From a phage, in sequence record NC_101837.1: a stretch of DNA of 64,000 bases; one strand, given 5' to 3'. The position numbers were made by a program, and so were the translations under genes. Under the pieces are notes generated by a model. The model made no database searches and was not told where the DNA came from. It saw only the letters and a list, made by a program, of their open reading frames with translations. Below, piece by piece: positions 1 through 64,000 of this stretch. Numbering within the stretch: the stretch's first letter is position 1; the number at the start of each line of letters is the position of its first letter.

Positions 1-302
1 GTATAACTATACCCATGACTGATTGCCATGTCAACATATTCCTGCACATGTTTTTCTTTTGTAAACGTATTACTTACCACGATACGGTCGTATCCCATAC
101 GCATCATATCTTCTACGTTATCTTTGCACCATTTTGCTGCGAGTGTTACTTTACTTGCATCCCAGTTGTAATTGCCGTCATCGTCATACCAGAACATGTC
201 GTTCTCAAAATGTGGATACAGACCCTCTAAAGATAGCGCATTTGCCAGTGTTGATTTGCCAGACCCTGGTAGACCACGCACGATATATAGCATTTTAGAC
301 AT
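1..302 (-). CDS. P-loop kinase, polynucleotide kinase-like N-terminal part (gene runs off window start)
   Basis: Reverse frame from ATG at 300-302 is open to position 1: MSKMLYIVRGLPGSGKSTLANAL...; Walker A GLPGSGKST resembles T4 Pnk kinase P-loop; GGAGGG upstream. Confidence 0.5.
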   Translation of the reverse strand, partial: MSKMLYIVRGLPGSGKSTLANALSLEGLYPHFENDMFWYDDDGNYNWDASKVTLAAKWCKDNVEDMMRMGYDRIVVSNTFTKEKHVQEYVDMAISHGYSY

Positions 303-402
303 AGTGACCCTCCGTTTTAATTTCAACGGTAGTATACCTAACTGTTTTGTTAATTTCAAGTGTTGACACTAGGTTATTTGTGTGGCAGGATAGACTGACA
401 AA

Positions 403-1338
403 ATGACAAATGAGGAACATATAATGAAGTATTTTAATGCAGACGACCTAGTTGACAAAGGTCTTGTAACCAGTAGGTATTACCCAGATCTCGGGTTAAA
501 GATCTATAAATATGCTAGAAAAGTATTTTACAACAATTTATGGCATTTGTCCCCTCGTTTACTGGAGTGCCGAGGCATTGTTGTAGGTAATGAAGGAAAT
601 GTTGTGGCATGGCCCTTCACAAAAGTGTTTAACTTGGGAGAAAACTCCACCAACCTGCCTGACAATAAGCTTGTGACTGCGGTAGAGAAAAAGAACGGAT
701 TCCTTGGTGTGGTATCATCTCATAAAGGTGACCTATTGTTCTCAACAACCGGGTCTCTTGATTCTCCATATTGTAACCTTGCAAAGGAAACCATCCAAGA
801 GCAATGTGGTAATTTAGATCTTATCAAGAAGGTTATGGGCAATGAAAACATGACATTCATGTTTGAAATTTGTCACCCTTCAGATCCGCATATTGTTCAA
901 GAAGACCATGGCGCATATTTGATAGGTTGCAGATATAATGATTCTGGAATAATGCTACCAGAAGCAGCTTTAGATGGGATTGCCAAATACCTTGGTGCAA
1001 AACGTCCTCACACTGTGCGTGAAATCCCGTTCAGCTATGCAAAAGAATTAGCCGCAGAAACAAGGGGCGAAGGGTATATGATCCGTAAGCCTTACTACCC
1101 TTATGACCTGCAGCTGAAGATCAAGTCTCCATACTACCTGGCACGGAAGGCCGTAATGAGGGGTAAAGCTTGGAAGATTTGGGATGATGATATCTTTAAA
1201 CGTGTTGACGAAGAGTTTTACGGCATGGTAAACTTCATTCGTAACAATTACACAGAAGATGTGTGGAACTGCCTCCTGGAGCAGGAACGCCGTGAGATAC
1301 TTGACTGCTATTTCCACAACGAGGACTATATGCAATGA
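403..1338 (+). CDS. RNA ligase-like nucleotidyltransferase (Rnl2-like)
   Basis: Ligase-family motifs in order: KKNG (I-like), EGYMIRKP (IV), LKIKSP (V); divergent from Pnk-like gene. Confidence 0.5.
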   Translation: MTNEEHIMKYFNADDLVDKGLVTSRYYPDLGLKIYKYARKVFYNNLWHLSPRLLECRGIVVGNEGNVVAWPFTKVFNLGENSTNLPDNKLVTAVEKKNGFLGVVSSHKGDLLFSTTGSLDSPYCNLAKETIQEQCGNLDLIKKVMGNENMTFMFEICHPSDPHIVQEDHGAYLIGCRYNDSGIMLPEAALDGIAKYLGAKRPHTVREIPFSYAKELAAETRGEGYMIRKPYYPYDLQLKIKSPYYLARKAVMRGKAWKIWDDDIFKRVDEEFYGMVNFIRNNYTEDVWNCLLEQERREILDCYFHNEDYMQ

Positions 1339-1685
1339 AGAAGTTGATTGTGTGGCTGGATGACTTGAGAGATCCGTCAAATTACGGGCTCCAAGACGCT
1401 GTTTGGCTAAAGAATTCCTCCGAGTTTATAGATTTTATTAACGATAATAGAAAGCTCTACAGACGCGTTTCTGAGTGGCATATGGACAACGACCTTGGAG
1501 AGGTATTCGAAGGGTACGATTGCCTATCTATGTTGGAGGAAAAGTTTGTATTTGGTAAGCCTCCTGTAGTTGACAACGTGAAGATTTTCGTGCATACTTC
1601 TAACCCATCAGCGGCTCGTAAATTCATGCTTGCGGCTGACTCGTTTAAAAAGTTTGGAATAGAGATTAAACAAAACATCTACTGA
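1335..1685 (+). CDS. hypothetical protein (116 aa)
   Basis: ATGA overlap with upstream stop; tiled ORF. Confidence 0.45.
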   Translation: MKKLIVWLDDLRDPSNYGLQDAVWLKNSSEFIDFINDNRKLYRRVSEWHMDNDLGEVFEGYDCLSMLEEKFVFGKPPVVDNVKIFVHTSNPSAARKFMLAADSFKKFGIEIKQNIY

Positions 1686-1693
1686 GGACACTT

Positions 1694-2455
1694 ATGCGAC
1701 GACTGATTGTTATCTCCGGTGCTGGTTTGAGTGCTGAATCTGGTATTCCCACTTTCCGATCTGGTAGCACTGCAATGTGGGAGAATTTCAGCATCGATGA
1801 GGTGTGCAACATCCACACCTTTGCCAAGAACTACTATAAGGTGCATGACTTTTACAATGCACGTCGTGTAGCTTTAGGCAGTGTTGAGCCTAACCTTGCA
1901 CATCTTCGGATCGCTGAGTGGTATTCCCGCTGGTCTGGTCGTGTGATCAACCTTACCACCAATGTAGATGATTTGCTGGAGCGTGCTGGTGTAAAACATG
2001 AAGATATTTTACATGTCCACGGGTATTTGCCAGAAATAGTCTATGAGGACGATGAAGGAAGTGACGTCATTAAGGACATTGGATACTCTGAGGTAGACGC
2101 AGGAAAGTATACCTGGGTTAAGCCTAATGTGGTGTTCTTCGGAGAAGTAGCTCCGAAGTATACAGACATGTATGACCTGTTGACTTCTCTTACGAGCAAT
2201 GATATGGTTATCCTTGTAGGGTGCTCCAACACAGTTATCAATTTTAACTGGGAGCTATTCCCTGCCTGCAATAAGGGAACAAAACTGCTGATCGTTAACA
2301 AATACGACTCACAGCAGCTAGGGGAGAATGGCATTTCACGTAGTGATATTTACCAATATGAGGATCGCGGCATCCCAGTTTGGTTTAACGGGGCGGTTGA
2401 TGCTTTCTCTGATAAAACATTCATTGAGACCGTAGAAAACTTTATGGAATTTTAA
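1694..2455 (+). CDS. Sir2-family NAD-dependent deacylase (CobB-like)
   Basis: GAGLSAESGIPTFR Rossmann motif, FYNARR, TTNVDDLLERAG, catalytic HVHG; zinc-ribbon cysteines not evident. Confidence 0.8.
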   Translation: MRRLIVISGAGLSAESGIPTFRSGSTAMWENFSIDEVCNIHTFAKNYYKVHDFYNARRVALGSVEPNLAHLRIAEWYSRWSGRVINLTTNVDDLLERAGVKHEDILHVHGYLPEIVYEDDEGSDVIKDIGYSEVDAGKYTWVKPNVVFFGEVAPKYTDMYDLLTSLTSNDMVILVGCSNTVINFNWELFPACNKGTKLLIVNKYDSQQLGENGISRSDIYQYEDRGIPVWFNGAVDAFSDKTFIETVENFMEF

Positions 2456-2468
2456 AAGGAGACCTTTA

Positions 2469-3182
2469 ATGCTGAATACCAAATTAATTGACAACCTGGA
2501 AAAACTGTCCCAACCTGAAAACTACCTTTGGTCTGCCAACTGGGTGGAGAACTGGAACCGTGTGGCAGCTAAAGTGAAAAAATCATACACACCGTTCGAA
2601 TTACAGCTTAGCTTCATTGAGGAAGAGTTCAATGAAGTTTTGGAAGAGCTGGAGAAAGGTGATGGTGGAGATCACCTGCTAAAAGAGGCCTGCGATCTTC
2701 ACGTTGTCACAAGTTATGCCACTTATCTTGTTAATGACAATCACGAAAAGTGGTCAAGCCTGTTTGATAATCCACAGGGTCTTAAGTTCAAGATCGGTGA
2801 GTTCTATGATACCCTGATCGCTGCGAAAAACACACCTAAGCAAAGAGCGTCAGCTTACCGCTTAGCGGAGTTGTCAACAGCTTTGCTGTTCCAGCTTCGC
2901 GGCGATGTGTGCGGGATGATGCGTAAGGTTCTCAAATCGAATGACAGTAAGTTTGCACGGGTCAACCATCTACGGTATTCACACGGTGCCGGTGCAGATA
3001 TGCCTGCTGAACAACTCATCGAGTTGGAGATTAAAGATCTTGAGCGACGCTTTGATGGTAGATATGAAGGTTTTGTTGCTAAGGAAGAGTTCTACAACGG
3101 TAATAAAGTTATCATATTCCTTGACAGTAAAGGTAAGATCATGAAGCCTTCGAGCTTCAAGGATGTAACAGAGTATATTTAA
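2469..3182 (+). CDS. hypothetical protein, possibly MazG-like NTP pyrophosphohydrolase
   Basis: Acidic EEEFNEVLEELEKGDGGDHLLKEA segment resembles MazG metal-binding helix; weak. Confidence 0.4.
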   Translation: MLNTKLIDNLEKLSQPENYLWSANWVENWNRVAAKVKKSYTPFELQLSFIEEEFNEVLEELEKGDGGDHLLKEACDLHVVTSYATYLVNDNHEKWSSLFDNPQGLKFKIGEFYDTLIAAKNTPKQRASAYRLAELSTALLFQLRGDVCGMMRKVLKSNDSKFARVNHLRYSHGAGADMPAEQLIELEIKDLERRFDGRYEGFVAKEEFYNGNKVIIFLDSKGKIMKPSSFKDVTEYI

Positions 3183-3188
3183 CAACAT

Positions 3189-3212
3189 AGCCGGGATTAC
3201 CCGGCTTTACTT
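3189..3212 (+). terminator. putative intrinsic terminator
   Basis: Stem AGCCGGG/CCCGGCT with ATTA loop followed by T-rich run, just after stop at 3182. Confidence 0.55.
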
Positions 3213-3224
3213 GTTGTGGAAAGT

Positions 3225-3554
3225 ATGCAAGTGAGGCAGATAGTTATGTACAAGCACTCTAGAGATCTTGAAAACGATGCTGTGTTTGGGGATCAGATGA
3301 AAGAGTTGGTTAAACTCATAGGCAGGATAGAGGATAAGTTTGACACTAAGATCTACATCGACAGCAAAGTCTTCAACCACAAAATATGGACAAATCTGTG
3401 TGTTGGACTACATGGAGATAAAGATGTGGTAAATTTAGTTGTAATTAAGTTCATAGTGTGGCAGAATAAAACTATAAATTATTACGATCCACACCTGCTT
3501 GTTTACCCGATAAAAGACCTATTAGATAAGGAGGACTGCAATGCCGTTATTTAA
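3225..3554 (+). CDS. hypothetical protein
   Basis: Track ORF 3216..3554; first ATG at 3225 after terminator. Confidence 0.4.
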   Translation: MQVRQIVMYKHSRDLENDAVFGDQMKELVKLIGRIEDKFDTKIYIDSKVFNHKIWTNLCVGLHGDKDVVNLVVIKFIVWQNKTINYYDPHLLVYPIKDLLDKEDCNAVI

Positions 3555-3810
3555 TCTTGCTAAACCTGTAGAAGCACACCAGTTTGACGGAAGCTCTTCA
3601 TCAGTATCTGATCTGCAACGGTGGATTGATACAGGTGTGTTTACATCGTCACCTGTTCGGACCAGAGATCTTCGTCGCATGTGTGAGCTTGTAGAGCCGT
3701 TTGGTAACCTAGTCTTGTACCAGGGAGATTGGTTAGTTGACTTTATGGGAGACTGGTTGGTAATGAGTAAAGAAGAGATGTTTAAAATTTTTAAGGAAGA
3801 GGCCGAGTAA
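3541..3810 (+). CDS. hypothetical protein (89 aa)
   Basis: Tiled ORF, start overlaps upstream end. Confidence 0.4.
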   Translation: MPLFNLAKPVEAHQFDGSSSSVSDLQRWIDTGVFTSSPVRTRDLRRMCELVEPFGNLVLYQGDWLVDFMGDWLVMSKEEMFKIFKEEAE

Positions 3811-5093
3811 TGCATCAAATCAAAACAACACTGTACGCACTGAATAAAGATGGCAGCTACCAACAGTGGAAAGTATTCACGGATGGTGATAAGGTTATCG
3901 TAGAGTTTGGCAAGCTTGATGGTAAACTGCAATACAAAGAGACGATCTGCACACCTAAGAACGTTGGTCGCGCCAATGAAACTACAGCTGAGCAACAGGC
4001 CGAGCTGGAAGCGATCAGTAAGTGGGAAAAACAGGTCCGACTTGGGTACGTGGAGAGTATGGAAGATTGTGAGCAAGGTGTTGATCTTCTACCCATGTTG
4101 GTGCATGACTACCTGAAGCGTGGCAAGGCACTTAAATTACCTTGCTGGATCTTGCGTAAGTTAGATGGCCTTCGTCTACTTGTTGTTTTCCAGAATGGTG
4201 AGCCTAAATTTATTTCCCGTGGTAATAAGTCCTACCCTATTCAAGGAAAGCTTCTGGAGCAACTTCGCTCTTTCCACCTAACCACCGGGATTAAACAGCT
4301 CGACGGAGAGCTCTATATTCATGGTCTTCCTCTGCAGAAAATAGTGTCTCTTGCTAAACGGTGGCGCACACAGGAAGAAATTCAGGCCGAGATCGATAAA
4401 GACTACAAGGCAGATAAAAAACGCCGTCAGGCTGCGATTAAGGCAGGTTTAGCAACATACAAAAACTTCAACAAGATGGACATTCCTGTTGATGTTGAGC
4501 CTGTTCGTGATGATTTGCGTTACGGAGGGTACTGCAGCTACGACTTGGAGTATCATATTTTCGATATTCCTAGCGATAAGGTGTGGTGGGATCCTGAAAC
4601 AGAGTCTGGACGCTGTAAGGATCTTATGGAGGCAAATGGTGCTATTGCTTCTTTGATGCTTGATCATATTAAGGTTGTTGATGCAGAGCTTGCATACACA
4701 GTTGATCGGTGCGAAGAGTCTGTTGGTATATTTATGTCTGAGGGATATGAAGGTACCATTATGCGTAACTTCTGTGGTAAATATGAGTATGGTCAGCGAA
4801 CATCTGAAGCATTGAAATGGAAAAAGTTCAACGACGCAGAGGTGAAAGTTATTGACGTTGAGAAAGATAAGAATGATGAAGGTGTTCTTATCTGTGTTGA
4901 CAAGGAAGGTGTTGTTGTTAAAATGAAGATGAAAGGCACGCACGAGGAGCGTAGCTATGACAGGATGCAGGAAATGATCGGCAAGTTTGTCACCTTCAAA
5001 TATCAAGCAAGGACAGAAGACAACAACTACCAATTCCCTGTCGGTATCTGCGTCCGAAATGTTAACCCAGACACTTGGGAGGTGCTGGAATGA
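3810..5093 (+). CDS. ATP-dependent DNA ligase
   Basis: Motif I RKLDGLRLL (KxDG), motif IV EGYEGTIMR, motif V KWKKF; 427 aa. Confidence 0.8.
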   Translation: MHQIKTTLYALNKDGSYQQWKVFTDGDKVIVEFGKLDGKLQYKETICTPKNVGRANETTAEQQAELEAISKWEKQVRLGYVESMEDCEQGVDLLPMLVHDYLKRGKALKLPCWILRKLDGLRLLVVFQNGEPKFISRGNKSYPIQGKLLEQLRSFHLTTGIKQLDGELYIHGLPLQKIVSLAKRWRTQEEIQAEIDKDYKADKKRRQAAIKAGLATYKNFNKMDIPVDVEPVRDDLRYGGYCSYDLEYHIFDIPSDKVWWDPETESGRCKDLMEANGAIASLMLDHIKVVDAELAYTVDRCEESVGIFMSEGYEGTIMRNFCGKYEYGQRTSEALKWKKFNDAEVKVIDVEKDKNDEGVLICVDKEGVVVKMKMKGTHEERSYDRMQEMIGKFVTFKYQARTEDNNYQFPVGICVRNVNPDTWEVLE

Positions 5094-5217
5094 TGTAGGG
5101 AGGTTCAGTAGGTAACGGTAGCCAATTGAATGATGGTTTTTCAATTGGCACCTACATAACCACACTATGCAGTGTTGTTGATCGGGTTAGTTATGAGTAA
5201 ACTGGAGAGTATGAAAA

Positions 5218-5706
5218 ATGAAACTTGATAAAAATGTTCAACGAAAAGCTTTCTTGGATATGATCGCATATTCGGAAGGCACAGATAATGGTAGACAACC
5301 TACCAAGGATCGGGGGTACGATGTCATAGTCGGAGGCAAGCTGTTCAGCGATTACAGCAAGCATCCCGGTGTTTACGTTAAGCTAAATGCTAAGCTTACC
5401 TCCTCCGCTGCTGGGCGTTACCAGGTTTTGGAGAAGTTTGCTAAACACTACATGAAACAGTTAGGATTACCAGATTTTGGCCCTGACAGTCAGGACAAGA
5501 TTGCGTTGCAACTGATCCGTGAGTGCAAGGCTCTCGCCGACATTGATGAAGGGCGTATTCATCAGGCCATTTATAAATGCCGCAGCCGCTGGGCAAGCTT
5601 CCCACCACCGCCAGGGGCTGGAAAGCTGTACAATCAGCGAGCAGAAAGTATAGACAAGATGCTGGAGATCTTTAAGAAGGCAGGTGGAGTTGTTACAGAT
5701 GAGTAA
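5218..5706 (+). CDS. endolysin, lambda R-like lytic transglycosylase
   Basis: Near-collinear similarity to lambda R: QRKAFLDMIAYSEGTDNGRQ...GYDVIVGG...AGRYQ...RWASFP. Confidence 0.85.
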   Translation: MKLDKNVQRKAFLDMIAYSEGTDNGRQPTKDRGYDVIVGGKLFSDYSKHPGVYVKLNAKLTSSAAGRYQVLEKFAKHYMKQLGLPDFGPDSQDKIALQLIRECKALADIDEGRIHQAIYKCRSRWASFPPPPGAGKLYNQRAESIDKMLEIFKKAGGVVTDE

Positions 5707-6382
5707 CGGGATTGACTGGTGGAGTGTCTTTAGATACGATACAGGCACTGGAAGGTTGTTTTGGAAGTCCCCACCAAAAAACAAACCTCAACTGATGGGA
5801 AAGGAGGCTGGATGTACTAACATGGACGGGTACAGGGATATAATCTATCGCGGCGTGCATTACTACAGGCATAGATTGGTGTGGGAGATGCATTATGGAC
5901 CAATTCCAGAAGGGTACGAAGTTGATCACATAAAGCCACTTTTCTATTCCGATGGTGTTGCTGATGACAGGATAGAAAACCTACAACTGTTAACACCAGA
6001 AGAAAACGCAAAAAAGGCGGCAGATGACGGATGCCTGGCACGCAAGATACCTAAATCTAACACTGGACACTTGGGTGTATATTTTCATGCTAGAACTGGA
6101 AGGTATGCTGCTTTTGGTAAGGTAGGTCATTACTATAAGAAAGACCTAGGAGAATACGATACCTTAGAAGAGGCCCTTGCTGCTCAAAAGTCTTTTGAAA
6201 GTGGCACGTTTGTCAGGGAATATCGTGGACAGCCTTTAGGGAGGGATAAATCTAGAGGTGTCAGATTTGAAGCAGATAGGGGCAAATGGAAAGTAACTTT
6301 CAGAGGAAAAACGCTAGGCAGGTTTGACACCAAAGAGTCTGCTGAAGCGTGTTACGCAAAGGCTCTTGCTGAAAGATTGTAA
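5699..6382 (+). CDS. HNH homing endonuclease with AP2 DNA-binding repeats
   Basis: GYEVDHIKPLF...NLQLLTPEENAKKA HNH core; two AP2-like repeats (GVYFHARTGRYAAFGKV; GVRFEADRGKWKVTFRG); track start GTG 5684, ATG at 5699. Confidence 0.75.
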   Translation: MSNGIDWWSVFRYDTGTGRLFWKSPPKNKPQLMGKEAGCTNMDGYRDIIYRGVHYYRHRLVWEMHYGPIPEGYEVDHIKPLFYSDGVADDRIENLQLLTPEENAKKAADDGCLARKIPKSNTGHLGVYFHARTGRYAAFGKVGHYYKKDLGEYDTLEEALAAQKSFESGTFVREYRGQPLGRDKSRGVRFEADRGKWKVTFRGKTLGRFDTKESAEACYAKALAERL

Positions 6383-6390
6383 CAGTATCA

Positions 6391-6419
6391 TTGACATGAC
6401 CACACGGACGTGGTATTGT
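6391..6419 (+). promoter_or_regulatory. sigma70-like promoter
   Basis: TTGACA, 17-bp spacer, TATTGT; AGGGAGGG RBS precedes ATG 6451. Confidence 0.5.
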
Positions 6420-6450
6420 TACCTCATACAATGTTAGGGAGGGTTTAACC

Positions 6451-6657
6451 ATGAAAGATTTTCTGTTGGCAATTTTGTTCATGGCAGCATGTCTGGCCTG
6501 TGGTGTCGTGTTTGCAGGTGAAACAGCGTATCTTGTCGATGTATATCGGGACAATGGTAAACGTATTTGCCTTTATGAGACAAGCCAAGGTGAGCTCTAC
6601 GAGCTTGTGAAACAAGGCGAGGCAGGTTCCTGCCCTCGCACCCATTTCTTTGAATAA
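6451..6657 (+). CDS. small putative lipoprotein (68 aa)
   Basis: N-terminal hydrophobic signal with lipobox-like MAAC/LAC; strong RBS. Confidence 0.45.
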   Translation: MKDFLLAILFMAACLACGVVFAGETAYLVDVYRDNGKRICLYETSQGELYELVKQGEAGSCPRTHFFE

Positions 6658-6666
6658 GGGGGATAC

Positions 6667-7131
6667 GTGGAAGACGGACGTTTAATGAAGTCTGAACGCA
6701 GGCTTATTGTGCAACTGATCCCAGAAACAGCTTGGTATAATAACCTCCGAAACGCTGTAAAGAAGAGTGAGTGGGATAAGATCCGCAAGAAGTGCTATAG
6801 AGAAGCCAACTACACCTGTGAGGTGTGCGGCGGTAAAGGCAGCAAACACCCAGTGGAGTGTCATGAACTTTACACTTTCGAAGAGGGAGTGATCCGGCTT
6901 GTCGGACTGATAGCGTTGTGCCCAGATTGTCACACATCTGTGCATCCTGGGTTAGCAAATATCCGTGGAAAGTATGCTCAGGCAGTTAGTCAGTTGGCTA
7001 AGGTGAATAAGATCACCAAGGGTATGGCAGAGGCGTATTACCGAGACTGCTTTGCAGAGTGGCGTGAGCTTAGTAAAGTTCCAGAATGGAAGACTGACTT
7101 TTCGTGGATAGAGGGTTACCTTGATGGCTAA
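6667..7131 (+). CDS. hypothetical zinc-binding protein
   Basis: CEVCGG...CPDCH cysteine/histidine pairs; GTG start per track. Confidence 0.45.
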   Translation: MEDGRLMKSERRLIVQLIPETAWYNNLRNAVKKSEWDKIRKKCYREANYTCEVCGGKGSKHPVECHELYTFEEGVIRLVGLIALCPDCHTSVHPGLANIRGKYAQAVSQLAKVNKITKGMAEAYYRDCFAEWRELSKVPEWKTDFSWIEGYLDG

Positions 7132-7414
7132 GAAACCTTTAAAAGAGAAATTTGATAAGACAGCTTTTGTATTCGATACACCTCTGGACGACATCATCAG
7201 AGGTATGCAATCCTTGTATCGGAAGGCTGAATCTGAGCAGTTGTCTGAATCAGAACTTTACTGGCTTGGTTGGTGGGAGTTAAACCTGCCTAAAGCTGAA
7301 AGTTCTTGTCTGAGAACTGTTAAAACGTGCGCCCAAGAAAACGCTGCACTTGGAATCTACCACAAAAGGAAAAGATCAACAAAAAGCTCTCCAAGAAAGA
7401 CCAAAAAGTCTTGA
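7124..7414 (+). CDS. hypothetical protein, basic C-terminus
   Basis: ATG 7124 overlaps upstream stop. Confidence 0.4.
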   Translation: MAKKPLKEKFDKTAFVFDTPLDDIIRGMQSLYRKAESEQLSESELYWLGWWELNLPKAESSCLRTVKTCAQENAALGIYHKRKRSTKSSPRKTKKS

Positions 7415-7440
7415 CAAAAGTGTTATTAATCTGATATTAT
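7411..7440 (+). promoter_or_regulatory. sigma70-like promoter
   Basis: TTGACA 7411-7416, then TATTAT about 18 bp downstream. Confidence 0.55.
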
Positions 7441-7473
7441 CGGTCAGATATCTATAAACTAGGAGAACTAGAT

Positions 7474-7782
7474 ATGCTTAAAATTTTTATTGTTGAAGAT
7501 AAAGATATTGTCCAGTTGTATGCAAACGAGAATCATAAAGGTATGATTCTGAAGAAGGCAAGCAACCTTCATGAAAACACAATTCAACCTGGCGATGTAA
7601 TTAAGATCTGTGGTTATATGATATCAGACTCCTTGATGAAAATAACCCACCACTGGGGGTCTAATCCGTTCCTTTTTGAAAAGTATTGGGATGTTGAGTC
7701 ACTTATTGCAGAGAGTGATGATGCATTCCATTACAGCATCCAACCATCTTGCAGAATAACTAACAGGAGGGTCTTTGAGTAG
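7474..7782 (+). CDS. hypothetical protein (102 aa)
   Basis: ORF after promoter with AGGAG RBS. Confidence 0.45.
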   Translation: MLKIFIVEDKDIVQLYANENHKGMILKKASNLHENTIQPGDVIKICGYMISDSLMKITHHWGSNPFLFEKYWDVESLIAESDDAFHYSIQPSCRITNRRVFE

Positions 7783-8914
7783 AGAATATCCACTTATTGA
7801 GTCCATAGATTGTCTGGCTGATCTTCTTGAACCTGACGCTATAGTTTATTATGACTTCGATCAGGTTGCATATCAAGCTGCAGCAAGTTGTGAAAAAAGG
7901 ACAATTGAGGTAACACACAAAGCCTCCGGACGTAAGAAGATGTTTAAAACACGAACAGAGTTCTGGGGGCGGCAGAAGAACACCGTTGGTGGTTGGTTAA
8001 AAGCTGAGAATACCAACCGTGAAGCTGCATGTAAAAAGGCTGGCAAGGAGTTTATTCCGTGGACACGAGAAGATTTCGATGTCTTGGATATCCAAACCCC
8101 TGATCCTGTAGAGAACTGCTTGCACACAATTAAGTGTAAAGCTAATGCAGTCCTTAATTATCTCGGTATTCCGGAAGATCGGTGCGTGGGGGTACTTGGA
8201 GGCACAGGTAATTTCAGACTAGATCTTCCCATGCCGGAAAGATATAAAGCCAACCGTAACAATACTCTTCGACCACTGCTGCTTGGAGATGCAAGACAGT
8301 ATCTCCAAAAGCAGTATAATGCTCAAGTGATCAACGGTATCGAGGCTGACGACTGGTTAGCTATCCAGCAATTTGAAGGTTGGAACCACTACCAAAAAAC
8401 AGGTAAGTTCAACAAGTTTATTATCTCTATTGATAAGGACCAAAGAACACTACCGGGGCTTGTGTTCGATCCCATGCGAAACGATAAGGGAGATTTTGTA
8501 AGAGAAACCCCTATGCTGATCGATAACGGTATGGGGAACATCTTCATGAAGCCTAATGGAGAGGTTGGTGGTTACGGAATGCTGTTCTTCGGATACCAAA
8601 TGCTGTGTGGTGACTCTGCTGACAACATTAAGCCGTATCAAGGACTTATCGGTAAGGGTAAGTTCGGAGATGCCTCAGCATTCTACCTACTGTCTCAGTG
8701 CAGCACTCCAAAGGAGATGTGGGTGGCTATTATTGATCAGTACAAGAAGTGGTTCCCAAAAGGTGTTGTTAAGTATACTGACTTCAATGGTATTGATCGT
8801 AGAATTTCCGTAGGTCAGTGGATGAGTATAATTTTTGACTGTTTGTATATGAAGCGAACATTCAATGATCAAACAAAACTTGTTAACGTTCTTAGAAATG
8901 TTGGAGCAATTTGA
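7775..8914 (+). CDS. 5'-3' exonuclease / flap endonuclease
   Basis: GIEADDWLA motif typical of FEN/5' nuclease family; TTG start after AGGAGGG. Confidence 0.7.
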   Translation: MSREYPLIESIDCLADLLEPDAIVYYDFDQVAYQAAASCEKRTIEVTHKASGRKKMFKTRTEFWGRQKNTVGGWLKAENTNREAACKKAGKEFIPWTREDFDVLDIQTPDPVENCLHTIKCKANAVLNYLGIPEDRCVGVLGGTGNFRLDLPMPERYKANRNNTLRPLLLGDARQYLQKQYNAQVINGIEADDWLAIQQFEGWNHYQKTGKFNKFIISIDKDQRTLPGLVFDPMRNDKGDFVRETPMLIDNGMGNIFMKPNGEVGGYGMLFFGYQMLCGDSADNIKPYQGLIGKGKFGDASAFYLLSQCSTPKEMWVAIIDQYKKWFPKGVVKYTDFNGIDRRISVGQWMSIIFDCLYMKRTFNDQTKLVNVLRNVGAI

Positions 8915-9246
8915 TGACTAAAAATTCTGTAGATAACGCAATTATGGAAGCTGTTTTTGAGGATGATCACACAACAGGGGCACTTAAAACAAAAAATACA
9001 TTCGTTGTTGCCACAGGTATGTGGCGGTTGTATGAAGATGACACCATTTCATACATCCTGTACACGGATGATTACGCAGATGACCGTGTATGGTCTGCTG
9101 TTTTAAAAGAGGATTGTGAGCTGATTGAGGGCGAGCGGTTATGCATGTTCACCAGTGTGGAAACAGATGTTAAGCTTTGCTCTCTCGTCTTGTTCAAAGA
9201 TAAGGCTTATGCTCCTGATGAAGGAGAGGAGGACGAGGAAGCATGA
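8911..9246 (+). CDS. hypothetical protein (111 aa, acidic C-terminus)
   Basis: Tiled ORF, ATGA overlap. Confidence 0.45.
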   Translation: MMTKNSVDNAIMEAVFEDDHTTGALKTKNTFVVATGMWRLYEDDTISYILYTDDYADDRVWSAVLKEDCELIEGERLCMFTSVETDVKLCSLVLFKDKAYAPDEGEEDEEA

Positions 9247-9872
9247 GAGAGCGTCTATTATCCATAGACCAGTCGTTGACACACACAGCTTGCGTTGTAT
9301 GGGACGATGGAAAGCCTGTTCATAAGGTTGTGTTACGAACTCAAAGCTCATCTGCAAAAGAGAAGAAACCAGGGACGGTTTCTTTTGCAACAGCTGCTGA
9401 GCGTATTGACTGGATCTGCAAACAGGTCAGGTATTATATCCACACGTACGGCGTTGACACCGTAGTTATGGAAGGGCTTTCCTTTGGATCACGCGGAGAT
9501 GCCACACGTGAACTGGCTGGGTTGTTTTACGGTCTTGAAGTTATGCTTTGGGATGCTTTAGCTGATTGTGAAAATGACGGCCTGTTTAAGGTCCACACAG
9601 TGACACCAACAACTGCCAAAAAGTTTGCTCGTAGTCATCTTCCTGAGGAACTTGCTTTCGAGGAGAAGAAAAAGCTTGACAAAAAGACAGGTAAAGAGCA
9701 TACTGTGAAGAAACCTGTTACGATGGATAAAAAGTTGATGGTTAAGGCCTGCGAAGTATCTGAACCTGGGTTCCTAGATGGGATCAATTTGGTACAAGGT
9801 AAGGCCGATCTCGCAGATGCTTATTGGATAGGCAGGGCGCATCTGGAGGGATTATCGCAAAGCGTAAAATAA
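9243..9872 (+). CDS. RuvC-like Holliday junction resolvase (putative)
   Basis: SIDQSLTHTACVV N-terminal strand, VVMEG, DLADAYWIG pattern of RuvC/YqgF fold; weak. Confidence 0.5.
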   Translation: MRERLLSIDQSLTHTACVVWDDGKPVHKVVLRTQSSSAKEKKPGTVSFATAAERIDWICKQVRYYIHTYGVDTVVMEGLSFGSRGDATRELAGLFYGLEVMLWDALADCENDGLFKVHTVTPTTAKKFARSHLPEELAFEEKKKLDKKTGKEHTVKKPVTMDKKLMVKACEVSEPGFLDGINLVQGKADLADAYWIGRAHLEGLSQSVK

Positions 9873-10429
9873 GAAAGAGAGCTGTCAAAGCCCCCGTTCA
9901 TAACGGGTGGTTAAAAGATTCTAAGGACATAGCCAACTTTCGAAAAGAATTGTCAGAGGAGCAGGATGGTCTTGATCCGATCTTGTGCGAGCCACTTCGT
10001 AAGCCTTGTTTGGATCATGACCATCTGACTGGTCGTTGCAGGGGTGTTTTGTCACAATGCACTAATACCTTTGAGGGGTATGTGCTTAAATACTGGATGA
10101 AATACTGTAACGAGTATACAGATTGCAGTTTATCAGAGGCGTTGCGCCGGATGGCTGACTATTTGGAGAAAGACTACAGCGACTTCCCGCTCCACAAAAA
10201 CTACAGAGATGATATGACAAAGTTCTTGAGGAGATGCTCTAAAGCTACGATCATTGCACGAGCAGAATCAGATCTCAATCTTGTCATTAATCCAGAGTGC
10301 ACCAAGCATGAGGCTATTGAGTTCTACATGCAAGAGTTTATAAAGAAAACTGAGGAGAGAGATTTCTATGGGGATGAAAAAGGTATTCAATCCTTGCGAC
10401 TCAGTCCTGATCAGGATGAAATACCGTAA
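9824..10429 (+). CDS. endonuclease VII-like recombination endonuclease
   Basis: CLDHDHLTGRCRGVLSQCTNTFEG matches T4 endo VII zinc/HNH motif; no in-frame ATG before motif, overlaps upstream gene by ~50 nt. Confidence 0.65.
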   Translation: MDRQGASGGIIAKRKIRKRAVKAPVHNGWLKDSKDIANFRKELSEEQDGLDPILCEPLRKPCLDHDHLTGRCRGVLSQCTNTFEGYVLKYWMKYCNEYTDCSLSEALRRMADYLEKDYSDFPLHKNYRDDMTKFLRRCSKATIIARAESDLNLVINPECTKHEAIEFYMQEFIKKTEERDFYGDEKGIQSLRLSPDQDEIP

Positions 10430-10589
10430 CTGGAAAGGTGTTGTTGCAGATCGCTGCGTTACTGAGCCTAATTTATGGTTTGGCTCTACAGAGTATCATA
10501 AAGAAGAGCAGTGGTTGATGCGTGCCTTCGATGTAGACAAGGGCGAATATCGTGACTTCGCTTTAAAAGACATTCTTCAGTTTTACTAA
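10368..10589 (+). CDS. hypothetical protein (73 aa)
   Basis: ORF overlapping 3' end of previous gene in another frame. Confidence 0.35.
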   Translation: MGMKKVFNPCDSVLIRMKYRNWKGVVADRCVTEPNLWFGSTEYHKEEQWLMRAFDVDKGEYRDFALKDILQFY

Positions 10590-10601
10590 GGAATCTTAAC
10601 G

Positions 10602-11585
10602 ATGATGACAAAGTTAACTCTTGAGCAAATTTTAACACTAAAGCAACAGGGATACACTAATAGACAAATTGCTCGTGAATTTTTAGGCCGTGAGTCACGT
10701 GAGAGCTGGATCCGACTACAGCTTAAACGTGCACAGGAGAATATGTCAGAGATTGTAGGAGAAGCAACGGAGCGCTTCCTTGAAGAGCACAAAGGTGCTA
10801 AAGTTTGGGTGTATGATACAGAGACATCTCCAACAAACGGCTGGTTCTTTGGGCACTATAAGACCAACATTCAAACCTGCGGTATTGAAATTATGCCCTA
10901 CATGCTAACTTTCGCAGGTAAGTGGTTAGACAGTCCTAGTGTGGTTGACTGCGCTCTTCCCGATTACAAAATGTGGGATGAGGATATTCACAATGATCTC
11001 GAATTGATTCAGGATTTGTGGTATTATCTAGATAAATGTGATGTCGCAGTAGCCCACAATTCAGGTTTTGACTGTGGGTGGGCCAACCAACGATTTGCAT
11101 TTCACGGGTTGCCTCCAACAAGCCCCTACAAAGAGGTTGACACCCTTAAAATGATCAAGAAGGCATTCCGTTTGAATGCAAACACTTTGGAGTATGCATG
11201 CAAATACTTCCAACTGGCCCGACAGAAACTGATTGATCACACATTTGAAATGTGGATCAAGTGTGTCCATGGTGATCTTGAGGCATTTAAACAGATGCGG
11301 GAGTATAATGTTGGTGATATCCTGTCTCTGGAAGGACTGTATTTGCTGGCTCGCCCGTTTGCTAAGCAGCACCCAAACATGTCATTGTACTATCAAGACG
11401 AGGAGCCAAAAGTTCGTTGTCCACGCTGTGGTGGAGAACACCTTCACGAGGAAGAAGCTTTGGCGTATACTCAACTGAGTGCATTTAAAACATACCGCTG
11501 CGAAGGTTGTGGATCTGTTGTTCGTGACCGTAACAACATCCGCACCAGAGAAGAAATGAAAAACACCCTGATTCAGATAATCTAA
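10602..11585 (+). CDS. DEDD-family 3'-5' exonuclease with C-terminal zinc ribbon
   Basis: VYDTETS (Exo I), VAHNSGFD (Exo II), CPRCGG...CEGCG ribbon. Confidence 0.6.
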   Translation: MMTKLTLEQILTLKQQGYTNRQIAREFLGRESRESWIRLQLKRAQENMSEIVGEATERFLEEHKGAKVWVYDTETSPTNGWFFGHYKTNIQTCGIEIMPYMLTFAGKWLDSPSVVDCALPDYKMWDEDIHNDLELIQDLWYYLDKCDVAVAHNSGFDCGWANQRFAFHGLPPTSPYKEVDTLKMIKKAFRLNANTLEYACKYFQLARQKLIDHTFEMWIKCVHGDLEAFKQMREYNVGDILSLEGLYLLARPFAKQHPNMSLYYQDEEPKVRCPRCGGEHLHEEEALAYTQLSAFKTYRCEGCGSVVRDRNNIRTREEMKNTLIQII

Positions 11586-11593
11586 CAATTATA

Positions 11594-11616
11594 GGGAGGC
11601 TTGCGCCTCCCTTTTC
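11594..11616 (+). terminator. intrinsic terminator
   Basis: GGGAGGC/GCCTCCC stem, TTGC loop, then TTTTCC. Confidence 0.65.
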
Positions 11617-11630
11617 CTCTTGGAGGCACT

Positions 11631-12449
11631 TTGAGCAAGAAAGAGTCCAACGACAAATACTACACAAACCCTGAGTATGCAGAATATCTTGTTGGTAAAG
11701 TAAAAGATAAGTATGGGAATTGTGCATACGTTGAGCCTTCTGCTGGAAGGGGTTCTTTTTCAAAACTATTTTCAGAGATACTGTCGTACGATTTAGTACC
11801 AGATCCTGAATTTGAAGGACCAACACCGTGCATTCAGGCAAACTTCTTGGAGGTGCATCCCAAGGCAGATGTCTTCATAGGTAACCCACCATTTGGCAAG
11901 AATTCATCCTTAGCTTGCAAATTCTTTAACCATTGTGCATCATTGCTAGAGCTTGGAGGGGCTATAGCCTTCATCTTGCCACGGACATTTGAAAAAATAT
12001 TTTTTGCAAACAAACTGGACATGTCGATGCACCTTGTCTACAGCGAAAGGTGCCCTAAGAATTCGTTTTTACTTAATGGCAAACCTTATGACGTGCCATG
12101 TGTTTTCCAAATTTGGGAGAAAAAGGCGTGCAATAGGGATCCTGTAGAGATTGGAGAGAATAAGTTATTTTCTTTTAGCACACCAGATGACTACGACTTC
12201 TGTGTAAGACGTGTTGGGTATAATGCTGGAAAAGTATTGGGGGATGATGACCCAAAATCTGAAGAATCAACATATTTCATAAAATCTTTAGTTGACGGTG
12301 TTGACAGAGTGTTTGCTGAATGCTATTCTTCTTTTCAAGAAGAAGCAGGTAAGACTGCTGGAATGAAGAGTATAGGTAAGAAAGAACTACAATACATTTT
12401 GGAGACCAGGTATGATCAAAAGCATAGACTTGACCAAAGAACTTACTGA
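11631..12449 (+). CDS. DNA N6-adenine methyltransferase (putative)
   Basis: VEPSAGRGSF (AdoMet motif I-like) and FIGNPPFG (motif IV); TTG at 11631 after GGAGG; track start 11601 lies inside terminator. Confidence 0.6.
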   Translation: MSKKESNDKYYTNPEYAEYLVGKVKDKYGNCAYVEPSAGRGSFSKLFSEILSYDLVPDPEFEGPTPCIQANFLEVHPKADVFIGNPPFGKNSSLACKFFNHCASLLELGGAIAFILPRTFEKIFFANKLDMSMHLVYSERCPKNSFLLNGKPYDVPCVFQIWEKKACNRDPVEIGENKLFSFSTPDDYDFCVRRVGYNAGKVLGDDDPKSEESTYFIKSLVDGVDRVFAECYSSFQEEAGKTAGMKSIGKKELQYILETRYDQKHRLDQRTY

Positions 12450-12870
12450 TGCAAAAGCTTTTGGTGAGACAGCGGTACAAAGAGGACAGGCGATGGGACT
12501 GGCACTACCTTTCGTCTTAAAAGAGCACTTTACAGATTTTCAACTTATCAAAGGTGATAAGGGAATGCTTATCCTGGAGCATAAGTTGAGTAAGAAACGC
12601 TATAAAGTCGTTTTTAATTCTAAAGCTCCAACAAAACTGGGATTCAGAACTTACAATCTTAACCCATCCTACACTAAGGGTGTTGGAAGGGTAGAACAAC
12701 AGCATTTCAGTGCCAGAGCTTCTTTAGCCCCTTTGATGCTAAATTTCTCAGGGGTGGCTTTAGGATACCTTGATAAGAAAAGGGTTCTTCATGTTCGTTT
12801 CACAGACTTTGTAACGCTTTTAGCTAACAACGAGGTTGATGAGAAGGGACGTGTAAAAACAAACTTCTAA
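12412..12870 (+). CDS. hypothetical protein (152 aa)
   Basis: Tiled ORF. Confidence 0.45.
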   Translation: MIKSIDLTKELTDAKAFGETAVQRGQAMGLALPFVLKEHFTDFQLIKGDKGMLILEHKLSKKRYKVVFNSKAPTKLGFRTYNLNPSYTKGVGRVEQQHFSARASLAPLMLNFSGVALGYLDKKRVLHVRFTDFVTLLANNEVDEKGRVKTNF

Positions 12871-12897
12871 TAACGCATAGTATGATTGGAGACCGAA

Positions 12898-13089
12898 ATG
12901 ACACTAGAGTTAACAATTCCAGACAGCTTTTCAGAAAACTTTATCCCAGAAATGATGAGTAAGATGCGATCATTGCTTGATCAGATTGAGGAGGCTGTTT
13001 GGGAAGACGATGCTGTAGTGGCTAACGAGCTGGTAGATAAGTGTAAAAGTATTATTGATGCAGTTGAAGAATACCACGGAGGTTTTTAA
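12898..13089 (+). CDS. hypothetical acidic protein
   Basis: ATG 12898 preceded by GGAG; track start TTG 12886. Confidence 0.4.
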   Translation: MTLELTIPDSFSENFIPEMMSKMRSLLDQIEEAVWEDDAVVANELVDKCKSIIDAVEEYHGGF

Positions 13090-13703
13090 TGGATATTATT
13101 GTTCTTAACGCCCCACCCAGCAGTGGTAAGGATCACATTGCAGATCTCTTGTTGGAAGCTATTCCTAACTCACACCACCGTGAGGTTAAGGAAATGCTCT
13201 TCAGTGTGGCAATTAAGGCAGCTGGTGTAACTCCTCAACTCTGGAATGCACTTTATGACCGCCACTACAAAGAAGAGCCTTGCCCTTTCTTAATGATAGA
13301 CGGCAAGCATGTTTCTCCGCGAGAATGGATGATCCATTGTAGTGAAGATCTGATTAAACCTATCTTTGGTGAAGATGCTTTCGGTAAAGCCGCAGTCGCA
13401 TCTTTGAAGAAAGATTTTCCTGAAAGTAAAGGGGTTATTGTTTACTCCGATGGTGGATTTAAAGAGGAGCTGGCATGCCTTAGCGAGTACGCATACAGCA
13501 CAGGTGGAGATCTGTTGTTGTTCCGTATTCACCGTGTAGGATATGACTGGGGAAATGATTCCAGAACCTATCTAAGTCTGGAAAAGAACGGAATAAAAGG
13601 GGTTGAGTTTGATGTTGTAAACCCTGAAGGTGCACCTTGGGAGTGTGCATCGGAGATTGTGTGCAAGTATATTGATGCTAAAGAGGCCCAAGAAGAATGT
13701 TAA
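13089..13703 (+). CDS. deoxynucleoside monophosphate kinase (T4 gp1-like)
   Basis: P-loop NAPPSSGKDHIADLL resembles T4 dNMP kinase SGKD motif. Confidence 0.6.
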   Translation: MDIIVLNAPPSSGKDHIADLLLEAIPNSHHREVKEMLFSVAIKAAGVTPQLWNALYDRHYKEEPCPFLMIDGKHVSPREWMIHCSEDLIKPIFGEDAFGKAAVASLKKDFPESKGVIVYSDGGFKEELACLSEYAYSTGGDLLLFRIHRVGYDWGNDSRTYLSLEKNGIKGVEFDVVNPEGAPWECASEIVCKYIDAKEAQEEC

Positions 13704-14290
13704 TCGGAATTGATGTAGATTTGACACTGGTAGATTCAGGAACAGCATGGTGGGAGTGGTTGGAGCGTTTGTATGGTCCAGCCAGTAAGACAGTCGCTAA
13801 ACCTTCTAACGGACTGATGTATTACGATCTGTCAAAGTATTGGCCTGATCGCCCCAAAGAAAACATCATAGGGCCTTTTGATTTCTGGAGTGACCCGTTC
13901 CTTTACGACTTTCTTAAGCCTGAAGAGGGGGCTATTGAGGTTATGAAAGATTTGGTGGCTCGTGGTCACAAGCTTGCGTTTATCTCGGTATGCAAGAAAG
14001 GTCACCTTGCATCTAAATCAAGGTTCTTAAAGCGTTGGACCAGTGATTTTATGGATCTGGACGATCACACCCAGGGCCACGGATTCTACGCCACACATTT
14101 CAAAGGGAATGTGGCTGTAGATGTTATAATTGACGACAGGCATGAATACCTGAACCAATTCGCTTCACGACCTGAAGTTATTAAAATCCTAAAAGATACG
14201 CCTTATGAGCAATTCGAGGAGTTAAAGGTCAGTATTGACTATGCCGCTAATAGCTGGTATAAAATAGGAAAGTTTTTAGAAGGTATTTGA
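13697..14290 (+). CDS. HAD-superfamily phosphatase / 5'-nucleotidase
   Basis: N-terminal DxDxT motif (GIDVDLTLVDSG), C-terminal IIDDR. Confidence 0.6.
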   Translation: MLIGIDVDLTLVDSGTAWWEWLERLYGPASKTVAKPSNGLMYYDLSKYWPDRPKENIIGPFDFWSDPFLYDFLKPEEGAIEVMKDLVARGHKLAFISVCKKGHLASKSRFLKRWTSDFMDLDDHTQGHGFYATHFKGNVAVDVIIDDRHEYLNQFASRPEVIKILKDTPYEQFEELKVSIDYAANSWYKIGKFLEGI

Positions 14291-14291
14291 A

Positions 14292-14492
14292 ATGGGCAGA
14301 TGTTCTAAAGGTGGCGATCCTGTAGTCAGATACGGAGACTGGCTAGAGGTATATAATCTGGAGGGAAAGCTAGTGTATGCTTCCAGGATCACCCAGGATA
14401 TGTGCTCTGATATGTTTAACAGGTACCTTGCATTTAAGGCCAACATAAACCCAGACGAAATTTCCAAAATTAAAACAAGGAGAGCTAAATAA
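14292..14492 (+). CDS. hypothetical protein (66 aa)
   Basis: Tiled small ORF. Confidence 0.4.
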   Translation: MGRCSKGGDPVVRYGDWLEVYNLEGKLVYASRITQDMCSDMFNRYLAFKANINPDEISKIKTRRAK

Positions 14493-15475
14493 TGCTAAAA
14501 CTGTGCACTGCAAAGATTATTGCTGACAGCATTTCCGAGAAAGGTAAGCGTATAACCACTTTTGAGCTAGAGTATCCTAGAATCATTCACTCTGAACTCA
14601 TGACACACCGAGTTTTCAGCAGAAACGCCATGTCCTCTCGTGCAGTACCTGTTAACAAAATGCTGCAGCAGGTTGTGGAAAATCCTGCAATGCCAGTTCG
14701 TTTTGGTGTAAACCAGCGAGGTATGGAGGATGGTGGCGATCACGATCAGAAGATCCGTGTAGAGTATACTGATCTTGAGTTCTCTCCTGAAGAGTTCTGG
14801 AAAGAAGCTGCCAAAAATGCAGCCTGGCATGCAGAGAAGTTCGCACTTGCTGGTTACCATAAGCAAGTATGTAACCGCTTAGTGGAGCCTTTTCAGCGCA
14901 TGAAAACAGTTGTAACAAGCACCGAGTGGAATAATTTTTTCCACCTCCGTTGCTGGCACGATGCGGATCCTACGATTCAGATGTTGGCTAATTGTATGTG
15001 GGAGGCTCTTGGGAATAGCACTCCTGAAATCCTTAAACCGGGTCAATGGCACACCCCATATGTAGAGCACGTTTATTTGGACGGAGAGTTTAACTACGCT
15101 GTGCGTGACACAGAAGGAAAGCTCTGCATTCTCGATACTAAAGAAGCTCTGTCTATCAGTGCTAGTTGCTGTGCACAAGTATCTTATCGAAATATTGACA
15201 GCACGTTTGAAAAGGCAGACAGCGTGGCTAAAAAATTGATTGGTGGGGATCGTATTCATGCAAGCCCTTACGAGCACCAGGCAACACCCATGGATCACGA
15301 TAACGCAATGGAACGTTTAAACTACTACCTGTCTTCATGTGAAATCACACAAGACATCAGTACTTGGCAGGAAGGTGTAACCCATCAAGACCGTGATGGT
15401 AAATTCTGGTCTGCCAACTTTTGTGGGTGGGTTCAGCACAGACAACTGCTTAATAACCACTTCGTGAAAGGTTAA
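14492..15475 (+). CDS. thyX: flavin-dependent thymidylate synthase ThyX
   Basis: ThyX signature (T/R)HR-x7-S: THRVFSRNAMSSR; size consistent. Confidence 0.6.
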   Translation: MLKLCTAKIIADSISEKGKRITTFELEYPRIIHSELMTHRVFSRNAMSSRAVPVNKMLQQVVENPAMPVRFGVNQRGMEDGGDHDQKIRVEYTDLEFSPEEFWKEAAKNAAWHAEKFALAGYHKQVCNRLVEPFQRMKTVVTSTEWNNFFHLRCWHDADPTIQMLANCMWEALGNSTPEILKPGQWHTPYVEHVYLDGEFNYAVRDTEGKLCILDTKEALSISASCCAQVSYRNIDSTFEKADSVAKKLIGGDRIHASPYEHQATPMDHDNAMERLNYYLSSCEITQDISTWQEGVTHQDRDGKFWSANFCGWVQHRQLLNNHFVKG

Positions 15476-15504
15476 TCCTATCACAGCGATAGGTAACTTT
15501 TGTG

Positions 15505-15533
15505 TTGACTAATAGTATTAGATAATCTATAAT
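15505..15533 (+). promoter_or_regulatory. sigma70-like promoter
   Basis: TTGACT, 17-bp spacer, TATAAT. Confidence 0.65.
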
Positions 15534-15573
15534 AATGGCTCACTTTGTTAGTGAGCCAGAAATGGAGACAGAT

Positions 15574-16035
15574 ATGAGTAATGTTATGATTCCTAAAAAG
15601 ACATTTATTTCAGTTACTTTGGATTTCCTATCTACCGTTCCCGGGTTTAACGTTCGCACACGAAACGGTCTCCGAGCTGCACTCTTTGCCGTAGGGTTTG
15701 ATTTAAAAAGTATTGATGTTCTTCGTGGAAAAAACGTTCGATGCAAAAATAAGCCAACACATTATCGAAAGGCAGATGTATTTGCTGGTGTCATGCGTGC
15801 AGACTTTAGATACCCGCAAATGTATAACGGTGTAGATATTTTAGACGTAGATAAAGCACCCGGTGAGGCAATGCTTGTGCAAGATCTTCCGTATGATATC
15901 CCTGTAGAGGATCGTGTTAATGTAAGAAAGTATACAAAACAATCTGAAAAGGCTGAAGATATTCATATTGTTGATGAACCTTTCAATTTTGAAGATCTGC
16001 ATCGCCTGGAAAAATTATTCGGTATTGAAAGCTAA
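15574..16035 (+). CDS. hypothetical protein
   Basis: Track ORF 15535..16035; ATG 15574 has GGAG RBS and clears the -10 element. Confidence 0.45.
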   Translation: MSNVMIPKKTFISVTLDFLSTVPGFNVRTRNGLRAALFAVGFDLKSIDVLRGKNVRCKNKPTHYRKADVFAGVMRADFRYPQMYNGVDILDVDKAPGEAMLVQDLPYDIPVEDRVNVRKYTKQSEKAEDIHIVDEPFNFEDLHRLEKLFGIES

Positions 16036-16045
16036 GGTGGTGAAG

Positions 16046-16276
16046 ATGAGTCATAACTCCAAGTGGAAGGATCTTGGTTTTGCAAGTCGGGCAGAGTATG
16101 TTGGTTGGCTTTGGTTCAATGGCCTGACAAACGATATTAAAATGTATGATGATGTCTATTATGACGAGTATACAGGTAAAATTATAAATATCTCTGTAGA
16201 AGAGGATACTTTTATCCAGCAAGATACTGATACCTGCCTTGATAAATACGTTAGTGAAGTGGAGGAAGCAAATTGA
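16046..16276 (+). CDS. hypothetical protein (76 aa)
   Basis: ATG after GGTGGTGAAG; internal start in track ORF 15968..16276. Confidence 0.4.
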   Translation: MSHNSKWKDLGFASRAEYVGWLWFNGLTNDIKMYDDVYYDEYTGKIINISVEEDTFIQQDTDTCLDKYVSEVEEAN

Positions 16277-18588
16277 TCACCAAGGTAATTAAAAGCAACG
16301 GATGTGAAGTGGCATTCGATCCAGAACGTTTAAATAAGGCAGCTATTTTCGGTGACGACGGTAACGGCAATTGGTCACATATTGCACTGGATGCCTACAA
16401 GCGGTTGTATGATGGATGTACAACCAAAGAAGTTAACCAAGCTATTATAGACTCTTGTGTTAGCCGTAAAGACGAAGCACATTCCCGTATGGCTGGTCGT
16501 GTTCTTATTGGTCAGATTTATAAAGAGGCTTTTGGAGGGTTTACAAAGATCCCTTCCTTACCATCATTTTACAATACCATGGTTGAGAAAGGGTATTGGG
16601 AGGATATGGGCTATAGCTTTACCGAGCTAAACACTTTAGACGCTGTTATTGACCACAGTAAAGATCTCGGTTATGGCTATGCAGTCCTTAAACAGTTTCG
16701 CGACAAATACGGGATCAAGGATACTCTTAAAGACACCCTGTTTGAATCTCCCCAGATGATGTTTATGGGGATAGCAATGGCTGTCATGAAGAATATGCCG
16801 AAAGAACGTCGTATCAACGATGTTGTAAAATTATACACTTATCTGTCCGACTTAAAGATCAATGCCCCGACACCGTACTTAAACGGGCTGCGCACAGGTA
16901 AGACAGGGTATGCATCTTGTTGTGTAATAAAAGCTGACGATACAGCAAAATCTATTGGTGTGGCACGTGAAGTTGCGTACACAATGACGGTTAACCAAGC
17001 AGGTATCGGCTACTACTTATCCTCAAGATCTGCAGGCGATGGTGTTCGTGGTAACACTATTAAACATATGGGTAAGATTCCATATTATCGAGGTATTGAT
17101 GCTGGTGTTAAGGAGAACAGACAACAATCACGTGGCGGTTCTGCAACAGTATCATTCCTTGCACTGGACCCGCAGATTGATGAGCTAATCCGTTTGAGAA
17201 ACCCTATGACTGTTGCTTCAAAAAGAATCAACACCATGGACTACTCCATCGGTATTAATAGGTCGTTTATCAACCGTGTGGCTAAGAATTTAGATTGGAT
17301 GCTTGTTTCTTATAAGCACGCTCCTCAACTGCATGAGGGTATCTTCACCATGTCTATGGAGGAGTTCGATGCAGAGGTTGAGCGTATTGCTAAAGATGAC
17401 AGTATTCCTAAAACATGGATCCGAGCCAGAGATCTTGCTGTTGAACTGATCACGCAGCGTACTGAGGTGGGAAGGCTGTATGTATACTGGACAGATGAGA
17501 TGAATAGACATACACCTTTTAAAGATGTGATCTATTCAAGTAACCTGTGTGCAGAAATAGCCCTCCCGACAAAAGGCTATTCAGATATGCGTAATATCTT
17601 CAAGTACGATGCTGATGATGGAGAGGTTGCATTGTGCTTCCTGTCATCTCTTGTAGCTGGAAGGGTTACTCCAGAGGAGTATGAGGATGTTGCATACTAC
17701 ACGGTGCTTATGATTGACAATGTTATGGAAATCATGACATATCCGTATGAAAATATGGAAAGCACAGTTAAAAAACGCAGATCCATCGGGGTTGGCCTTA
17801 CCAATGTTGCACATTTTATTGCCAGCCACAAGGTTACTTACGGGTCTCCTGAAAGTAAACAGCTCGTTCACGATCTTGCAGAACTTCACAGCTACAGCTT
17901 GCATAAGGCAAGTTTACGGTTGGCAAAAGAGCGTGGTGTCTGCGAGTGGATGCATAAAACAAAATATCCAGAAGGTTGGTTACCAATCGACACCTATAAC
18001 AAAGAGGTCGATAGCGTGGTGAAAGATCCTTCTCTTAAACAGGATTGGGAAGGGTTACGTAAAGAAATCATTGAGAATGGTGGGCTACGTAATAGCGTTC
18101 TTGAAGCATATATGCCTAATGAAAGCTCTTCGCTGGCAACAAACACCACTAACGGGGTTTATCCTGTCCGTGAGCACATTATCTTTAAAAAGTCGCCACA
18201 AGGGCAGGTGCTGTTTATCGTTCCTGACTATGATGAGTTGAAAGAGTATTACACCTCGGCTTGGGACGTTGATACTAACGACATGATCGATATGTATGCC
18301 GTGATTCAAAAATTCACAGGTCAGGCAATCAGCGCGGATTTATACATAGACTACACCAAGTTGAAAGATGGTAAAATTTCAATGAAGGAGCAGTTAGGGT
18401 ACCTTATCCGTGCCACTAAATTCGGGATGAAGACATGGTATTATTTAAACTCTAGGGTTGGTGCTGGTGACTCCTTGGCAGAGGAACTTCATGCCAAGAA
18501 ACAGGCTGAAGATGAAACCAGAAAGAACTATCCTTTGATTGCAGATAGTTCAGTTGAAGATCCGTATTGCGAAAGCTGTGCACTATAA
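16273..18588 (+). CDS. nrdA: ribonucleotide reductase class Ia large subunit
   Basis: 771 aa, N-terminal ATP cone, NLCAEIALP active-site region, C-terminal CESCAL. Confidence 0.9.
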   Translation: MITKVIKSNGCEVAFDPERLNKAAIFGDDGNGNWSHIALDAYKRLYDGCTTKEVNQAIIDSCVSRKDEAHSRMAGRVLIGQIYKEAFGGFTKIPSLPSFYNTMVEKGYWEDMGYSFTELNTLDAVIDHSKDLGYGYAVLKQFRDKYGIKDTLKDTLFESPQMMFMGIAMAVMKNMPKERRINDVVKLYTYLSDLKINAPTPYLNGLRTGKTGYASCCVIKADDTAKSIGVAREVAYTMTVNQAGIGYYLSSRSAGDGVRGNTIKHMGKIPYYRGIDAGVKENRQQSRGGSATVSFLALDPQIDELIRLRNPMTVASKRINTMDYSIGINRSFINRVAKNLDWMLVSYKHAPQLHEGIFTMSMEEFDAEVERIAKDDSIPKTWIRARDLAVELITQRTEVGRLYVYWTDEMNRHTPFKDVIYSSNLCAEIALPTKGYSDMRNIFKYDADDGEVALCFLSSLVAGRVTPEEYEDVAYYTVLMIDNVMEIMTYPYENMESTVKKRRSIGVGLTNVAHFIASHKVTYGSPESKQLVHDLAELHSYSLHKASLRLAKERGVCEWMHKTKYPEGWLPIDTYNKEVDSVVKDPSLKQDWEGLRKEIIENGGLRNSVLEAYMPNESSSLATNTTNGVYPVREHIIFKKSPQGQVLFIVPDYDELKEYYTSAWDVDTNDMIDMYAVIQKFTGQAISADLYIDYTKLKDGKISMKEQLGYLIRATKFGMKTWYYLNSRVGAGDSLAEELHAKKQAEDETRKNYPLIADSSVEDPYCESCAL

Positions 18589-18593
18589 TTTTA

Positions 18594-18614
18594 AAGGGGC
18601 TTCGGCCCCATTTT
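18594..18614 (+). terminator. putative intrinsic terminator
   Basis: GGGGC-TTCG-GCCCC hairpin followed by ATTTT. Confidence 0.6.
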
Positions 18615-18626
18615 AGAGGTAGAATA

Positions 18627-19715
18627 ATGGCTGTATTTAATGCTGAGAACACCGCTCATAAAACTGGTGACTATCCGCTGTTTCTGGGACAGCAAATGGG
18701 TATGTACGACTCTATCAACAAAAAATATCCACAACTGTTTGAACTATACAAAAAACAAAAAGAGCAAGATTGGGCAGAGGATGAAGTGGATTTGTCGCAA
18801 TCTATTTCAGATTTTGTAACATGCTCAAAGTCAACTTATGACGTGATGGTGCAGACCTTGATGTGGCAATGGGAGGCTGATAGCGTTGCGGCAAGATCGA
18901 TCATCTGCCTCTTTTCACCATTCATCACTAATAGTGAGCTTTTCACTCTATTGATGAAACAGTCAGAGATTGAAGTTCTTCACGCACTAACTTACTCAGA
19001 GATTGTTAGACAATGCCTCCCTAATGCCCGTGAGATTATAGAAGAGATTCAGGAAAACCAAAACGTTCTGAGCAGATCCGGAGTTATTGTCAAATACATG
19101 CAAGAGCTTGAGGTTATTGGTGCAAAATACCGACTGGATCCTTCTAGTGTTGAAGAAGATGTTGTGCGGAAATGCATTCTTAGAGCGCTTTTTGCACTTT
19201 TAGCTCTGGAAAGTATTGAGTTTATTGCAAGTTTTGCATGCACTTTCGCAGTAGCTGAACAGGGTATCTTTGTTCAGGTGGCGCAGCTTGTTCAAAAAAT
19301 CATGCTTGACGAAATGCTACATTCGAAAGGTGATTTTGCCATCATTGATATCTTGCTTAATGATCCCGCATGGGAGAAAAGCTTCCTTGAGATAAAGGGG
19401 GAGTTAAAAGAGATTCTTGATGAAGTACGAACCAAAGAGTACGGTTGGAGTGACTATATTTTCAGCGAAGGAAGAGCGATTATAGGTCTTAACTCACCGT
19501 TGCTTAAAGAGTGGGTTGACTATAACTGCTCACCGATTTATGATTACTACGACATCGACAAAGACTTTGTGCCGCCAACAAAGGACCCGCTACCGTTTAT
19601 GCAGGTGTGGATGAAACCTTCATTGCAACAGACGGCGAACCAAGAAATGTCGAACACTGACTACCGCGTCAACACAACTGTTAACGACGCTGAAGAAGAA
19701 ATTTGGGAGTTTTAA
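18627..19715 (+). CDS. nrdB: ribonucleotide reductase class Ia small subunit
   Basis: MAVFNAENTAHKTGDYPLFLGQ... NrdB-like; ATG 18627 after terminator (track start 18567 is inside hairpin). Confidence 0.9.
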   Translation: MAVFNAENTAHKTGDYPLFLGQQMGMYDSINKKYPQLFELYKKQKEQDWAEDEVDLSQSISDFVTCSKSTYDVMVQTLMWQWEADSVAARSIICLFSPFITNSELFTLLMKQSEIEVLHALTYSEIVRQCLPNAREIIEEIQENQNVLSRSGVIVKYMQELEVIGAKYRLDPSSVEEDVVRKCILRALFALLALESIEFIASFACTFAVAEQGIFVQVAQLVQKIMLDEMLHSKGDFAIIDILLNDPAWEKSFLEIKGELKEILDEVRTKEYGWSDYIFSEGRAIIGLNSPLLKEWVDYNCSPIYDYYDIDKDFVPPTKDPLPFMQVWMKPSLQQTANQEMSNTDYRVNTTVNDAEEEIWEF

Positions 19716-19718
19716 TAT

Positions 19719-19997
19719 ATGAGCTGCGAAAAATCTTTTTTCATCATCATTTACGGTAAGGATAACTGCCCACATTGTGTCAGAGCAAAAGAATTTGCAA
19801 TCAGCAAAGGTCTGCCTTTTGTATATAAGACACTTGGCGAGGGCTACACAAAAGAAGAGCTTATTGAGAAGTGTAGTCCAATCGTCCCCAGAACGTTGCC
19901 GCAGATCTTCTTAGAAAGCGATCTTGACAGTGTCCATATAGGCGGTGCAGACGATTTCATCTCTTTTGTTAAGAATGGTTTTGGAGAGAAAAAGTGA
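19719..19997 (+). CDS. glutaredoxin / NrdH-like redoxin
   Basis: CPHC active site near N-terminus, 92 aa, between nrdB and nrdD. Confidence 0.7.
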   Translation: MSCEKSFFIIIYGKDNCPHCVRAKEFAISKGLPFVYKTLGEGYTKEELIEKCSPIVPRTLPQIFLESDLDSVHIGGADDFISFVKNGFGEKK

Positions 19998-20854
19998 AAG
20001 TTGTAAAACGGGACGGTAGAGAAGAGTTTTATAACGGAATTAAGGTGATCAAGGCGGCAGAGTCCGCCTTACTTGAGTCTGGACATACTGAAGAAGAAGC
20101 TTACCGGATAGCTTGTGCAGTTAATGAAGTTGTTGCTAACAATCTACCAACCGACCAGTGCACGATCTCTGTAAAAAATATCCATATCCTTGTTGAAGAT
20201 GCTCTTATGGATATGGGTTTAAAATGTGCAGCCAGAGAATACATCCAGTATAGACAGACAAGAGATAATAACAGAGAGGCAGGTGGAAAACTGCTTGCAG
20301 ATATTAGTGGCTTCTTGGATCGAACTTGTGATGAATTTACAAAAGAAAACGCAAATAAGCCTACTAATCATGTACACACTCATCGCGACCTGCTTGCAGG
20401 CATCCTTAGCAAACACCTTGCATCAACACAGATCCTGCCAGACCGTGTTTCAGAAGAGCACAATAAAGGCTTCATCCATGTGCATGATCTTGACTACTTG
20501 ATCAGTCCGTTAACAAACTGTTGTTTGGTAAATTATCCAGATATGTTGGAAAACGGATTCAACATTGGCAACGCCCATGTCAGTAAGCCGAAGTCAATAG
20601 GGGTTGCAACAACAATCCTTAGTCAAATCTCTAGCGCGGTAGCTAGTGCTCAATATGGTGGTCAGACTATGAGCCATATTGATCATTATCTGGCACAGTA
20701 TGCTGAAGCAACCTATGAGAAGAACCTTAAATTTTGCCAGGAACATTGGTTGCCGGATGCTGAAACTGTTGCAATGCAAATGACAGATAAAGACGTGTTT
20801 GACAGCATGCAGACGTTGCTTTATCAGATCAACACACTAACCTCGGTAAACGGT
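19994..20854 (+). CDS. nrdD: anaerobic ribonucleotide reductase NrdD, exon 1
   Basis: N-terminal ATP cone (VVKRDGREEFYNGIKV); frame ends at TAA 20855-20857 inside putative intron. Confidence 0.75.
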
Positions 20855-21105
20855 TAACAAACTGGCCGTTTTAAAACTCTGCTAACCTCAGTATGAGGGG
20901 TCAGCTGATCGCTGGCTAACGGGGAACGCTAAGGCGAAAGCTATGCCAATCCCGTGACTAGCTTCACAAGGAGTGAGGCGGTTGTAACGACTAACCTTTT
21001 GGTGTAGGGATTATGGAAGATTCCGAAACGCAGGGGTCTGATTAAGAATCACACGGTGTGATTTCAGGCAAGAGATAGTCTGGCCTTGTGGAAACATAAG
21101 GGTGG
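20855..21105 (+). ncRNA. putative ORF-less group I intron interrupting nrdD
   Basis: About 250 nt between nrdD frames; GTGACTAGC (P7 5' strand-like) and AAGAGATAGTCTGG (P7 3' strand-like); boundaries inferred from U before 5' splice site and G before exon 2, +/- a few nt. Confidence 0.55.
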
Positions 21106-22374
21106 GGACCGCAAACCCCTTTTATCACATTAAGTTTAGGTTTGGACACTTCGGTCTTTGGTAGAATGATTACCAAAAATTACTTGAAAGTCCACAAAAT
21201 GGGTCTTGGTGAAGAACGTATCACACCTGTGTTCCCTAAAGTGCTGTTCTTCCTGGAAGAGGGTGTCAACATGAACCCTGGGGATCCTAACTATGATTTG
21301 AAACGATTAGCTCTGGAATGCTGTGCAGAACGTATCTATCCTGACTTCGTATCTGTACCACTAAATAGAAAAGTGACAGGCTCGACAGATGGCAAAGTAA
21401 CTAGCATGGGTTGCAGGAGTTTTCTTAGCAAATACAATGACTTGGAAACAGGCGAGGAGAAATACCTTGGCAGATTTAACTTAGGCGTTGTTAGCCTTAA
21501 CCTGCCAATGATTGCGGCAAAAGCTAAGACGGAAGGTGTTGATTTCTTTGCAGTTCTTGACGAATACTTGGATCTTGCATATGAGGCTCACCTTGTAAGG
21601 GTTAACCGTCTAAAAGGAACAAAGGCAGGGCAGAACCCCATCATGTGGTGTGAAGGCGCTCTTGCTCGCCTGGATCCTGAAGAGAGTATTGATAAACTCT
21701 TCTATGACGGGTACGCTTCCATCAGTATTGGGTATATTGGTGTGTATGAAACCTGTCAGATTTTGGGCAGAGAGGGTGACAAGGCTTTAGCTCTTGGAAT
21801 CCTTCAGCACATGAGAGATGCTTGTGAGCGATACAAGAAGGAAAGTAGACTAGCATTTAGCTTGTACGGCACTCCTTCTGAGAGTCTATGCTATAAAGCT
21901 GCAACCTGTCTGGATCGTGAATATCCGGAAGTGTTGAAGCACGAGCATGAATATCTCACCAACAGTTTCCATCAGCCAGTGTGGATAAATAGCTCTCCTT
22001 TTGATAAGTGGGAGTATGAGGAAGGTTTTGCTATGATCTCCTCTGGTGGCAACATTGGATACGTAGAGACACCTAACCTGAAAAACAACCTGGATGCTTT
22101 AGAGGCTCTTGTTGACTTCGGGTATAAACATATTATGTATTTTGGTATTAACCAACCTGTGGATAAATGTCTCAAGTGTGGTTTCTCTGGTGAGTTCAGT
22201 GCAACAGCTAAAGGGTTCTGCTGCCCTGCGTGCGGATGCCACGATGAACAATATATCTCAGTGATCCGAAGAGTGTCTGGATATCTTTCCAGTCCTAACT
22301 CCCGTCCTTACAATAAAGGTAAGCAAGCGGAAGTTATCGAGCGAGTTAAGCACTACGGAAGTTGTGGTTGCTGA
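21106..22374 (+). CDS. nrdD: anaerobic ribonucleotide reductase NrdD, exon 2
   Basis: Exon-2 frame opens at 21100 (GWGPQTPF...) upstream of track start 21142; C-terminal glycyl-radical motif RVSGYL. Confidence 0.7.
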   Translation, partial: GPQTPFITLSLGLDTSVFGRMITKNYLKVHKMGLGEERITPVFPKVLFFLEEGVNMNPGDPNYDLKRLALECCAERIYPDFVSVPLNRKVTGSTDGKVTSMGCRSFLSKYNDLETGEEKYLGRFNLGVVSLNLPMIAAKAKTEGVDFFAVLDEYLDLAYEAHLVRVNRLKGTKAGQNPIMWCEGALARLDPEESIDKLFYDGYASISIGYIGVYETCQILGREGDKALALGILQHMRDACERYKKESRLAFSLYGTPSESLCYKAATCLDREYPEVLKHEHEYLTNSFHQPVWINSSPFDKWEYEEGFAMISSGGNIGYVETPNLKNNLDALEALVDFGYKHIMYFGINQPVDKCLKCGFSGEFSATAKGFCCPACGCHDEQYISVIRRVSGYLSSPNSRPYNKGKQAEVIERVKHYGSCGC

Positions 22375-22411
22375 TACTTGACAAAAGCCACAAGGATGTG
22401 GCACTATACAG

Positions 22412-23404
22412 ATGTTTAGGGAAGTTAGGAAACAAGAAATGGCTAAATTATCAACAGAAGAGTTTATAGAGAAGGCGAAAATCATTCACGGTTATAAATA
22501 CGATTACACGAAAACAGTGTACGTGGATTGCTATGCGAAGGTTTGCATTACCTGCCAAATCCATGGGGATTTTATGCAAGCACCTTGTAAACACTTGCAA
22601 GGTCGTGGTTGTCCTTTTTGTGCAAAACTTTCTCGTGCTGCAAAGTGTAATAAAGGTCTTAAATTTGTAGAAAGGGCCAAAGAAATCCATGGAGATAAAT
22701 ATGACTACTCTCTCGTATACTACAAGACTTGCAAAGACAGGGTAGAAATAATCTGCAACACTTGTGGAAATCACTTTACACAGACACCTGATAACCATAT
22801 AAATTTGAAAAGAGGTTGTCCAGTTTGCAAGGGGTCAAGAATCTCACAAAGTAAAACATCACCACACGAAAAGTGGGTTGAGTCCATAAGAAGTAGAAAT
22901 CCTTATGTTGAGATATTGGAAGAAATTATTGGGTGGGATAAGAAAGTCCTGTGCTGCTGTAAAGGTTGTAGCCACACATGGTTAACCGTACCAAGCAGTC
23001 TTAAGCAGGGACATGCTTGCCCTAGATGCGCTAAAACAGGATTTTTATCACACGATAACGGAAAACTCTACATTATGGTTGATGATCCAGAAGTACCTAC
23101 ATTTATGAAAATAGGGGTCAGTCATAATGAAAGTAAGCGAAGAGACCAGATACTTAAAAGTGCACAAAGATCTAGAGCTGGTATCCGCGATCTTCACATA
23201 GTGAAAACGTTGGAAGGATCAACTGAAAACATGCTGGCTGTAGAAAAATCTATGCACAAAGCCTTCAGTAAATATAAAATAAACTTCCCTGTAAAATTTG
23301 ATGGTAGTACCGAATTCTTTAACTACAGACCTGAAGTGTTCAGTATGGTAGAATCAGCGCACAGAGAGATTTGTTGTAAACATAGGACAGGTAATAACCT
23401 GTAG
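22412..23404 (+). CDS. homing-endonuclease-like protein: three zinc fingers plus T5orf172 (GIY-YIG-like) domain
   Basis: Three CxxC...H...C..C repeats, then KLYIMVDDPEVPTFMKIGVS ... GSTEFF typical of T5orf172. Confidence 0.6.
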   Translation: MFREVRKQEMAKLSTEEFIEKAKIIHGYKYDYTKTVYVDCYAKVCITCQIHGDFMQAPCKHLQGRGCPFCAKLSRAAKCNKGLKFVERAKEIHGDKYDYSLVYYKTCKDRVEIICNTCGNHFTQTPDNHINLKRGCPVCKGSRISQSKTSPHEKWVESIRSRNPYVEILEEIIGWDKKVLCCCKGCSHTWLTVPSSLKQGHACPRCAKTGFLSHDNGKLYIMVDDPEVPTFMKIGVSHNESKRRDQILKSAQRSRAGIRDLHIVKTLEGSTENMLAVEKSMHKAFSKYKINFPVKFDGSTEFFNYRPEVFSMVESAHREICCKHRTGNNL

Positions 23405-23452
23405 AGCCATATATCAACCTTTAAACATGTTATAAACTAAAGGAGGTGCAGC

Positions 23453-23569
23453 ATGTCATCAGGCATTTATAAAATTTGCAAGTGTGGTTGTCGTTGCAAT
23501 CTTCGTTGGTGCAAGGCACTGGACGATTTTATTTGGCATTGCCCTGAATGTGATACGGAGTATCTATGA
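23453..23569 (+). CDS. small Cys-rich zinc-ribbon protein (38 aa)
   Basis: AAGGAGG RBS then MSSGIYKICKCGCRCN...CPECDTEYL; ATGA overlap with nrdG start. Confidence 0.45.
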   Translation: MSSGIYKICKCGCRCNLRWCKALDDFIWHCPECDTEYL

Positions 23570-24039
23570 ACATTGTCGGATACACAGAAGTATCTTACAC
23601 AGAAGGGCCAGGTATTAGAACTGCCTTGTGGGTATCTGGGTGCCCACACGCTTGCCCTGGTTGCTTTAATCAGGCATTTTGGTCAAAAGATAAGGGGAGG
23701 GAGTTCACTGAAGAAGATTTGCAAAAAATCTTGTCAGATCTGGATAACCCGTCTGTGTGCGGTATCTCTCTGCTGGGTGGAGAACCCTTAGCATACTATA
23801 ATGAGCCAGGTATTATTAGCCTGATGGAGAAAATTAAGGAAAAATTTGGTGACAAGAAAACTATTCTTGTATATACTGGGTTCACATTTGACCATATCTC
23901 TAGTGATGTTCTTAAACTGGCTGATATCATCATTGACGGTAAGTATGTAAAAGATTTACCAACCAAGAAACCGTTCCGAGGCAGTGATAACCAAAGAATG
24001 TTTAAAAAAGTATCAGGCGGTTGGGTTCAGGTAGACTAG
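23566..24039 (+). CDS. nrdG: anaerobic RNR activating protein (radical SAM)
   Basis: CPHACPGCFN cysteine cluster and GISLLGGEPL motif. Confidence 0.8.
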   Translation: MNIVGYTEVSYTEGPGIRTALWVSGCPHACPGCFNQAFWSKDKGREFTEEDLQKILSDLDNPSVCGISLLGGEPLAYYNEPGIISLMEKIKEKFGDKKTILVYTGFTFDHISSDVLKLADIIIDGKYVKDLPTKKPFRGSDNQRMFKKVSGGWVQVD

Positions 24040-24042
24040 TTG

Positions 24043-24072
24043 TTGACAAAGCTTTGTTTAGATAGGTATAAT
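24043..24072 (+). promoter_or_regulatory. sigma70-like promoter with palindrome at -35
   Basis: TTGACA, 18-bp spacer, TATAAT; 12-bp palindrome ACAAAGCTTTGT overlaps -35. Confidence 0.65.
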
Positions 24073-24103
24073 TATCGTAAAATGAAAGCAGAGGAGGTGC
24101 CAA

Positions 24104-24217
24104 ATGGCTAAAAAAGCCTTGAAGAAGGCGTACAAGAAAGAGATTGCGCTTGAGCTTAAGAAAAAACACAAGCGTGAAAAGAAACATCATGAAGATGAAG
24201 AGGGGGTGCAACAGTGA
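24104..24217 (+). CDS. small lysine-rich peptide (37 aa)
   Basis: GAGGAGG RBS, MAKKALKKAYKKEIALELKKKHKREKKHHEDEEGVQQ. Confidence 0.4.
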   Translation: MAKKALKKAYKKEIALELKKKHKREKKHHEDEEGVQQ

Positions 24218-24564
24218 CACAAGAACGTATCGATTTGGCTAATAAGTTTGTAGACCTCATTTTGCCACGGTTAGTTACTCAACATGCAGATGCTATTTCT
24301 ACTAATCTTGATGGCTTACGCCTAATGCTGAATCGCACAGATGACCCTCGTATTCGGGCTGATTTAGAAGCCTCTGCCAACAAACTGGAAAAGTTCTTGC
24401 AAGTAGACACGCAAGAAGCCTTGCACAAGATTATGGTGGAAGGTTTCTCTAAAGAATTTACCATTAAAGAGCTTAAGGAGCTGATCCACCAAGAAGAGAT
24501 GAATATCCGAGTTCAGGCTGTTGCAAGCAGCATGGAAGCGGCTATTGAAAAACTGTTGCAGTAA
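24214..24564 (+). CDS. hypothetical protein (116 aa)
   Basis: GTG start overlapping upstream stop. Confidence 0.45.
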   Translation: MTQERIDLANKFVDLILPRLVTQHADAISTNLDGLRLMLNRTDDPRIRADLEASANKLEKFLQVDTQEALHKIMVEGFSKEFTIKELKELIHQEEMNIRVQAVASSMEAAIEKLLQ

Positions 24565-24602
24565 AAGTACTTGGCACATCTCAATCTGAAAGGAGTCCCA
24601 AC

Positions 24603-25391
24603 ATGGGTCGAGCTAAAGAAACAAAACGCATGCGTGATGAAGCTAGAGAGGCTCGCAAATCTGATCGCCTGCGTAAGGCTGCTGAGAAATTTGCTGACGA
24701 AAGAGAGCACACCGCTCCAGCTCTCCGACCAATGAATAAGAAGCAGCAAAAGTATCTTGATTATCTAGGGTCACGTAAGATTATTATTGTAAACGGCGTG
24801 TTTGGATCCGGTAAGACATTTATGGCATCTGCATATGCAGGTGATCTTCTGCGTAAGAACGAGATTGATAAGATCATTGTTGCACGTCCTTACGTCCAGA
24901 CAGGAAAGACTTCAGGATTTAAACCCGGAAATGCAATGCAGAAACTGTGGCCCTATCTTCGAAGCATGATGGACACGATTTGTCGTCGTGTTGGCAAAGG
25001 TGCTTTTGCCGCAATGCTGGGAGACGGTCAGAACAGTCGTATCGAGATTTGTGAAGTTGAAAGCATTCGTGGTCGTAGTTTCGATGAGCGATGCTTTGTC
25101 CTGATTGACGAGGCACAGCAAACTAACCCTGAAGAAATGTTGTCAATTATCACAAGGATCTCTGATCAAGCCACCCTTGTAATTATGGGTGATAATAGCC
25201 AACGTGACATCCCTGGTAAATCTGGCCTTGCATGGGTGACGGATTTCTTTACTCGTCATCCAGATCCTGAGGTTGGAATGATCAGCTTTGATAGTCCAGA
25301 CGATGTCGTTCGTTCCGGGTTGGGTCGTCAAATCGCACTCAATCTTATTGAGGATCGTGCAAATCATATTTGGACCCCTGTTTCCGAGTAA
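24603..25391 (+). CDS. phoH: PhoH-like ATPase
   Basis: Walker A VNGVFGSGKTFMA, Walker B FVLIDEAQ. Confidence 0.8.
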   Translation: MGRAKETKRMRDEAREARKSDRLRKAAEKFADEREHTAPALRPMNKKQQKYLDYLGSRKIIIVNGVFGSGKTFMASAYAGDLLRKNEIDKIIVARPYVQTGKTSGFKPGNAMQKLWPYLRSMMDTICRRVGKGAFAAMLGDGQNSRIEICEVESIRGRSFDERCFVLIDEAQQTNPEEMLSIITRISDQATLVIMGDNSQRDIPGKSGLAWVTDFFTRHPDPEVGMISFDSPDDVVRSGLGRQIALNLIEDRANHIWTPVSE

Positions 25392-25396
25392 TACAG

Positions 25397-25420
25397 AAGG
25401 GTGGTTATTCCACCCTTAAA
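25397..25420 (+). terminator. putative terminator hairpin
   Basis: GGGTGG/CCACCC stem with TTATT loop after phoH stop. Confidence 0.5.
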
Positions 25421-25435
25421 TATCTAAAACAGTTG

Positions 25436-25464
25436 TTGACAAACAGGTAAGCTTTAGATATTAT
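25436..25464 (+). promoter_or_regulatory. sigma70-like promoter
   Basis: TTGACA, 17 bp, TATTAT. Confidence 0.6.
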
Positions 25465-25494
25465 TATCGGACAAGACAAGGAGAAGGAGATAGT

Positions 25495-25806
25495 ATGGCT
25501 ACAATACAAGAGAGACTGAATAAAATATACTGCCTGTTTGTCTATAACGGCGAGACAATTTTGGCAAATAAAGGATCCAAGAATGTGTGGATCAAGGACA
25601 GCGGTGGTAATATAATCAACTTAGCGTTGCTACGTGAGCGCCGACACAGATTCTTTATCGAGTCTCGAATTATTGAAAGCAGCACTTGCTACAGAACAGG
25701 CGATAAAGTAATTGTTGACAATGATACGTGGTATGTGGTAGATTGGCAATCATTGAGTTGTGATGCTTCTGACAATCGTAAGTACTCCATAGTGATTGCT
25801 AAATAA
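25495..25806 (+). CDS. hypothetical protein (103 aa)
   Basis: ORF after promoter with GGAGAAGGAGA RBS. Confidence 0.45.
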   Translation: MATIQERLNKIYCLFVYNGETILANKGSKNVWIKDSGGNIINLALLRERRHRFFIESRIIESSTCYRTGDKVIVDNDTWYVVDWQSLSCDASDNRKYSIVIAK

Positions 25807-25866
25807 AGGTAAATGTGAATCAGGTTTAAATAAATAGCTTTCAACTTCCAATATTAAGGATTTCTC

Positions 25867-26916
25867 ATGAATTTAACACCTCGCAGCACCATGGTACACG
25901 GCATGAAAGAAAAACAGAACGGTTTCGAACCTATGAGTAATAAAATGTTTGGTATGCCGGGCGGTATCATGGAAACATACAGCTACCCAACACCTGTTGT
26001 TGACCACGTTCTTTATATCGACGATTTGGAGGACCTGCAGGATCATATGTCTCGTCTGCAGACGATCCGTATGGCTCAGCCGGAAGAAAGCATTCGTGTG
26101 ATCATCAATAGCCCTGGTGGTTGCGTGCACATTGCAATGGCCTATCTGCAGGCATTCCGCGAGTCTCAGGCAAGCGTTGTTGCACATGCTGAAGGGATGT
26201 GCTGCTCTGCTGGAACAATCTTATGGCTTGGTTGCAAAGAACGTACTGTGGCTCCGGACACAGAATTTATGTTCCACTACTATCAAGGTGGCACTTATGG
26301 TAACGGTGTTAACATGAATACTCAGGTCAGCTACTGGAAAAAACGTTTTGAACACCTGATCGAAAAATACTACGGTGGGGTGCTGACAGAAGATGAGATC
26401 GCATCCATCACAGCTGGTGGCGAAGTGTGGTTGGACGGAGAAGAGTTGGCAGCACGCACTGGAGCTATTATTCTGGATGAAGGCAACATACAACGCATCC
26501 AGAACGGACAAAAACCGAAAAAGCTTCTGGCAAAAGGTGATGAAGAAGGCGTGTTAGGTGAAGCAGGTCTTCCGGAGATTCATCAGTGCACATCTTTAGA
26601 TGAGTTAGTTCATGCTGTTGAATCTGCAAAAGCGGGTGGTTCGAAAGGTGATGTTCACACTGTGTTCCTGAATCTGCAGATGGAAAGTGGCGAGACCGTC
26701 CGAATTGCCCTGGGTGAGATTACTTCAGAAGATCTGCAGAGATTCTCTGTCGTTGAACTTCAGGATATTCTGTCTCAATTGAAGACTACTCTGAACGGCG
26801 GTGAAGAGGTTAAGGTGAAAGATAAGACTCGCAAGCGTCTTGTGGACAATATTATTAAAACAGCAAAAGAGCTCAATGAAAAAATCCTTGGTGCAGGAAT
26901 TGTCGAAGAAGCTTAA
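25867..26916 (+). CDS. ClpP-family serine peptidase with C-terminal extension
   Basis: INSPGG, catalytic-Ser region AEGMCCSAGTILWLG, His region MFHYYQGGTYG; about 150-aa acidic extension. Confidence 0.65.
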   Translation: MNLTPRSTMVHGMKEKQNGFEPMSNKMFGMPGGIMETYSYPTPVVDHVLYIDDLEDLQDHMSRLQTIRMAQPEESIRVIINSPGGCVHIAMAYLQAFRESQASVVAHAEGMCCSAGTILWLGCKERTVAPDTEFMFHYYQGGTYGNGVNMNTQVSYWKKRFEHLIEKYYGGVLTEDEIASITAGGEVWLDGEELAARTGAIILDEGNIQRIQNGQKPKKLLAKGDEEGVLGEAGLPEIHQCTSLDELVHAVESAKAGGSKGDVHTVFLNLQMESGETVRIALGEITSEDLQRFSVVELQDILSQLKTTLNGGEEVKVKDKTRKRLVDNIIKTAKELNEKILGAGIVEEA

Positions 26917-26927
26917 ACATTAATTCT

Positions 26928-26952
26928 AAAGCCCTCTTCGGAGGGCTTTTAT
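26928..26952 (+). terminator. intrinsic terminator
   Basis: AAAGCCCTC-TTCG-GAGGGCTTT then T run. Confidence 0.6.
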
Positions 26953-26967
26953 GATCTGGAGATTTGC

Positions 26968-27501
26968 ATGACTTGTGCTAGAAAACCTGATGAACAACGT
27001 AACGCCTACGATGAGTATGTGACACCGGAATGGTGTGCAGAAGGGCTGTATGACCTTATTCCGTTCCCAGAAGACTGGACCTACTTAGAGCCTTGCAGGA
27101 ATAGTGCCTCAGGTGTGTTCTACTCCCGTATGCCGTTAGGATCTGCATGGGGAGAAATCCAAGAAGGTGTTGACTATCTGAATACAGAATACAACCATGT
27201 TGACTGTATTATCACCAACCCGCCGTACAGCCTGGCTCGTGAGTTTGTGAACAAGGCGTTGAAAGATGCCGACGTAGTTATTATGCTTTTGCGTCTTAAT
27301 TTTCTGGAAAGCAAAGCCAGATTTGAATGGTGGCTTGATAATGCACCTACTACTGTGATCACAATATCTAAGCGTCCATCATTTCAATCAAACGGCAGAA
27401 CTGACGGGCAAGCATATGCATATTTTGTGTGGGATAAGAAAAACCGTTTAGACTTGCCGCCGTTTATGTGGTTGGCACCCCCAGAGGTAGACCTGAAATG
27501 A
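26968..27501 (+). CDS. small DNA N6-adenine methyltransferase (phage Dam-like)
   Basis: IITNPPYS motif; 177 aa. Confidence 0.5.
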   Translation: MTCARKPDEQRNAYDEYVTPEWCAEGLYDLIPFPEDWTYLEPCRNSASGVFYSRMPLGSAWGEIQEGVDYLNTEYNHVDCIITNPPYSLAREFVNKALKDADVVIMLLRLNFLESKARFEWWLDNAPTTVITISKRPSFQSNGRTDGQAYAYFVWDKKNRLDLPPFMWLAPPEVDLK

Positions 27502-27782
27502 AAATGAGTGCTAAGGACAAATTACACCAGCTAGCGCTAAAACGCCCTGTAACGCTCCCTGACGAGCTTAACTCCATTTATGATGCGATTGTAGGGGAGA
27601 TACAAAATAAAGCGTTAGCAGGCTTTCTGGGGTGCGGATTTTCGATAAATCTACCCTCGCATCTCTCAGATTACTTCCCGCACATTGTTGGAGATTTAAG
27701 GGCAGGAGGTCTGCAGGTAGATGTTGTTGGCATCTCCCCAGAGAAAAATAATACGGTTGCCTACTTGACAGTAACCTGGTAG
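27498..27782 (+). CDS. hypothetical protein
   Basis: Internal ATG of track ORF 27468..27782. Confidence 0.4.
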   Translation: MKMSAKDKLHQLALKRPVTLPDELNSIYDAIVGEIQNKALAGFLGCGFSINLPSHLSDYFPHIVGDLRAGGLQVDVVGISPEKNNTVAYLTVTW

Positions 27783-27818
27783 TTGTGTATTGTTGTTTTC
27801 AACAAGAGGGGGTCATTT

Positions 27819-28058
27819 ATGTACAAGTCATTTTCAATCTACTCAAGACAGGCGAAACACTACACAGAGATCCTGATCACTCAGAAAAAATCTGTGGAAG
27901 GTGAGTGGGAATATCACCATAAAATGTTGCGTCCAGACTGGGTTTTTGATAGACTTATTGCTATGATCCCTCTCGGAGAAGTATACCCTCTGACAGCCCA
28001 TCGCGATGCTTGGGATTTAATTGATTACATAGATTCATTTAAGGAGCCTAGATTATGA
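27819..28058 (+). CDS. hypothetical protein
   Basis: ATG after GAGGGGG RBS. Confidence 0.4.
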   Translation: MYKSFSIYSRQAKHYTEILITQKKSVEGEWEYHHKMLRPDWVFDRLIAMIPLGEVYPLTAHRDAWDLIDYIDSFKEPRL

Positions 28059-28453
28059 AGATTGAGATTACTAAAGAAGGTAAGAAAGTGTCCGGCAACT
28101 ATGCAACAGTAATTCGGGATTTAATGTTTGAAGCCACCAAGATCGGTACATCTAAAGTTGGTCAAACTGTTAGTGTGAAAAGTAATATCTCCACAGGAGA
28201 GAAGGTATTCATTGTGGTCAAAGGGCAGGATCCCGTGGAAGGAACAGTGGGCCGAGGTGGCTACCTGTGCATTTCTGAAGAGCCGCGTATGTTAGTGGCT
28301 GACGCTACTATGGGTGGGAAACGTGTGTGCGAGGCGGATGAGGTAATGATTATCCAACCTGTTGATCCAGATGACCCAGCAACTTGGGTGGTAGGAAATG
28401 AAATCTTCTCTTTAGAAGAGTTATCCTTCCCAGCACCGCGCTCTGTTCAGTAA
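28055..28453 (+). CDS. hypothetical protein (132 aa)
   Basis: Tiled ORF. Confidence 0.45.
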   Translation: MKIEITKEGKKVSGNYATVIRDLMFEATKIGTSKVGQTVSVKSNISTGEKVFIVVKGQDPVEGTVGRGGYLCISEEPRMLVADATMGGKRVCEADEVMIIQPVDPDDPATWVVGNEIFSLEELSFPAPRSVQ

Positions 28454-28490
28454 TAATTTATCTTACCAGGGACGGTAGGTAGGAGGTAGC

Positions 28491-28724
28491 ATGAAAGTTA
28501 AATTTCTTACAGATTTAGGGTACCCTTCCTTGGTTGACTGTGTTGGTAAAATTGTGGAAGCAAAACGGCTATCTGCAAACGAGAATGTTGTCCTGGTTAA
28601 AGGGAAGGATTTACTAGCTGCAGGTGCAGAGTCTGGCAGGATCTCTCCTGATTATATGTATTACCTATCTTTAAGTAATCTGCCAGAGCGAGGCGGTAAA
28701 GGCCTTGAAGTTGTGGAGGAGTGA
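28491..28724 (+). CDS. small acidic protein, MKVK...VVEE family
   Basis: MKVKFL start, VKGKDLLAAGAESG motif, ends EVVEE; paralogous to 32053, 32267, 34139. Confidence 0.5.
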   Translation: MKVKFLTDLGYPSLVDCVGKIVEAKRLSANENVVLVKGKDLLAAGAESGRISPDYMYYLSLSNLPERGGKGLEVVEE

Positions 28725-28729
28725 CAGGT

Positions 28730-29254
28730 ATGCTTCTGATTAACTGGGAAGACCTCTATGGGGACAAAGACCCTGTTGCGTTTGTTGATCGTAGGTGGAG
28801 ATACACTGAAGAACAACTGGCGGCAAAAAATCTAACTGCAAAACGCAGAAAGATCATCCAGTGCAAGTACAAATACGCACAGTTTGCTGCAAAAGTGTCT
28901 CCACAAATCGAGAGCTTTGTGCTTAAATTGTATGACGAGTACCTCAAATCCAAATTGGATTTTGTGCAGGTGTACCGTGCACAGGTACGACCAGATACCA
29001 ACATGTGTAGATGGAAGGTTGTTTGTGAAGGTAAAGATTTGCCGCTCAGCTTGACAATTGAGTGGCGTTATGGGTATCATGAGTGTGGTCTGTATGATAT
29101 TTGGGATGTCATTGTAGATCCTGCTAAGCATCTGAACACAGAGGAGCTGGAATATATCAATAAGGTTATTCTCGATATGTTTTTCAGCTACACACATGAA
29201 AACTCTGAGAAAGAACGGGATAATTTTCTTGACACCCTCAGCGACCATTTGTAG
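28730..29254 (+). CDS. hypothetical protein
   Basis: ATG 28730 downstream of GGAGG; track start GTG 28721. Confidence 0.45.
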   Translation: MLLINWEDLYGDKDPVAFVDRRWRYTEEQLAAKNLTAKRRKIIQCKYKYAQFAAKVSPQIESFVLKLYDEYLKSKLDFVQVYRAQVRPDTNMCRWKVVCEGKDLPLSLTIEWRYGYHECGLYDIWDVIVDPAKHLNTEELEYINKVILDMFFSYTHENSEKERDNFLDTLSDHL

Positions 29255-29284
29255 TATACAATTTAACCTACAAAGGGAGGACCA

Positions 29285-29512
29285 ATGAGTATAAATGTTG
29301 TGCTAATAGGTTACCTGGTAATGTCCGTTATAACAGCGGTATTCTTGACAGGTGTATGCATCGTGTCCAGACGAAGGGTGAAGTTTGATGATTTTATCAC
29401 CATCATCACTGCTGCACCTTTTTGGCCTGTTGTTATCTTCATCGTAATAATGTGCCTAGTTGATTACTACAAGAATATCAGGAAGGAGAGTAGGGATGGA
29501 GACCGCACCTAA
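29285..29512 (+). CDS. small membrane protein (2 predicted TM helices)
   Basis: Two hydrophobic segments, basic loop. Confidence 0.45.
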   Translation: MSINVVLIGYLVMSVITAVFLTGVCIVSRRRVKFDDFITIITAAPFWPVVIFIVIMCLVDYYKNIRKESRDGDRT

Positions 29513-29648
29513 AACTATCTATACTGTTCTTAAAGAGATTGCGTTCTACGCAGATCTTAGCCAGGCACCTTTATGGGAAAAGAGCATGTATTTAAAATGG
29601 TGCGTTAATTTAGGGAGACCTTCCAGTGTTTCAAGCCATGTTTATTGA
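29496..29648 (+). CDS. hypothetical protein
   Basis: ATG after AGGAAGGAG. Confidence 0.35.
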   Translation: METAPKTIYTVLKEIAFYADLSQAPLWEKSMYLKWCVNLGRPSSVSSHVY

Positions 29649-29731
29649 GATGCTATCTGGGATATTGTTACTGGTAGCCATCTTAGGTGGTGCAGTTCTG
29701 ATGTATAACTATCTTGAAAAAGGAGACAGCA

Positions 29732-29917
29732 ATGGTAAAAAATAAATCTTTAGAGCAGGCTGAAAACCTTCTCCACGAGCTGGTAAAGGAGTGGAAAGTT
29801 GAATACTCAGATTTTAATGCACGAGAGGGTGAAGATTATTGGCCTACGGAGCGCTCAGAGGGCGAATGGTATCAAGATTTTATAGAGTGGTTATATCAGA
29901 CGTGCGATGAGGGGTGA
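29732..29917 (+). CDS. hypothetical protein
   Basis: Internal ATG of track ORF 29714..29917. Confidence 0.4.
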   Translation: MVKNKSLEQAENLLHELVKEWKVEYSDFNAREGEDYWPTERSEGEWYQDFIEWLYQTCDEG

Positions 29918-30384
29918 CGATGTTTGTTAAATATGTAAAAACGTGCCTCAACAGTCTTGGCAGAGAGCATTGGTACACCTTGCTTGAAAAAGGGGAAATT
30001 TTAACAAAATCTGGAAAGATAACTTTGATACCTCTTGATAGTAAAGGTAAAGACCCGTCACGACTTGTTATAGATGATTACGTTACAGGTGTGACGTTCG
30101 AGGTCTCTGTGGAGAGGTTAATACGCAGAGCTGGCGGCCCTTATGACCGAAGAGAGTATGTTTTCGATTCCGTTACAGAGATGGGGGAGCATCCGTCTTT
30201 AATGTTCAGGATGGTAATCAGAGATATGAGGTCATCTATAGATAGGATCGTAAAGGACATTAAGGAACCTTTTAGAGTAAAAGTTAAGAAGTTTTTCGAT
30301 TCTAAGATTAACATACTCGCCGTTGCACTAGGTGTAGTTCAACTTCTGTTAATTTTGCACTATTTTGAACTACTATTTAAGTAG
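29914..30384 (+). CDS. hypothetical protein (C-terminal hydrophobic helix)
   Basis: ATGA coupling. Confidence 0.45.
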   Translation: MTMFVKYVKTCLNSLGREHWYTLLEKGEILTKSGKITLIPLDSKGKDPSRLVIDDYVTGVTFEVSVERLIRRAGGPYDRREYVFDSVTEMGEHPSLMFRMVIRDMRSSIDRIVKDIKEPFRVKVKKFFDSKINILAVALGVVQLLLILHYFELLFK

Positions 30385-30446
30385 TAGTTGAGATATGGCA
30401 CAAAGGATGTGCCATAGTGAAATAAACTAAGAAAGAGGTAGAGAGA

Positions 30447-30794
30447 ATGCCAAAGATTAAAACGTTATTACTGTGGGTAGCTGTTTTAGCTTTTATAGGG
30501 TACTGGACTTGGGAAACTGAATTAAAAGATATCGGATATACCAGTCTTGAGAGCAAGGCGTGCATTGGCATAACCGATGCGTTCAGGCAAAATGCTATGG
30601 ATCATGAATGTGTTGATGCAGATATAGATGAGAAACTGTCTAAGGACAAAGATTTTTACCATGGGCATGCTTTACTTGATAGTGGTGACACTGTAGAGTT
30701 CTGGTCGTGGTTTCGTGAAGATGGAACAATAAAAACAGCAGTAAAGATCTCTAACAAAGAGTTAATGCTGTTGCAGCAAAAGGAGGCTCAATGA
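30447..30794 (+). CDS. hypothetical protein with N-terminal TM/signal
   Basis: LLWVAVLAFIGYW hydrophobic N-terminus. Confidence 0.45.
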   Translation: MPKIKTLLLWVAVLAFIGYWTWETELKDIGYTSLESKACIGITDAFRQNAMDHECVDADIDEKLSKDKDFYHGHALLDSGDTVEFWSWFREDGTIKTAVKISNKELMLLQQKEAQ

Positions 30795-31078
30795 TCTGGA
30801 TATCCTATGCTGATGGTACCATGCTGTATACTGCAGGTACCAGATATGAAGTTCAGGAGAACGATAAAAAATTTATCGTAAAAACATTTGACAAGGACGA
30901 CAACCTTTTGCTAGAATTGACTTACAAAGTTGGAGAGGTATCCAATATCCAGTTGGATTGTGGTCATAAAGATAATCCACTCAAAAAACCTGGAGTAGGT
31001 AAGGCTTCAGAAGAACGTCTGTCTCGTATTGCAGAAAGCGTTTCTCCCCAAAAATCTAAGAAGAGGACTAGAAAATGA
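30791..31078 (+). CDS. hypothetical protein
   Basis: Tiled ORF, ATGA overlap. Confidence 0.4.
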   Translation: MIWISYADGTMLYTAGTRYEVQENDKKFIVKTFDKDDNLLLELTYKVGEVSNIQLDCGHKDNPLKKPGVGKASEERLSRIAESVSPQKSKKRTRK

Positions 31079-31269
31079 AAAACTTACGTTTTAACACTTA
31101 TTACTACAACACATTGAATGATTTGTATTATATTGTTCGAAGTAAAAGTCCTGAAACAGTCCTATTCTGCCGCGAACCTTTCAAAGGGGAGGAAGTAGAG
31201 TCTGAGATGAATGTTAGCCAGATCACCTCTTTGTTGCTCTCAGGCGCAATGGAAGAAGCAATATTCTAA
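31075..31269 (+). CDS. hypothetical protein
   Basis: Tiled ORF. Confidence 0.4.
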   Translation: MKNLRFNTYYYNTLNDLYYIVRSKSPETVLFCREPFKGEEVESEMNVSQITSLLLSGAMEEAIF

Positions 31270-31287
31270 ACCAGGCAGGAGGGTTTT

Positions 31288-31476
31288 ATGAAGCACTATT
31301 GCCTGTCTGGTAGAATGGGTGCAGATTGTGATTGGGTTTTCTTAAAACTTGTCAGCATTCGAGAGTTCATCCCAGAGGAAGAGCAAGAAAGCGAGCTGAT
31401 GTCATGGATCAACCATTACGGTAACACTTTTCGGCATGTTAAGGTAGAAGAGTTGCCAAGCGAGGCTGAATTATGA
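31288..31476 (+). CDS. hypothetical protein
   Basis: RBS GGAGGG upstream. Confidence 0.4.
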   Translation: MKHYCLSGRMGADCDWVFLKLVSIREFIPEEEQESELMSWINHYGNTFRHVKVEELPSEAEL

Positions 31477-31769
31477 AACTTTTTGAGTGGTTTAAAAAGT
31501 TTAAATATAAAGCTGTAGCCATCGTGCCGTGGTCCATTCAGTGGGTTGATGAAGGTGGTCTACCGATACCTGGTGACAAAGATACTGGGTACTGGATTAT
31601 GATGGAGAACGGGTTTGGAAAGCGAAAGTATACGTGCACAAACTCTACTCGATCTGCACTTAATAGAGTGCCTGGTTACAAACTTATGGTTGTGTGGAAA
31701 ATGTCAGGCGTGCCTCCAGCCAATGCTCAATTTCTTACTGACAATCCGACCACGGTAGAGGGAGATTGA
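31473..31769 (+). CDS. hypothetical protein
   Basis: Tiled ORF. Confidence 0.4.
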   Translation: MKLFEWFKKFKYKAVAIVPWSIQWVDEGGLPIPGDKDTGYWIMMENGFGKRKYTCTNSTRSALNRVPGYKLMVVWKMSGVPPANAQFLTDNPTTVEGD

Positions 31770-31771
31770 TA

Positions 31772-32053
31772 ATGAAAAAGATTAACAGTAGTGAAGTAGA
31801 GTTTAAACTTGTCGGAAAAGGCACTTACTGGGAAGTTCGTCAAAAGGTATATTTGTTCGGTCTTATTCCCTACTGGTCTAAATTCTACTGGGGAGCTAAC
31901 GAGTTGGGAAGATACGCCACCAAATCAATGGCACTTATTGGTATAGCAGAGTACATTGCAGCCCGAGACAGGGTTGGAACCACTTATTACTACACTGCTG
32001 ACGATATTCGTAACAGTGTTTACGTCCCACAACCACCTGATGGAGACCGTTGA
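31772..32053 (+). CDS. hypothetical protein
   Basis: Tiled ORF. Confidence 0.4.
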   Translation: MKKINSSEVEFKLVGKGTYWEVRQKVYLFGLIPYWSKFYWGANELGRYATKSMALIGIAEYIAARDRVGTTYYYTADDIRNSVYVPQPPDGDR

Positions 32054-32277
32054 TGAAAGTTAAAGTTTTAGATTCAAGCTTCTATATTGGTCAGGAGCCT
32101 TTAGTAGGAAAAGTGTTTACTGCTGTCCCTAACGAAGATTACCCTGACCTTTTAAAAATAAAAGGAGCAGATCTTATTGCCGCTGGTGCATCTCAGGAAT
32201 GCTTTGACAGTCAGTGGACCTATAACTTTGCCCTAGGTGAGGATGTAGAGGTAGTGGAGGACGATCATGAAGGTTAA
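32053..32277 (+). CDS. small acidic protein, MKVK...VVEE family
   Basis: MKVKVLDSSFYIGQ, IKGADLIAAGASQE, ends VEVVEDD. Confidence 0.5.
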   Translation: MKVKVLDSSFYIGQEPLVGKVFTAVPNEDYPDLLKIKGADLIAAGASQECFDSQWTYNFALGEDVEVVEDDHEG

Positions 32278-32521
32278 AATTCTTGATTCTAACGTCTACT
32301 TGGGACAATCCTTCCTGAATGGAAAGGTCGTTCCTGCGGTATACTTTGAAGGGTTGCCGTGGGATGATCCTGTGCGGCAACATCACAGTTATGTAGGCCA
32401 CAACGTGGTGTTTATCTTGGGATCAGACCTGATCACCGCTGGTGCACCTGAATATTATTTCGGGGAAGAGTCCTACTATGCCTTTGGGGTAGGGTCAGAT
32501 GCAGATATTGTAGAGCTGTGA
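32267..32521 (+). CDS. small acidic protein, MKVK...VVEE family
   Basis: MKVKILDSNVYLGQ, GSDLITAGAPE, ends DIVEL; tandem with 32053. Confidence 0.5.
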   Translation: MKVKILDSNVYLGQSFLNGKVVPAVYFEGLPWDDPVRQHHSYVGHNVVFILGSDLITAGAPEYYFGEESYYAFGVGSDADIVEL

Positions 32522-32533
32522 TGGGTAACCGTT

Positions 32534-32932
32534 GTGAAAAATAAACTGTTTAAAGTTACAATGAAAATTCGCGGGGCTTGGAGCGTAAAGCAAGGGCGTA
32601 TCCCAGAATTTGAGAAAGACTTCTACGTAGTCTCCACCTCGGAGGAGGCTGCATGCTGGCAGGCTGGCTATGCATATGCAAGAACCTGGTACGAAGGATA
32701 CCAGACTGGTGGCTATGACGGAGAAATTATCAGCAAGGGTGTAGAAGAAATTAATGTGTTGACAAGTGAAAAAGTTTTTGTTATAGTGCATCCAGATTCC
32801 AGAGTGAAGCATTACTGGAATGCCAGAACAAAAACTTGGACACCGTTTGCAGATTCTGCTACACCACTTTTAAACCAGAAAGCTCTTGACTCTGTCCCGA
32901 GCTATGGGGTTGTTGAAGAAAAGCTAAACTGA
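32534..32932 (+). CDS. hypothetical protein, paralog of 34739..35134
   Basis: Shares HP(D/H)S..K.YYWN...K.WTP motif with 34739 gene. Confidence 0.45.
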   Translation: MKNKLFKVTMKIRGAWSVKQGRIPEFEKDFYVVSTSEEAACWQAGYAYARTWYEGYQTGGYDGEIISKGVEEINVLTSEKVFVIVHPDSRVKHYWNARTKTWTPFADSATPLLNQKALDSVPSYGVVEEKLN

Positions 32933-32949
32933 AACGGTGAGGTACTAAC

Positions 32950-33240
32950 ATGATGGATTTAGTTCTAGACACTGATAACACCGGAGCGTTTAAAAAGGAT
33001 GGTGTAACAAGCGTTGACCAATCATTCCCTGCCAAGATTGACTCAAAATGGACCTACAAGTTTGATGGAGAGATCTTCGCAAATGATGAGAAGGTTGTAG
33101 ATGCTGCAGCCATTTTGAACGCTCTAGGGTACGACCCTGTGAATTCTTTGATCAAGGATCCTGTTGAGTTTGCAGAGTATGTTCGAAAAATGGCAGATCT
33201 TGCTGTGGATATTTTAAAAACTATCGACAACAATCTGTAA
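32950..33240 (+). CDS. hypothetical protein
   Basis: Tiled ORF. Confidence 0.45.
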   Translation: MMDLVLDTDNTGAFKKDGVTSVDQSFPAKIDSKWTYKFDGEIFANDEKVVDAAAILNALGYDPVNSLIKDPVEFAEYVRKMADLAVDILKTIDNNL

Positions 33241-33246
33241 AAACTG

Positions 33247-33275
33247 TTGACACAACGCTTCAGATTTAGTATCAT
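33247..33275 (+). promoter_or_regulatory. sigma70-like promoter followed by leader hairpin
   Basis: TTGACA, 17 bp, TATCAT; hairpin AGAGGG/CCCTCT at about 33285-33303. Confidence 0.55.
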
Positions 33276-33322
33276 TGTTTTCAAAGAGGGTTTGGTTCCC
33301 TCTTCTTTAAAAGGAACACGTT

Positions 33323-33640
33323 ATGCAAATTGAAATCACTGGCAACGTAGAAATCACTGAAGGTATGGTGTCTTTCATTTCCCACAAAATGTCTAAGCTG
33401 GAGCGTTTGCATCCCTCTGCCAACTATGCACGTGTGAGTGTAAAAGTTGAAAATGATCACCAGGAAGTTATGGCGTTCATTTTTGACAATTCTGGAAAAG
33501 AAGTTATTGCCAAAGCTAAAGGCAGTGATGCTTACGAGGCAACTGACCGTATGGTAGATGTTGCAGCACGTCAACTGGCTAAATGCGGTGGAAAGAGAGG
33601 TAAGGGGAAAGGCAAAGTAAAGATTGACTTTAGAGAATGA
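33323..33640 (+). CDS. ribosome hibernation promoting factor / RaiA (YfiA) homolog
   Basis: MQIEITGNVEITEGM...KLERL...VSVKVEN...AKAKGSDAYEATDRMVDVAARQL is collinear with bacterial HPF/RaiA. Confidence 0.7.
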   Translation: MQIEITGNVEITEGMVSFISHKMSKLERLHPSANYARVSVKVENDHQEVMAFIFDNSGKEVIAKAKGSDAYEATDRMVDVAARQLAKCGGKRGKGKGKVKIDFRE

Positions 33641-33649
33641 GGTGCTACA

Positions 33650-33751
33650 ATGGGTGTGATCAAGAAATTAGTCCCAAATGTAGAGATTGCATGCTTTGAA
33701 ATTATGTTTGCAATCGCAGTTGTAGTTAATGTGTTAGGTTACGGCTATTAA
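33650..33751 (+). CDS. small hydrophobic peptide (33 aa)
   Basis: GAGGTG RBS, MGVIKKLVPNVEIACFEIMFAIAVVVNVLGYGY. Confidence 0.3.
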   Translation: MGVIKKLVPNVEIACFEIMFAIAVVVNVLGYGY

Positions 33752-33777
33752 TATCAAATAATTGAGGAGACCTCTAA

Positions 33778-34047
33778 ATGAAAATTAAATTATTCAAAAC
33801 TGAGCTGGCAGACAAAAACTGTGGACTGGTTGAAGGTATGATTGTCGAAGCACAACCAGTTGACTATATGAAGGTGGTTCGTGATGCCCTGGGTGAAGGT
33901 TTTGATCTGATGGAGCCAGCTCTGCGAGAAGATGTTATCGAGATGGCTAAAAAGCACACACCTGAAGGCATGGTGGTGTTTGTTGCACCGGGTAACGGAG
34001 AAGAGTTGATTGTAACTCCGGATGTGTATGAGATTGTAGAGGAATAA
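33778..34047 (+). CDS. small acidic protein, MK(I/V)K family
   Basis: MKIKLFK start, ends YEIVEE. Confidence 0.45.
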   Translation: MKIKLFKTELADKNCGLVEGMIVEAQPVDYMKVVRDALGEGFDLMEPALREDVIEMAKKHTPEGMVVFVAPGNGEELIVTPDVYEIVEE

Positions 34048-34138
34048 TCCTGCTTGGATTAGCATACTTCCTCGATAAGGAAGGTTTGTAATTATTTGTG
34101 GGAAAGGAATCCCAATCTCTTACCAGAGGTGATACTAT

Positions 34139-34402
34139 ATGATTGTTTATTTTAAAACTTCAGGTGGATACCCTGATTCTCAAAGCTTGATCGGAAAAAC
34201 GTGCACAGCATACTCACCTCTTGATGAGGAGGTAGGCGATATTCTACGAAATATGTATCGGATTGATCCTCAAGAAGCTTTTGATCAAAACCTTGTATTT
34301 GTCAAGGGCTCAGACATGAAGTCTTTGGGAGCATTCCCTGAAGCAGATGATGATGCCGTTTATTCGTTCATGACCCCTTTTGAAGCTATGGTTGTTGGGT
34401 GA
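34139..34402 (+). CDS. small acidic protein (family-related)
   Basis: VKGSDMKSLGAFPE resembles KG.DL..AGA motif. Confidence 0.45.
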   Translation: MIVYFKTSGGYPDSQSLIGKTCTAYSPLDEEVGDILRNMYRIDPQEAFDQNLVFVKGSDMKSLGAFPEADDDAVYSFMTPFEAMVVG

Positions 34403-34406
34403 TAAT

Positions 34407-34739
34407 ATGAAAGTACGCTTTATTGGTGAAACAATTCCTGTGCATCTCCGGTCGCCTGAGGATTCTGCAGATCTTGCATCTCAAAAGGCGAGAGGTTATG
34501 ATAAGAAAGTAACCTCAACTGATGTAGTGCTTGAGGCTACTAGTCTACCTGACCCTGCTGCATTCTTTAATCATTATGGGTACTATTTCAGCAATCTGAT
34601 GAATATCGGTGAGCTTGTGTTTATTAGTGGTGGAGAAATTGTTAGCAAGCTTGGCGGCGATCCGGATATCTTTCATGAAACCTGTCCTTTTGCATTTGTA
34701 GTAGGTTCAGATGTGGAAGTTATTGAGGAGGTGCGGTAA
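34407..34739 (+). CDS. small acidic protein
   Basis: MKVRFIG start, ends VEVIEE. Confidence 0.45.
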   Translation: MKVRFIGETIPVHLRSPEDSADLASQKARGYDKKVTSTDVVLEATSLPDPAAFFNHYGYYFSNLMNIGELVFISGGEIVSKLGGDPDIFHETCPFAFVVGSDVEVIEEVR

Positions 34740-35134
34740 TGGTAAGCCTATACCGTGTTGAGTATAGCTCAGATACTGTATACAACGTAAGAAGCAAAGA
34801 TCGCAGCGACAGAGTGCAAGAAATGTATGTTCTTGCCGACAGTCCGTTATCTGCAGCGTTCAAGGCAGGGGCTCTTGCATCTCGTTGGAAATTTGAAGGT
34901 GGATCTTTCTATGAAGAAACCCTTGAAGATTCTGTTGTTATTTCTTCTGTAGAGGTTTCAGATGACTACGAAGGGAAAAAGTTCGTAATGCGGCACCCAC
35001 ACAGCAACATTGCGTACTACTGGGATGTTCTGAACAACGAGTGGACCCCAGATCTTCAGAAGGCTACTGTGCTAACACCGTTTTTGGCAGATAAGTTCCC
35101 ACCAGAAGGTAATTTATCCGCACTGTTTCAGTAA
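34739..35134 (+). CDS. hypothetical protein, paralog of 32534..32932
   Basis: RHPHSNIAYYWDVLNNEWTP motif shared with 32534 gene. Confidence 0.45.
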   Translation: MVSLYRVEYSSDTVYNVRSKDRSDRVQEMYVLADSPLSAAFKAGALASRWKFEGGSFYEETLEDSVVISSVEVSDDYEGKKFVMRHPHSNIAYYWDVLNNEWTPDLQKATVLTPFLADKFPPEGNLSALFQ

Positions 35135-35152
35135 TTTTCTTGCACACAGGTG

Positions 35153-35181
35153 TTGACAACGCCAACCCTGTGTGAAATAAT
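35153..35181 (+). promoter_or_regulatory. sigma70-like promoter with -35 inside inverted repeat
   Basis: TTGACA, 17 bp, AATAAT; 8-bp inverted repeat CACACAGG/CCTGTGTG flanks the -35. Confidence 0.5.
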
Positions 35182-35213
35182 ACCTTCATCTTAACAAGAC
35201 AGGGGACCGATTG

Positions 35214-35471
35214 ATGAAGATTAAATTGAAAAACCTTGAAACGGCAGAGATTCAGGACGGTGTTGATTTCCGTTCTAAAGATGGTGACATCTTAGAGGTA
35301 AATATTCCAACCTACGAGCTGATTAAAGGTTTTGGCAACGTTCCGGAAGAGGATATTACAGAAATTCTTATGATGTTGATTCTTGACGGAACTGTGTTTG
35401 TAGGTGAAGGTGAGAACGCTATTGCAATCCCAGGCCATTTTTATGAAGTAGTTGACGAAGAGGTGCTGTAA
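35214..35471 (+). CDS. small acidic protein
   Basis: MKIKLKNL start, ends VVDEEVL. Confidence 0.45.
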   Translation: MKIKLKNLETAEIQDGVDFRSKDGDILEVNIPTYELIKGFGNVPEEDITEILMMLILDGTVFVGEGENAIAIPGHFYEVVDEEVL

Positions 35472-35822
35472 ATGAAAGTAGAAATTACCGGTTTTGATGT
35501 GAATGTGGTTCCGGAAGATATTTTAGCTAAACTTCCAGAAGGTTTTGGTAACGGCGTTGTGGTGGATGCTGTTCCTCCTACTAAAGACATTCTGCTGCAG
35601 TATGGTGTAGCAGAGGAAGATGTCGATAAAGTTCTTACAATGATGGCAATCGATCGTGTTGTCGTTGTTAAAGGTCTCGATAATTTTGAGAGTGATCCAC
35701 TGATTATTCGTGGAGATGACTACAAAATCATCGATAATGAAGGCCAAGAGTTCTATGAGCCTTGTGCAGAAGATATTCTTAACTTATTACTGGAAGCAGG
35801 CACCGAAGAGGAGGACGAATAA
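35472..35822 (+). CDS. small acidic protein
   Basis: MKVEITG start, acidic C-terminus. Confidence 0.45.
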   Translation: MKVEITGFDVNVVPEDILAKLPEGFGNGVVVDAVPPTKDILLQYGVAEEDVDKVLTMMAIDRVVVVKGLDNFESDPLIIRGDDYKIIDNEGQEFYEPCAEDILNLLLEAGTEEEDE

Positions 35823-36151
35823 TGAAGATTGACCCGTTACTGAAGGCTCGTGCAGAAAAAGCGTACACCATTAAGTTGACCAACTTGGTTCCTACTTGTC
35901 ATCCGGATGTAGGTTGGCCCGAAGGTTTGGTGGAGGGAACTGTAACAGCTGCATACCTTCCTAACATCAAATACCTCATGGAAATCTTGGAGCTGGATGA
36001 GGAAACGGCAGAAGAGTTCCAGTTGGACATGAAACAAAGTGGGACTCTGGTTATTCACGGGTGGTACAATACTAAAGATGCAGAAGACCCTCTGGTAACT
36101 TCTAATCTGGCATATGAAATCTTAGGGCCTTTGAACCTGGAGGAAGACTAA
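35822..36151 (+). CDS. small acidic protein
   Basis: ATGA coupling, acidic. Confidence 0.45.
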   Translation: MKIDPLLKARAEKAYTIKLTNLVPTCHPDVGWPEGLVEGTVTAAYLPNIKYLMEILELDEETAEEFQLDMKQSGTLVIHGWYNTKDAEDPLVTSNLAYEILGPLNLEED

Positions 36152-36438
36152 TGAAAGATCTGGTTAAGATTAAGATTAAAGATACCAATGGAGAACTCAG
36201 CCATTTTGGAATTAATGATGGTGACGAGCTGATCGCACACCTGCCTACCAAGGAAGTTGTAAGCAAAGCAGTTGCCGGAGAAGAAGATGCAATGCAGGCT
36301 GCAGGTGTGGATGAAAACTATGTAGCTATGTGCATGTGCCGAGATCAGGTTGTTCTGTATAAAGCGTATCGACCAAACGGAGCCACGGAGTGGCTTGTAT
36401 TCCGACCAGAAGGATATGAAATCTTAGAGGCACTATGA
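36151..36438 (+). CDS. small acidic protein
   Basis: ATGA coupling. Confidence 0.45.
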   Translation: MKDLVKIKIKDTNGELSHFGINDGDELIAHLPTKEVVSKAVAGEEDAMQAAGVDENYVAMCMCRDQVVLYKAYRPNGATEWLVFRPEGYEILEAL

Positions 36439-36527
36439 TAAATCTTGCCAAGGTTGCAACGGCACTATTAATTATTTGCTGGTCAGTAACCTTAACACTG
36501 TGTCTTGTATTTCAGTAAGGTGCTTAT

Positions 36528-36791
36528 ATGAACATCCTGATGTGGGTTGTAGCAGTGGCGTTTGTTGCATGTTTTTGCTGCTGGGTTGCGGTGAGGATTT
36601 CTGTAGCTACCCTTCGGAAGTTGGGGTTCTCAGAGTGGGATATTAATATCCTTTCTTTTCGCAATGAAACAATCTCAGCCGCCCTACTCTGTAAGAAATT
36701 CAAGTGGGAACCTTGTGAGGTCATGAACTATCTAAGAACGGGTGATATACCTGAAAGATTTAAAAAAGTTCTTGACGGCAATGATAAATGA
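36528..36791 (+). CDS. small membrane-anchored protein
   Basis: N-terminal hydrophobic helix WVVAVAFVACFCCWVAV. Confidence 0.45.
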   Translation: MNILMWVVAVAFVACFCCWVAVRISVATLRKLGFSEWDINILSFRNETISAALLCKKFKWEPCEVMNYLRTGDIPERFKKVLDGNDK

Positions 36792-36946
36792 TAGTATAGT
36801 GACTAACAAGAGGTGAGGAATGACTGATTTTACTGAAGCTTTAATGATGGCCTTGTCTGTTTTAGCGCTATCGGTGTGTTTTGGGGCGTTATTCACATCT
36901 CTGGTTAAAGTTTTACATACAGTATTATTACCCAAGGAGCGCAGTA

Positions 36947-37198
36947 ATGACGAAGATTGACTTAAATGCTGGAGACCATGTTGTTGTCAAATGCATCGGA
37001 GATTATCTTGGATTCACAATCGGCAATACTTACGAGGCGGTAGTGGCGAAGGTTTACCATGATAAAGTCCTCAGTCTTGTATTTGACTGCGATGATGATG
37101 GGGATGACCGATACGTCTGTGAGGTGCTGGCACGAGACGATAGTGAAGACCAGAAATTCCTGGTTATTGAACTGAACGGTATTTTTGTAGAACGTTAA
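36947..37198 (+). CDS. hypothetical protein
   Basis: Internal ATG of track ORF 36881..37198 after AAGGAG. Confidence 0.4.
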   Translation: MTKIDLNAGDHVVVKCIGDYLGFTIGNTYEAVVAKVYHDKVLSLVFDCDDDGDDRYVCEVLARDDSEDQKFLVIELNGIFVER

Positions 37199-37226
37199 TT
37201 TAAAACAACATAAGGAGACTCTTACT

Positions 37227-37532
37227 ATGGCTAAATCTAAAGTTGAACTGTTCACCTCTCTTCCTTCTGACACTGCAGAGCGTGATCGCCTTCGCAAAAC
37301 AATCGAAGAACTGGTAGAACTCCAACTTCAGATTAAAGATCTGAAAGATGCCATTAAGGATATCATTCTCGTTGAGAAGCAGGATCACCTGTATTCTCCT
37401 AAATTCATCAAATCTCTGGTGGCTACCGAGTTCGATATTCGCTATGAGGCTGAAAAACGTCGCGCTAAAATCGAAGAAGAGGTTGAGCACATGTCTGAGG
37501 CAGACATTCTGTTCAAACGCTCTGTAGAATAA
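37227..37532 (+). CDS. hypothetical charged protein (101 aa)
   Basis: AAGGAG RBS. Confidence 0.45.
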   Translation: MAKSKVELFTSLPSDTAERDRLRKTIEELVELQLQIKDLKDAIKDIILVEKQDHLYSPKFIKSLVATEFDIRYEAEKRRAKIEEEVEHMSEADILFKRSVE

Positions 37533-37537
37533 TGACA

Positions 37538-37564
37538 AAGAGGGGGGCTTGGGCCCCTCTTTTT
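37538..37564 (+). terminator. intrinsic terminator
   Basis: GC-rich hairpin AGAGGGG...CCCCTCT then TTTTT. Confidence 0.65.
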
Positions 37565-37587
37565 ACTATCTATGAAGGAGATTTGAG

Positions 37588-37914
37588 ATGGGTATGCCGA
37601 TTACTGTAAAAGAGCTAAATGAACGTGATGCAGGTGGTCTATGGCCTGCACGAAAAATCCGCTGCGTCTATATGAAAGAGAATCTTGAACATCTTGATCA
37701 ACAGGTAAAGGTCGGCGATATTTTCGAGGTCTTCTATTCCAATCGGCGCAACTGGGAAACCATTCAGCCTTCTGGTTTTGTTCTTGCCAAACTTGACACT
37801 GGAGAAGTGATTATCCCTGGGTTGGATATTGTCTTCGAAATTATCCAAGAGTGGGATCCGGATAAGATTAGATACGAAGAATTATTCGGTAAAGGTATTA
37901 TCAAACCTGTGTGA
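37588..37914 (+). CDS. hypothetical protein (108 aa)
   Basis: AAGGAG RBS. Confidence 0.45.
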   Translation: MGMPITVKELNERDAGGLWPARKIRCVYMKENLEHLDQQVKVGDIFEVFYSNRRNWETIQPSGFVLAKLDTGEVIIPGLDIVFEIIQEWDPDKIRYEELFGKGIIKPV

Positions 37915-38222
37915 GGTGGATTATGTCTACAAAGGCGGCTAAATACTCCTATATGCCATCAACCTCTGCAGAGGTAGACTTTAGTTTCGATGTGTTTCCA
38001 CTGTTTGAGGTGATTCTGGCATACCCAACAATACTATCTACTCCTGAATCACTTGTACCTGTTAAGTTGCAGAACGCTATGCATTCTATGCACTACAACA
38101 ATAAATGTAGGCACAGATGGTGTCAGGACGAGGAAAAAGATTTGGATAGTTTGAGGGATTTTGACAGTCACCTTTTGACACCTTTCAGCTACTCCAACCT
38201 TGATAAGCCCTCATGGGTATAG
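37911..38222 (+). CDS. hypothetical protein (103 aa)
   Basis: ATGA coupling. Confidence 0.4.
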   Translation: MRWIMSTKAAKYSYMPSTSAEVDFSFDVFPLFEVILAYPTILSTPESLVPVKLQNAMHSMHYNNKCRHRWCQDEEKDLDSLRDFDSHLLTPFSYSNLDKPSWV

Positions 38223-38246
38223 CAAAATATCAAATTTAAGACACCT

Positions 38247-38276
38247 AGGACGCTCTGTGGCGTCCTTTTCTTTATC
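38247..38276 (+). terminator. intrinsic terminator
   Basis: AGGACGC-TCTGTG-GCGTCCT then TTTTCTTT. Confidence 0.65.
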
Positions 38277-38435
38277 TGGTGCACGATTGCATACCTTGGA
38301 CAGATAATCTCGTTACAGAGCGTTTAAGAGCTTTCTACAAACAAGTCTCTCTTTCGAGCGTAGCGAGAACGCACGTCCGTTTTGACCCAAATCACCATAC
38401 GCTCGGATTTTAACCAAACCCTCGCGGCGTTTCTG

Positions 38436-38464
38436 TTGACACATTACCGCTCTCGTGATAGTAT
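38436..38464 (+). promoter_or_regulatory. sigma70-like promoter
   Basis: TTGACA, 17 bp, TAGTAT. Confidence 0.55.
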
Positions 38465-38484
38465 CCACACATCGTTTGGAGAAT

Positions 38485-38586
38485 ATGGGATACACAATGA
38501 GAACATTGTCTGAAGTTTTAGTGGTGATCCTGATGATTATTACGTCCATAGCGGCTGTTGCCGGAATACTCACAGGTGGAACATGA
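38485..38586 (+). CDS. small hydrophobic peptide (33 aa)
   Basis: MGYTMRTLSEVLVVILMIITSIAAVAGILTGGT; stop overlaps next ATG (ATGA). Confidence 0.4.
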   Translation: MGYTMRTLSEVLVVILMIITSIAAVAGILTGGT

Positions 38587-38795
38587 TCAACACACATGCA
38601 TCTGAAGAGACATCCAAAGGAGTGACCATATGTCCATTGGCTGAGCCAGTGAAAGGGGAAAACTTCGATTCTGAAGATTCTCCATCTTCGCTCCAGGTAG
38701 ATCCTGAGGCTGATGACTTGACGTGGGGAGACATCGTAGATATCTGGTTCTCTATTATGCCTGAGCACGAAGAGTTCAGAGGTGGTAGACTATGA
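38583..38795 (+). CDS. hypothetical acidic protein (70 aa)
   Basis: Coupled to upstream peptide. Confidence 0.4.
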   Translation: MINTHASEETSKGVTICPLAEPVKGENFDSEDSPSSLQVDPEADDLTWGDIVDIWFSIMPEHEEFRGGRL

Positions 38796-38917
38796 AGCAC
38801 CGAGCCCACACAGGTTCCTCATGCTAAAGCATGGCCTGAAGAGGCAAACGTGCATAATTCCAGCGTATTGGAACGCATAAAACCCTGTTCACACTCTCAT
38901 TTTCCAGAGGAGATTTC

Positions 38918-39133
38918 ATGAAGATAGAAATATTTGGTGGGGCTGACAACACTCGTGGCCTGATTTACCTTGAATTCGATGAATCATACCTGCCAGAGGT
39001 GTTAAATATAGACTCTGTTGCTGAGGCTTTGGGAGTAAACCCTAAAGAACTCCACTCTTGTGCTGAGATCGATGGTTGGGAAGAGACCATGAACATTGAT
39101 TTCAGTGAAGTAGAGGATGAACCGCTGGACTGA
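38918..39133 (+). CDS. hypothetical acidic protein (71 aa)
   Basis: AGAGGAG RBS. Confidence 0.4.
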   Translation: MKIEIFGGADNTRGLIYLEFDESYLPEVLNIDSVAEALGVNPKELHSCAEIDGWEETMNIDFSEVEDEPLD

Positions 39134-39260
39134 CACACAATTAGCTGCCCGGCTAAAGTGCTGGAAGCACCTATAACACATCTTTCAACTAAATTTCCTA
39201 CCACCACAATCACTTACCTCCCACACATGACTGTTTGCTTGTTTAGTGAGCAGTCATGCC

Positions 39261-39288
39261 TTGACATTCTTGCCTATCTTGATAAAAT
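39261..39288 (+). promoter_or_regulatory. sigma70-like promoter with no ORF downstream
   Basis: TTGACA, 16 bp, TAAAAT; downstream 250 nt is purine-rich and non-coding. Confidence 0.45.
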
Positions 39289-40663
39289 TAAGTTCTTCTC
39301 TTTTCTTTTACCGAGTAATTCGGGTTTTCTGTTCTCTTCGGTTTGAAGGGGTATGGAGATACACCTGAGTGAACAGGGTGAACAACCGAACCTTTGGCTA
39401 TGGCATTAGCATGGCGAAGCGGACGGGTGACGAAAGAGGGGCCGGAGGACACCAGTCACTGCCATATGATATATGGGTGATAACCTGAAGAGTCTGAATA
39501 AGTGTTTAAGTACCAGTCAGAGGAAAAGGTGAATGGTAGCCGAAGGGGGATGGGGGGTTTCTTGTATCTTTAATTTGTATATTATGTATACACTTGTAAA
39601 CCAATCTCATCTGAATCTGTTTACCACACAAAGCGGATAGAGACAAATATCACCTATTAAACTTGAATTATTTATAGAAAATACCACAACACCAATTAAG
39701 TCTTTGATTTTAAACACAAATCCTACAGATATTCAACCTCCATATTTAACATACTCGTAACATATTCCATACTCTACCTGTCTGATCAATTTACCCAACT
39801 ACATCCCCATATTTTCCCTGTCTGTACTACCCCATCCCCGCCGGGAGTCCCGTCATATCTGGCTTTCCAGCAAATATCACACCCACAAATATCATTGCCT
39901 GAAGAGGGTTTCATCCCATAATACATGCCTTACATGAAGAGCGCTTCATACACCACGTAAATTTTTTAATTGACCTCCCCGCCGCCGGAGAGGTTGGCTT
40001 TTCCCCACACAGACCTGAAGAGTCAGCCAGAAATATCTGAACAGGTCCAGTTCTGCCTTGTCATGAGCCGTAGCGACTGGAGTGCTGCCAGGCGGACGGA
40101 ATGGGAATACTTCTCATTCTTATAATAATTCTCAAATATCGAGGCAGTGAGGCAAATTAATAGGTGAGGCCGTTCACACAGTGGCACAACATTTGCAATC
40201 TATTTTGTGGGGGTGAATGAGAATACCTATCATTGTGAGAACTGTTATCATTACGGGCAATTTAACATAATACCCATTATGCGCACCACTGGCGATCCAT
40301 ACAGGGATTGATAACATGAGTTACAGTTTACGCATATAACAATCATATTTCTTACTATTTGTGTGGGATATAGTTAGCAGCCGATAGATTAGATATTGAC
40401 CTGTGGACTTCCAACCGTCTAGACGTCTAAACGCCCACACAACAAGGATTATACATACATTACTGAATGTAAACAGGGCCGCAAAAATGCTACCATACCA
40501 GTTTGTAAATTTTTCATGCAGCACTTGACAAAGAGAGGAAAAACTTGTCTGACATGCTGGGCATACTTCACACCTTAAACATACTCAACACTGGATACAA
40601 TAACAATTGTTACTATTGCATGCCTCACTGTTCACGTATAGACTATTTGCTCAAAAATGATAA

Positions 40664-40955
40664 GCCATGCCATTCGTTTGCATGATAACAATAACGATCA
40701 ACAACAATAAAGACTGAAATGATAACGTTGTTGATTTGACTGACTAACAATTAACAGGCTAATAATCTATGACATAATATAAAAGCAGGGCAACTATTAG
40801 CAGATCTATAGTTGCCTTGCTTGTTATGTCATGATTAACTAAATACAAGGCAACTATGATCTGATTAATAGTTTGCAGACAAACTATCACGGGGGTGATG
40901 GTTACTGCTTTTATATTATGTCGCGACTCCGTCGCGCCATGCCATTCGTTTGCAT
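40664..40955. repeat. composite repeat: 20-bp direct repeats flanking 18-bp inverted repeats and iteron-like motifs
   Basis: GCCATGCCATTCGTTTGCAT at about 40664 and 40936; GACATAATATAAAAGCAG (40771) and its reverse complement (40905); AAGGCAACTAT-like motif in both orientations between them. Confidence 0.5.
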
Positions 40956-41616
40956 AGTTGCCTTATTGTTACAGATAAAATAATTGTATTGTTAATTATT
41001 TCTTATCTTTCTATTAGTCATCTAATGATTCCAGTTAGTATAGTAACGTACAGTAAACATTAGACGACTAAAGATTTCTCTGATTATGATAACTTGCCGT
41101 GACAATTTCAGACTGTTTACGAAAAATGTTGACACCTGAGCTGATTTATGTTATGCAATTTAAACGAATAATTATTTTATGCAGGTATTGACTATTCTGT
41201 TATCCTATGGTCGGAATAAATACTTAGCAGGCTATAGAATGGTGAGCGTACGTAAATTCTGAGATCTGTCGGCTATAGTTATACTCGATTTTTCACGTAG
41301 AACACGCTTTTTGGTTTGTGTAAGTGTATGACTTATAAAGATTTTTAGTTGTTGACAAGATATTGAAGATGTGCATCAGGTTAAATTTTGTGCAATAGCT
41401 GCATTACGTGCAATTTTGGAAGGAAAACGGGTAAAAATAGCACCGCTACCACACAATGAAAGGTTATGCAATAGTTATTTTACATGTATATTTGTACAGT
41501 GTGTGGGATTGATGGCTCGTCAATTATTCCACTTGCCAGGTAGGGCCGTTTATGGTAGGGAGGAAGAGCAGACAAAAAGAAAGGGACCTAAGCCCCTTGA
41601 TAATTCAGTTAAAAAA

Positions 41617-42036
41617 TTATAATGATTCGTATATTTCAAAAATCCGATTTGCCAGGTCGTTACGGTACCGGAATTTTTCATCACGTTTGATCATAAGATC
41701 TTTATAGCCGTACTCTTTAAGCACTTCATTAACTTTATGGCGGCACACCTTCATATTATCCTGAGCGTCACCAATAAACCTGTTGCTATGGTGCATGGCT
41801 TTAATTTCTTCTTCCAGGACCAGGGCAACTATGCGGACCGGATCAAGCTGATAGGCGGTAACATCCATGCGGCATTGTAAACGGCTTTTTACGTCTGCCA
41901 CCGGATATACTGCAACCTCTTCCCCGTCAACATTGACAATAATTAGTTTACCATCGATTTCGAATCCTTTCGCCGCCGGACCGTGACAAAAAGCGTTATC
42001 AAAGCTATATGCCGGATTATTAGATTTAATGTTCAT
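41617..42036 (-). CDS. hypothetical protein (139 aa)
   Basis: Last gene of leftward block. Confidence 0.45.
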   Translation of the reverse strand: MNIKSNNPAYSFDNAFCHGPAAKGFEIDGKLIIVNVDGEEVAVYPVADVKSRLQCRMDVTAYQLDPVRIVALVLEEEIKAMHHSNRFIGDAQDNMKVCRHKVNEVLKEYGYKDLMIKRDEKFRYRNDLANRIFEIYESL

Positions 42037-42179
42037 GGTGTTTTTACCTCTTAGTTAATTTTCTTACAACTTCCCTTCAAAAAAGAATATAGCAAAACTG
42101 CCGATCCCTGTCAACCAGGGATAGCATAATTTTTATGTGATCAAGGGGCTTTAAGCCCCTGACCGTGCACCTTGTTGTA

Positions 42180-42443
42180 TTATTTGTTGCTCATCCAGTT
42201 TTCCCAAGCTGCCTGATAATCTGCCTCACTACGGCGGATCTCTTCTTGCTCTTCAAGTCGGATCTCTTCTTCCAGGTACCCCAAGATGTCAGCCTTTTTG
42301 GTCTGGCGTAGCATCCAGTCATCTTTTTTGCGAGTGAAGATCTTATAAGCTTTCTCGCAAACCTCTTTTTTGCTACCTTTCTGGACTTCAAGAACACGAT
42401 AAGCCATATATTGAACTAATTTGAGCTGATCAAGGCGTTTCAT
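42180..42443 (-). CDS. hypothetical charged protein
   Basis: Tiled ORF. Confidence 0.45.
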   Translation of the reverse strand: MKRLDQLKLVQYMAYRVLEVQKGSKKEVCEKAYKIFTRKKDDWMLRQTKKADILGYLEEEIRLEEQEEIRRSEADYQAAWENWMSNK

Positions 42444-42505
42444 GATGTTTTTCCTCTTTATGTGGTTTTTGTTTAGTGGGCCTTTTGGCCCGTGTCATTA
42501 TCTTA

Positions 42506-42778
42506 TTACTTACGGCGGCAGAATTCAAGCGTTTTTAATTGATAATCTTCCTCAGCCTGGAGTACAACCGCCTCGATCATTTCGTTGGCATTGTTGAAGC
42601 CATATCCTTTAGCGAATTCATCCGCACCACCTTCGTGATCATGTTCTGCGTTCATCGCTTCCACGAAATGGAATTCAAGATTATTGAGATAAGGGCTTGA
42701 TGTTCCGTCCTCTTTTTCGATGAGATCCCAAATAGCATTGAAACGTGATTCAACTTCTTGGTTAATCCAGCTTAACAT
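42506..42778 (-). CDS. hypothetical acidic protein
   Basis: Internal ATG with GGAAGAGAGG RBS in track ORF 42506..42862. Confidence 0.45.
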   Translation of the reverse strand: MLSWINQEVESRFNAIWDLIEKEDGTSSPYLNNLEFHFVEAMNAEHDHEGGADEFAKGYGFNNANEMIEAVVLQAEEDYQLKTLEFCRRK

Positions 42779-42991
42779 GGCGTTTTCCTCTCTTCCGGTT
42801 GTTGTGTGGGCGCTTTTGCCCCCTTCGAGATAAATGCTACCCCACCACCTGGCAGATGTCAACGGTTTTTATAGTTTTTATATAGCAGGCACACCCGGTG
42901 ATTGTCTCCCCCCCGTCGCCAGGTGCCTGCCGTGAAACAAGTATAACAAAAAACAGGACCATTGCAAGCCCTGTTTTGTAGTTTATAAGGA

Positions 42992-43183
42992 TTATATTTT
43001 TTCGCCTATGTAGTCCGGTCGGTTTTTCTCTGTCATGCGCTTTAGCAATTCTTGCATGTTACTTATGGCTTGTAGTGTATCCCCTTCCAGGCTTGAATCG
43101 ACATAATCAGGATCGTCTATGACCTTTCTATGATTATGATAACGCAGTACCGCCAATACCTTTCTAACTTGTTCGATATTCAT
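42992..43183 (-). CDS. hypothetical protein (63 aa)
   Basis: Tiled ORF. Confidence 0.4.
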   Translation of the reverse strand: MNIEQVRKVLAVLRYHNHRKVIDDPDYVDSSLEGDTLQAISNMQELLKRMTEKNRPDYIGEKI

Positions 43184-43195
43184 TTTTACCGCTCT

Positions 43196-43330
43196 TTAAA
43201 ACAAGGTGCCAACCGTTTCCAATAGATCACTGACTACCAGGACAATACCGATCAGCACATACCTAACCATAAGGAGAAAGAGCGCCAGCGATCCCGCCAC
43301 AATCCCCAAGGTGATGATTATCTTTCTCAT
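43196..43330 (-). CDS. small hydrophobic peptide (44 aa)
   Basis: ATG 2 nt after upstream stop; MRKIIITLGIVAGSLALFLLMV... Confidence 0.3.
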   Translation of the reverse strand: MRKIIITLGIVAGSLALFLLMVRYVLIGIVLVVSDLLETVGTLF

Positions 43331-43332
43331 GG

Positions 43333-43617
43333 TTAACGGTTTACGTAAGTTTTCCCGTTTACGGTGATGGGCAGATCCTCCAGGTCTGGATCTTCCTTAA
43401 GGTCGCGAGCAAGTTCACCGCACCGGACACCCTCGAATCCGTAGTACTCTGTCGTGCCGTCCTTAAAAGTTTTAGCGGCAAGGCATAAGCGATAAGTAAC
43501 CCCGATTCGATTGACGGCATGAATATCCGTTAGATTAACCTCTTTTGCCAGCTCTTTAGCCATTACAGGCGCATTAAGTCCAACAACCAGGGCAACCACT
43601 GCGATCATCTTTTTCAT
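43333..43617 (-). CDS. secreted/periplasmic small protein
   Basis: Signal peptide MKKMIAVVALVVGLNAPVMA. Confidence 0.5.
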   Translation of the reverse strand: MKKMIAVVALVVGLNAPVMAKELAKEVNLTDIHAVNRIGVTYRLCLAAKTFKDGTTEYYGFEGVRCGELARDLKEDPDLEDLPITVNGKTYVNR

Positions 43618-43708
43618 TGTGTCTATCCTCTTTCTGCTACGTTTAAGGCGGCGGTAACCGCCTGTTTATGCTTTGTTGGTTAATTTTCGGGTATCGGTAT
43701 AAATTAAA

Positions 43709-43924
43709 CTATGCTGTACGCTCAACTATAACAACGGTTTGAGGGATCTCACCTTCCACCACTATCAAGGCCTTTTTCTGCGTGATGGATATCTTTACCC
43801 GTTGCAGCGTGGCGGTGAAGTCTTTCATTTCGTCACGTGGTGTTTTAGTGCAATACCAGATCTCAGGCTTGCCGATCTGTAAGTTGCGTAAAAATTCCGT
43901 TTTGCCTGTTTTGTTAGTGATCAT
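43709..43924 (-). CDS. hypothetical protein
   Basis: Tiled ORF. Confidence 0.4.
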   Translation of the reverse strand: MITNKTGKTEFLRNLQIGKPEIWYCTKTPRDEMKDFTATLQRVKISITQKKALIVVEGEIPQTVVIVERTA

Positions 43925-44379
43925 TTGCCAACCTCACCCGATACCGTTGGAAGACAAGATCACATTAGCCATGGTTGCAATCAGGCCAATACCCAGGGCA
44001 ATAACCAGGATCACCGCATCAATTAATTTCTGTTTCATTTTGTTTTCCTCTTCTTGTTCCAGGTGGCGGACCATTCCACCGCCTTATGTATTATGCTTTG
44101 TAAGATGGTTGTTTGTTTTCAAACTATTTTAACGATAATCATCGTACGCTTTATTAACCTGGCGAATATAACATTCAAAAGCCAGATCAATAGATTTATA
44201 TTCACGGATATACTCACCATAGGAAACCACATACATTTCTATAGCTTCCTCATATGCGAGGAGAATAGAATCCAAGCCTACGATCTCAGTCTTTGCAATA
44301 ATAGCCATGATTTTTATCCTCTTTGTGGTTGGTGGGGCTTGCCCCTTTGATTTATATACTACAGTCTTATATGGTCATG

Positions 44380-44613
44380 TCAACTATTTTCAAAAAATTT
44401 TTCTGCTGTGATATTTTTCCCGGTAGGGTTCGCTACTTTCAAAATTTTATCATGCACTGGACGCCCAAAAGAATAAGCGCCGTACACAGTACACCAATAA
44501 TCGCCGTCAGGCTGTACTATTACCGCCGCATAGGGTACGCCTTTTTCGTTTTTGCTGACAAAATAGATCACGTTGCCATTAATAGCCTCGGCGCGTTTAA
44601 TTTGTTCCATCAT
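44380..44613 (-). CDS. hypothetical protein (77 aa)
   Basis: Promoter/hairpin/RBS context. Confidence 0.45.
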   Translation of the reverse strand: MMEQIKRAEAINGNVIYFVSKNEKGVPYAAVIVQPDGDYWCTVYGAYSFGRPVHDKILKVANPTGKNITAEKFFENS

Positions 44614-44668
44614 GATGATTTGCCTCTCTTTATTTTCATAATTGGGGGCCTTTTCGGCCCCGCCAGGT

Positions 44669-44953
44669 TTATTTGTTGATAGCGTGCAGCGGGAAAGGTA
44701 CGCCAGGTTGATAGATAACTTTTACAACCTCATCAGGGCAAAAGAAATTACAAAATTCACCCTGATAAGCCTCATCCTCTTTTAATTCTTCATCAACATA
44801 CTGGAAAAAGTAGTCAATGCTTGGATAATCCTGACCGGGATTATATTCAACCATGGTTAATAACAATTCTTGATCATTCCGTATGATATGCATACCAGCT
44901 TTTAAGTATTTGGCTTCCATTTCTACTACATCGCCAACGGTAACAATAGCCAT
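44669..44953 (-). CDS. hypothetical acidic protein
   Basis: Tiled ORF. Confidence 0.45.
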   Translation of the reverse strand: MAIVTVGDVVEMEAKYLKAGMHIIRNDQELLLTMVEYNPGQDYPSIDYFFQYVDEELKEDEAYQGEFCNFFCPDEVVKVIYQPGVPFPLHAINK

Positions 44954-45160
44954 GGTTTTAACTCCTATCTATCCGGTTAATGATTGGAGGCCTCACCGCC
45001 CCCCCGACACCCTTTATTATCCATATTGTAGGACTTGATGCAAGTACTTCTTTAAAAATTTTTTAAGCGCCTTGGGGGCCGCTGTAACGCCAAAATAATA
45101 AAGGCTATGCAACCGCATAGCCTTTATGTGATTATATCGCTGCAGGCCCTGCCAGGGGCC

Positions 45161-45511
45161 TTATTTTGCATTCTTTCCTATATTGCCGCTACGGTACCAG
45201 CGTTTACGGTGAAAATGGTAATAATCACCATCGGCATTAAACATTAGATGATTTTCAATAACCAGCTTACGAAGGTGGGCCGGATCTTGTTCCATTCTTG
45301 CCAGATTCTGGCGGCTGTTACGTAAGCGGATAAATTCCATATTCAGGCCGTTGATTGCAGCATGGATGTCAAAGTAACCACCTTTGAGACGTTCACGCAT
45401 GGAGTTAAGCTCAACACAATATACAGATTTCTCACAAATCAAGGTATTAGCCAGGGCGCGGACCTGGGCAAGGGGGTTAAGCTCATTAAGGTAATATAGT
45501 TTTACTTTCAT
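45161..45511 (-). CDS. hypothetical protein (116 aa)
   Basis: Tiled ORF. Confidence 0.45.
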   Translation of the reverse strand: MKVKLYYLNELNPLAQVRALANTLICEKSVYCVELNSMRERLKGGYFDIHAAINGLNMEFIRLRNSRQNLARMEQDPAHLRKLVIENHLMFNADGDYYHFHRKRWYRSGNIGKNAK

Positions 45512-45528
45512 AAAATCACCTGCTGAAA

Positions 45529-45849
45529 TTAGTTTGAGAAAACATCGTTCACAATAGCGATCACAATGCCGCCCACCTTGTCACGGTCAACAATGCACAA
45601 ATCACCATAGATCATGTGGTAGTCTGGATGATCTTTCACGGAATAATCAATGAGTGTTTTCTTGTCATCCAGCTTACTAACTTCCATTCTCATAACGATA
45701 TGAGAATCATCAAAGGCATTATTCCGAAAAGTCATAACCTGACCGCCAGGGCACCCGGTGATTTCCACCTCCACGCCGTCTACGATCTGACCATCAAAGA
45801 AATAAAGATTATTAGCCTGGATAAACATGATCATTACTCCTTTTTGCAC
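45529..45849 (-). CDS. hypothetical protein
   Basis: GTG start, AGGAG RBS. Confidence 0.45.
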   Translation of the reverse strand: MQKGVMIMFIQANNLYFFDGQIVDGVEVEITGCPGGQVMTFRNNAFDDSHIVMRMEVSKLDDKKTLIDYSVKDHPDYHMIYGDLCIVDRDKVGGIVIAIVNDVFSN

Positions 45850-45872
45850 TGATTATTTTAACAGGGTTTAAA

Positions 45873-45916
45873 TTTACTTTATTGATGGCCCTGGAGTCAA
45901 GGCCATCTAAAAATAA
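45873..45916 (-). repeat. 44-bp repeated intergenic hairpin element, copy A
   Basis: TTTACTTTATTGATGGCCCTGGAGTCAAGGCCATCTAAAAATAA; GATGGCC/GGCCATC stem; 1 mismatch vs copies B and C. Confidence 0.6.
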
Positions 45917-45919
45917 ATT

Positions 45920-46120
45920 TTACAGGCCTACAATCTCTTTAATTCGTTTTACTGCTGCCTCAGCGCCTTGAGGGTAAAAATTATGGTAACCAATCACGCG
46001 AGTGATACTAATCGCCGTTTGATGATCTTCATAATCACCTTTAAAGATTTCTTGACCGTCAATCAGCACGGCAATTTTTTCTTCTTTTTTGAAGTTAATA
46101 ACGCGGATATTGTTGCTCAT
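45920..46120 (-). CDS. hypothetical protein (66 aa)
   Basis: Tiled ORF ending 4 nt before repeat element. Confidence 0.45.
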   Translation of the reverse strand: MSNNIRVINFKKEEKIAVLIDGQEIFKGDYEDHQTAISITRVIGYHNFYPQGAEAAVKRIKEIVGL

Positions 46121-46400
46121 TTTGTTTCTCCTTTTGGAACTTTGTCTATGCGGTGGGGAGTGTCTCCCCGTTGATTGTTATTATCCATATTCTGGATCGG
46201 ATTGCAACACTCAGGGAGAAAAAAATTTGAAAAGTTAGGCCCCAGGGATCGGGGCCGTTATCAATTACTTACAGCGATAAAATACATCCCTACGCCTAAC
46301 AATATTTCAAGGGCGATGATCTCAAGCCATACCATAACACGGCGCGCCTTATCGGTGCGGGGCTTATCCTTGGGTGTCATCGTCTCCCCCTTTCCTCCTG

Positions 46401-46622
46401 TTAGCAGTGACGTGGTTTGCAATGGCCCCCAGGAGTATTATCACCACGCACATTACAAGAAAAATTATCTCTGTCGTTGTTCGATCCATTGTTATAAAAT
46501 TCCTTAAGATCAGGCCTGAAAATAAAGCTTTCGTTATTGAATCCATCCCGCCAGGCGGCTGGCTTCAAATCTTCACTAAAGGGGTTAATTAACGTGGCAT
46601 TATTTAAACGGCTGGTCCACAT
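46401..46622 (-). CDS. hypothetical Cys-containing protein
   Basis: ATG 46622 with GAGAGGAA RBS; overlaps small hydrophobic ORFs in other frames. Confidence 0.35.
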   Translation of the reverse strand: MWTSRLNNATLINPFSEDLKPAAWRDGFNNESFIFRPDLKEFYNNGSNNDRDNFSCNVRGDNTPGGHCKPRHC

Positions 46623-46971
46623 ATTTTCTATTCCTCTCAAATAGGCGATCCGCCTCAGTTAAACAAATCTCATGGGCGTGATCTCTGGTTTTAGCTTCAT
46701 CGAAAACCTGTTGTGCAAGGCTGCAACGTAGGGAGACTGGAAGATCGCTGTAGTAGGCGTTGACAAATGTTTGAGCGTCGTACAGGTCTGAAAATACTTT
46801 ACCCTTTCTATTATTCCCCTTGTCAACAATTGCAAGGATAACAAGTACAATAGTTGCAACCACCCCCAGGAAAATAGATATAATAAACCATAAAAAAGCG
46901 GATCTACCCATCTTGCCAGCGATCCAGGCGTTGAACAAGGCAACTACTACAGCCAAAATAATAAATTCCAT
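46600..46971 (-). CDS. membrane protein (N-terminal TM helices)
   Basis: ATG 46971 with AAGAGG RBS inside track ORF 46600..47106. Confidence 0.45.
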   Translation of the reverse strand: MEFIILAVVVALFNAWIAGKMGRSAFLWFIISIFLGVVATIVLVILAIVDKGNNRKGKVFSDLYDAQTFVNAYYSDLPVSLRCSLAQQVFDEAKTRDHAHEICLTEADRLFERNRKYVDQPFK

Positions 46972-47035
46972 TCTATGTACCTCTTTTGCAGTTCTGTTTA
47001 ACAATAAGGCGGCAAATATGCCGCCTGTTACCTGA

Positions 47036-47416
47036 TTAAAAATTATCGCCGTAAATCTTTCCGCTTTCTGCCCACACCACCACGCGGGGCATGTTATCCC
47101 ATACATCTTGTTTCAGATTTAACGCGTGCAATTCTTCGGTGGTGCTCATACCGGGCACGGGCTGATTGTATACTGCAAAACGACCGCCTGCATAATCATA
47201 GGCCAGAGTTAAATCACACTGGATCATCTTTTTGATCATGGCGTTAAGCATAGCGTTAGCCGCGTACTGGTCACGTTTTAAAGGCAACTCTTTGATTAGT
47301 TTGCGATAGTTTTCGATATGGTCGCACACTGTTTCACGTGGAAGATCTTTCATATCTTCACGGAATGTAACCAGGTTAAACATAACGGTGTCAATAGCTT
47401 TAGTAGTGTTTTTCAT
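47036..47416 (-). CDS. hypothetical protein (126 aa)
   Basis: Tiled ORF. Confidence 0.45.
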   Translation of the reverse strand: MKNTTKAIDTVMFNLVTFREDMKDLPRETVCDHIENYRKLIKELPLKRDQYAANAMLNAMIKKMIQCDLTLAYDYAGGRFAVYNQPVPGMSTTEELHALNLKQDVWDNMPRVVVWAESGKIYGDNF

Positions 47417-47507
47417 GATGTTTTCCTCTTTGTTTTGTGGGGGGGCAAGTCATCTCGCCCCTTGAGTTTTTAATATAGCAGGTTTTTAGATTATTGCAAC
47501 ACTTTAT

Positions 47508-48131
47508 TTATGAAAAACTCATCTCCCCATATTCATCCACATCAAACCGCCAATCATTGGCTTCAATAAGGCCGATCAGGTTTTCGGTAGTAAACTGTTC
47601 AAGATAGGCCTCCTCCAGGTCTACGTAAACCTTGCGGGATAGCTCCCGTACCGTCTCGGTGATCAGCTCTTCCAGCTCTTCAACTTTGTCCTCTTGCTTG
47701 GTGGTCAGGTCTAGCCAATTAGTATCGATGCACCCTCCTATTGTGTTTTCGTGATGATAATGGCTAAACGGGATACGTTCAACACTGGCTGATAACTCGC
47801 CATCGTGCATTGTGCCGAACAAGTGACGAATTGATCGGAACTTGGTCAGGGCCTTTACTTTACGCAAGAATTTTTCTAAATCCACGTTTTCAGCACTGAT
47901 TGACGCGCCATCGCCTTGACACCAAAAGCCGGACCAACGTATTTCGGTATCTTCAAGGCCGTACTCTGGAAAGACATATTCTTTATAGTGTTCAATTACA
48001 CTTTCTGCAAAAAAATTATCCCCGCTGTGTTCTTCTCTTTCGCGGACCATTTCAATAGCTTTTTCTTTTTGTTCGTCGGTCAGCACGTCGAAAGATAAAT
48101 TGTAACCTGTGGTAATGTTAACGGTGGTCAT
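47508..48131 (-). CDS. hypothetical acidic protein (207 aa)
   Basis: AGGAG RBS; leader hairpin upstream. Confidence 0.5.
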   Translation of the reverse strand: MTTVNITTGYNLSFDVLTDEQKEKAIEMVREREEHSGDNFFAESVIEHYKEYVFPEYGLEDTEIRWSGFWCQGDGASISAENVDLEKFLRKVKALTKFRSIRHLFGTMHDGELSASVERIPFSHYHHENTIGGCIDTNWLDLTTKQEDKVEELEELITETVRELSRKVYVDLEEAYLEQFTTENLIGLIEANDWRFDVDEYGEMSFS

Positions 48132-48188
48132 GATATTTTCTCCTATTTTCTTTGTTAGTGGCGGGAAGTTTTCCCGCCTGTGTGTTTA

Positions 48189-48216
48189 AGTATACTTATC
48201 GAGATTTACTTGTCAA
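48189..48216 (-). promoter_or_regulatory. sigma70-like promoter (leftward)
   Basis: Reverse strand TTGACA, 16 bp, TATACT; followed by hairpin GGCGGGA/TCCCGCC (48160-48178), RBS and ATG 48131. Confidence 0.5.
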
Positions 48217-48466
48217 CACTATTTTTTAAATTATTGTGGCGTAAAATGTTCAAGATCTCTTCAACGTCATCAACACGGCGGCAATTTTTAAACGCTACCA
48301 GTTGCCCCAGTATTTTAATCACTGGACGGCCTTGCCAGTGCCCTTGGAGAAAGCGAGCTTTAACTTTATCGGTGGAACTATCACGCCACCAAATGGCCTT
48401 GTTGTTGCAGTAGTAAAAATTATTCAGGACAACATCAACTTTATCAAAATTTTTTAATTTACGCAT
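48206..48466 (-). CDS. hypothetical protein
   Basis: AAGGAG RBS. Confidence 0.45.
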   Translation of the reverse strand: MRKLKNFDKVDVVLNNFYYCNNKAIWWRDSSTDKVKARFLQGHWQGRPVIKILGQLVAFKNCRRVDDVEEILNILRHNNLKNSVDK

Positions 48467-48498
48467 GGCGTTTACTCCTTTCTCTCTTTGATGTGGTT

Positions 48499-48526
48499 AG
48501 TATAGCTAACCTGTTTAAGATGTCAA
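48499..48526 (-). promoter_or_regulatory. sigma70-like promoter (leftward)
   Basis: Reverse strand TTGACA, 16 bp, TATACT. Confidence 0.5.
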
Positions 48527-48707
48527 GCTTTAAATAAAATCACTGTCAATGATATTTTTAACGCCATAAAACGGCCCTAAGCGATGTTTTCAGGTTAAAG
48601 GGGGGCGATTGCATAGGTGGGGCCTTTTTGGCGCTTACAGGGCCAACCGGGGGCGCTATTCGTAGGATAGAAATAAAAAGCCCCGCACAATGGCGGGGCG
48701 TTGGTTG

Positions 48708-48905
48708 TTATTTGCCTTTGTGGCGGTATCGTTCCGCCTGTCGTTCACGTTCCAAAAGCAGGCCCGGTAATTTGCGATCATAATGATTCCGCCAGATCTT
48801 CCCAAATCTTTTTGGCTTATTCAGTTTATTGTTGCGCTGGCGGCGTTCCGGCAGCTCTTCGGAAGCATGAGATCGCTTTACAATTTTCTCGAAATTAATT
48901 TTCAT
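48708..48905 (-). CDS. small highly basic protein
   Basis: MKINFEKIVKRSHASEELPERRQRNNKLNKPKRFGKIWRNHYDRK...; ATGA overlap. Confidence 0.4.
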   Translation of the reverse strand: MKINFEKIVKRSHASEELPERRQRNNKLNKPKRFGKIWRNHYDRKLPGLLLERERQAERYRHKGK

Positions 48906-49248
48906 ATATTCCCCCCTTGCTAACTTCAATATTGGCCTGAATAGCCCGGATACGGCGCTTTATAACTTCCTGATCTGTGTGGTCGTATCCCCAAAAGTCT
49001 ACAATTTTTGCGCCCCCCGCCTCCAGGCGGTATAGTGTTTCCTGCATTTTGTAAGCCGGGATCGGTCGCGGTGTTACTTGGTCACCTTCTTTATTTTTAT
49101 ACTTTATAATATAATCTTCGTTATCGTTGAATGCCCAAAATGGATATTCTGCAAGGGCGGTACTTCCTCTTTCCTTTTTATCCTGGATCTTATTTACAAT
49201 TAAAGCCGTAGCAATAGCGCCAATAATAAAACTTGCCCCGCTGATCAT
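48895..49248 (-). CDS. membrane-anchored protein
   Basis: N-terminal TM MISGASFIIGAIATALIV. Confidence 0.45.
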   Translation of the reverse strand: MISGASFIIGAIATALIVNKIQDKKERGSTALAEYPFWAFNDNEDYIIKYKNKEGDQVTPRPIPAYKMQETLYRLEAGGAKIVDFWGYDHTDQEVIKRRIRAIQANIEVSKGGIYEN

Positions 49249-49322
49249 GTACTTTCTCCTTTCATGGTGTTAATAAATTATCTTTATAGATGGCCCTGCA
49301 ACCAGGACCACCGAAAAAATAA

Positions 49323-49568
49323 CTATTTCACAATGCCTACAAAACAGATCCCGCCTTCACCTATATAAGCAATATCGGTCACTTTATAACTTGTCAAGAT
49401 CTGCTTATTTAGTTCATTAATAAAATCGGTCATTGCGTTGGTGTAGTTGTCTTCCGTGTCTAAGGCATAATCCCAGGTGTACACCTTTTTACGTCCGAAG
49501 CCTTTTACCATGATACGGGCGCTTTTGGTGTTGGTAGGGGCATAATATTTGGTGATTAGTGCTGCCAT
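49323..49568 (-). CDS. hypothetical protein
   Basis: Tiled ORF. Confidence 0.45.
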   Translation of the reverse strand: MAALITKYYAPTNTKSARIMVKGFGRKKVYTWDYALDTEDNYTNAMTDFINELNKQILTSYKVTDIAYIGEGGICFVGIVK

Positions 49569-49611
49569 GGTTTTAACTCCTATGCATTAGTTCAGTGTTA
49601 ACAGTATAAAG

Positions 49612-49655
49612 TTTACTTTATTGATGGCCCTGGTGTCAAGGCCATCTAAAAATAA
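49612..49655 (-). repeat. 44-bp repeated intergenic hairpin element, copy B
   Basis: TTTACTTTATTGATGGCCCTGGTGTCAAGGCCATCTAAAAATAA, identical to copy C. Confidence 0.6.
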
Positions 49656-49657
49656 GC

Positions 49658-49999
49658 TTACTCGTTTTCTTCCAGCTCCGCAAGCTCTTCTTTTGCTTCT
49701 TCTAACTCTGTCTGTAATTCCTGGTATTCTTCATCGTCCTCAATATCCAGGCTGTCGATGTAGTCGCTAAATCCGCAGCGGTAAGCGATAGGATCTAGCT
49801 CCTTGAGGATACGCGACGGAAGAAAAGAAATGTTTCCGATCATAATTTCGCCGTAGATCTCGTCTAACCATTCATCATAGTTTTCGTCGTACTTGTCCTC
49901 GTCGATTTCAAAGTTATCGATCTTATTCTCAAGGTCTGCGATCTGTTTTTTCAGTTCAGCGATCTGCATAGCTTTTTCTGAGGCGGTCATAGTAGTCAT
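49658..49999 (-). CDS. hypothetical acidic coiled-coil protein
   Basis: AAGGAG RBS; leader hairpin. Confidence 0.45.
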   Translation of the reverse strand: MTTMTASEKAMQIAELKKQIADLENKIDNFEIDEDKYDENYDEWLDEIYGEIMIGNISFLPSRILKELDPIAYRCGFSDYIDSLDIEDDEEYQELQTELEEAKEELAELEENE

Positions 50000-50050
50000 G
50001 GTGTTTTTCTCCTTTTGTGTGTTCTGGGAAGTTTTCCCGTTTATGTGCTT

Positions 50051-50078
50051 ATTATATCGATTTAAGTTAGCTTGTCAA
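50051..50078 (-). promoter_or_regulatory. sigma70-like promoter (leftward)
   Basis: Reverse strand TTGACA, 16 bp, TATAAT; hairpin GGGAA-GTTT-TCCC downstream then RBS. Confidence 0.6.
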
Positions 50079-50198
50079 TTAAAAGTTTAAGAAAAATTTT
50101 GCGACACCGTTGGCGCTACCCATCAACATTTGCGCCAGGATGTACCCAATGATGCAAACGATGATGGTTACCTTTGTGTGCTGGCGTGTAGTGCTCAT
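50079..50198 (-). CDS. small hydrophobic peptide (39 aa)
   Basis: GGAGG RBS 7 nt before ATG; MSTTRQHTKVTIIVCIIGYILAQMLMGSANGVAKFFLNF. Confidence 0.4.
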   Translation of the reverse strand: MSTTRQHTKVTIIVCIIGYILAQMLMGSANGVAKFFLNF

Positions 50199-50232
50199 CT
50201 TTAAGCCTCCTTTTCCGCTCAACTGTGGTTAG

Positions 50233-50276
50233 TTTACTTTATTGATGGCCCTGGTGTCAAGGCCATCTAAAAATAA
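50233..50276 (-). repeat. 44-bp repeated intergenic hairpin element, copy C
   Basis: Identical 44-mer to copy B, 2 nt after stop of upstream gene. Confidence 0.6.
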
Positions 50277-50278
50277 AC

Positions 50279-50674
50279 TCAATAAGTTTTTAGTACTTTC
50301 CCGTCCAATCTGTCAAGCTGGATCTCGATAGCTGCAGAAAACCTATTGTAAACCACATCGCCCAGGGAGTCCAGCCAATCTATGACGTTATATACCTGCT
50401 CTTTATTCTTGCAAGTCCGGATCCGTTTCATTACGTAAGACGGATCAATATTAGCGCTCTCGTTGTTGTGGTCCTGCGCCTGGCCTGCTGCGCTAGTTAT
50501 AGATTTTACAACCACCTGAAAGGGCTTTAAGGTGCCTTTTGCGTTCATCTCACGCGCTTTTGCGGCGCGGTTGTTATATGTTACACAACGGCGGCAAATG
50601 TTGACCAAATGCATATCAATAATTTTTTCATCGTTTGCCAGTTCGTTCATGATGCGGCGTACGTTCTTATTCAT
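50279..50674 (-). CDS. hypothetical protein (131 aa)
   Basis: RBS AAGGAAA; leader hairpin GGCGGGAA/TTCCCGCC. Confidence 0.45.
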   Translation of the reverse strand: MNKNVRRIMNELANDEKIIDMHLVNICRRCVTYNNRAAKAREMNAKGTLKPFQVVVKSITSAAGQAQDHNNESANIDPSYVMKRIRTCKNKEQVYNVIDWLDSLGDVVYNRFSAAIEIQLDRLDGKVLKTY

Positions 50675-50722
50675 GATCTTTTTCCTTTGTGCTGGCGGGA
50701 AACATTCCCGCCTTTTGTGTCT

Positions 50723-50750
50723 AGTTTACTTAAATTTTGCAGCGTGTCAA
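50723..50750 (-). promoter_or_regulatory. sigma70-like promoter (leftward)
   Basis: Reverse strand TTGACA, 16 bp, TAAACT; then hairpin 50694-50712. Confidence 0.5.
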
Positions 50751-50756
50751 TGATTT

Positions 50757-51155
50757 TTATTCGTGGGCGCATGTTACAATGTGTTTTTTATAGCCCAGGT
50801 GGTCAGCAAGTGCCGACAAAAACTCTTCTTCGTAGATCCAGCCGTCGGCAGTGATCCCCATAGCATTTAATGCGCTCTCAAGTGCTGCGTTAGCTTTATC
50901 GTAACCGTGACCGCTCGCCTTGCCGCCAGTATAACCGTACTTATTGTTCTTGTTGTCGTGAATCCAAAACACGCAGTAGTGAGTGTTCCCGCTGGCGGCG
51001 GCATAATACCGGATCTCAGCTACTTCGTGCAAATTATTGTCATCGTCCAGGCCCACCAGATTATAAGCCTTGTAAAATCCACGATCACGGCGGCAGTTCT
51101 TGACATCAGAAAAAGAAAAGTCCGCATTATCAAAATTAAAGGTAGTGGTTTTCAT
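50757..51155 (-). CDS. hypothetical protein (132 aa)
   Basis: Tiled ORF. Confidence 0.45.
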   Translation of the reverse strand: MKTTTFNFDNADFSFSDVKNCRRDRGFYKAYNLVGLDDDNNLHEVAEIRYYAAASGNTHYCVFWIHDNKNNKYGYTGGKASGHGYDKANAALESALNAMGITADGWIYEEEFLSALADHLGYKKHIVTCAHE

Positions 51156-51219
51156 GATTTTATCCTCTTAGTGTCTTTTGTGCTTTTAGTGTATTTGGTG
51201 TCGGACTATATGTCAATAC

Positions 51220-51417
51220 TTATTTTTTATTAAACCAGTGGTTGATCTGTCCTTTTGTCAGGGCGCAACGATTAAGCTGTTGCCGGGTATAGCTCTGACC
51301 GCGACGGAATTTATAAAGGCCTTGCCCGTTGTTGATGGTTACGTCCACCTGGCAAACCATTTGATCGGTGACCACCTGGCGAGTGTTGCGACGTACTTTG
51401 ATCCCGTATGCGTTCAT
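51220..51417 (-). CDS. hypothetical basic protein
   Basis: Internal ATG with AAAGAGGA RBS in track ORF 51220..51495. Confidence 0.4.
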   Translation of the reverse strand: MNAYGIKVRRNTRQVVTDQMVCQVDVTINNGQGLYKFRRGQSYTRQQLNRCALTKGQINHWFNKK

Positions 51418-51498
51418 AAATTTATCCTCTTTACTGGTTAGTGCGGTGTTGTTCACCTTGTAGGGTAATAATACCATGATTAACCTTGTTGTCAACGA

Positions 51499-51639
51499 TT
51501 ATTTTAAATTATTTTTATGATAGAATCCACCTGCCGCCCCCGCCAGGTTAACCACCATTTTTTCGTACTCTTCTTTATGTTCCCGCGCTTCTGTATCATT
51601 AATCACTACATTTCCCAGGTGAGTAGCATTACCTTTCAT
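51499..51639 (-). CDS. small protein (46 aa)
   Basis: GAGGAGG RBS 7 nt before ATG; MKGNATHLGNVVINDTEAREHKEEYEKM... Confidence 0.35.
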   Translation of the reverse strand: MKGNATHLGNVVINDTEAREHKEEYEKMVVNLAGAAGGFYHKNNLK

Positions 51640-51895
51640 TTTTGTACCTCCTCTTCAATTGTTTACCCTACAGTATGGGCCTACCAGGTTTGCAAGATTT
51701 CACCCTCTCCCACCTGGTCAGTTAGGTCCTGCCAGGCTGGCCCCGCCAGGTTGCAGCGGTTAGCGCATCAGGTTAGAAAAATTTTTTGAAAAGTGTTGAC
51801 AGCGGCCCCGACAGGTGGCACAATATACCTATCGAAAGGACGGCAGGCACCGGTGACGGGGGAGACAACCACCAGGGATGGGCGCTGCATAAAAT

Positions 51896-51914
51896 GAGAA
51901 CGGTTATCATTATC
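51896..51914. promoter_or_regulatory. Fur-box-like sequence (site 1)
   Basis: GAGAACGGTTATCATTATC, about 16/19 to reverse complement of Fur consensus GATAATGATAATCATTATC. Confidence 0.3.
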
Positions 51915-52031
51915 ATTTAAAAATTTATGCAAAAAATCCTTGCTTTCTTTGTCCTGTGTGATACTATAATAACAAGCCGGGGCAACAGGGGCCGGGAGAC
52001 AATCACCGGGCCTGCCCGTTATTCTGCAAAC

Positions 52032-52050
52032 GAGAATGATTATCATTCAA
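52032..52050. promoter_or_regulatory. Fur-box-like palindrome (site 2)
   Basis: GAGAATGATTATCATTCAA; core AATGAT-T-ATCATT is a perfect 6-1-6 palindrome matching Fur-box core. Confidence 0.35.
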
Positions 52051-52161
52051 GATTCTAAATGAGAACTCCTCGCATTTAATAAATTTAATTAGCACGCTAA
52101 TTACCCTCCGTAACAATTTACTATAAAATAGTATCCACTAAAATATTCCCATATAGAAATT

Positions 52162-52340
52162 TTAAAAATCCATTTCTGAAAACGAAAAATCGATTTCGTC
52201 CCCAAAAATTTCAGGTTGAGAGCCGGAACGATTTCCAGAAAATCCGATTCAGAAAACGAAAAACAGGTCGAGTACTGAGAAATTTATCGAGAAAAATTTT
52301 CAGAAAATCCAAGCCCTGAAATGAAAAGTAGATCGAGTAC
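52162..52340. repeat. degenerate tandem repeats (about 65-bp period)
   Basis: CAGAAAATCC...AGAAAACGAAAAACAGGTCGAGTAC and CAGAAAATCC...TGAAATGAAAAGTAGATCGAGTAC plus a third degenerate unit; GAAAATCC motif recurs to about 52610. Confidence 0.45.
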
Positions 52341-52652
52341 CTGGAAAGCTGCACCGCAACTTCAAGATAGCGGTTAGATTGTTACCATAGAAGGTCAAGG
52401 GTAAGTGGAGGAAGTTCTAGTAGAGGGAGGTTAGCATGTGTGGGAAATCTATAATGGTGGCCTGGAATATGGTGCAAACGATAGGATGAGTTATTCAGCT
52501 TGTCGCGCCTACTCTGAAAAATCCATTTTAGTTTTCGATCCATTTTCTGATTTTCTAAGAATTTTAAAATATCCAGCCCGGTGAAATATCAAAAGGAGGA
52601 AATCCATTTTAGAAATCCCCCTTATACTTGATATGCCAGGAATTTTCAAGTA

Positions 52653-52982
52653 TCAGTTGTCTTTGTTTTTAGGTTTGTACATGCGCAGAGGTATGGTCTT
52701 TGTAACATTCCATTTCCTCAACCCTTCCCAGCTCCAGTTGTGGGCGTGGTATCCGGTTATGCATGCACTACTGGAGTGATCGTAAGCATAAGAGAACGCT
52801 AAGCGCACCAGGTGGGGCCAGTCCTTCCATGGTTGTGGACCGTAAGCTTTTCTCCAACACCGACACAAACTAAATGTCTCAAGAATAGGAAGGATAACAA
52901 ATCCATACACCGCCACCAGAATAGCCAGCGCAATGATTGTCAGGAATACATACCCTGCAGTTGAAATGATGATCTCTGTCAT
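52653..52982 (-). CDS. membrane protein
   Basis: N-terminal TM helices IISTAGYVFLTIIALAILVAVYGFVILPIL. Confidence 0.45.
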   Translation of the reverse strand: MTEIIISTAGYVFLTIIALAILVAVYGFVILPILETFSLCRCWRKAYGPQPWKDWPHLVRLAFSYAYDHSSSACITGYHAHNWSWEGLRKWNVTKTIPLRMYKPKNKDN

Positions 52983-53176
52983 TTGTCCTCCCCTTTCTTA
53001 CGAATATAGATGTGAGAGCCTGCCTGTATATAAATTTCTCGACCATCTTCTGCAAAGATATGAAATACACGATCACCTTCGTACTCGATACGAGATATTT
53101 TCATAATGGTCTTTCCACCTGGGATACGGATCTCGTCCCCCACAGCGATGTTCCATGCAGATTTAAGCTTAAACAT
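52979..53176 (-). CDS. hypothetical protein
   Basis: Internal ATG of track ORF 52979..53242; start uncertain. Confidence 0.35.
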   Translation of the reverse strand: MFKLKSAWNIAVGDEIRIPGGKTIMKISRIEYEGDRVFHIFAEDGREIYIQAGSHIYIRKKGEDK

Positions 53177-53414
53177 CTGCACCTTCCTTTGGGAGCTCGA
53201 ACTCTGGCATAGCCATATACGCCACAACAGGGTTGTAATCAAAGTAGAAATGACCGTTAATTATCCCAGTTTTGTGAGCATAGTCACCAGATCCTGCAAG
53301 AACAACCTCGCAAACTCCGAAATCAACCTTGCCATTCTCATCTGCCATGGCTACAATATACTTTCCTAGAGGCATGTTTTTAACGCCGTCTACAAATGTC
53401 CACCCTTTGTTCAT
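53169..53414 (-). CDS. hypothetical protein (81 aa)
   Basis: Tiled ORF. Confidence 0.4.
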   Translation of the reverse strand: MNKGWTFVDGVKNMPLGKYIVAMADENGKVDFGVCEVVLAGSGDYAHKTGIINGHFYFDYNPVVAYMAMPEFELPKEGADV

Positions 53415-53435
53415 AACTTTATCTCCTGGACTTTC

Positions 53436-53768
53436 TTAAGGTAACCAGTAAACAATTTCGCCTTTCAGTTCCATGTCGTTACCGACATAGATTTTCCAGC
53501 CATCCATTTTAGCCACTGCAGGAGTGAAGTCCGAAGAACCACTAACCTCTTTCCAAGTCCCGTAGTCAGGTTGCCAGATATAGAATCCACCTTCCTTGTC
53601 CCATGCTCCATATACCACATCGAGCAGGTTGCCCATTGCAACAATAGTAGGCCGTGGGAATAATACATCTACAGATGCACCACAATTTCGGGTAGATTTT
53701 AAATTACAATCCCAAAAGATGTCTGCCAGTGTGGCGGCAATAGCTTTACGTCTTTCCAATGTTACCAT
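53436..53768 (-). CDS. hypothetical protein (110 aa)
   Basis: Tiled ORF. Confidence 0.45.
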   Translation of the reverse strand: MVTLERRKAIAATLADIFWDCNLKSTRNCGASVDVLFPRPTIVAMGNLLDVVYGAWDKEGGFYIWQPDYGTWKEVSGSSDFTPAVAKMDGWKIYVGNDMELKGEIVYWLP

Positions 53769-53778
53769 GGCACGATAC

Positions 53779-53970
53779 TCACTTGTTGTTAAGAAGTTCT
53801 AAAACTTTCTGTTTTACTTTGTCAAGGTCTGTGGATTCAAAAACTGTACGATATCCCCAACTTTGCCCATAGGAGTGACTGCAATCCCCGTAGCACCATT
53901 GCTCAATTTGATAGTATTCAAGGAACGGGTGCTGTCTAACTATGATACCATCCCGGTTAAAAATTACCAT
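53779..53970 (-). CDS. hypothetical protein (63 aa)
   Basis: Tiled ORF. Confidence 0.4.
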   Translation of the reverse strand: MVIFNRDGIIVRQHPFLEYYQIEQWCYGDCSHSYGQSWGYRTVFESTDLDKVKQKVLELLNNK

Positions 53971-54033
53971 AATACATCACCCTCTGTTAGTTTATGCGTA
54001 TATTATACACTGCAGTTTTCAGATGTCAACCTC

Positions 54034-54285
54034 TTACAGATTGCTCCAGTACAATCGGCATTTACATTTTGGGCAATGAGGTTCTTTTATGTAGTAACCG
54101 TCAGTCTTTGGAACACTTTTTGGTGCAGTTTTAAGATTGTACCTGGTAAAACATCGGAAGCAGGTTACCTCTCCCACCTGTTGATCGTTGATCCACTCAC
54201 CGGAGTAAAGTTCTTTCTTGTTTCTCATAATTCTCTCCCAAATCCTCTGCAATCTTATACCAAAATCTCCAGCCAGAAAGCACAC
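54034..54285 (-). CDS. small zinc-ribbon protein
   Basis: CFRCFTRY...CPKCKC cysteine pairs. Confidence 0.4.
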   Translation of the reverse strand: MCFLAGDFGIRLQRIWERIMRNKKELYSGEWINDQQVGEVTCFRCFTRYNLKTAPKSVPKTDGYYIKEPHCPKCKCRLYWSNL

Positions 54286-54479
54286 GGGAACACTTTGAGG
54301 ATTGAATCTTTACTTGGCTAGGAAGTTCTTTTTCCGTATGGTAGGTAGAAATACCCTCCTGCAGATTCGAATATAGCTCCTTCGGTTGTATCTACCACAG
54401 CAAGAATTAAGATTTTAGTCTCCACAGTGCTCTCCTCTCTTAGTTGTCGTGGAAACTATATCACCTCAGAAGATGGTCG

Positions 54480-54938
54480 TCAACACTTTTTGTACTCCAC
54501 CACGACAATATCTATGTCGAAAGTGGCAAGGTTAATAACGTCCTCTACGTGTTCCCACTTCAAACCGCCTATGCCGCACCCGATCTTAGGGATGTAGAAT
54601 GGTAAAGTCGATCCGCTGAATACTTCATTGACTAGCTCAAAGCCTTTCAGGATTGAGAAATACTCAGCATTAGGTCCTGGGTAGAACTGGGTATATAGAT
54701 TGATTCCGTAGACAATACCTATCGGAGATAAGTGCTCCCATCGGGAGAACGCACCCAGTTTACTTAGGCAACCGTATCTAGTCTCTTTGTCGGCTGACAG
54801 TGCTTGAGGAAACTCACGGGCAATCTGTTTTGCTATACCCTTGCCCATTGTGTGGAAGCAGTTACAACCGTGGATCAGGTGACCAGCACCGCTCTTAAAA
54901 AGGGAGATTAAATCTCCCTCTACAGTATCAATAATCAC
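54480..54938 (-). CDS. macrodomain protein, TARG1/OARD1/DarG-like ADP-ribose hydrolase
   Basis: GDLISLF...HLIHGCNCFHTMGKGIAKQIAREFP and IPKIGCGIGGLKWEHVEDVI are collinear with TARG1 motifs (HCIS.DCRMGAGIA; PRIGCGLDRLQWENV); GTG 54938 with GAGGAG RBS. Confidence 0.6.
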   Translation of the reverse strand: MIIDTVEGDLISLFKSGAGHLIHGCNCFHTMGKGIAKQIAREFPQALSADKETRYGCLSKLGAFSRWEHLSPIGIVYGINLYTQFYPGPNAEYFSILKGFELVNEVFSGSTLPFYIPKIGCGIGGLKWEHVEDVINLATFDIDIVVVEYKKC

Positions 54939-55353
54939 GGTAAGCCAGCTCCTCTTCCGCAATTTCAAAAAACTCAGTCCAGCACTGTGGCATATTGGAG
55001 TTACCGAAGTGGCTTTCATAGTAAAGGTTCTTACCGCTAGGAAGGTAGAAATCTGTTACCTCATAAAATCCACAATCGTCGCACTCACCTTCTTCAAACT
55101 TGGCCTTAACCTTAATACCGAGGAAGGTGAAAAGTTTATGGACATCTTCAGTTTCGAACTCCCAGGGAATGTTGTTTTCCGCATCGGTGTAGAACTGGAT
55201 CAGCAGACCATTGTCCAGTTTACCAAAATACTCTGTGAAGTAACTTCCTTCCCAGAAATCTTTATGACAAATAATATCCATGCGTTTGCCCATAATAATG
55301 GTGTGAGCGTTTTGGGCATCGTCACGAATCAGTTTTGGCATTTCATAGATCAT
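54928..55353 (-). CDS. hypothetical protein (141 aa)
   Basis: Tiled ORF. Confidence 0.45.
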   Translation of the reverse strand: MIYEMPKLIRDDAQNAHTIIMGKRMDIICHKDFWEGSYFTEYFGKLDNGLLIQFYTDAENNIPWEFETEDVHKLFTFLGIKVKAKFEEGECDDCGFYEVTDFYLPSGKNLYYESHFGNSNMPQCWTEFFEIAEEELAYRDY

Positions 55354-55421
55354 CTTAGTTCTCCTGGTTCAACAGGTGGTGGCGCTACAGGAAGATCATA
55401 AAACATAGCTATCACAGTCTC

Positions 55422-55619
55422 TTACACAGGAATTGCTTCAAACAGGCCGTTATCTATACCGTCCTTCAGATAGAGATTATATTCTATGTCGGTATCTGTA
55501 TAAAGGGCAGCATCCAGCATTCTATCTGTGAGTCCATCCATTGGGTGGAGAAACCACCACCCACGCCAGTCAAAGTAACAGCCTGGTGCATCTTCTCTTA
55601 CACGGATTCGATAAATCAT
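55422..55619 (-). CDS. hypothetical protein (65 aa)
   Basis: Tiled ORF. Confidence 0.4.
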   Translation of the reverse strand: MIYRIRVREDAPGCYFDWRGWWFLHPMDGLTDRMLDAALYTDTDIEYNLYLKDGIDNGLFEAIPV

Positions 55620-55715
55620 GGGCAGTGGCCTCCTGTTAGTTATACATCCCAGTTTTCTTCGTTCATCGCGTCCTCCCGTTATATGAAGTTATAATTGCAC
55701 ACCTTTCAACCTGTG

Positions 55716-56132
55716 TCAACAGAAAACTTCAACAAATTCTTCCACAGTTTTAATGTCGTGGGAAAAAGGTTTACGGCTATAACGGGCAATAGCACTATCA
55801 ACCACCGCCCGGTACTCTAAATCTTCAGAATATTTCATGAAGCATTGTAGCGTCTCTGGACAGATAGCTAAATAGCTCCACCACCCCTCTTCAGATTGGT
55901 AGTCAAATCCCATACTCTCCAACCATGAAGCATATACGCCTGCACCCTCAAGCCAGTGAGTATTTTCATCCAGAAACTTGTTAATAGACATGTGAGCTTC
56001 TAAGCATTTATCCAGCTCTTTTCCGTTAACCAGCCACGCACTGACCGTGGCGCATCCAAGGTCTACAGATTGAGTTGACAGGTTGTATTGGTCATAGTTC
56101 TCAGGTTTAACAATGATATCTTCTAATGTCAT
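55716..56132 (-). CDS. hypothetical protein (138 aa)
   Basis: Tiled ORF. Confidence 0.45.
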   Translation of the reverse strand: MTLEDIIVKPENYDQYNLSTQSVDLGCATVSAWLVNGKELDKCLEAHMSINKFLDENTHWLEGAGVYASWLESMGFDYQSEEGWWSYLAICPETLQCFMKYSEDLEYRAVVDSAIARYSRKPFSHDIKTVEEFVEVFC

Positions 56133-56194
56133 TTTTCAGATCTCCTTATACAAAAATGCCCCACCCTTTCGGGCAGGGCTATGTTAGTTATGTG

Positions 56195-56773
56195 TTAAAA
56201 GTATTCGTATAAGTATCCATCTGGAGCTGGAATTTTTTCATGAATGTAGTAACCAATATATATTCCGGTTTCTCTGCTACAAGAGTTGTGAGATACCCAT
56301 TCTTTAAGAACGTTACCATTCATGTCCAACCTCCTTACATTTTTGCACCGTCTACCGCTGGTGCTTCTATGTAACAGAATATCCTCTGTCTGCTTGTCTT
56401 TATTTTCTCCCCAAGTCGTTAAACGGATATTATCAAAAGAGTACCCTTTGAAATCATCTATCCTGTCACAAGAAGGCTTTTTCCTTTTGTCGTATCCGCT
56501 GGCTACCCACTGATCATACAACTCTTTGTAACCGTTAAGGTATAGCCACTCCTTAAACTCTTTTTTGGTGTAAGTCGGAGGAGGGTGACCTCTTTGCTTG
56601 CTGTTGCACTTTTGAGCCTTGTACAACACACGTATTACACCTTTTTCTGAAGAGTCTTTAGCAAATTGGTCAGCCTCCCTGCTGGCCTTCTTGCAACACT
56701 CTTTGCACGTTGATTTGTTACTGGTGTAGAAGTCGGAGGCCTCCTTGTCCTCTCCACAACGTTTGCATTTCAT
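56195..56773 (-). CDS. HNH-like homing endonuclease (putative)
   Basis: N-terminal CKRCG...CKEC zinc finger; SCDRIDDFKGYSFDNIRLTTWGEN resembles HNH_3 core. Confidence 0.5.
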   Translation of the reverse strand: MKCKRCGEDKEASDFYTSNKSTCKECCKKASREADQFAKDSSEKGVIRVLYKAQKCNSKQRGHPPPTYTKKEFKEWLYLNGYKELYDQWVASGYDKRKKPSCDRIDDFKGYSFDNIRLTTWGENKDKQTEDILLHRSTSGRRCKNVRRLDMNGNVLKEWVSHNSCSRETGIYIGYYIHEKIPAPDGYLYEYF

Positions 56774-56781
56774 AACTGACC

Positions 56782-58008
56782 TCAGAAAGGGATCGAGTCA
56801 TCGAACTCATACTGCGCCGGATTCTGATCCATCGGGTCATCTTCCTCGTCATTTACAGGAGGAGCGTCTACAGTGTTTTGCTGTGGAGCTGCTTCCTGTT
56901 TGGCAGCTTGAGGTTCTTGATGGTCAGTGGACCCAGCACCGTTCTTGATCCAATCGTACAACGGCTCAGCCAGATTAGTCAAGACATCTTTCGCTTCTGC
57001 AGTAATTGCCACTGCAAAATCATCAACTTTCGTTTTCTTGTCAATACGGCGACAAGCGTTCAACACCGCATTACCGACACTGGCACCTACTTCATCTTCA
57101 GTTCGGTTGGTGGCTTGAGCATACTCTTTCTTAAGCTCAATGGTGACTACGTGCAGTGTTTTAGCCACGCCCAGTGGGTCGTCTACCTTAAACCCGCGAT
57201 CCAGGATGATCTGCAACGCATTGATGCTATGCCCCGTTTCCACACCGATAGGGTCGTAAGAGGATTTACGCTTGCCACCGGAGCCTTGAGTGCCGTTCTC
57301 TGCCTTAGGGGGATAGGCTTTGAAACCACTGATAATGTTTCCGGTGTCTTTGTCAACAATGGCTGCAACACGACCACCTACCACCAGGTCTTTAAGCTGC
57401 TCATCAGTTACAACCATAGCACCTTCGCCAATCTTGTGGTCATTAACAGTAACCACGTTGCCAACAATCTGAGTCACATCGCCATAGATGCGTAAAACGT
57501 CCTGATTGGCATTCTGCTGAGGTTTCTGCTTCTGGCCTTGTGATTGTGCACCTTGTTGCTGTTTTTGCTGCTGAGTCGCTGCTGGAGCCTCTCCTGCACC
57601 CAGCTTGACCATCTTAGCCAGTGAGCCTTTGTAATAGGTCTTACCGTTATGCTCGTTTGCCTTCAAAGGGATATTTACGATCCATCCCGGCGTTACGGTT
57701 TCCCACTTGTCATCAATTTTAACAGAGACAGAGTCTTGATGACCAGGTTTAAGCAGCTTATCACCCATGCTGATCCAGACTTCTTCACCACCTTGAAGCA
57801 GGTTATCAGAGGAATCCAGTTCAGAAATCAGTAAAGAGATGGTGTGGCTGGACTCAATTTTCTTACCTTGCCACACAGTGGTTTTAATACCTGTTGTAGG
57901 ATCAGCACCTTTGATAGGCTTGATGCTGACGCGTTTAATCATGCCGTGAGCCAGTAAAACAGTTTCACGCGGATTCATCGGGTTAGCGAATTGTTGAATA
58001 ACGCTCAT
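56782..58008 (-). CDS. putative ssDNA-binding protein with SSB-type acidic C-terminal tip
   Basis: Gln-rich linker and terminal EFDDSIPF resembling bacterial SSB DDDIPF tail; next to DNA polymerase block. Confidence 0.45.
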   Translation of the reverse strand: MSVIQQFANPMNPRETVLLAHGMIKRVSIKPIKGADPTTGIKTTVWQGKKIESSHTISLLISELDSSDNLLQGGEEVWISMGDKLLKPGHQDSVSVKIDDKWETVTPGWIVNIPLKANEHNGKTYYKGSLAKMVKLGAGEAPAATQQQKQQQGAQSQGQKQKPQQNANQDVLRIYGDVTQIVGNVVTVNDHKIGEGAMVVTDEQLKDLVVGGRVAAIVDKDTGNIISGFKAYPPKAENGTQGSGGKRKSSYDPIGVETGHSINALQIILDRGFKVDDPLGVAKTLHVVTIELKKEYAQATNRTEDEVGASVGNAVLNACRRIDKKTKVDDFAVAITAEAKDVLTNLAEPLYDWIKNGAGSTDHQEPQAAKQEAAPQQNTVDAPPVNDEEDDPMDQNPAQYEFDDSIPF

Positions 58009-58373
58009 TATTTGTCTCCTTGTTCTTCGTTAGTGTTTGCCGTGTGTGCAAACCCTGCTTGAATTAATTTGTCCTGAACTTGAGCCAACAGGCCCATTGC
58101 AAAACTTGTGGTCCCAGAGAGGGCCATCAGCATATCTCGTTGTTGAGCTACCCAACCTAAGGCATAGTCCAAACGACGATATTTTTCTTCTTCACGCAGA
58201 GCCTGAAATAATTGTTCAGCCTCCGGTTGTTGTGTGAGCTCCTGAAGTCTTCCCATGAAAGAAGAAAGCACTAGCAAAAGAGACACTTGATCTTTACTTA
58301 ACCCTAAGAAAAATTCTTGAGGTTGTTCTTGCTCGTTCATCGCAACCGACGCTTGATCGTTCATTTGTTCCAT
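58008..58373 (-). CDS. hypothetical protein (121 aa)
   Basis: ATGA coupling. Confidence 0.45.
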   Translation of the reverse strand: MEQMNDQASVAMNEQEQPQEFFLGLSKDQVSLLLVLSSFMGRLQELTQQPEAEQLFQALREEEKYRRLDYALGWVAQQRDMLMALSGTTSFAMGLLAQVQDKLIQAGFAHTANTNEEQGDK

Positions 58374-58456
58374 TATGGAATCTCCGATTTTATTTGAACA
58401 ACATAGAAGGAGACACTATTTTAGCATCCCCTTCTGCAAATTACAATAGGTATTTG

Positions 58457-58702
58457 TTAGCCAATCACTTCAAAAGTTCCCCAATTCCCGTCCAGCAGGC
58501 AGGTGATCGGATCCCCATCGTCGTCAAAGATTTCAAAGTTTTCAGCATCCAGGATGTGACCCTCGAACACGATACTTTCGTCGCCACCACCAGAAATAAC
58601 AGCGTATTCCTTACCTTGAGTCAAGTTTTGACACCCTTTGCCACCAAAACCTACTTCAACACAACGTACTTTCTGTCCTGCGCGAGCAACTGCTTCAGTC
58701 AT
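58457..58702 (-). CDS. hypothetical protein
   Basis: Tiled ORF. Confidence 0.4.
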   Translation of the reverse strand: MTEAVARAGQKVRCVEVGFGGKGCQNLTQGKEYAVISGGGDESIVFEGHILDAENFEIFDDDGDPITCLLDGNWGTFEVIG

Positions 58703-58719
58703 CTTAAGGTCTCCTGATA

Positions 58720-59040
58720 TTAATCGTCAAGTTCAAAATAGATTTTAACAGCTTCATCAAAGATTGGAATCCCGATGTTGTTGATAAGCTGCCAAACTAC
58801 CATATCTTTACCCGGATCTGGGAGAATGTCAACCTTTCTCCATGCGCTGTATATCCAGTTCGGACCACCTTCTGCACTAACTGGCAGATTTTCACCAGCC
58901 TCCTGCAGATACTTATACAGCAAAAGATATTCTGGATACTCTAGAACACTGTCCTCTGTAGTATATAGCAGTTCACGGTATACTTTTAAGAACCCTGCTG
59001 GGGTAATGTTTTCAGTCTTCATTTGCCGCTTCTCCTGCAT
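58720..59040 (-). CDS. hypothetical protein
   Basis: Tiled ORF. Confidence 0.4.
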   Translation of the reverse strand: MQEKRQMKTENITPAGFLKVYRELLYTTEDSVLEYPEYLLLYKYLQEAGENLPVSAEGGPNWIYSAWRKVDILPDPGKDMVVWQLINNIGIPIFDEAVKIYFELDD

Positions 59041-59404
59041 TCATCAGGTCTGCCATAGCGTCACCTACGAAGAGAACAACCACATCGTTGACAGCGTCAG
59101 CATCATCTTTGTTGACGTTGCTGAATTTAGGACACACAGCAATGATCATATAGACACCGTTACCAACCTGGACTGTCCGTGTGGTGCACATCATGGCGGT
59201 ATTTGTGCCTTCTTTGAAGGCGAAGCCTTGAAGACGCTCCTCTAAAGTGTTACCGGTAGATTTCAGAAGCGCCAGCTCGTCCAAGGCATAGATGATATCT
59301 CCGGAAGTTAGTGTTGCCTTGCCATCAGACACCATAATAACTCCATCAGCACCGTCAAGCTTAGAGGCTTCAAAGATATCAATATCCCAAATATTTTTCA
59401 TCAC
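59012..59404 (-). CDS. hypothetical protein
   Basis: Tiled ORF. Confidence 0.4.
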   Translation of the reverse strand: MMKNIWDIDIFEASKLDGADGVIMVSDGKATLTSGDIIYALDELALLKSTGNTLEERLQGFAFKEGTNTAMMCTTRTVQVGNGVYMIIAVCPKFSNVNKDDADAVNDVVVLFVGDAMADLMNAGEAANED

Positions 59405-59721
59405 GCTTCCTCTTCGTCTAAGGAGTTGAAGATTTCACCGAAGTATTCTAAGACTTCTAGCTCCCGTGTGGTGCAGAAAACACAGTCACCGTTGTCATCC
59501 TCGATAACTGCCTCTTTACCCAGCACATCTACTTCAAGTTTATCGTTCAACAGGACAGCTCCTGTGTAAACTTTGTCGGCTGTGCAGTCCCGAAAAGCAG
59601 AGTCCTTCTCCAGATAGTCTGGCTTAACCTTGGCTTTAATTCGTTGATATTGTTTGGTCATTGCTGTGGTCCCCTTTCGTTTTGATAGGGCCATTATATT
59701 AGGCCCCATCGCTATTGTCAA
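59401..59721 (-). CDS. hypothetical protein, paralog of 59725..59979
   Basis: Shares KP(D/E)..E.D.AF(R/K)DCT and D.V.CT motifs with neighbour. Confidence 0.45.
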   Translation of the reverse strand: MTIAMGPNIMALSKRKGTTAMTKQYQRIKAKVKPDYLEKDSAFRDCTADKVYTGAVLLNDKLEVDVLGKEAVIEDDNGDCVFCTTRELEVLEYFGEIFNSLDEEEA

Positions 59722-59724
59722 GTA

Positions 59725-59979
59725 TTAATGCTCAGGTTTTACAAAAACCACTTCATTAACAGTGCACCAGACAGAGTCTCCTTCATCATCTTTAAAGGTA
59801 AGGCACTGTGCTGAGTTTTCCAGCTCATCAATCTCTTCTTGTGATAAAGGAGCCCCTTCTTCCAGAAGGGCTTTTACCAGAGGGTTCTCACAAAACTCCG
59901 CTTCATAAATTGCACCGATTGTGCAATCTTTAAAAGCTCGGTCATTTTCAACGCATTCTGGCTTCAAAGTAATTTTCAT
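59725..59979 (-). CDS. hypothetical protein, paralog of 59401..59721
   Basis: Tandem duplicate. Confidence 0.45.
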   Translation of the reverse strand: MKITLKPECVENDRAFKDCTIGAIYEAEFCENPLVKALLEEGAPLSQEEIDELENSAQCLTFKDDEGDSVWCTVNEVVFVKPEH

Positions 59980-60055
59980 CTTAGCGGTTTCCTTAGTTAT
60001 TTAAAAATCAACGCTCTGTTTGTGTGAAGCATCTTATATCTAATCTTACTTCTTG

Positions 60056-60454
60056 TCAATGACTATTTTCAATCAGCCACACAGGGTCGAGGTAAATTTG
60101 TTGGCGTGTTGCCCAATGACAAACTTCATTGTACATCTGAACCTCTTTGTCTGTCAATTCACGAATAGGCTCATCTATACCCTCATTTTTGTGGTAATCC
60201 CAGTCGGCATCGATTTCCCACAGCCATGACTTGTTGTCACCACGCTTACGCACACAGAAGTCACCAGGACGGCCTGCCAGTGCATTTAAGAACTCGTTCT
60301 CTGCTCGCTCCTGAAGAATGCTAAGGAGCAAAACGTTGGAGCATGACCGTAAAATATGCTTCAGCTCGCAGTCATCAATCTCAACTTCAATACGTTGTTT
60401 GACTGTGTGGGTACCTTTTACTAACATTCTATCTCCTCTATACAAACTCTGCAA
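60056..60454 (-). CDS. hypothetical protein (132 aa)
   Basis: Tiled ORF. Confidence 0.45.
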   Translation of the reverse strand: MQSLYRGDRMLVKGTHTVKQRIEVEIDDCELKHILRSCSNVLLLSILQERAENEFLNALAGRPGDFCVRKRGDNKSWLWEIDADWDYHKNEGIDEPIRELTDKEVQMYNEVCHWATRQQIYLDPVWLIENSH

Positions 60455-60632
60455 GTGTTGTGTTGTTCACTGCACCGCAGTAAATGGAGTATCCCAGCCC
60501 ATTAGGGTGCAGAAACCACGGCGTGCCGAAATTATCTTTCACGTAGACATCGCCGTTGCTTGTAAAGGGCCAATATTCTTCACCAAGGGTGAAATACCTG
60601 CTCATACCCTCAGCCAGATACTTTACTTTCAT
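60438..60632 (-). CDS. hypothetical protein
   Basis: Tiled ORF. Confidence 0.4.
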   Translation of the reverse strand: MKVKYLAEGMSRYFTLGEEYWPFTSNGDVYVKDNFGTPWFLHPNGLGYSIYCGAVNNTTLAEFV

Positions 60633-60856
60633 AGGTCCTCTTCAACAGCTACAAACTTGGCAAGCAGGGTGGTTCCGTAGATATGATACTCACCGTTTGC
60701 CAGATGGGAGATAAACCAGGCAATCCCTTCCTCGTCTTTAATCATCTTGTTTGCACGAGCTTTATCGTAATAAACCTCGTAGGTCTTTCCTTCTTTAAAG
60801 AATGACAGGTCTGTCATCTTTTCTTCTACAAAAGTAGCTTTAACCAAAGTTGTCAT
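60629..60856 (-). CDS. hypothetical protein
   Basis: ATGA coupling. Confidence 0.4.
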   Translation of the reverse strand: MTTLVKATFVEEKMTDLSFFKEGKTYEVYYDKARANKMIKDEEGIAWFISHLANGEYHIYGTTLLAKFVAVEEDL

Positions 60857-61227
60857 TGATCGGTCTCCTTCTTGTTAAGTCTGAATACTGCAATAATAGC
60901 ATTCCCAAGGTGCAGTGTCAAATCATTTCCAAGATACCACAGCATTCCACGGTCATCTTTGATGAAAGGGTAGCAATCTGGTGCCTTCCAGACATTGTAC
61001 ACTTTCCCAACCTGAAAGAAATCAGGCCCTGTTGGGATTTTAGTGCCTGGCCACACTTGAGATACCTGAACACACTCCACCTGCATAATAACAGGGATAG
61101 TCATGGATGTAAATGTTTTTGTTGGTTCTACTACCATAAAAGTCTCCTCTTTGCTCAACAACACTTCCATGTGTTGATAGTTTACATTAGTGACAATCAC
61201 CCCAATTACGACCACACAGGTATTCAC
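60853..61227 (-). CDS. hypothetical protein
   Basis: Tiled ORF immediately downstream of polymerase. Confidence 0.4.
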   Translation of the reverse strand: MNTCVVVIGVIVTNVNYQHMEVLLSKEETFMVVEPTKTFTSMTIPVIMQVECVQVSQVWPGTKIPTGPDFFQVGKVYNVWKAPDCYPFIKDDRGMLWYLGNDLTLHLGNAIIAVFRLNKKETDQ

Positions 61228-63964
61228 CTGTGATCTGGAACGGGACGCCCATCATTTTAGAAGCTTGCCAGAAGCAATGCACCACCATTTCACCCACAGG
61301 GCTCCAGATAAGTTCAAGCTTTCCGTCATCGTTCAGGATAGGATCGTACACCGTGTTTCCGTCTCTGTCAACCACTTCGTTTCCGTCCTCATCCTTGCGT
61401 GCCTTTTTGTACTTATGACCGTCGAACACATGAAGTTTGGCCTCCTGCTCTGCCTTAAATGCTTCCAGTTCTTCGATTGTGTCGAAGGTGTACACAGTCT
61501 TATACTTCGGTGTGTCAGGGACTTGAAGCTGATATTCGTCATGGTAATAGATAATACGACGAACACCTTCATCGTACCACCCACGCTTCACCATTTGATG
61601 GTGCATGAGTATCCCAACTAAGTCACACAACGATGCGCCGCCATTTTGTTGGTATGCATTAAGTAAAGAGTGTTTAGATCGGGTCCAGATAGCATGACCA
61701 TCAAAAGAGTAGATAAACTTCTTACCCGTTGCTTCCCAGAATTTCTCCAGATCTTCTTTACGCCCCTTAAGACCAGGGTTGGCATCCCAGAGTGCATCGA
61801 TTACCCTTTGTCCCAACTCTGGAGAGATGTCCAGCATATCTGCAACTTTATCTTTTTGTGCCCCATACATAACCCCATACGTGATAGGTTTACCGTCGTT
61901 ACGAGACACCTCTCTACCTGCTACTTTTGTATATGCCTCAGCATTGTTTTGGTGTGCGTCCCCGTTACTTACAACATCGTAATACAGGCCGTTGTCGAAC
62001 TCAAAGGCACCCCAAGCCCCGATAAGCTGCTCTAAGTTGGACCCGTCAATACCGATCTCAAAGTATCCTGGAGGAACACCCCACAGACTACGCATCTCTT
62101 TACCCATAACCACTTTAGGAGATGGTTTAGGCATGTTTGCACAAATACTGTGTTTCTGTCGGGAAGTGTTTGTTAATCCAGAACTTTTAGCAGGAAGCTT
62201 ATGGTCAATCTTCAAACGTGGGTGATTAAGAAGACCAGTATCAACCTTATCCTCCTTGATTGGATCAAGGACCGATCTGCGGTTTCGCAATGATAACCAC
62301 AAGACGATATCTTTAGCCATCTCTCCGTTCAATTTTTCAAGATTCGGGCATAGGTGTCCAAACGTATCTTTCAGTTGCGGAGAAGTAATAAGTGCCCTAG
62401 CTTTTCTACGTATTTTCCCGAATACTTCCTTTTTAATCCTTTCGGAGTTAGGAAAGCTTCGGAACTTGTGCACGGTTGTCTGGAACTTAGCATCAGTTTT
62501 GTTCCAGAAGTTGATAATTAGGTCACAATACTCTGACTCTAAAAGCTCGTCCATATATGCATACACTCGTGCATCAACATCTGCATCAGGTAGAGCTTTC
62601 TTCTTGCTGTCTTTAGTTACATCCTTAGTTCTCCACATTGTCGGAAGCCAACCAGCACTGATCAGGTATCGCTTAATATCGTCCTGATTGCTGATTTTCA
62701 TAGGTATCTTGCAGTCAGGCATTCGCTTCTGCTGTAGATCACTTATTGCCTGATCCATTAGCTCTTTAGGTAAAGGTTGTGGTGTGGAGGTGCCCTTGAT
62801 ATAGCCCCTCAAGAAATCCGCCATCTTGTCAGGGTCTTTACAGCCCATCTCTTCACACCATTTTATCCCCATCTTACTGACATCTCCTGTGGAGGTAAAT
62901 GCTCGCTTAGGAGGAGCTTTGAATTCTAAAGCACTCATGTCCACAGGGTAGCCAAGCTTGTCTTTTAACCATTTCCAACCATTATTGGAGATTGTCCCAT
63001 CCTGGTTAAACGGCTTTTCAGGGAACTTAGGCCGCTGAGACATTGATAACTCTTTTAAAGGAAGTTGTGGTTCAACACGATCAGCGATCTCTTTCATCCA
63101 CGCATCGCAGCGGTCACGTAAAGCAATAGCCCCATCTATGTCGAAATACACACCCTGTCGAGCCTGCAGCTCCATCAGGAAATGCTGCAGCATGCCTCGG
63201 CGTAATGCATTCTTCCAGGTAATCTTCTTGAATCCTTTAGGCTTCTCTTTGGCAGGGTCATACATAAAGTTCTGCATGTCAGATTTGCCGTAGAATACAC
63301 CTTTTGATTCCGCTACCAACTCTTTCCAGAGCAACTCCTGGATGATAACGTCCTCGAACACACGATCCACATATTTCCACAGCGGAAGATCGCGCCAGTC
63401 ATCAATTTGAACTTTCTGGTTACCAAGGGCGTAGCCCCATGCCATAAGGCCGTGAGGACCAACAGGTTGCATTTTCTTAGTAACCGGGTTGAATACAGCG
63501 TCCGGACAACCTTTTGGTAAAGGGCGATCAGGCCACAAGATTCGGCTCATAGCCAACGTATCAAACAGGTTAACCTGGTGGTCGTTGATAGTCCCCATGC
63601 ATTTAGGATCACGGAACATATCAAAATGAATACCGGATAATCTTTCCATTAGCATAAAGTCATAACTGTAGCAGTTATGGCAGTTCAAAGCTGTTGGTGA
63701 CCAGTCAGAATTGCCTGTAAGCCAACCTTCCAACTCCGAAAAATCTGCTATGCGAACTTCAAAATCTTTATAAAGAGTTTTCTTTGCCAGAATGAAGTTC
63801 TTAGCCTTTTCTATATCCTCCTCGGAGTAGTGTGTGCGGTCATTTAGAGGAAGGAACAGCATAAAACGGTTCTTATTCAGCTCTTTAAACAGACCGCAGT
63901 GATAATAAAGATCTGGGTCTTCCAGCAAACCGGATGACTCAAAATCGAAAGACCACATACTCAT
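61187..63964 (-). CDS. family A DNA polymerase with N-terminal 3'-5' exonuclease domain
   Basis: Exo I FDFESSG; motif B KPITYGVMYGAQKDK; motif C YYHDEYQLQV; 925 aa. Confidence 0.85.
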   Translation of the reverse strand: MSMWSFDFESSGLLEDPDLYYHCGLFKELNKNRFMLFLPLNDRTHYSEEDIEKAKNFILAKKTLYKDFEVRIADFSELEGWLTGNSDWSPTALNCHNCYSYDFMLMERLSGIHFDMFRDPKCMGTINDHQVNLFDTLAMSRILWPDRPLPKGCPDAVFNPVTKKMQPVGPHGLMAWGYALGNQKVQIDDWRDLPLWKYVDRVFEDVIIQELLWKELVAESKGVFYGKSDMQNFMYDPAKEKPKGFKKITWKNALRRGMLQHFLMELQARQGVYFDIDGAIALRDRCDAWMKEIADRVEPQLPLKELSMSQRPKFPEKPFNQDGTISNNGWKWLKDKLGYPVDMSALEFKAPPKRAFTSTGDVSKMGIKWCEEMGCKDPDKMADFLRGYIKGTSTPQPLPKELMDQAISDLQQKRMPDCKIPMKISNQDDIKRYLISAGWLPTMWRTKDVTKDSKKKALPDADVDARVYAYMDELLESEYCDLIINFWNKTDAKFQTTVHKFRSFPNSERIKKEVFGKIRRKARALITSPQLKDTFGHLCPNLEKLNGEMAKDIVLWLSLRNRRSVLDPIKEDKVDTGLLNHPRLKIDHKLPAKSSGLTNTSRQKHSICANMPKPSPKVVMGKEMRSLWGVPPGYFEIGIDGSNLEQLIGAWGAFEFDNGLYYDVVSNGDAHQNNAEAYTKVAGREVSRNDGKPITYGVMYGAQKDKVADMLDISPELGQRVIDALWDANPGLKGRKEDLEKFWEATGKKFIYSFDGHAIWTRSKHSLLNAYQQNGGASLCDLVGILMHHQMVKRGWYDEGVRRIIYYHDEYQLQVPDTPKYKTVYTFDTIEELEAFKAEQEAKLHVFDGHKYKKARKDEDGNEVVDRDGNTVYDPILNDDGKLELIWSPVGEMVVHCFWQASKMMGVPFQITGEYLCGRNWGDCH

Positions 63965-64000
63965 ATACAGTTCTCCTTAAAGGGGAGGCGGTTGTACTAC

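Follow-up and report, generated by a model that had tools for sequence, protein, structure and literature searches.

A probable RNA-repair gene cluster with a zinc-less sirtuin at the left end of an rV5-like Escherichia coli phage sequence

The window analysed here is a stretch of 64,000 nucleotides of phage DNA (NC_101837.1) that is 97–98.5% identical to published Vequintavirus (rV5-like) genomes. Its left end carries what is probably a set of genes, from an rV5-like E. coli phage, for mending breaks in RNA, most likely tRNA. The cluster is recognised by its gene identities, conserved catalytic motifs, operon structure and recurrent gene linkage. All open reading frames that the first-pass annotation had placed in this left-end module are present where it had located them; they are long, have strong family matches and are kept in more than 100 phage genomes, and are not a chance pattern. 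The features are as follows.

1–302, minus strand: P-loop polynucleotide-kinase-like protein, N-terminal 100 codons of 136 aa (AAA_33, phrog_2071, phrog_505)
303–402, no strand: intergenic region separating the divergent kinase and ligase genes, with a leftward sigma-70-like promoter (359 to 331)
403–1338, plus strand: T4 Rnl1-family ATP-dependent RNA ligase, 311 aa (PF09511, phrog_562, 2c5u)
1335–1685, plus strand: cREC (cyclic-phosphate-processing receiver-like) domain protein, 116 aa (PF20274)
1694–2455, plus strand: zinc-less class-III-like sirtuin, 253 aa (PF02146, CobB 1s5p)
2469–3182, plus strand: MazG/PRA-PH-superfamily (all-alpha NTP pyrophosphohydrolase-like) protein, 237 aa (phrog_671, orthologue Pfam matches)
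3189–3206, plus strand: intrinsic-terminator-like GC-rich hairpin (stem, T-rich tail) closing the ligase-cREC-Sir2-MazG operon

The ligase, cREC, Sir2 and MazG-like genes form a single, tightly packed operon (403–3182, plus strand), in which the stop of the ligase gene shares 4 nt with the start of cREC and the two intervals that follow measure 8 and 13 nt. The hairpin behind it has a 7-bp stem with 6 GC pairs, followed by the T-rich tail; its folding energy is −17.6 kcal/mol (z −4.2), none of 200 shuffled sequences was as stable, and a terminator is annotated at this site in phage Gotham. The leftward promoter-like site reads TTGAAA-17-TATACT on the minus strand, and the annotation of phage Gotham has a promoter at this site; such sites show no overall enrichment (14, against an expected 11 ± 3). 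On the plus strand the intergenic region gave no good promoter.

The kinase gene runs past the left edge of the window, so that its first 100 residues are encoded within it. This part matches AAA_33 at 4.3e-9 (1e-10 for the full-length orthologue), phrog_2071 at 3e-58 and phrog_505, 'polynucleotide kinase', at 5e-10. The GxxGxGK motif (GLPGSGKST; K16), D35 and ENRHGN are invariant across five lineages, and with the Walker A motif and Asp35 kept, the early reading of a Pnk-like P-loop kinase on the minus strand stands. The full-length orthologue of 136 aa consists of the kinase domain only and has no fused HAD (DxDxT) 3'-phosphatase domain. In relatives the kinase is then followed by a 184-aa calcineurin-like phosphoesterase (PF12850/PF00149; 4171–4725 in locus L002), and this partner lies just past the window edge. 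The T4-type bifunctional Pnkp shares the 5'-kinase with its Walker A motif and catalytic Asp, but there the HAD/DxDxT domain is fused, whereas here the kinase stands alone and healing would be completed by a separate metallophosphoesterase (MPE).

The ligase matches PF09511 at 1e-14 over profile positions 1–227 of 227 and phrog_562 at 2.8e-66, and a profile built from five orthologues matched T4 Rnl1 in the PDB (2c5u/9do4) at 2.5e-13. Residues K96-K-N-G (motif I), E155, E223-G224 and K239-I-K241 are invariant in five lineages, and motifs I, III, IV and V align with their T4 Rnl1 counterparts. RNA_lig_T4_1 was the only Pfam match at E ≤ 0.1; the PDB profile search returned no Rnl2 chain up to E 10 and no fungal Trl1 structure. 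The label 'Rnl2-like', given to this gene at first, is therefore wrong: the protein matches PF09511 and T4 Rnl1, and no Rnl2 match was seen at any threshold tried. The score against TIGR02308 is 38.7 bits (cut-off 242), which does not reach equivalog level, and the alignment with T4 Rnl1 ends near T4 residue 270 (311 aa against 374), so that there is no evident counterpart of the C-terminal tRNA-specificity domain of T4 Rnl1. The protein is a distant member of the T4 Rnl1 family and not an orthologue of T4 RnlA. Its true start is possibly ATG 424, behind GAGG at 412–415. The N-terminus of phrog_8238 (737 aa) aligns with the kinase and its C-terminus with the ligase, as might be expected of fused kinase-ligase proteins, with which this alignment is consistent.

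The 116-aa gene had been left unassigned; it matches the known domain cREC_REC (PF20274) at 4.7e-15 and 56.5 bits, with a gathering cut-off of 27. Its invariant residues are D9, D10 and R12, D51 and D53, and H87, S89, N90 and P91. The MazG-like protein carries a C-terminal beta-hairpin extension. Its orthologues match PRA-PH PF01503 in 11 of 11 cases (best 4.8e-6) and MazG PF03819 in nine of 11, phrog_671 'nucleotide pyrophosphohydrolase' matches it at 1.9e-21, and an EEExxE...ExxD motif (E51–E53, E56, E59, E73, D76) is invariant, as is N158-x-x-K161. On these grounds the designation 'MazG-like' probably holds at superfamily level, although the window protein itself has no significant Pfam match (PRA-PH, E 0.1, 13.5 bits against 21.3). 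The AF2 model has a pLDDT of only 65, and dimeric dUTPases were the sole recurring family among weak, non-significant Foldseek matches.

The sirtuin matches PF02146 at 3e-27 and the CobB structure 1s5p at 1.5e-21, and among solved structures E. coli CobB and SIRT5 are its closest relatives. With its AF2 model (pLDDT 90.5), Foldseek found CobB at E 1e-18 and TM 0.73–0.83. The protein keeps GAGLSAESGIPTFR, N90/D92, H109 (HVHG) and FGE; Y54/R57 (YxxR), N90, D92 and H109 do not vary among 32 diverse homologues, and G9-A-G and F21 R22 are invariant as well. There is no Cys in residues 111–146, the segment aligned to the Cys-rich Zn module of CobB, and 90 of the 91 parsable homologues (of 121 sequences) have 0–1 Cys in this small-domain segment. 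The initial description of a CobB-type sirtuin with intact NAD-binding and HVHG motifs and without zinc cysteines is thus borne out by profile and alignment. In the clade the Gln of TQN(I/V)D is Thr, and the substrate-loop motif GTSxxVYPAA is replaced by GCSNxVINFNW. Among 150 Sir2 representatives, 81 are of the Gln type with at least 3 Cys and 35 of the Thr type with at most 2. The zinc-less, Thr-for-Gln clade occurs in more than 1000 phage genomes, and the window protein is 93% identical to its phage V5 counterpart. Compared with E. coli CobB and human SIRT5, then, the fold, the NAD-binding motifs, the catalytic His and YxxR are shared, but the Cys4 zinc site, the Gln and the GTS...VYPAA loop are not, and the protein scores below the NCBIfam CobB cut-offs (best model NF001753, 122.9 bits against 243).

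Kinase, MPE and RnlA adjoin in rV5-like, Mydo-like, phi92-like, Pakpunavirus and Vibrio Thalassavirus loci, which supports, across the five phage lineages examined, the T4-like Pnk and Rnl logic that the first-pass annotation had proposed. In many loci cREC adjoins RnlA/MPE, and a histidine kinase was not seen there; among the 11 closest full-length IMG/VR cREC loci, RnlA lies within 2.7 kb of cREC in eight and MPE in all 11. Where Sir2 has another place in the genome, the cREC gene is still found with the RnlA/MPE cluster, and in phi92-like phages Sir2 is tens of kb from the ligase/cREC cluster (loci L046 and L101 of one contig). Linkage of the sirtuin was counted over 86 Sir2 loci. A HAD 'Swiss-army-knife RNA repair' phosphatase (HAD-SAK) was found within about 1 kb in 31 of them (3 kb at one locus; Pfam matches at two of the 31, 7e-18 and 9e-17). 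RnlA, kinase, MPE and MazG lie within about 4 kb in 12, with cREC too in nine of the 12 and Sir2 identities of 44% to 94%. RnlA is within 2.7 kb of Sir2 in two jumbo-phage contigs, Sir2, Nudix and cREC are consecutive in one jumbo phage, and 37 loci have none of the modelled partners. Sir2 with HAD-SAK is the arrangement of T5-like phages, and Sir2 with the RnlA cluster that of rV5/Mydo-like phages. Most Sir2-bearing T5-like phages have no RnlA-type ligase, and in Salmonella phage records this sirtuin is present in 290 and an RnlA-type ligase in 14, leaving at least 276 without the ligase. MazG and the ATP-dependent DNA ligase belong to one block of conserved synteny, so some of the linkage may reflect an inherited order of genes and not shared function. 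At one jumbo-phage locus a nucleoside 2-deoxyribosyltransferase-like gene adjoins Sir2. Relatives have a tRNA gene cluster on the left side of the kinase, 3.5 kb away.

The cassette is already known as a prediction and is ordinary for Vequintavirus. In a comparative-genomics study, Iyer, Burroughs, Anantharaman & Aravind (2022, Viruses 14:1977; PMC9503650, section 3.7.3) described the same neighbourhood for "Escherichia phage V5 and Proteus phage Mydo" as type 2 of the sirtuin-centred phage RNA-repair neighbourhoods. It comprises a T4-like tRNA ligase, cREC, a nucleotide kinase, a sirtuin, a MazG pyrophosphatase and a calcineurin-like phosphoesterase in the same phage group, and there is no substantive difference from the window cassette. 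Those authors proposed that the sirtuin acts on RNA 2'-phosphates like Tpt1/KptA, so a sirtuin-fold analogue of these enzymes has been a proposal in print since 2022, and the NAD/RNA-centred module suggested for the window agrees with their prediction. No experimental work on any component of the cassette was found in the literature searched. Beyond the published description, we find that the Zn cysteines are missing from the clade, in which Thr also replaces the Gln, that the four genes are one terminator-bounded operon, that cREC follows the ligase cluster and not Sir2, and that most Sir2-bearing T5-like phages are without the ligase.

How might the gene products act together? Two divergent units would be transcribed from the 100-bp intergenic region. 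The leftward unit would provide the 136-aa polynucleotide 5'-kinase and, beyond the window, the calcineurin-type phosphoesterase, which would heal the 5'-OH and 2',3'-cyclic-phosphate ends arising from metal-independent host RNases, for example anticodon nucleases. From the rightward operon, the Rnl1-type ligase would seal the healed ends via a Lys96-AMP intermediate; it is followed by cREC, a predicted metal-independent cyclic phosphodiesterase, then by the zinc-less CobB-like sirtuin and last by the MazG-like pyrophosphohydrolase. Every enzymatic activity in this scheme is a predicted one. That kinase, phosphoesterase and Rnl1-type ligase are a heal-and-seal core for RNA repair is highly probable; for the cassette taken as a whole, sirtuin branch included, we lean towards an RNA-repair unit. 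In such a unit cREC, the sirtuin and the MazG-like protein are most likely an NAD+-linked accessory branch of end processing, and the cassette may have an anti-defence activity.

Known systems resemble this scheme in part. T4 Pnkp and Rnl1, whose tRNA repair counters the PrrC anticodon nuclease and whose ligase joins 2'-OH/3'-OH ends, share the phage-encoded 5'-kinase, the 3'-end healing and the Rnl1-family ligase; cREC, Sir2 and MazG are extras here. Clostridium thermocellum Pnkp (kinase, metallophosphoesterase, ligase) has the same three chemistries, calcineurin-type phosphoesterase included, but in the phage they are on three separate polypeptides with an Rnl1-type ligase, and a Hen1 methyltransferase partner was not seen. 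PMC2190708 describes 2',3'-cyclic phosphodiesterase activity for CthPnkp and lambda phosphatase. Set against fungal and plant Trl1 and Tpt1 tRNA splicing, the predicted cREC activity would replace the 2H-domain cyclic phosphodiesterase, the NAD+ enzyme has a sirtuin fold instead of the Tpt1/KptA (ART) fold, and the ligase profile matches T4 Rnl1 and no Trl1 structure.

Could the sirtuin itself act on RNA? An ART-fold PTS_2-RNA domain (Tpt1/KptA) is absent from the cassette and the candidate enzyme has the sirtuin fold, so that the likeness to Tpt1/KptA would be a functional analogy only. The chemistries of Tpt1 and sirtuins run in parallel: the first step is attack of a substrate oxygen on C1'' of NAD+, the second is attack of the ribose 2''-OH on the adduct. 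We regard an RNA 2'-phosphotransferase role for the sirtuin as plausible but less likely than not. The more specific proposal, that the clade is an NAD+-dependent RNA 2'-phosphotransferase or phosphate remover and not a deacylase, with cREC as a new metal-independent cyclic phosphodiesterase in a yeast-like route, is rather doubtful. A role on RNA 2'-phosphates is disfavoured by the presence of the metallophosphoesterase, since a 2'-phosphate need not remain; the ligase is nearest T4 Rnl1, the YxxR that binds succinyl-lysine in CobB/SIRT5 is invariant, and there is no general tie between Sir2 and the ligase. The clade is also acidic (pI 4.6–6.0), which is weak evidence against an RNA role because the ligase is acidic too.

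Alternatively, kinase, phosphoesterase, ligase and perhaps cREC would be a complete T4/CthPnkp-style RNA repair set, the sirtuin a class III lysine deacylase and MazG separate. The sirtuin would be a CobB-like deacetylase/desuccinylase that adjusts host or phage proteins in the course of infection, MazG would serve nucleotide house-cleaning, and the two would merely share an early-gene block. CobB and SIRT5 are indeed the top sequence and fold matches, the small-domain beta-sheet is retained at high confidence in the AF2 model, and the YxxR, catalytic His and NAD-binding residues are invariant. A T4 Rnl1-type pathway requires no NAD step, and in the majority of T5-like phages the sirtuin occurs without the ligase, in phi92-like ones at a distance from it. 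However, the clade has lost the Zn cysteines, the near-universal Gln and the GTSxxVYPAA loop, its 123 bits are far under the CobB cut-off of 243, and the host already supplies CobB. The nearest neighbours of the sirtuin in at least three unrelated phage groups are RNA-end phosphoesterases (HAD-SAK, cREC, Nudix, MPE), which would be hard to account for if the enzyme were a general protein deacylase. On balance this is a credible minority explanation.

It seems improbable that the sirtuin, cREC and the MazG-like protein act on small NAD+/ADP-ribose-derived molecules and not on RNA, destroying or recycling ADPr-based immune signals or NAD breakdown products against Thoeris- or TIR/SIR2-type defences. 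The cREC domain, defined in PMC7824862, was first suggested to act on cyclic ADPr or cyclic phosphates and frequently occurs as a fusion with Nudix (PMC7824862, PMC9503650). The consecutive Sir2, Nudix and cREC genes and the deoxyribosyltransferase-like neighbour in jumbo phages would suit such a function, as would the PRPP synthetase, Macro and NAMPT genes found 2–8 kb from the ligase cluster in several lineages. Against it, the rV5-type locus has no NAD salvage genes nearby (L013, L093), and cREC stays with RnlA/MPE wherever Sir2 is. Moreover, sirtuins are not known to cleave ADPr-based immune signals.

Very unlikely, finally, is a defence-type NAD+-depleting or ADP-ribosylating toxin for host shut-off or superinfection exclusion, which draws only on the general observation that Sir2-domain proteins engaged in phage-host conflict are in many cases NADases: PADLOC defence Sir2 models gave one insignificant match (E 0.0064, 13.8 bits), partners of the ThsA, DSR1/2, SIR2-HerA and SPARSA systems are absent from the operon, the sirtuin is single-domain without a sensor or partner domain (no fusion to modelled RNA-repair or NAD-metabolism domains in the 150 nearest representatives), and NAD+ salvage genes near it in related phages argue that these phages conserve NAD+. 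The analogy with NAD-depleting defences drawn in the first reading does not hold, as the protein is nearest in sequence and fold to the deacylases CobB and SIRT5.

For the reading that places the sirtuin and cREC in a yeast-like RNA-repair route, the consequence would be that enterobacterial phages have gained a yeast-like, NAD-consuming form of tRNA repair against anticodon nucleases.

On homology, intact motifs, and gene linkage, the best-supported reading of the cassette at the left end of the window is that of a putative RNA, probably tRNA, repair unit, and on the same grounds the kinase-plus-ligase repair logic proposed in the first-pass annotation holds. Healing of the 5'-OH and 2',3'-cyclic phosphate ends would fall to the kinase and an adjacent calcineurin-like metallophosphoesterase, together with the cyclic-phosphate-processing receiver domain (cREC) protein, and sealing of the healed RNA ends to the T4 Rnl1-type (RnlA) ligase. 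All ORFs are located where they had originally been placed.

Features at the left end of the window
Ends at 302, cut by the left edge of the window, minus strand: P-loop kinase, translation beginning MSKMLYIVRGLPGSGKST
359 to 331, minus strand: sigma-70-like leftward promoter in the 100-bp kinase-ligase divergent region, also annotated in phage Gotham; promoter-like sites overall show no enrichment
403-1338, plus strand: T4 Rnl1-family RNA ligase (Pfam RNA_lig_T4_1 and the PHROG for T4 RnlA)
1335-1685, plus strand: cREC domain protein, 116 aa (PF20274, 4.7e-15)
1694-2455, plus strand: Sir2-family protein (Sir2 match, 3e-27)
2469-3182, plus strand: MazG-like protein (Pfam matches of orthologues, and PHROG)
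3189-3206, after the MazG stop: GC-rich hairpin with a T-rich tail, terminator-like

The full-length orthologue of the kinase is a 136-aa AAA_33 P-loop kinase (Pfam, 1e-10), in which Pfam and PHROG searches detected no second domain. Among PHROG families, the kinase is matched to "polynucleotide kinase". Comparison of five phage lineages shows no change in the Walker A motif, in Asp35, or in ENRHGN, a C-terminal motif. Although it has no phosphatase domain, this kinase-only protein of 136 aa commonly carries the annotation "3'-phosphatase, 5'-polynucleotide kinase" in public records. In relatives, a separate calcineurin-like phosphoesterase of 184 aa lies directly past the window edge, and to the left of it are an HTH protein gene, small ORFs, and a cluster of tRNA genes. 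No tRNA gene lies within the window. The kinase maps to one end of a single 737-aa PHROG profile and the ligase to the other, which is consistent with fused forms.

The ligase covers the whole Pfam RNA_lig_T4_1 profile (1e-14) and matches the PHROG for T4 RnlA at 2.8e-66. A profile built from five orthologues matches T4 Rnl1 structures in the PDB at 2.5e-13 and no Rnl2 or Trl1 structures, so the earlier description of the protein as Rnl2-like fails. Motifs I, III, IV, and V (K96xNG, E155, E223-G224, K239xK241) align with their T4 counterparts and do not vary. A score far under the NCBIfam equivalog cut-off and a C-terminus shorter than that of T4 Rnl1 mark it as a distant member of the Rnl1 family. 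Translation more likely starts at ATG 424, with a GAGG Shine-Dalgarno sequence at 412-415, and otherwise at the first ATG, 403; records of other annotators begin at the ATG equivalent to 421, which is ATG in Gotham and ATA in the window. Single-sequence PDB searches with the ligase and the kinase gave nothing useful, nor did single-sequence and profile searches with the MazG-like protein; of the PDB profile searches, only that of the ligase worked.

The 116-aa gene, previously left unassigned, can be assigned as cREC, and its REC-like acidic residues (D9 D10, D51 D53) are invariant. For the MazG-like gene we used the Pfam matches of its orthologues because the AlphaFold2 model is weak (pLDDT 65) and its Foldseek matches are non-significant, the one family that recurs among them being the dimeric dUTPases, members of the same all-alpha superfamily as MazG-like proteins. 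The window protein itself has no significant Pfam match, and its probable MazG-like identity, at superfamily level, draws on the orthologues (11 of 11 match PRA-PH and 9 of 11 match MazG) and on a match to the PHROG "nucleotide pyrophosphohydrolase" at 1.9e-21; the EEExxE...ExxD...NxxK residues are invariant.

The ligase stop and the cREC start overlap by 4 nt, and the next two gene pairs are separated by 8 and 13 nt. The hairpin after the last gene folds at −17.6 kcal/mol (z = −4.2), and the equivalent site in Gotham was annotated as a terminator by ARNold. No convincing plus-strand sigma-70 promoter was found upstream of the ligase. Between the terminator and an ATP-dependent DNA ligase gene (3810-5093) are two small plus-strand ORFs, 3216-3554 and 3541-3810, which have no Pfam match, belong to phage-only PHROG families, and have homologues in the Mydo cluster. 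Another plus-strand ORF, 5684-6382, overlaps the end of the endolysin gene (5218-5706) and looks like a mobile homing endonuclease (HNH_3 at 3.8e-14, AP2-like match sub-threshold); it is missing at the same position in phage JeffSchatz, and phage 241Ecol014PP has an HNH gene of different length there. At about 38 kb of the window the sign of the GC skew turns from positive to negative, consistent with a change in predominant gene orientation.

Among solved structures in the PDB, E. coli CobB and human SIRT5 are the best relatives of the sirtuin. Alignment of 32 diverse homologues (53–62% identity to the query) shows no variation in the residues for NAD binding and catalysis (G9-A-G, S16, F21 R22, N90, D92, H109, F148-F149-x-E151, and S178) or in the class III YxxR motif (Y54, R57). 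The segment aligned to the Cys-rich zinc module of CobB has zero cysteines, so that the original observation of intact motifs without zinc-ribbon cysteines is borne out, and 90 of 91 parsable sirtuin sequences (121 in total) have 0–1 Cys there. In the AlphaFold2 model (pLDDT 90.5) this segment forms three beta-strands (pLDDT ~96), and Foldseek finds CobB nearest (E 1e-18, TM 0.73–0.83), followed by SIRT5 and archaeal Sir2. The clade deviates from other sirtuins in having Thr for the Gln of TQN(I/V)D and GCSNxVINFNW where CobB has GTSGHVY, the start of the GTSxxVYPAA motif. Among the 150 nearest cluster representatives from 1.84 billion proteins, the Thr change coincides with cysteine loss (35 have Thr and ≤2 Cys, 81 have Gln and ≥3 Cys, and 20 are mixed), and the catalytic His is kept in 149. 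When these representatives were examined for domain fusions, the ten long proteins among them proved to carry Zn-type, Gln-type sirtuins, and their extra regions match none of the RNA-repair or NAD-metabolism query proteins. The window sirtuin scores far below the NCBIfam CobB cut-offs and matches none of the PADLOC models of defence-system Sir2. Together, residue conservation, clade deviations, and these model outcomes point to a distinct phage-type sirtuin, probably catalytically competent, that is to be counted neither among CobB orthologues nor among defence NADases. One Sir2 homologue, in Klebsiella phage vB_Kpn_3, is named "tail assembly protein".

By tblastn, 1023 phage records have the sirtuin and 812 the ligase. 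Gene linkage was surveyed in the annotated loci of nine phages and 80 IMG/VR loci found by a Sir2 profile, the ORFs being searched with profiles grown from the cassette proteins. In 31 of 86 Sir2 loci, all T5-like, a HAD "Swiss-army-knife RNA repair" phosphatase lies within ~1 kb (3 kb in one); HAD_SAK_2 was confirmed by Pfam in the two loci checked (7e-18 and 9e-17). Another 12 of 86 have RnlA, kinase, phosphoesterase, and MazG within ~4 kb, nine of them also with cREC, at Sir2 identities to the window from 94% down to 44%. RnlA is at most 2.7 kb away in two further loci on jumbo-phage contigs, Sir2, a Nudt16-like Nudix, and cREC are consecutive in one jumbo-phage locus, and 37 of the 86 have none of the modelled partners. 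Kinase, phosphoesterase, and RnlA adjoin even where the fetched ligase locus lacks Sir2 (Pakpunavirus, Vibrio Thalassavirus), and in phi92-like contigs cREC is within the ligase cluster and Sir2 ~30 kb off; cREC goes with the ligase/phosphoesterase cluster rather than with Sir2. The published gene associations therefore reproduce, with the heal-and-seal triad as the robust core and cREC grouped with it. In several phage groups that are unrelated, the sirtuin is associated with RNA-end phosphoesterases, but its link to this ligase is not an obligatory one.

Pfam searches on the Sir2 neighbours of partner-less loci (phi92-like, several jumbo phages) were uninformative except for one gene directly after the Sir2 homologue of a jumbo-phage contig (L073, 10713-11198), which is nucleoside 2-deoxyribosyltransferase-like (PF15891, 1.2e-33). 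No KptA/Tpt1 replacing Sir2 was found among the scanned ORFs of the Sir2-less Pakpunavirus and Thalassavirus ligase loci, which gave only Macro, PRPP synthetase, and nicotinamide phosphoribosyltransferase (NAMPT). The distance between PRPP synthetase and NAMPT genes and the RnlA/kinase/phosphoesterase cluster is 2–8 kb in Mydo-like, phi92-like, Pakpunavirus, and Vibrio Thalassavirus loci (in their own coordinates, L003 1-2133, L010 7355-10866, and L011 8738-11744; also IMG/VR loci L034-L063 and L094-L104), with a Macro-domain gene between them in two of the four lineages; the rV5-type locus has none of these nearby. RNA repair may thus be tied to NAD/ADP-ribose independently of Sir2, as this proximity could hint.

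The first 3600 bases of the window match 120 phage records at 90–99% identity, every good match being an rV5-like Vequintavirus and the closest Escherichia phage JeffSchatz (Bas55 of the BASEL collection, 98.5%). Existing records annotate polynucleotide kinase, RNA ligase, hypothetical protein, and Sir2 deacetylase, and those of some relatives also nucleotide pyrophosphohydrolase and "cyclic-phosphate processing domain-containing protein". Among GenBank records, 18–25 "Campylobacter phage" entries (host Campylobacter jejuni; including MG065646, MG065655, MG065656, MG065662, and MG065666) are 93–97% identical to the E. coli rV5-like region; probably the host labels are erroneous, or else these isolates represent contaminating E. 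coli phages. The same neighbourhood was described by Iyer, Burroughs, Anantharaman, and Aravind (Viruses 2022, section 3.7.3; PMC9503650), who proposed that the sirtuin is KptA/Tpt1-like, stripping 2'-phosphates derived from 2',3'-cyclic phosphate RNA ends, and that the associated phosphoesterases either open the cyclic phosphate or act on the ADPr>P that results; the missing zinc site goes unmentioned there. The same authors' 2021 jumbo-phage paper (PMC7824862) had defined the cREC domain and predicted that it acts as a cyclic-phosphate esterase. We found no experimental work on any cassette component in the literature searched; NARP3 (PMC13464706) was checked and is unrelated. The system is thus not novel: it has already been described for this same group of phages, and more than 100 near-identical genomes conserve it.

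For the sirtuin we tentatively favour the published Tpt1-like role, as a possible rather than a probable one. By established mechanism, Tpt1 and sirtuins run parallel chemistry, an oxygen of the substrate attacking C1'' of NAD+ before the adduct is resolved by the ribose 2''-OH; this parallel and the recurrence of phosphoesterases as neighbours fit the proposal. However, the ligase resembles T4 Rnl1, which requires no 2'-phosphate, the metallophosphoesterase could take off both phosphates, and the succinyl-lysine YxxR signature is retained. Moreover, the sirtuin occurs without an RnlA-type ligase in at least 276 records of Salmonella phages (290 versus 14), and linkage in the 140–150 kb myoviruses may be partly inherited synteny, since the linked block also includes the ATP-dependent DNA ligase. 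The main rival, to which we likewise give a rather low probability, is an ordinary protein deacylase that merely sits in the same early-gene block. Degradation of ADPr-derived signals is improbable, and the charge of the protein does not separate the hypotheses. A NADase toxin is very improbable, and a defence-type NADase role, to which the first-pass annotation had drawn an analogy, was rejected on the lack of a PADLOC match and a fold nearest CobB. The first reading was mostly right in what it observed, except for the Rnl2 call and the 116-aa gene left unassigned, and its interpretation is partly supported, in the repair logic but not in the defence-Sir2 analogy.

As a scan finding, the cassette is a rediscovery of an annotated and published neighbourhood in a heavily sampled phage genus, and what is added here is modest descriptive detail: loss of the zinc site across the clade, paired with the Gln-to-Thr change, the terminator-bounded four-gene operon, and cREC tracking the ligase cluster, not Sir2. 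The remaining interest lies in the activity of the sirtuin, a question that is directly testable because the cassette is present in readily available BASEL phages (for example, Bas55 JeffSchatz, 98.5% identical). Should the published hypothesis hold, RNA phosphate ends would become a new class of sirtuin substrate, and in phages the T4 paradigm of tRNA repair would be joined by a second strategy that depends on NAD.

Follow-up and report, generated by a model that had tools for sequence, protein, structure and literature searches.

Bacteriophage T4 encodes Spackle (gp61.3), a periplasmic protein whose 97-aa precursor loses a signal peptide of 22 residues; the protein carries one Cys-Cys bond, and binds and inhibits the tail lysozyme gp5 (PMC7650644). 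Proteins of the Llp/Cor type are lipidated, are encoded beside the gene of the receptor-binding protein, and act from within the periplasm by jamming the plug of a TonB-dependent receptor in the outer membrane (PMC9586334). The Vequintavirinae depend on ECA (wecB) and on LPS outer-core glucose (waaC, waaG) (PMC8594841), and all of their genera encode a SleB-like cell-wall hydrolase that has a signal peptide and was toxic when expressed in E. coli (PMC7344957). In the gene table of one such phage, rV5 (DQ832317), ORF90 (ABI79156.1) is listed with 68 aa, 7603 Da and a pI of 4.8, without an assigned function or support from mass spectrometry; its GenBank label reads "putative membrane protein; contains transmembrane domain".

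The stretch of phage DNA analysed here (NC_101837.1, 64,000 nucleotides; hereafter the window) carries the same gene. An ATG-to-TAA open reading frame at 6451-6657 on the plus strand (stop codon included) encodes a 68-aa protein, MKDFLLAILFMAACLACGVVFAGETAYLVDVYRDNGKRICLYETSQGELYELVKQGEAGSCPRTHFFE, with a precursor mass of 7.6 kDa (7603.7 Da as computed), and all 68 residues were identical to rV5 ORF90 by tblastn. The surrounding region was 100% identical to that of Escherichia phages rV5_ev147, rV5_ev156, nimi and RudolfGeigy, and 95-99% identical to that of more than 100 further Vequintavirus genomes; judged by this sequence comparison, the window is Vequintavirus DNA, from an rV5-like coliphage (a myophage). 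The RudolfGeigy counterpart, bas52_0204, is labelled "hypothetical protein". Two other records name the same 68-aa ORF a "tail fibers protein" (MW883061.1, 94463-94666) and a "lysozyme" (KR698074.1, 67700-67903), which look like annotation errors. Moreover, 19 records named "Campylobacter phage" (within MG065644-MG065682) had DNA that was ~98% identical, over the region, to that of rV5-like coliphages, and are probably mislabelled or contaminant assemblies. Elsewhere in the window, ~2.1 kb at ~39200-41370 held no ORF of at least 70 aa on either strand, and this gap is probably the "non-coding" region 104013-106618 of rV5 (PMC3606486). An Rfam scan of the whole window returned no match.

At the family level, the 68-aa protein matched the PHROG 4641 profile over its full length (positions 1-68 of 68, E = 4.4e-28) and carried the core motif T-x2-L-x-D-x-Y ... 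C-x-Y ... C-P, which places it in the PHROG 4641/rV5 ORF90 family; PHROG 4641 has no assigned function. The 68-aa ORF was kept in 192 phage records, and the family comprised 231 protein clusters in a large database, spanning at least the genera Vequintavirus, Mydovirus and Seunavirus plus several unclassified lineages. An HMM search of 1.84 billion representatives gave ten matches, among which three long repeat proteins (P0013, P0016 and P0017) matched via single hairpin-like stretches and were judged spurious on reading. Searches of Pfam, NCBIfam and PADLOC with the 68-aa protein gave sub-threshold noise only, and a profile search of the PDB by sequence found no match at E <= 10. Both the gene and its promoter had been annotated before, and the feature itself is not new; what the sequence comparisons below add is evidence pointing to a periplasmic mini-protein released by cleavage, as opposed to a lipoprotein or a membrane protein, together with the breadth of the family and its apparent mobility.

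The predicted mature part of the protein was the more conserved one. It covers residues 23-68 (6517-6654, plus strand; 46 aa, 5.27 kDa, pI 4.9), with a computed mass of 5273.8 Da in the reduced form and 2 Da less when oxidised. Against two relatives of 74% and 63% identity, dN was 0.089 and 0.171 in the mature part and 0.40 and 0.70 in the signal region, i.e., ~4-fold higher in the latter, with dS saturated in both comparisons (at least 1.8, or not computable). The ORF is a real gene, and its mature domain is under strong purifying selection. Residues T25, L28, D30, Y32, C40, Y42, C61 and P62 were invariant across the family (P62 in one alignment, and in at least 90% of the sequences in another). 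Exactly two cysteines were found in the mature part of each of the 123 database relatives; in the window protein they are Cys40 (6568-6570) and Cys61 (6631-6633), which on this pattern of conservation are probably joined by a disulfide. AlphaFold returned a small four-stranded beta-barrel (pLDDT 89.4, pTM 0.69), and a structure search with this model gave no informative match. The mature surface was nearly frozen within the E. coli lineages yet differed between genera, and the invariant residues were mostly fold-determining; as read from the sequences, the between-genus surface differences suggest a specific protein partner that varies with the phage or host group.

Upstream of the gene lies a sigma-70-type promoter at 6391-6419 (plus strand), which consists of a -35 element TTGACA (6391-6396), a 17-nt spacer, TG at 6411-6412 and a -10 element TATTGT (6414-6419). 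It agrees with the consensus at 10 of 12 positions, has an extended -10, and corresponds to the "Sigma70-type promoter P90" of the rV5 annotation. By itself the promoter scan was not above chance (seven sites per 3 kb versus 4.8 +/- 2.2 in shuffles), but the promoter can be taken as real because its position is conserved across lineages. A promoter of at least 10/12 was found 56-61 nt 5' of the ATG in rV5 (TTGACA-17-TATTTT with TG), Klebsiella phages KB57 and BIS47 and Cronobacter phage GAP31 (TTGACA-17/18-TATCAT), and Escherichia phage A5-4 (a perfect TTGACA-16-TATAAT, after a terminator-like hairpin). In the diverged L009 lineage, TTGACA-17-TATACT with TG stood ~60 nt 5' of the small gene. 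Thus six lineages with diverged DNA keep a promoter of at least 10/12 at about -60 from the ATG, while the homologous loci of Serratia phage Kashira and Pectobacterium phage POP18 showed no such promoter. A ribosome-binding site, AGGGAGGG, was read from the sequence at 6436-6443 (plus strand), with 8 nt between GGAGG and the ATG, and AGGAG-type sites were likewise present at the homologous loci compared. The initial annotation of this DNA had proposed a small gene encoding 68 aa at 6451-6657 with its own promoter and a strong ribosome-binding site, and both points are borne out: the ORF is there with the given sequence, its promoter is P90 and is conserved in position in six lineages, and the ribosome-binding site lies at 6436-6443. 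A host-type sigma-70 promoter implies that transcription is probably early. A second strong sigma-70 promoter was observed downstream at 7411-7440 (plus strand; TTGACA-18-TATTAT with TG, 11/12), which equals P93 of rV5; 3' of it, a 102-aa ORF at 7474-7782 (plus strand) matched phrog_14449 (E = 2e-71), a family labelled "transposase", and no Pfam domain supports that label.

The N-terminal part of the protein has the organization of a Sec signal peptide. Residues 1-22 (MKDFLLAILFMAACLACGVVFA; 6451-6516, plus strand) are predicted to form such a peptide, with a signal peptidase I site at VFA-G between residues 22 and 23. By a rule-based test (n-h-c organization of the presequence, and residues at -3 and -1 that are small and uncharged) the window protein qualified, and the cleavage call was made from such rules together with comparison of the family. 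The n-h-c presequence was kept in all of the relatives, at first among 21 checked by hand and then among the 123 from the database. An AXA-type signal peptidase I site (AFA, AEA, AHA, VFA, AGA, AYA and other triplets) was found in 122 of the 123, one to three residues ahead of the Thr that is invariant in the mature core, and it was kept downstream even in variants carrying a cysteine in the presequence. Since the presequence changes about four times faster than the constrained mature part, we read it as a segment that is cleaved off, a targeting peptide in which hydrophobicity would be the one property that counts. Taken together, the near-universal AXA site, the two mature cysteines of all 123 relatives and the fast-changing presequence indicate that the family members are Sec/signal peptidase I substrates.

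The same N-terminus might instead stay uncleaved, so that the protein would be a type II (N-in, C-out) signal-anchored inner-membrane protein with its beta domain tethered at the periplasmic face. Several features are consistent with this: i) rV5 ORF90 was annotated as a putative membrane protein on the basis of TMHMM and Phobius (PMC3606486); ii) the hydrophobic stretch of the window protein, and of the Vequintavirus variants in general, is unusually long (F4-F21, 18 residues) and its n-region, MKD, has about zero net charge; iii) residues 2-16 are helical in the AlphaFold model. However, TMHMM is unable to tell signal peptides from anchors, and both the conservation of small residues at -3 and -1 in 122/123 relatives and the fast turnover of the N-terminal sequence speak against an anchor. 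Moreover, many members have a textbook short h-region followed by a helix-breaking c-region, e.g., MIRTKILIAALLLSSPVFA cut before T. We therefore consider a membrane anchor unlikely, though it is the alternative that survives best, and retain signal peptidase I cleavage as the preferred reading.

The gene was also found outside the rV5-like phages and in varied company. In Mydovirus and Seunavirus, the gene directly 5' of the homologue encodes an SPFH/Band-7 lipoprotein; in KB57 this is KB57_117 (L004, 2533-3423), a 296-aa SPFH/Band-7 protein (Pfam E = 1.5e-21) with a genuine lipobox, GLTGC, and GAP31_159 and BIS47_99 are of the same kind. Kashira and A5-4, both unclassified Vequintavirinae, have small hypothetical genes next to the homologue. 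A further branch of the family (78-81 aa) was represented in an unrelated, siphophage-like E. coli contig, L014 (a 19.9-kb Logan contig of SRR6292466), where the 81-aa member P0116 is encoded at 7885-8130. This contig also encodes an Ant-type anti-repressor, a tape-measure protein, a Kil-like peptide and an IS605 OrfB, and its backbone gave no match by megablast against the phage and complete E. coli collections. The P0116 gene sits in a run of small early genes, immediately 3' of one for a 44-aa hydrophobic peptide. Because this branch sits in an unrelated phage-like contig, the gene appears, from its sequence distribution, to behave as a self-contained accessory unit that moved between phage types.

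Such mobility bears on what the protein might act upon. By analogy, it could be a periplasmic counter-defence or host-takeover factor directed against a host envelope protein, such as an anti-phage system or the cell-wall or envelope-stress machinery. A promoter of the early, host type and the horizontal transfer of the gene into an unrelated phage beside Kil-like small genes would suit such a role, and host defences that act in the periplasm do exist (PMC13128918). However, the protein had no match in PADLOC, Pfam or NCBIfam, the gene context points to no host target, and the case is one of analogy; a host target thus seems rather improbable.

A different kind of envelope function had been put forward in the initial annotation, which described a signal peptide with a lipobox-like cysteine and proposed a lipoprotein that blocks the phage receptor as T5 Llp does. 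In mechanistic terms, an outer-membrane lipoprotein would be processed by Lgt/LspA at Cys14 (or Cys17) and would act like T5 Llp/Cor. The window protein has two presequence cysteines, Cys14 (6490-6492) and Cys17 (6499-6501), neither of which was conserved in the family. By the lipobox rule of PROSITE PS51257, [LIVMFWSTAG](2)-[LIVMFYSTAGCQ]-[AGS]-C follows an uncharged stretch and the Cys lies at position 15-35. In the window protein, and likewise in the three relatives nearest to it, the segment FLLAILFMAAC ending at Cys14 agrees with the core of PS51257, but position 14 is outside the 15-35 range, and a cut there would leave a signal peptide of 13 residues; Cys17 (A-C-L-A-C) does not fit the pattern, with a disallowed Cys at -3. 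Beyond these three relatives, the lipobox-type pattern was absent from the other 120 of the 123, including those of 63-74% identity with a near-identical mature domain. In P0005 (74% identical, with the same gene order), Cys14 is preceded by Leu, which is disallowed in a lipobox; P0006-P0010 (63-73% identical) have no presequence Cys, nor do the homologues of KB57, GAP31, POP18 and P0012. Among the homologues the lipobox was thus not conserved: P0006-P0010 and all other genera and lineages examined were without it. The exported hydrophobic N-terminus of the initial annotation therefore stands, and its lipobox-like cysteine is loosely confirmed, by the core pattern at Cys14; the family comparison, with a lipobox-type pattern in 3/123 relatives versus an AXA-type site in 122/123, does not support a lipoprotein, and lipidation of the Vequintavirus variant itself keeps a small probability.

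The proposed receptor block fared no better. The 68-aa protein does share with Llp its small size and a Cys pair (Cys11-Cys58 in Llp; PMC9586334), and its gene has a host-type promoter. However, the gene at 6451-6657 does not adjoin tail-fibre or receptor-binding genes, its neighbours being those for the ligase, endolysin, HNH endonuclease and 5'-exonuclease; the receptors of the Vequintavirinae are glycans, ECA and the LPS core, and not a protein (PMC8594841); and we found no match to Llp in sequence or fold. An Llp/Cor-type lipoprotein is thus very unlikely, while superinfection exclusion of a kind other than Llp-type receptor block may still be the role of the gene.

The rV5 neighbourhood brings in the lysis genes. 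The order in rV5 is ligase, endolysin (lambda R-like, with no export signal), P90, ORF90, HNH endonuclease, ORF92, P93, ORF93 and 5'-exonuclease, with a spacer of ~62 nt in the unit of endolysin, promoter and ORF90. In the window, a gene for an HNH/AP2-type homing endonuclease (5684-6382, plus strand; phrog_99, E = 3e-49) lies between the endolysin gene and P90. It was present in nimi, RudolfGeigy, rV5_ev147, isim and FV3, and absent from rV5 and most relatives; genomes without the insertion aligned only from window position 6387 on. Because the HNH gene overlaps the endolysin 3' end, the endolysin has 162 aa here versus 156 aa in rV5. The L009 lineage (L009-L011 are metagenomic Vequintavirus-like contigs, of a diverged lineage with a rearranged replication block) keeps the unit of endolysin (72% identical), promoter and small gene, with the exonuclease block 5' of the endolysin and an unrelated gene 3' of the small gene. 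Thus the endolysin-promoter-gene order, with its ~62-nt spacer, kept in rV5 and in rearranged L009, would fit a lysis-cassette component (o-spanin, antiholin or holin partner) coupled to the upstream endolysin, but this is the least probable of the alternatives, given that the adjacency is absent in Mydovirus, Seunavirus, Kashira, A5-4 and POP18 (where an SPFH lipoprotein or small hypothetical gene takes its place), that the HNH gene intervenes in the window, that the mature domain has one Pro and no second transmembrane domain, that no i-spanin gene is adjacent, that rV5 has its spanin pair and holin candidate elsewhere, and that it is hard to see what an inhibitor in the periplasm would do against an endolysin of the cytoplasm. 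The conserved rV5 spanin pair is reported to adjoin the large terminase (TerL) gene (PMC7344957); at that place the rV5 gene table has gene 66 (95 aa) and gene 67 (132 aa, one transmembrane domain), and the proposed rV5 holin is gp129 (PMC3606486). The identities of o-spanin, holin and antiholin were rejected on gene context and this rV5 lysis-gene literature. An inhibitor of the adjacent endolysin was also considered and set aside, as the adjacency was confined to E. coli lineages and the endolysin has no export signal.

Among these readings, a Sec-exported, signal peptidase I-cleaved, soluble periplasmic two-cysteine mini-protein is, in our judgement, probably the best explanation overall, with a Spackle-like binder role as its tentative part. 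Its parts differ in strength. That the gene is transcribed by host RNA polymerase, probably early, and that its product is exported by Sec, cut after Ala22 and present as an oxidised soluble periplasmic beta-barrel is the well-supported part, which we hold with good confidence; within it, we infer cleavage, periplasmic location, disulfide formation and early timing. In this scheme, i) host RNA polymerase would transcribe the gene from P90, probably early in infection; ii) the precursor would be exported by Sec; iii) signal peptidase I would cut it after Ala22 (VFA-GET), releasing a soluble acidic 46-residue beta-barrel into the periplasm; iv) the two invariant cysteines would most likely be joined by DsbA; and v) more tentatively, the mature protein would bind or inhibit a target in the periplasm, at the infected cell's envelope, and would not block a surface receptor.

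As for the partner of such a binder, two plausible candidates are the Sec-exported SleB-like hydrolase, which bears a signal peptide and is conserved in all Vequintavirinae genera, and the wall-piercing tail apparatus with which related phages superinfect. By analogy with Spackle, we propose only tentatively that the protein neutralises a phage peptidoglycan hydrolase or another periplasm-exposed component. A more far-reaching proposal, which we regard as unlikely, is that the family is a new class of phage periplasmic mini-effector: a disulfide-stapled 46-residue beta-barrel, unrelated to Spackle, Llp, Cor or Imm in sequence and fold and mobile between unrelated enterobacterial phages, which would block superinfecting Vequintavirinae (at genome entry or at the wall-piercing enzyme) or disarm a periplasmic host defence.

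Several consequences follow from the preferred reading. The appropriate label for the gene product would be a predicted secreted periplasmic protein, in place of lipoprotein, membrane protein, "tail fibers protein" or "lysozyme". Vequintavirinae rank with the coliphages most often isolated, and phage cocktails make use of them; to our knowledge nothing is known of the changes they make to the host envelope during infection. A constrained, probably early, exported protein of 5 kDa is a cheap and well-defined candidate for such modification, and the mature protein is small enough for chemical synthesis or NMR.

Comparison with known systems places the protein as follows. With rV5 ORF90 it shares all 68 residues, the promoter P90, the downstream genes and the full-length phrog_4641 match, and differs in locus by the HNH gene at 5684-6382 that separates endolysin and small gene in the window; while the published label of ORF90 is a membrane protein without function, the comparison here points to a cleaved soluble periplasmic product. 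Rz1-type o-spanins are likewise small exported phage proteins, and in Vequintavirus the small gene adjoins the endolysin gene; in contrast to them, the lipobox is not conserved in the 68-aa family, Pro occurs once, a partner i-spanin is missing and the promoter is of the host type, and the window gene has HNH genes as its neighbours. T5 Llp/Cor are also small, and Llp is made early after infection and has an intramolecular disulfide (PMC9586334), to which the conserved Cys pair of the 68-aa protein, predicted to be periplasm-exposed, would correspond; however, the rV5 ORF90 family lacks a conserved lipobox, the gene lies away from the receptor-binding protein gene in a phage without a protein receptor, and no similarity in sequence or fold was found. 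T4 Spackle is a small phage protein whose signal peptide matches in length the ~22 residues predicted here, and each has one Cys pair; its all-helical, 75-aa mature form (PMC7650644) differs from the modelled 46-aa, all-beta barrel, and neither Pfam nor a PDB sequence search linked the two. By analogy, T4 Spackle may be regarded as the nearest functional analogue of the 68-aa protein and not as its homologue. If the protein does act as an exclusion factor or hydrolase inhibitor, it would be a second, structurally unrelated example of the Spackle paradigm.

Follow-up and report, generated by a model that had tools for sequence, protein, structure and literature searches.

Two orphan adenine methyltransferases of an rV5-like coliphage: a GATC enzyme and a probable GTAC enzyme

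The 64,000-nt window, the whole stretch of DNA analysed here, derives from a Vequintavirus, an rV5-like coliphage with ~97-98% identity to its top match, the BASEL phage Bas51/WalterGehring. This phage very probably encodes two orphan N6-adenine methyltransferases with different specificities that methylate its own replicating DNA. One of them, ORF2, is a minimal Rossmann-fold catalytic domain without a target-recognition domain, and it would carry methylation of GATC to completion where host Dam would be unable to do so on fast-replicating phage DNA. The other, ORF1, would be a compact, monomer-type M.TaqI-like enzyme whose small C-terminal recognition domain directs it, most probably, to the formation of GTm6AC. 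The replication and nucleotide-metabolism gene block holds both genes, which are kept at 94-99% identity across ~120 Vequintavirus records and already bear the label putative N6-adenine methyltransferase in GenBank relatives. The first-pass annotation had proposed these two genes from their NPPF and NPPY motifs, and both open reading frames lie on the plus strand as described (Table 1). Neither is a chance match: ORF1 matches the PHROG profile phrog_5172 at 4e-129 and ORF2 matches phrog_799 ('DNA methyltransferase') at 8e-67, and the 792 and 291 respective database homologs have invariant catalytic motifs. The count of two is accurate for the window itself; 3-6 kb past the position of its 3' end, the closest relative encodes a further adenine methyltransferase, its third, along with a C5-cytosine methyltransferase.

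Identification of the ORF2 target follows from published work on Bas51. Nakamura et al. (2025, PLoS Biol, PMC12548924) established bas51_0176 as the trigger of retrons Asa1 and Squ1 and described D69G, D79G, and T83P as retron-escape, loss-of-function mutations in the Bas51 methyltransferase. Among the three annotated adenine methyltransferases of Bas51, only bas51_0176 has D, D, and T at positions 69, 79, and 83. The corresponding residues are Q, A, and I in ORF1 and its ortholog bas51_0200 and C, G, and E in bas51_0070, mismatches that exclude both ORF1 and the third methyltransferase as the site of the published mutations. Nanopore sequencing yielded 1405 6mA calls at GATC, 509 at GTAC, and 576 at other positions in wild-type Bas51, compared with 35, 511, and 349, respectively, in the T83P phage (PMC12548924). 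The Bas51 genome contains 703 GATC sites (1406 adenines) and 258 GTAC sites (516 adenines). Because the calls nearly equal the counted site adenines (1405 of 1406 for GATC, for example), both motifs are essentially fully methylated, with GTAC methylation covering ~99% of GTAC sites. The loss of GATC calls and retention of GTAC calls in the T83P phage support the earlier proposal of two different target specificities, as two distinct m6A motifs are present on phage DNA. The bas51_0176 protein is identical to ORF2 at 175 of 177 residues, differing by N94D and V174A, and the two share D69, D79, T83, the NPPY motif, and an upstream ClpP-like protease neighbour. Because the escape mutations map to this ortholog and T83P abolishes GATC calls, ORF2 is assigned as a GATC methyltransferase by way of the 99%-identical protein characterised by others in Bas51. 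The absence of any methylated motif attributable to either gene, which the first-pass annotation had named as grounds for its rejection, is already contradicted for ORF2 by the published Bas51 nanopore data (PMC12548924).

Table 1. Positions of the two methyltransferase genes, their motifs, and adjacent hairpins in the window
Feature	Position	Strand	Description
Terminator-like hairpin	11593..11612	+	AGGGAGGC-TTGC-GCCTCCCT, then T-rich run; between DnaQ-like exonuclease gene and ORF1
ORF1	11631..12449	+	272-aa predicted gamma-type (M.TaqI-like) N6-adenine DNA methyltransferase; TTG start
ORF1 motif I	11733..11753	+	AdoMet-binding loop EPSAGRG, aa 35-41; from alignment with homologs
ORF1 motif IV	11883..11894	+	NPPF, aa 85-88; from alignment with homologs
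ORF1 C-terminal domain	12138..12446	+	~aa 170-272; predicted target-recognition domain
Hairpin	26928..26949	+	AAAGCCCTC-TTCG-GAGGGCTTT; between ClpP-like protease gene and ORF2; read directly from sequence
ORF2	26968..27501	+	177-aa methyltransferase, catalytic domain only; ATG start
ORF2 degenerate motif I	27088..27114	+	EPCRNSASG, aa 41-49; from alignment with homologs
ORF2 catalytic segment	27172..27228	+	D69 27172-27174, D79 27202-27204, T83 27214-27216, NPPY (aa 84-87) 27217-27228

The mechanical call of ORF1 opens at TTG 11601. TTG 11631 is the better start, because it is preceded by GGAGG (11622-11626) and positioned just past the terminator-like hairpin, and the 819-nt CDS annotated in GenBank relatives opens at the corresponding position. 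The protein is identical to bas51_0200 at 271 of 272 residues, and the gene is flanked in the phage by those for a DnaQ-like exonuclease and a 152-aa hypothetical protein. The ATG start of ORF2 is served by GGAG at 26958-26961, and its neighbours are the ClpP-like protease gene on one side and a small hypothetical gene on the other. A consensus scanner did not flag the hairpin preceding ORF2, and an Rfam scan of the window at gathering thresholds gave no match. In both proteins, motif I is N-terminal to motif IV, the gamma-class order (EPSAGRG before NPPF in ORF1 and EPCRNSASG before NPPY in ORF2). Across 56 ORF1 homologs, E35, P36, G39, and G41 of motif I are invariant, as is GNPPFG of motif IV. 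In the ORF2 family, E41 and P42 are nearly invariant (50 homologs), and T83, N84, P85, and P86 are invariant. The two enzymes had initially been distinguished by motif spacing, a distinction that does not hold, since motifs I and IV are separated by similar distances (~50 vs 43 residues) in the same order. The real architectural difference is the C-terminal target-recognition domain, found in ORF1 and absent from ORF2.

The term Dam-like, also applied to ORF2 in the first-pass annotation, is appropriate to the GATC target of its Bas51 ortholog but not to its family. Classical Dam enzymes of the alpha class (E. coli Dam, T4 Dam, DpnM) share with it the product, G-m6A-TC on double-stranded DNA, but ORF2 belongs to this class neither by sequence nor by fold. 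No classical Dam model matches it, and the best structural match is to the catalytic domain of M.TaqI. Its predicted fold is M.TaqI-like and consists of the catalytic domain alone, whereas M.TaqI-type enzymes have a recognition domain. Members of the small phage 'Dam' family defined by PF05869/TIGR01712 resemble ORF2 in being phage-borne, ~170-240 aa in length, and equipped with an N-terminal TP motif and NPPY/DPPY, and characterised examples, such as the Dam enzymes of phages T1 and HP1, methylate GATC. The profiles of this family match ORF2 and a homolog weakly (7e-4, 1.6e-5). Because the ORF2 scores are under the curated cutoffs (19.8 vs 28.1 bits for PF05869 and 17.2 vs 97.05 bits for TIGR01712), ORF2 is at most a distant relative of the family and not a member.

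ORF1 falls below all curated thresholds in Pfam and NCBIfam, in contrast to enzymes of the M.TaqI/M.BseCI/M.CviBIII type; its best Pfam match is Eco57I (PF07669; 15.5 bits vs a cutoff of 25.3), and the NCBIfam search gave no match. The PADLOC Type II methyltransferase model PDLC03255 (MTase_II), for which there is no curated cutoff, matches the full-length protein at 3e-34. A structure model of ORF1 (pLDDT 93) aligns with M.TaqI, M.BseCI, MmeI, and CamA over 229-245 residues, recognition domain included. The model predicts a Rossmann-fold catalytic domain followed by a C-terminal target-recognition domain, as in the M.TaqI-like gamma class, and by this measure ORF1 can be classed as compact and M.TaqI/M.BseCI-like, with its own target-recognition domain. 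It is much smaller than the solved M.TaqI/M.BseCI-type chains (272 vs 382-544 aa) and differs in its probable target, GTAC, from enzymes that act on TCGA or ATCGAT. Identity between the phage proteins and the M.TaqI, M.BseCI, and M.CviBIII-type gamma class is merely 15-20%. Sequence searches of ORF1 and ORF2 against PDB chains returned nothing useful, and a BFVD viral fold search gave uncharacterised or generic methyltransferase matches only. Many ORF1 homologs carry a precomputed PF26055 assignment; a Pfam scan of four of these did not recover it, and a literature search for this family found no mention.

Relatives of ORF1 in bacteria provide insight into its probable target. Neighbour clustering, partner counts, and analysis of GTAC depletion were carried out on 80 bacterial loci of the family. 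In 20 of these, a conserved partner of ~210 aa adjoins the ORF1 homolog, in most cases immediately 3' to it and in the same orientation. The partner carries an E...D...SIK motif within the family pattern HGKxFE...D...PTSIK...NPKIDSKxQRRLQCS, and one member matches PADLOC REase_II at 9e-8; the family has no match in Pfam, NCBIfam, or PDB. Among 4-bp palindromes, GTAC shows the strongest depletion in the partner loci, with 92 occurrences observed and 194 expected (0.48), compared with an observed/expected ratio of 0.82 in the other 60 loci (permutation p 1.5e-4). The depletion is uneven among bacterial loci, as in Poseidonibacter, with 19 sites observed vs 18.8 expected. Single neighbourhoods are mixed: the homologs P0175 and P0176 have no recognisable restriction-modification (RM) partner, P0238 lies on a contig from a T4-like phage, and P0217 adjoins a type I RM system with a 199-aa ORF downstream that becomes interpretable once neighbours are clustered across the 80 loci. 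An adjacent cognate restriction endonuclease gene, a feature of Type II RM systems, is seen at this frequency in the bacterial loci and is absent beside ORF1 and ORF2, both of which are orphan methyltransferases in the phage. The 152-aa gene downstream of ORF1 was considered as a restriction enzyme and rejected, as it shows no relationship to the bacterial partners (hhalign probability 0.1%). The chances appear evenly balanced that ORF1 represents a compact (~260 aa), gamma-class, type II family specific for GTAC with unrepresented ~210-aa endonuclease partners, and that ORF2, at 177 aa and lacking a recognition domain yet achieving complete and largely specific GATC methylation, ranks among the smallest sequence-specific DNA methyltransferases.

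To our knowledge, the methyltransferases of E. coli K-12 (Dam, Dcm, EcoKI, and the silent YhdJ) do not include one for GTAC, and ORF1 is probably the enzyme that makes the Bas51-type GTAC methylation. The competing candidate, rather unlikely, is the ortholog of bas51_0070, in which case the target of ORF1 would be found among the other 6mA calls or ORF1 would be inactive on phage DNA in the laboratory. Encoded outside the window, bas51_0070 is the one remaining adenine methyltransferase candidate of Bas51, a type III Mod-like protein of 441 aa (PF01555, 4e-42) with 34% identity to the N-terminus of P1 Mod. Like ORF1 and ORF2, it is a phage-borne orphan adenine methyltransferase of the same genome type; unlike them, it is of the beta class, with DPPF before FGGSGTT. 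M.KpnI (GGTACC) may also be of the beta class, so that readers of a GTAC core may exist there, a point in favour of bas51_0070. The class that it resembles, type III Mod (P1 Mod N-terminus, Campylobacter phage Mod-like genes), typically reads asymmetric sites, however, and bas51_0070 occurs at at least 90% identity in only 87 phage records, compared with 120 for ORF1. The pairing of the ORF1 family with restriction-enzyme-like genes in GTAC-depleted bacterial loci likewise argues against it as the GTAC enzyme. The T83P data leave 349 other 6mA calls without an assigned enzyme, which would fit the competing candidate, and they exclude ORF2 as the GTAC source, because GTAC calls are independent of it (509 in the wild type, 511 in the mutant; PMC12548924). 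Nakamura et al. (PMC12548924) attributed the GTAC motif to no gene, and literature searches combining rV5 or Vequintavirus with either GTAC or RsaI gave no relevant paper; the motif receives only passing mention in a marine metaepigenome study. It is highly improbable that ORF1 modifies rRNA or tRNA instead of DNA, despite the JGI label 'predicted RNA methylase' on some homologs and 'RNA methylase' in one phage record. NPPF is also present in m2G rRNA methyltransferases, but RNA methyltransferases of the METTL5/PH1948/KsgA-Erm type align with only ~150 of the 272 residues, whereas the full-length matches, C-terminal domain included, are to DNA methyltransferases and to the PADLOC Type II model. 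The location of bacterial homologs beside restriction-enzyme-like genes and inside RM islands also speaks against an RNA substrate.

An anti-restriction role for methylation by ORF1 and ORF2 is plausible. The benefit would be conditional, with methylation shielding GATC and GTAC against host nucleases active on the unmethylated sequences, for example restriction enzymes of the MboI/DpnII and RsaI/KpnI types and possibly MutH at GATC. The cost would be detection of GATC methylation by some retrons, as shown in Bas51, where the triggering of Asa1 and Squ1 by the ORF2 ortholog, a liability, is the sole demonstrated consequence of this activity. The RM systems used in the BASEL study reportedly have recognition sites without GATC or GTAC. 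Vequintavirinae are described in that study as 'exceptionally susceptible' to RM systems, and the methyltransferase point mutants of Bas51 plate at wild-type level on a retron-free control (PMC12548924); this sensitivity and the normal plating of the GATC-deficient mutant count against an anti-restriction role. Methylation could alternatively serve mainly phage DNA transactions, such as timing or packaging signals, or evasion of non-RM host factors, such as MutH or SeqA at unmethylated or hemimethylated GATC, a reading that we consider possible though doubtful. It would accord with the lack of notable RM resistance in Vequintavirinae and with the location of both genes in the replication and nucleotide-metabolism block. 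Host Dam, moreover, leaves almost all GATC of the T83P phage without methylation (calls at 35 of 1406 adenines), such that these host factors would see its DNA differently. Wild-type plaquing of the point mutants without retrons argues against an essential role of this kind. GATC and GTAC sites in the window are no more clustered than expected by chance and thus give no sign of a methylation-controlled regulatory region. Retention of the ORF2 gene even though it is a retron trigger may further argue for a conditional, defence-related benefit.

Both genes were already known, and the finding, correct but ordinary, leaves the understanding of phage methyltransferases unchanged and is of modest practical value. 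In rV5-like phages, full m6A of the DNA at GATC and GTAC should be expected, with consequences for restriction mapping, cloning, nanopore base-calling, and host-range engineering. As a documented retron trigger, the GATC enzyme is relevant to the question of which hosts withstand these phages, which are popular for therapy.

Both adenine methyltransferase genes named in the first-pass annotation are borne out, as ORFs that carry their motifs where it had placed them: ORF1 (window 11631-12449, + strand, 272 aa, NPPF-type) and ORF2 (window 26968-27501, + strand, 177 aa, NPPY-type). ORF1 is a real ORF with its longest reading from TTG 11601; its start at TTG 11631 has GGAGG at 11622-11626 in front of it and, before that, a hairpin, and an equivalent 819-nt CDS is annotated in GenBank relatives. 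ORF2 begins with ATG, with GGAG 6 nt 5' of the start. The strong hairpins in front of the two genes lie between genes of long blocks that run in one direction, as terminator-like or RNA-stability elements. Because of the PHROG matches (4e-129 for ORF1, 8e-67 for ORF2), the 792 and 291 homologs, respectively, in a large protein database, and the invariance of the catalytic residues across the alignments, a chance match can be excluded for both ORFs. Relatives label both as 'putative N6 adenine methyltransferase', 'DNA methyltransferase' or 'SAM-dependent methyltransferase'. The similarity between the two proteins is marginal only (BLASTP E = 0.008 around motif IV), and both genes are orphans in the phage.

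Features of the two methyltransferase genes, of further methyltransferase genes in Bas51, and of the restriction-enzyme-like partner proteins at bacterial loci with ORF1-family matches (L-numbers; L008 is the Bas51 stretch)
Feature	Location	Description
Terminator-like hairpin	window 11593-11612	tetraloop TTGC, GC-rich, T-rich tail; immediately before ORF1
ORF1 motifs	aa 35-41; aa 85-88	EPSAGRG; NPPF
Hairpin	window 26928-26949	tetraloop TTCG, GC-rich, T-rich tail; after ClpP-like protease gene, immediately before ORF2
ORF2 motifs	aa 41-49; aa 84-87	EPCRNSASG; NPPY
Third adenine methyltransferase (bas51_0070)	Bas51 MZ501111 64456-65781 (L008:14456-15781)	441 aa, beta class, type III Mod-like, PF01555
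Dcm-like C5-cytosine methyltransferase	Bas51 MZ501111 67042-67806 (L008:17042-17806)	PC and ENPVG motifs; no Pfam match
Partner protein directly downstream of methyltransferase match	L020, L026, L034, L046, L047, L050, L056, L057, L061, L064, L065, L079, L084, L088	e.g. L046:4774-5445
Outlier of partner cluster	L026	377 aa, upstream; corresponds to Methylase_S gene at that position in L011
Outlier of partner cluster	L086	449-aa product
Outlier of partner cluster	L051	397-aa product; first ~100 residues match partner family

A sequence search with window 11000-28000 matches 156 phage records, most at 95-99% identity, and at least 80% of the query is covered by one place in 113 of them; nearly all are Vequintavirus, rV5-like E. 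coli myoviruses. The closest relative is Escherichia phage WalterGehring (MZ501111), identified by its locus tags as Bas51 of the BASEL collection, in which 135818 down to 70663 aligns with the whole window in reverse orientation at 96-98% identity. Its ORF1 ortholog, bas51_0200, differs at 1 of 272 residues and its ORF2 ortholog, bas51_0176, at 2 of 177. The ORF2 gene is syntenic with a ClpP-like protease gene in Klebsiella, Cronobacter, Salmonella PVP-SE1 and Av-05 relatives, and homologs at ~47% identity are found in phi92 and Phapecoctavirus phages. More than 20 GenBank records (MG065635-MG065690) labelled as Campylobacter jejuni phages ('Campylobacter phage A138, A13b, C12 ...') share 97-99% identity with E. 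coli rV5-like phages across the region; mislabelling, or E. coli phage contamination, is probably their source.

The function of the ORF2 ortholog emerges from work on retron defence. Bas51 escapers of the retrons Asa1 and Squ1 were all mutated in 'an adenine methyltransferase gene', and D69G, D79G and T83P, rebuilt in a clean background, each abolish retron defence (Nakamura et al., PLoS Biol 2025, PMC12548924). Translation of all three genes annotated as adenine methyltransferases in Bas51 places D, D and T at residues 69, 79 and 83 only in bas51_0176; the corresponding residues are Q, A and I in bas51_0200 and C, G and E in bas51_0070. With 6mA sites counted where methylation exceeds 60%, the source data for wild-type phage contain 1405 GATC, 509 GTAC and 576 other sites, and those for T83P phage 35, 511 and 349 (PMC12548924, Fig 4f), a loss of 227 calls in the last class. 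By our own count the Bas51 genome has 703 GATC sites, or 1406 methylatable adenines, and 258 GTAC sites, or 516, so that methylation of either motif in phage DNA is essentially complete. GATC methylation of Bas51 DNA is dependent on the ORF2 ortholog, although the MG1655 host is dam+, and GTAC methylation is independent of it. The proposal of distinct specificities for the two enzymes is judged right; the argument from motif spacing behind it is judged wrong.

Activity of the ORF2 ortholog results in methylated GATC sites in the phage genome and sets off two retrons; the Bas51 adenine methyltransferase is toxic if expressed alone, and plating of the point mutants matches that of wild type when no retron is present (PMC12548924). 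Retron Asa1 defence is likewise abolished when the glycosidase gene of Bas51 carries a premature stop, R87* (PMC12548924). The glycosidase gene bas51_0171 ('putative glycosidase') lies ~1.2 kb downstream of the ORF2 ortholog, at a window equivalent of 28721-29254. Profile searches of Pfam and NCBIfam matched no classical Dam model to ORF2, and the scores for the small phage Dam family fall below threshold (PF05869, 19.8 bits vs 28.1; TIGR01712, 17 vs 97). As to family, the 'Dam-like' label of the first-pass annotation is thus wrong, and ORF2, which lacks a recognition domain, is 'Dam-like' in product, not in ancestry. Its conserved residues R109, R118 and R136 and an RPSF segment are candidates for the parts that would stand in for such a domain.

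ORF1 reaches threshold with no Pfam or NCBIfam family and has no PDB sequence match; its AF2 model is confident (pLDDT 93), and it matches the PADLOC Type II methyltransferase model PDLC03255 over its full length (3e-34). Searching a single genome for each bacterial species gave 80 loci with ORF1 relatives, many from Sphingomonas and other Alphaproteobacteria. Clustering of the ORFs that lie no more than 400 bp from the methyltransferase gene at these loci reveals one dominant neighbour family (21 proteins at 20 loci, median 213 aa), with 15 of the 21 directly downstream on the same strand and three large outliers joined by few links. Poseidonibacter ostreae and Litorimonas are examples of bacteria with such a pair. 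Members of this partner family come from diverse bacteria; H, G, E, K and K residues and a Q-R-Q-C block are invariant among them, and their motif reads HGKxFE...D...PTSIK...NPKIDSKxQRRLQCS. It has no match in Pfam, NCBIfam or PDB, and one member weakly matches the PADLOC Type II restriction enzyme model (REase_II) PDLC03460 (9e-8). The ~210-aa partner probably represents a family of type II restriction endonucleases that lacks annotation and may have GTAC as its target. The presence of a restriction-like partner beside the methyltransferase makes part of the ORF1 family ordinary two-gene type II restriction-modification (RM) systems, which speaks against the 'RNA methylase' label. The gene after ORF1 in the phage is unrelated to the partner family.

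E. coli K-12 is not known to make GTm6AC, and GTAC methylation in Bas51 must therefore be phage-encoded, with the ORF1 ortholog and bas51_0070 as the two candidates. Assignment to bas51_0070 appears rather unlikely. That protein matches PF01555 at 4e-42 and shares 34% identity with P1 Mod in its N-terminal part; closest to it are Campylobacter phage genes labelled 'type III RM methylation subunit', and the sites that type III Mod enzymes recognise are normally short and asymmetric. With an identity cutoff of 90%, it has matches in 87 phage records vs 120 for ORF1. ORF1 is the probable GTAC enzyme, with a small probability left for outcomes other than these two, and this reading is consistent with site depletion in its bacterial relatives. 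With GTAC as the a-priori hypothesis, counts of the 16 four-base palindromes were compared with those expected under a maximal-order Markov model. In the 20 partner-bearing loci, depletion is strongest for GTAC (92 observed vs 194 expected, 0.48), the ratio in the other 60 loci is 0.82, and as low a value occurs in only 0.015% of 20,000 random 20-locus subsets. Because the depletion is uneven across loci and absent from the Poseidonibacter locus, it is taken as support, not proof.

The third adenine and the C5-cytosine methyltransferase genes of Bas51 lie ~3-6 kb beyond window position 64000, so that as many as four DNA methyltransferases, rather than two, are encoded by this phage type. Elsewhere in the window, nrdD (anaerobic ribonucleotide reductase) is split within 19994-23404 into ORFs 19994-20857 and 21142-22374, and the 330-aa ORF that follows matches a Bas51 'putative homing endonuclease'. 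Relatives have nrdD annotated as a two-piece join, in some cases with an HNH gene in the gap; no Rfam intron model reaches the gathering threshold in this region.

Phage methylation may guard against nucleases that act on GATC or GTAC only in the unmethylated state, and the proposed role in protection from host restriction would hold by analogy only. The recognition sites of the RM systems in the BASEL study reportedly contain neither GATC nor GTAC. That study's finding that RM systems act on Vequintavirinae as 'exceptionally susceptible' phages (BASEL study) is therefore neutral on protection. Neither GATC nor GTAC sites cluster beyond chance within the 64-kb window, and nothing there thus points to a regulatory region under methylation control. 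The densest GTAC patch, window 44482-44781, has five sites in 300 bp vs ~0.6 expected, and the rest of the window is depleted in GTAC (observed/expected 0.65). Everything of substance on these genes is already annotated or published; the one small addition is that GTAC is the probable target of ORF1 and that, in bacteria, its relatives have a restriction-enzyme-like partner family that lacks annotation.
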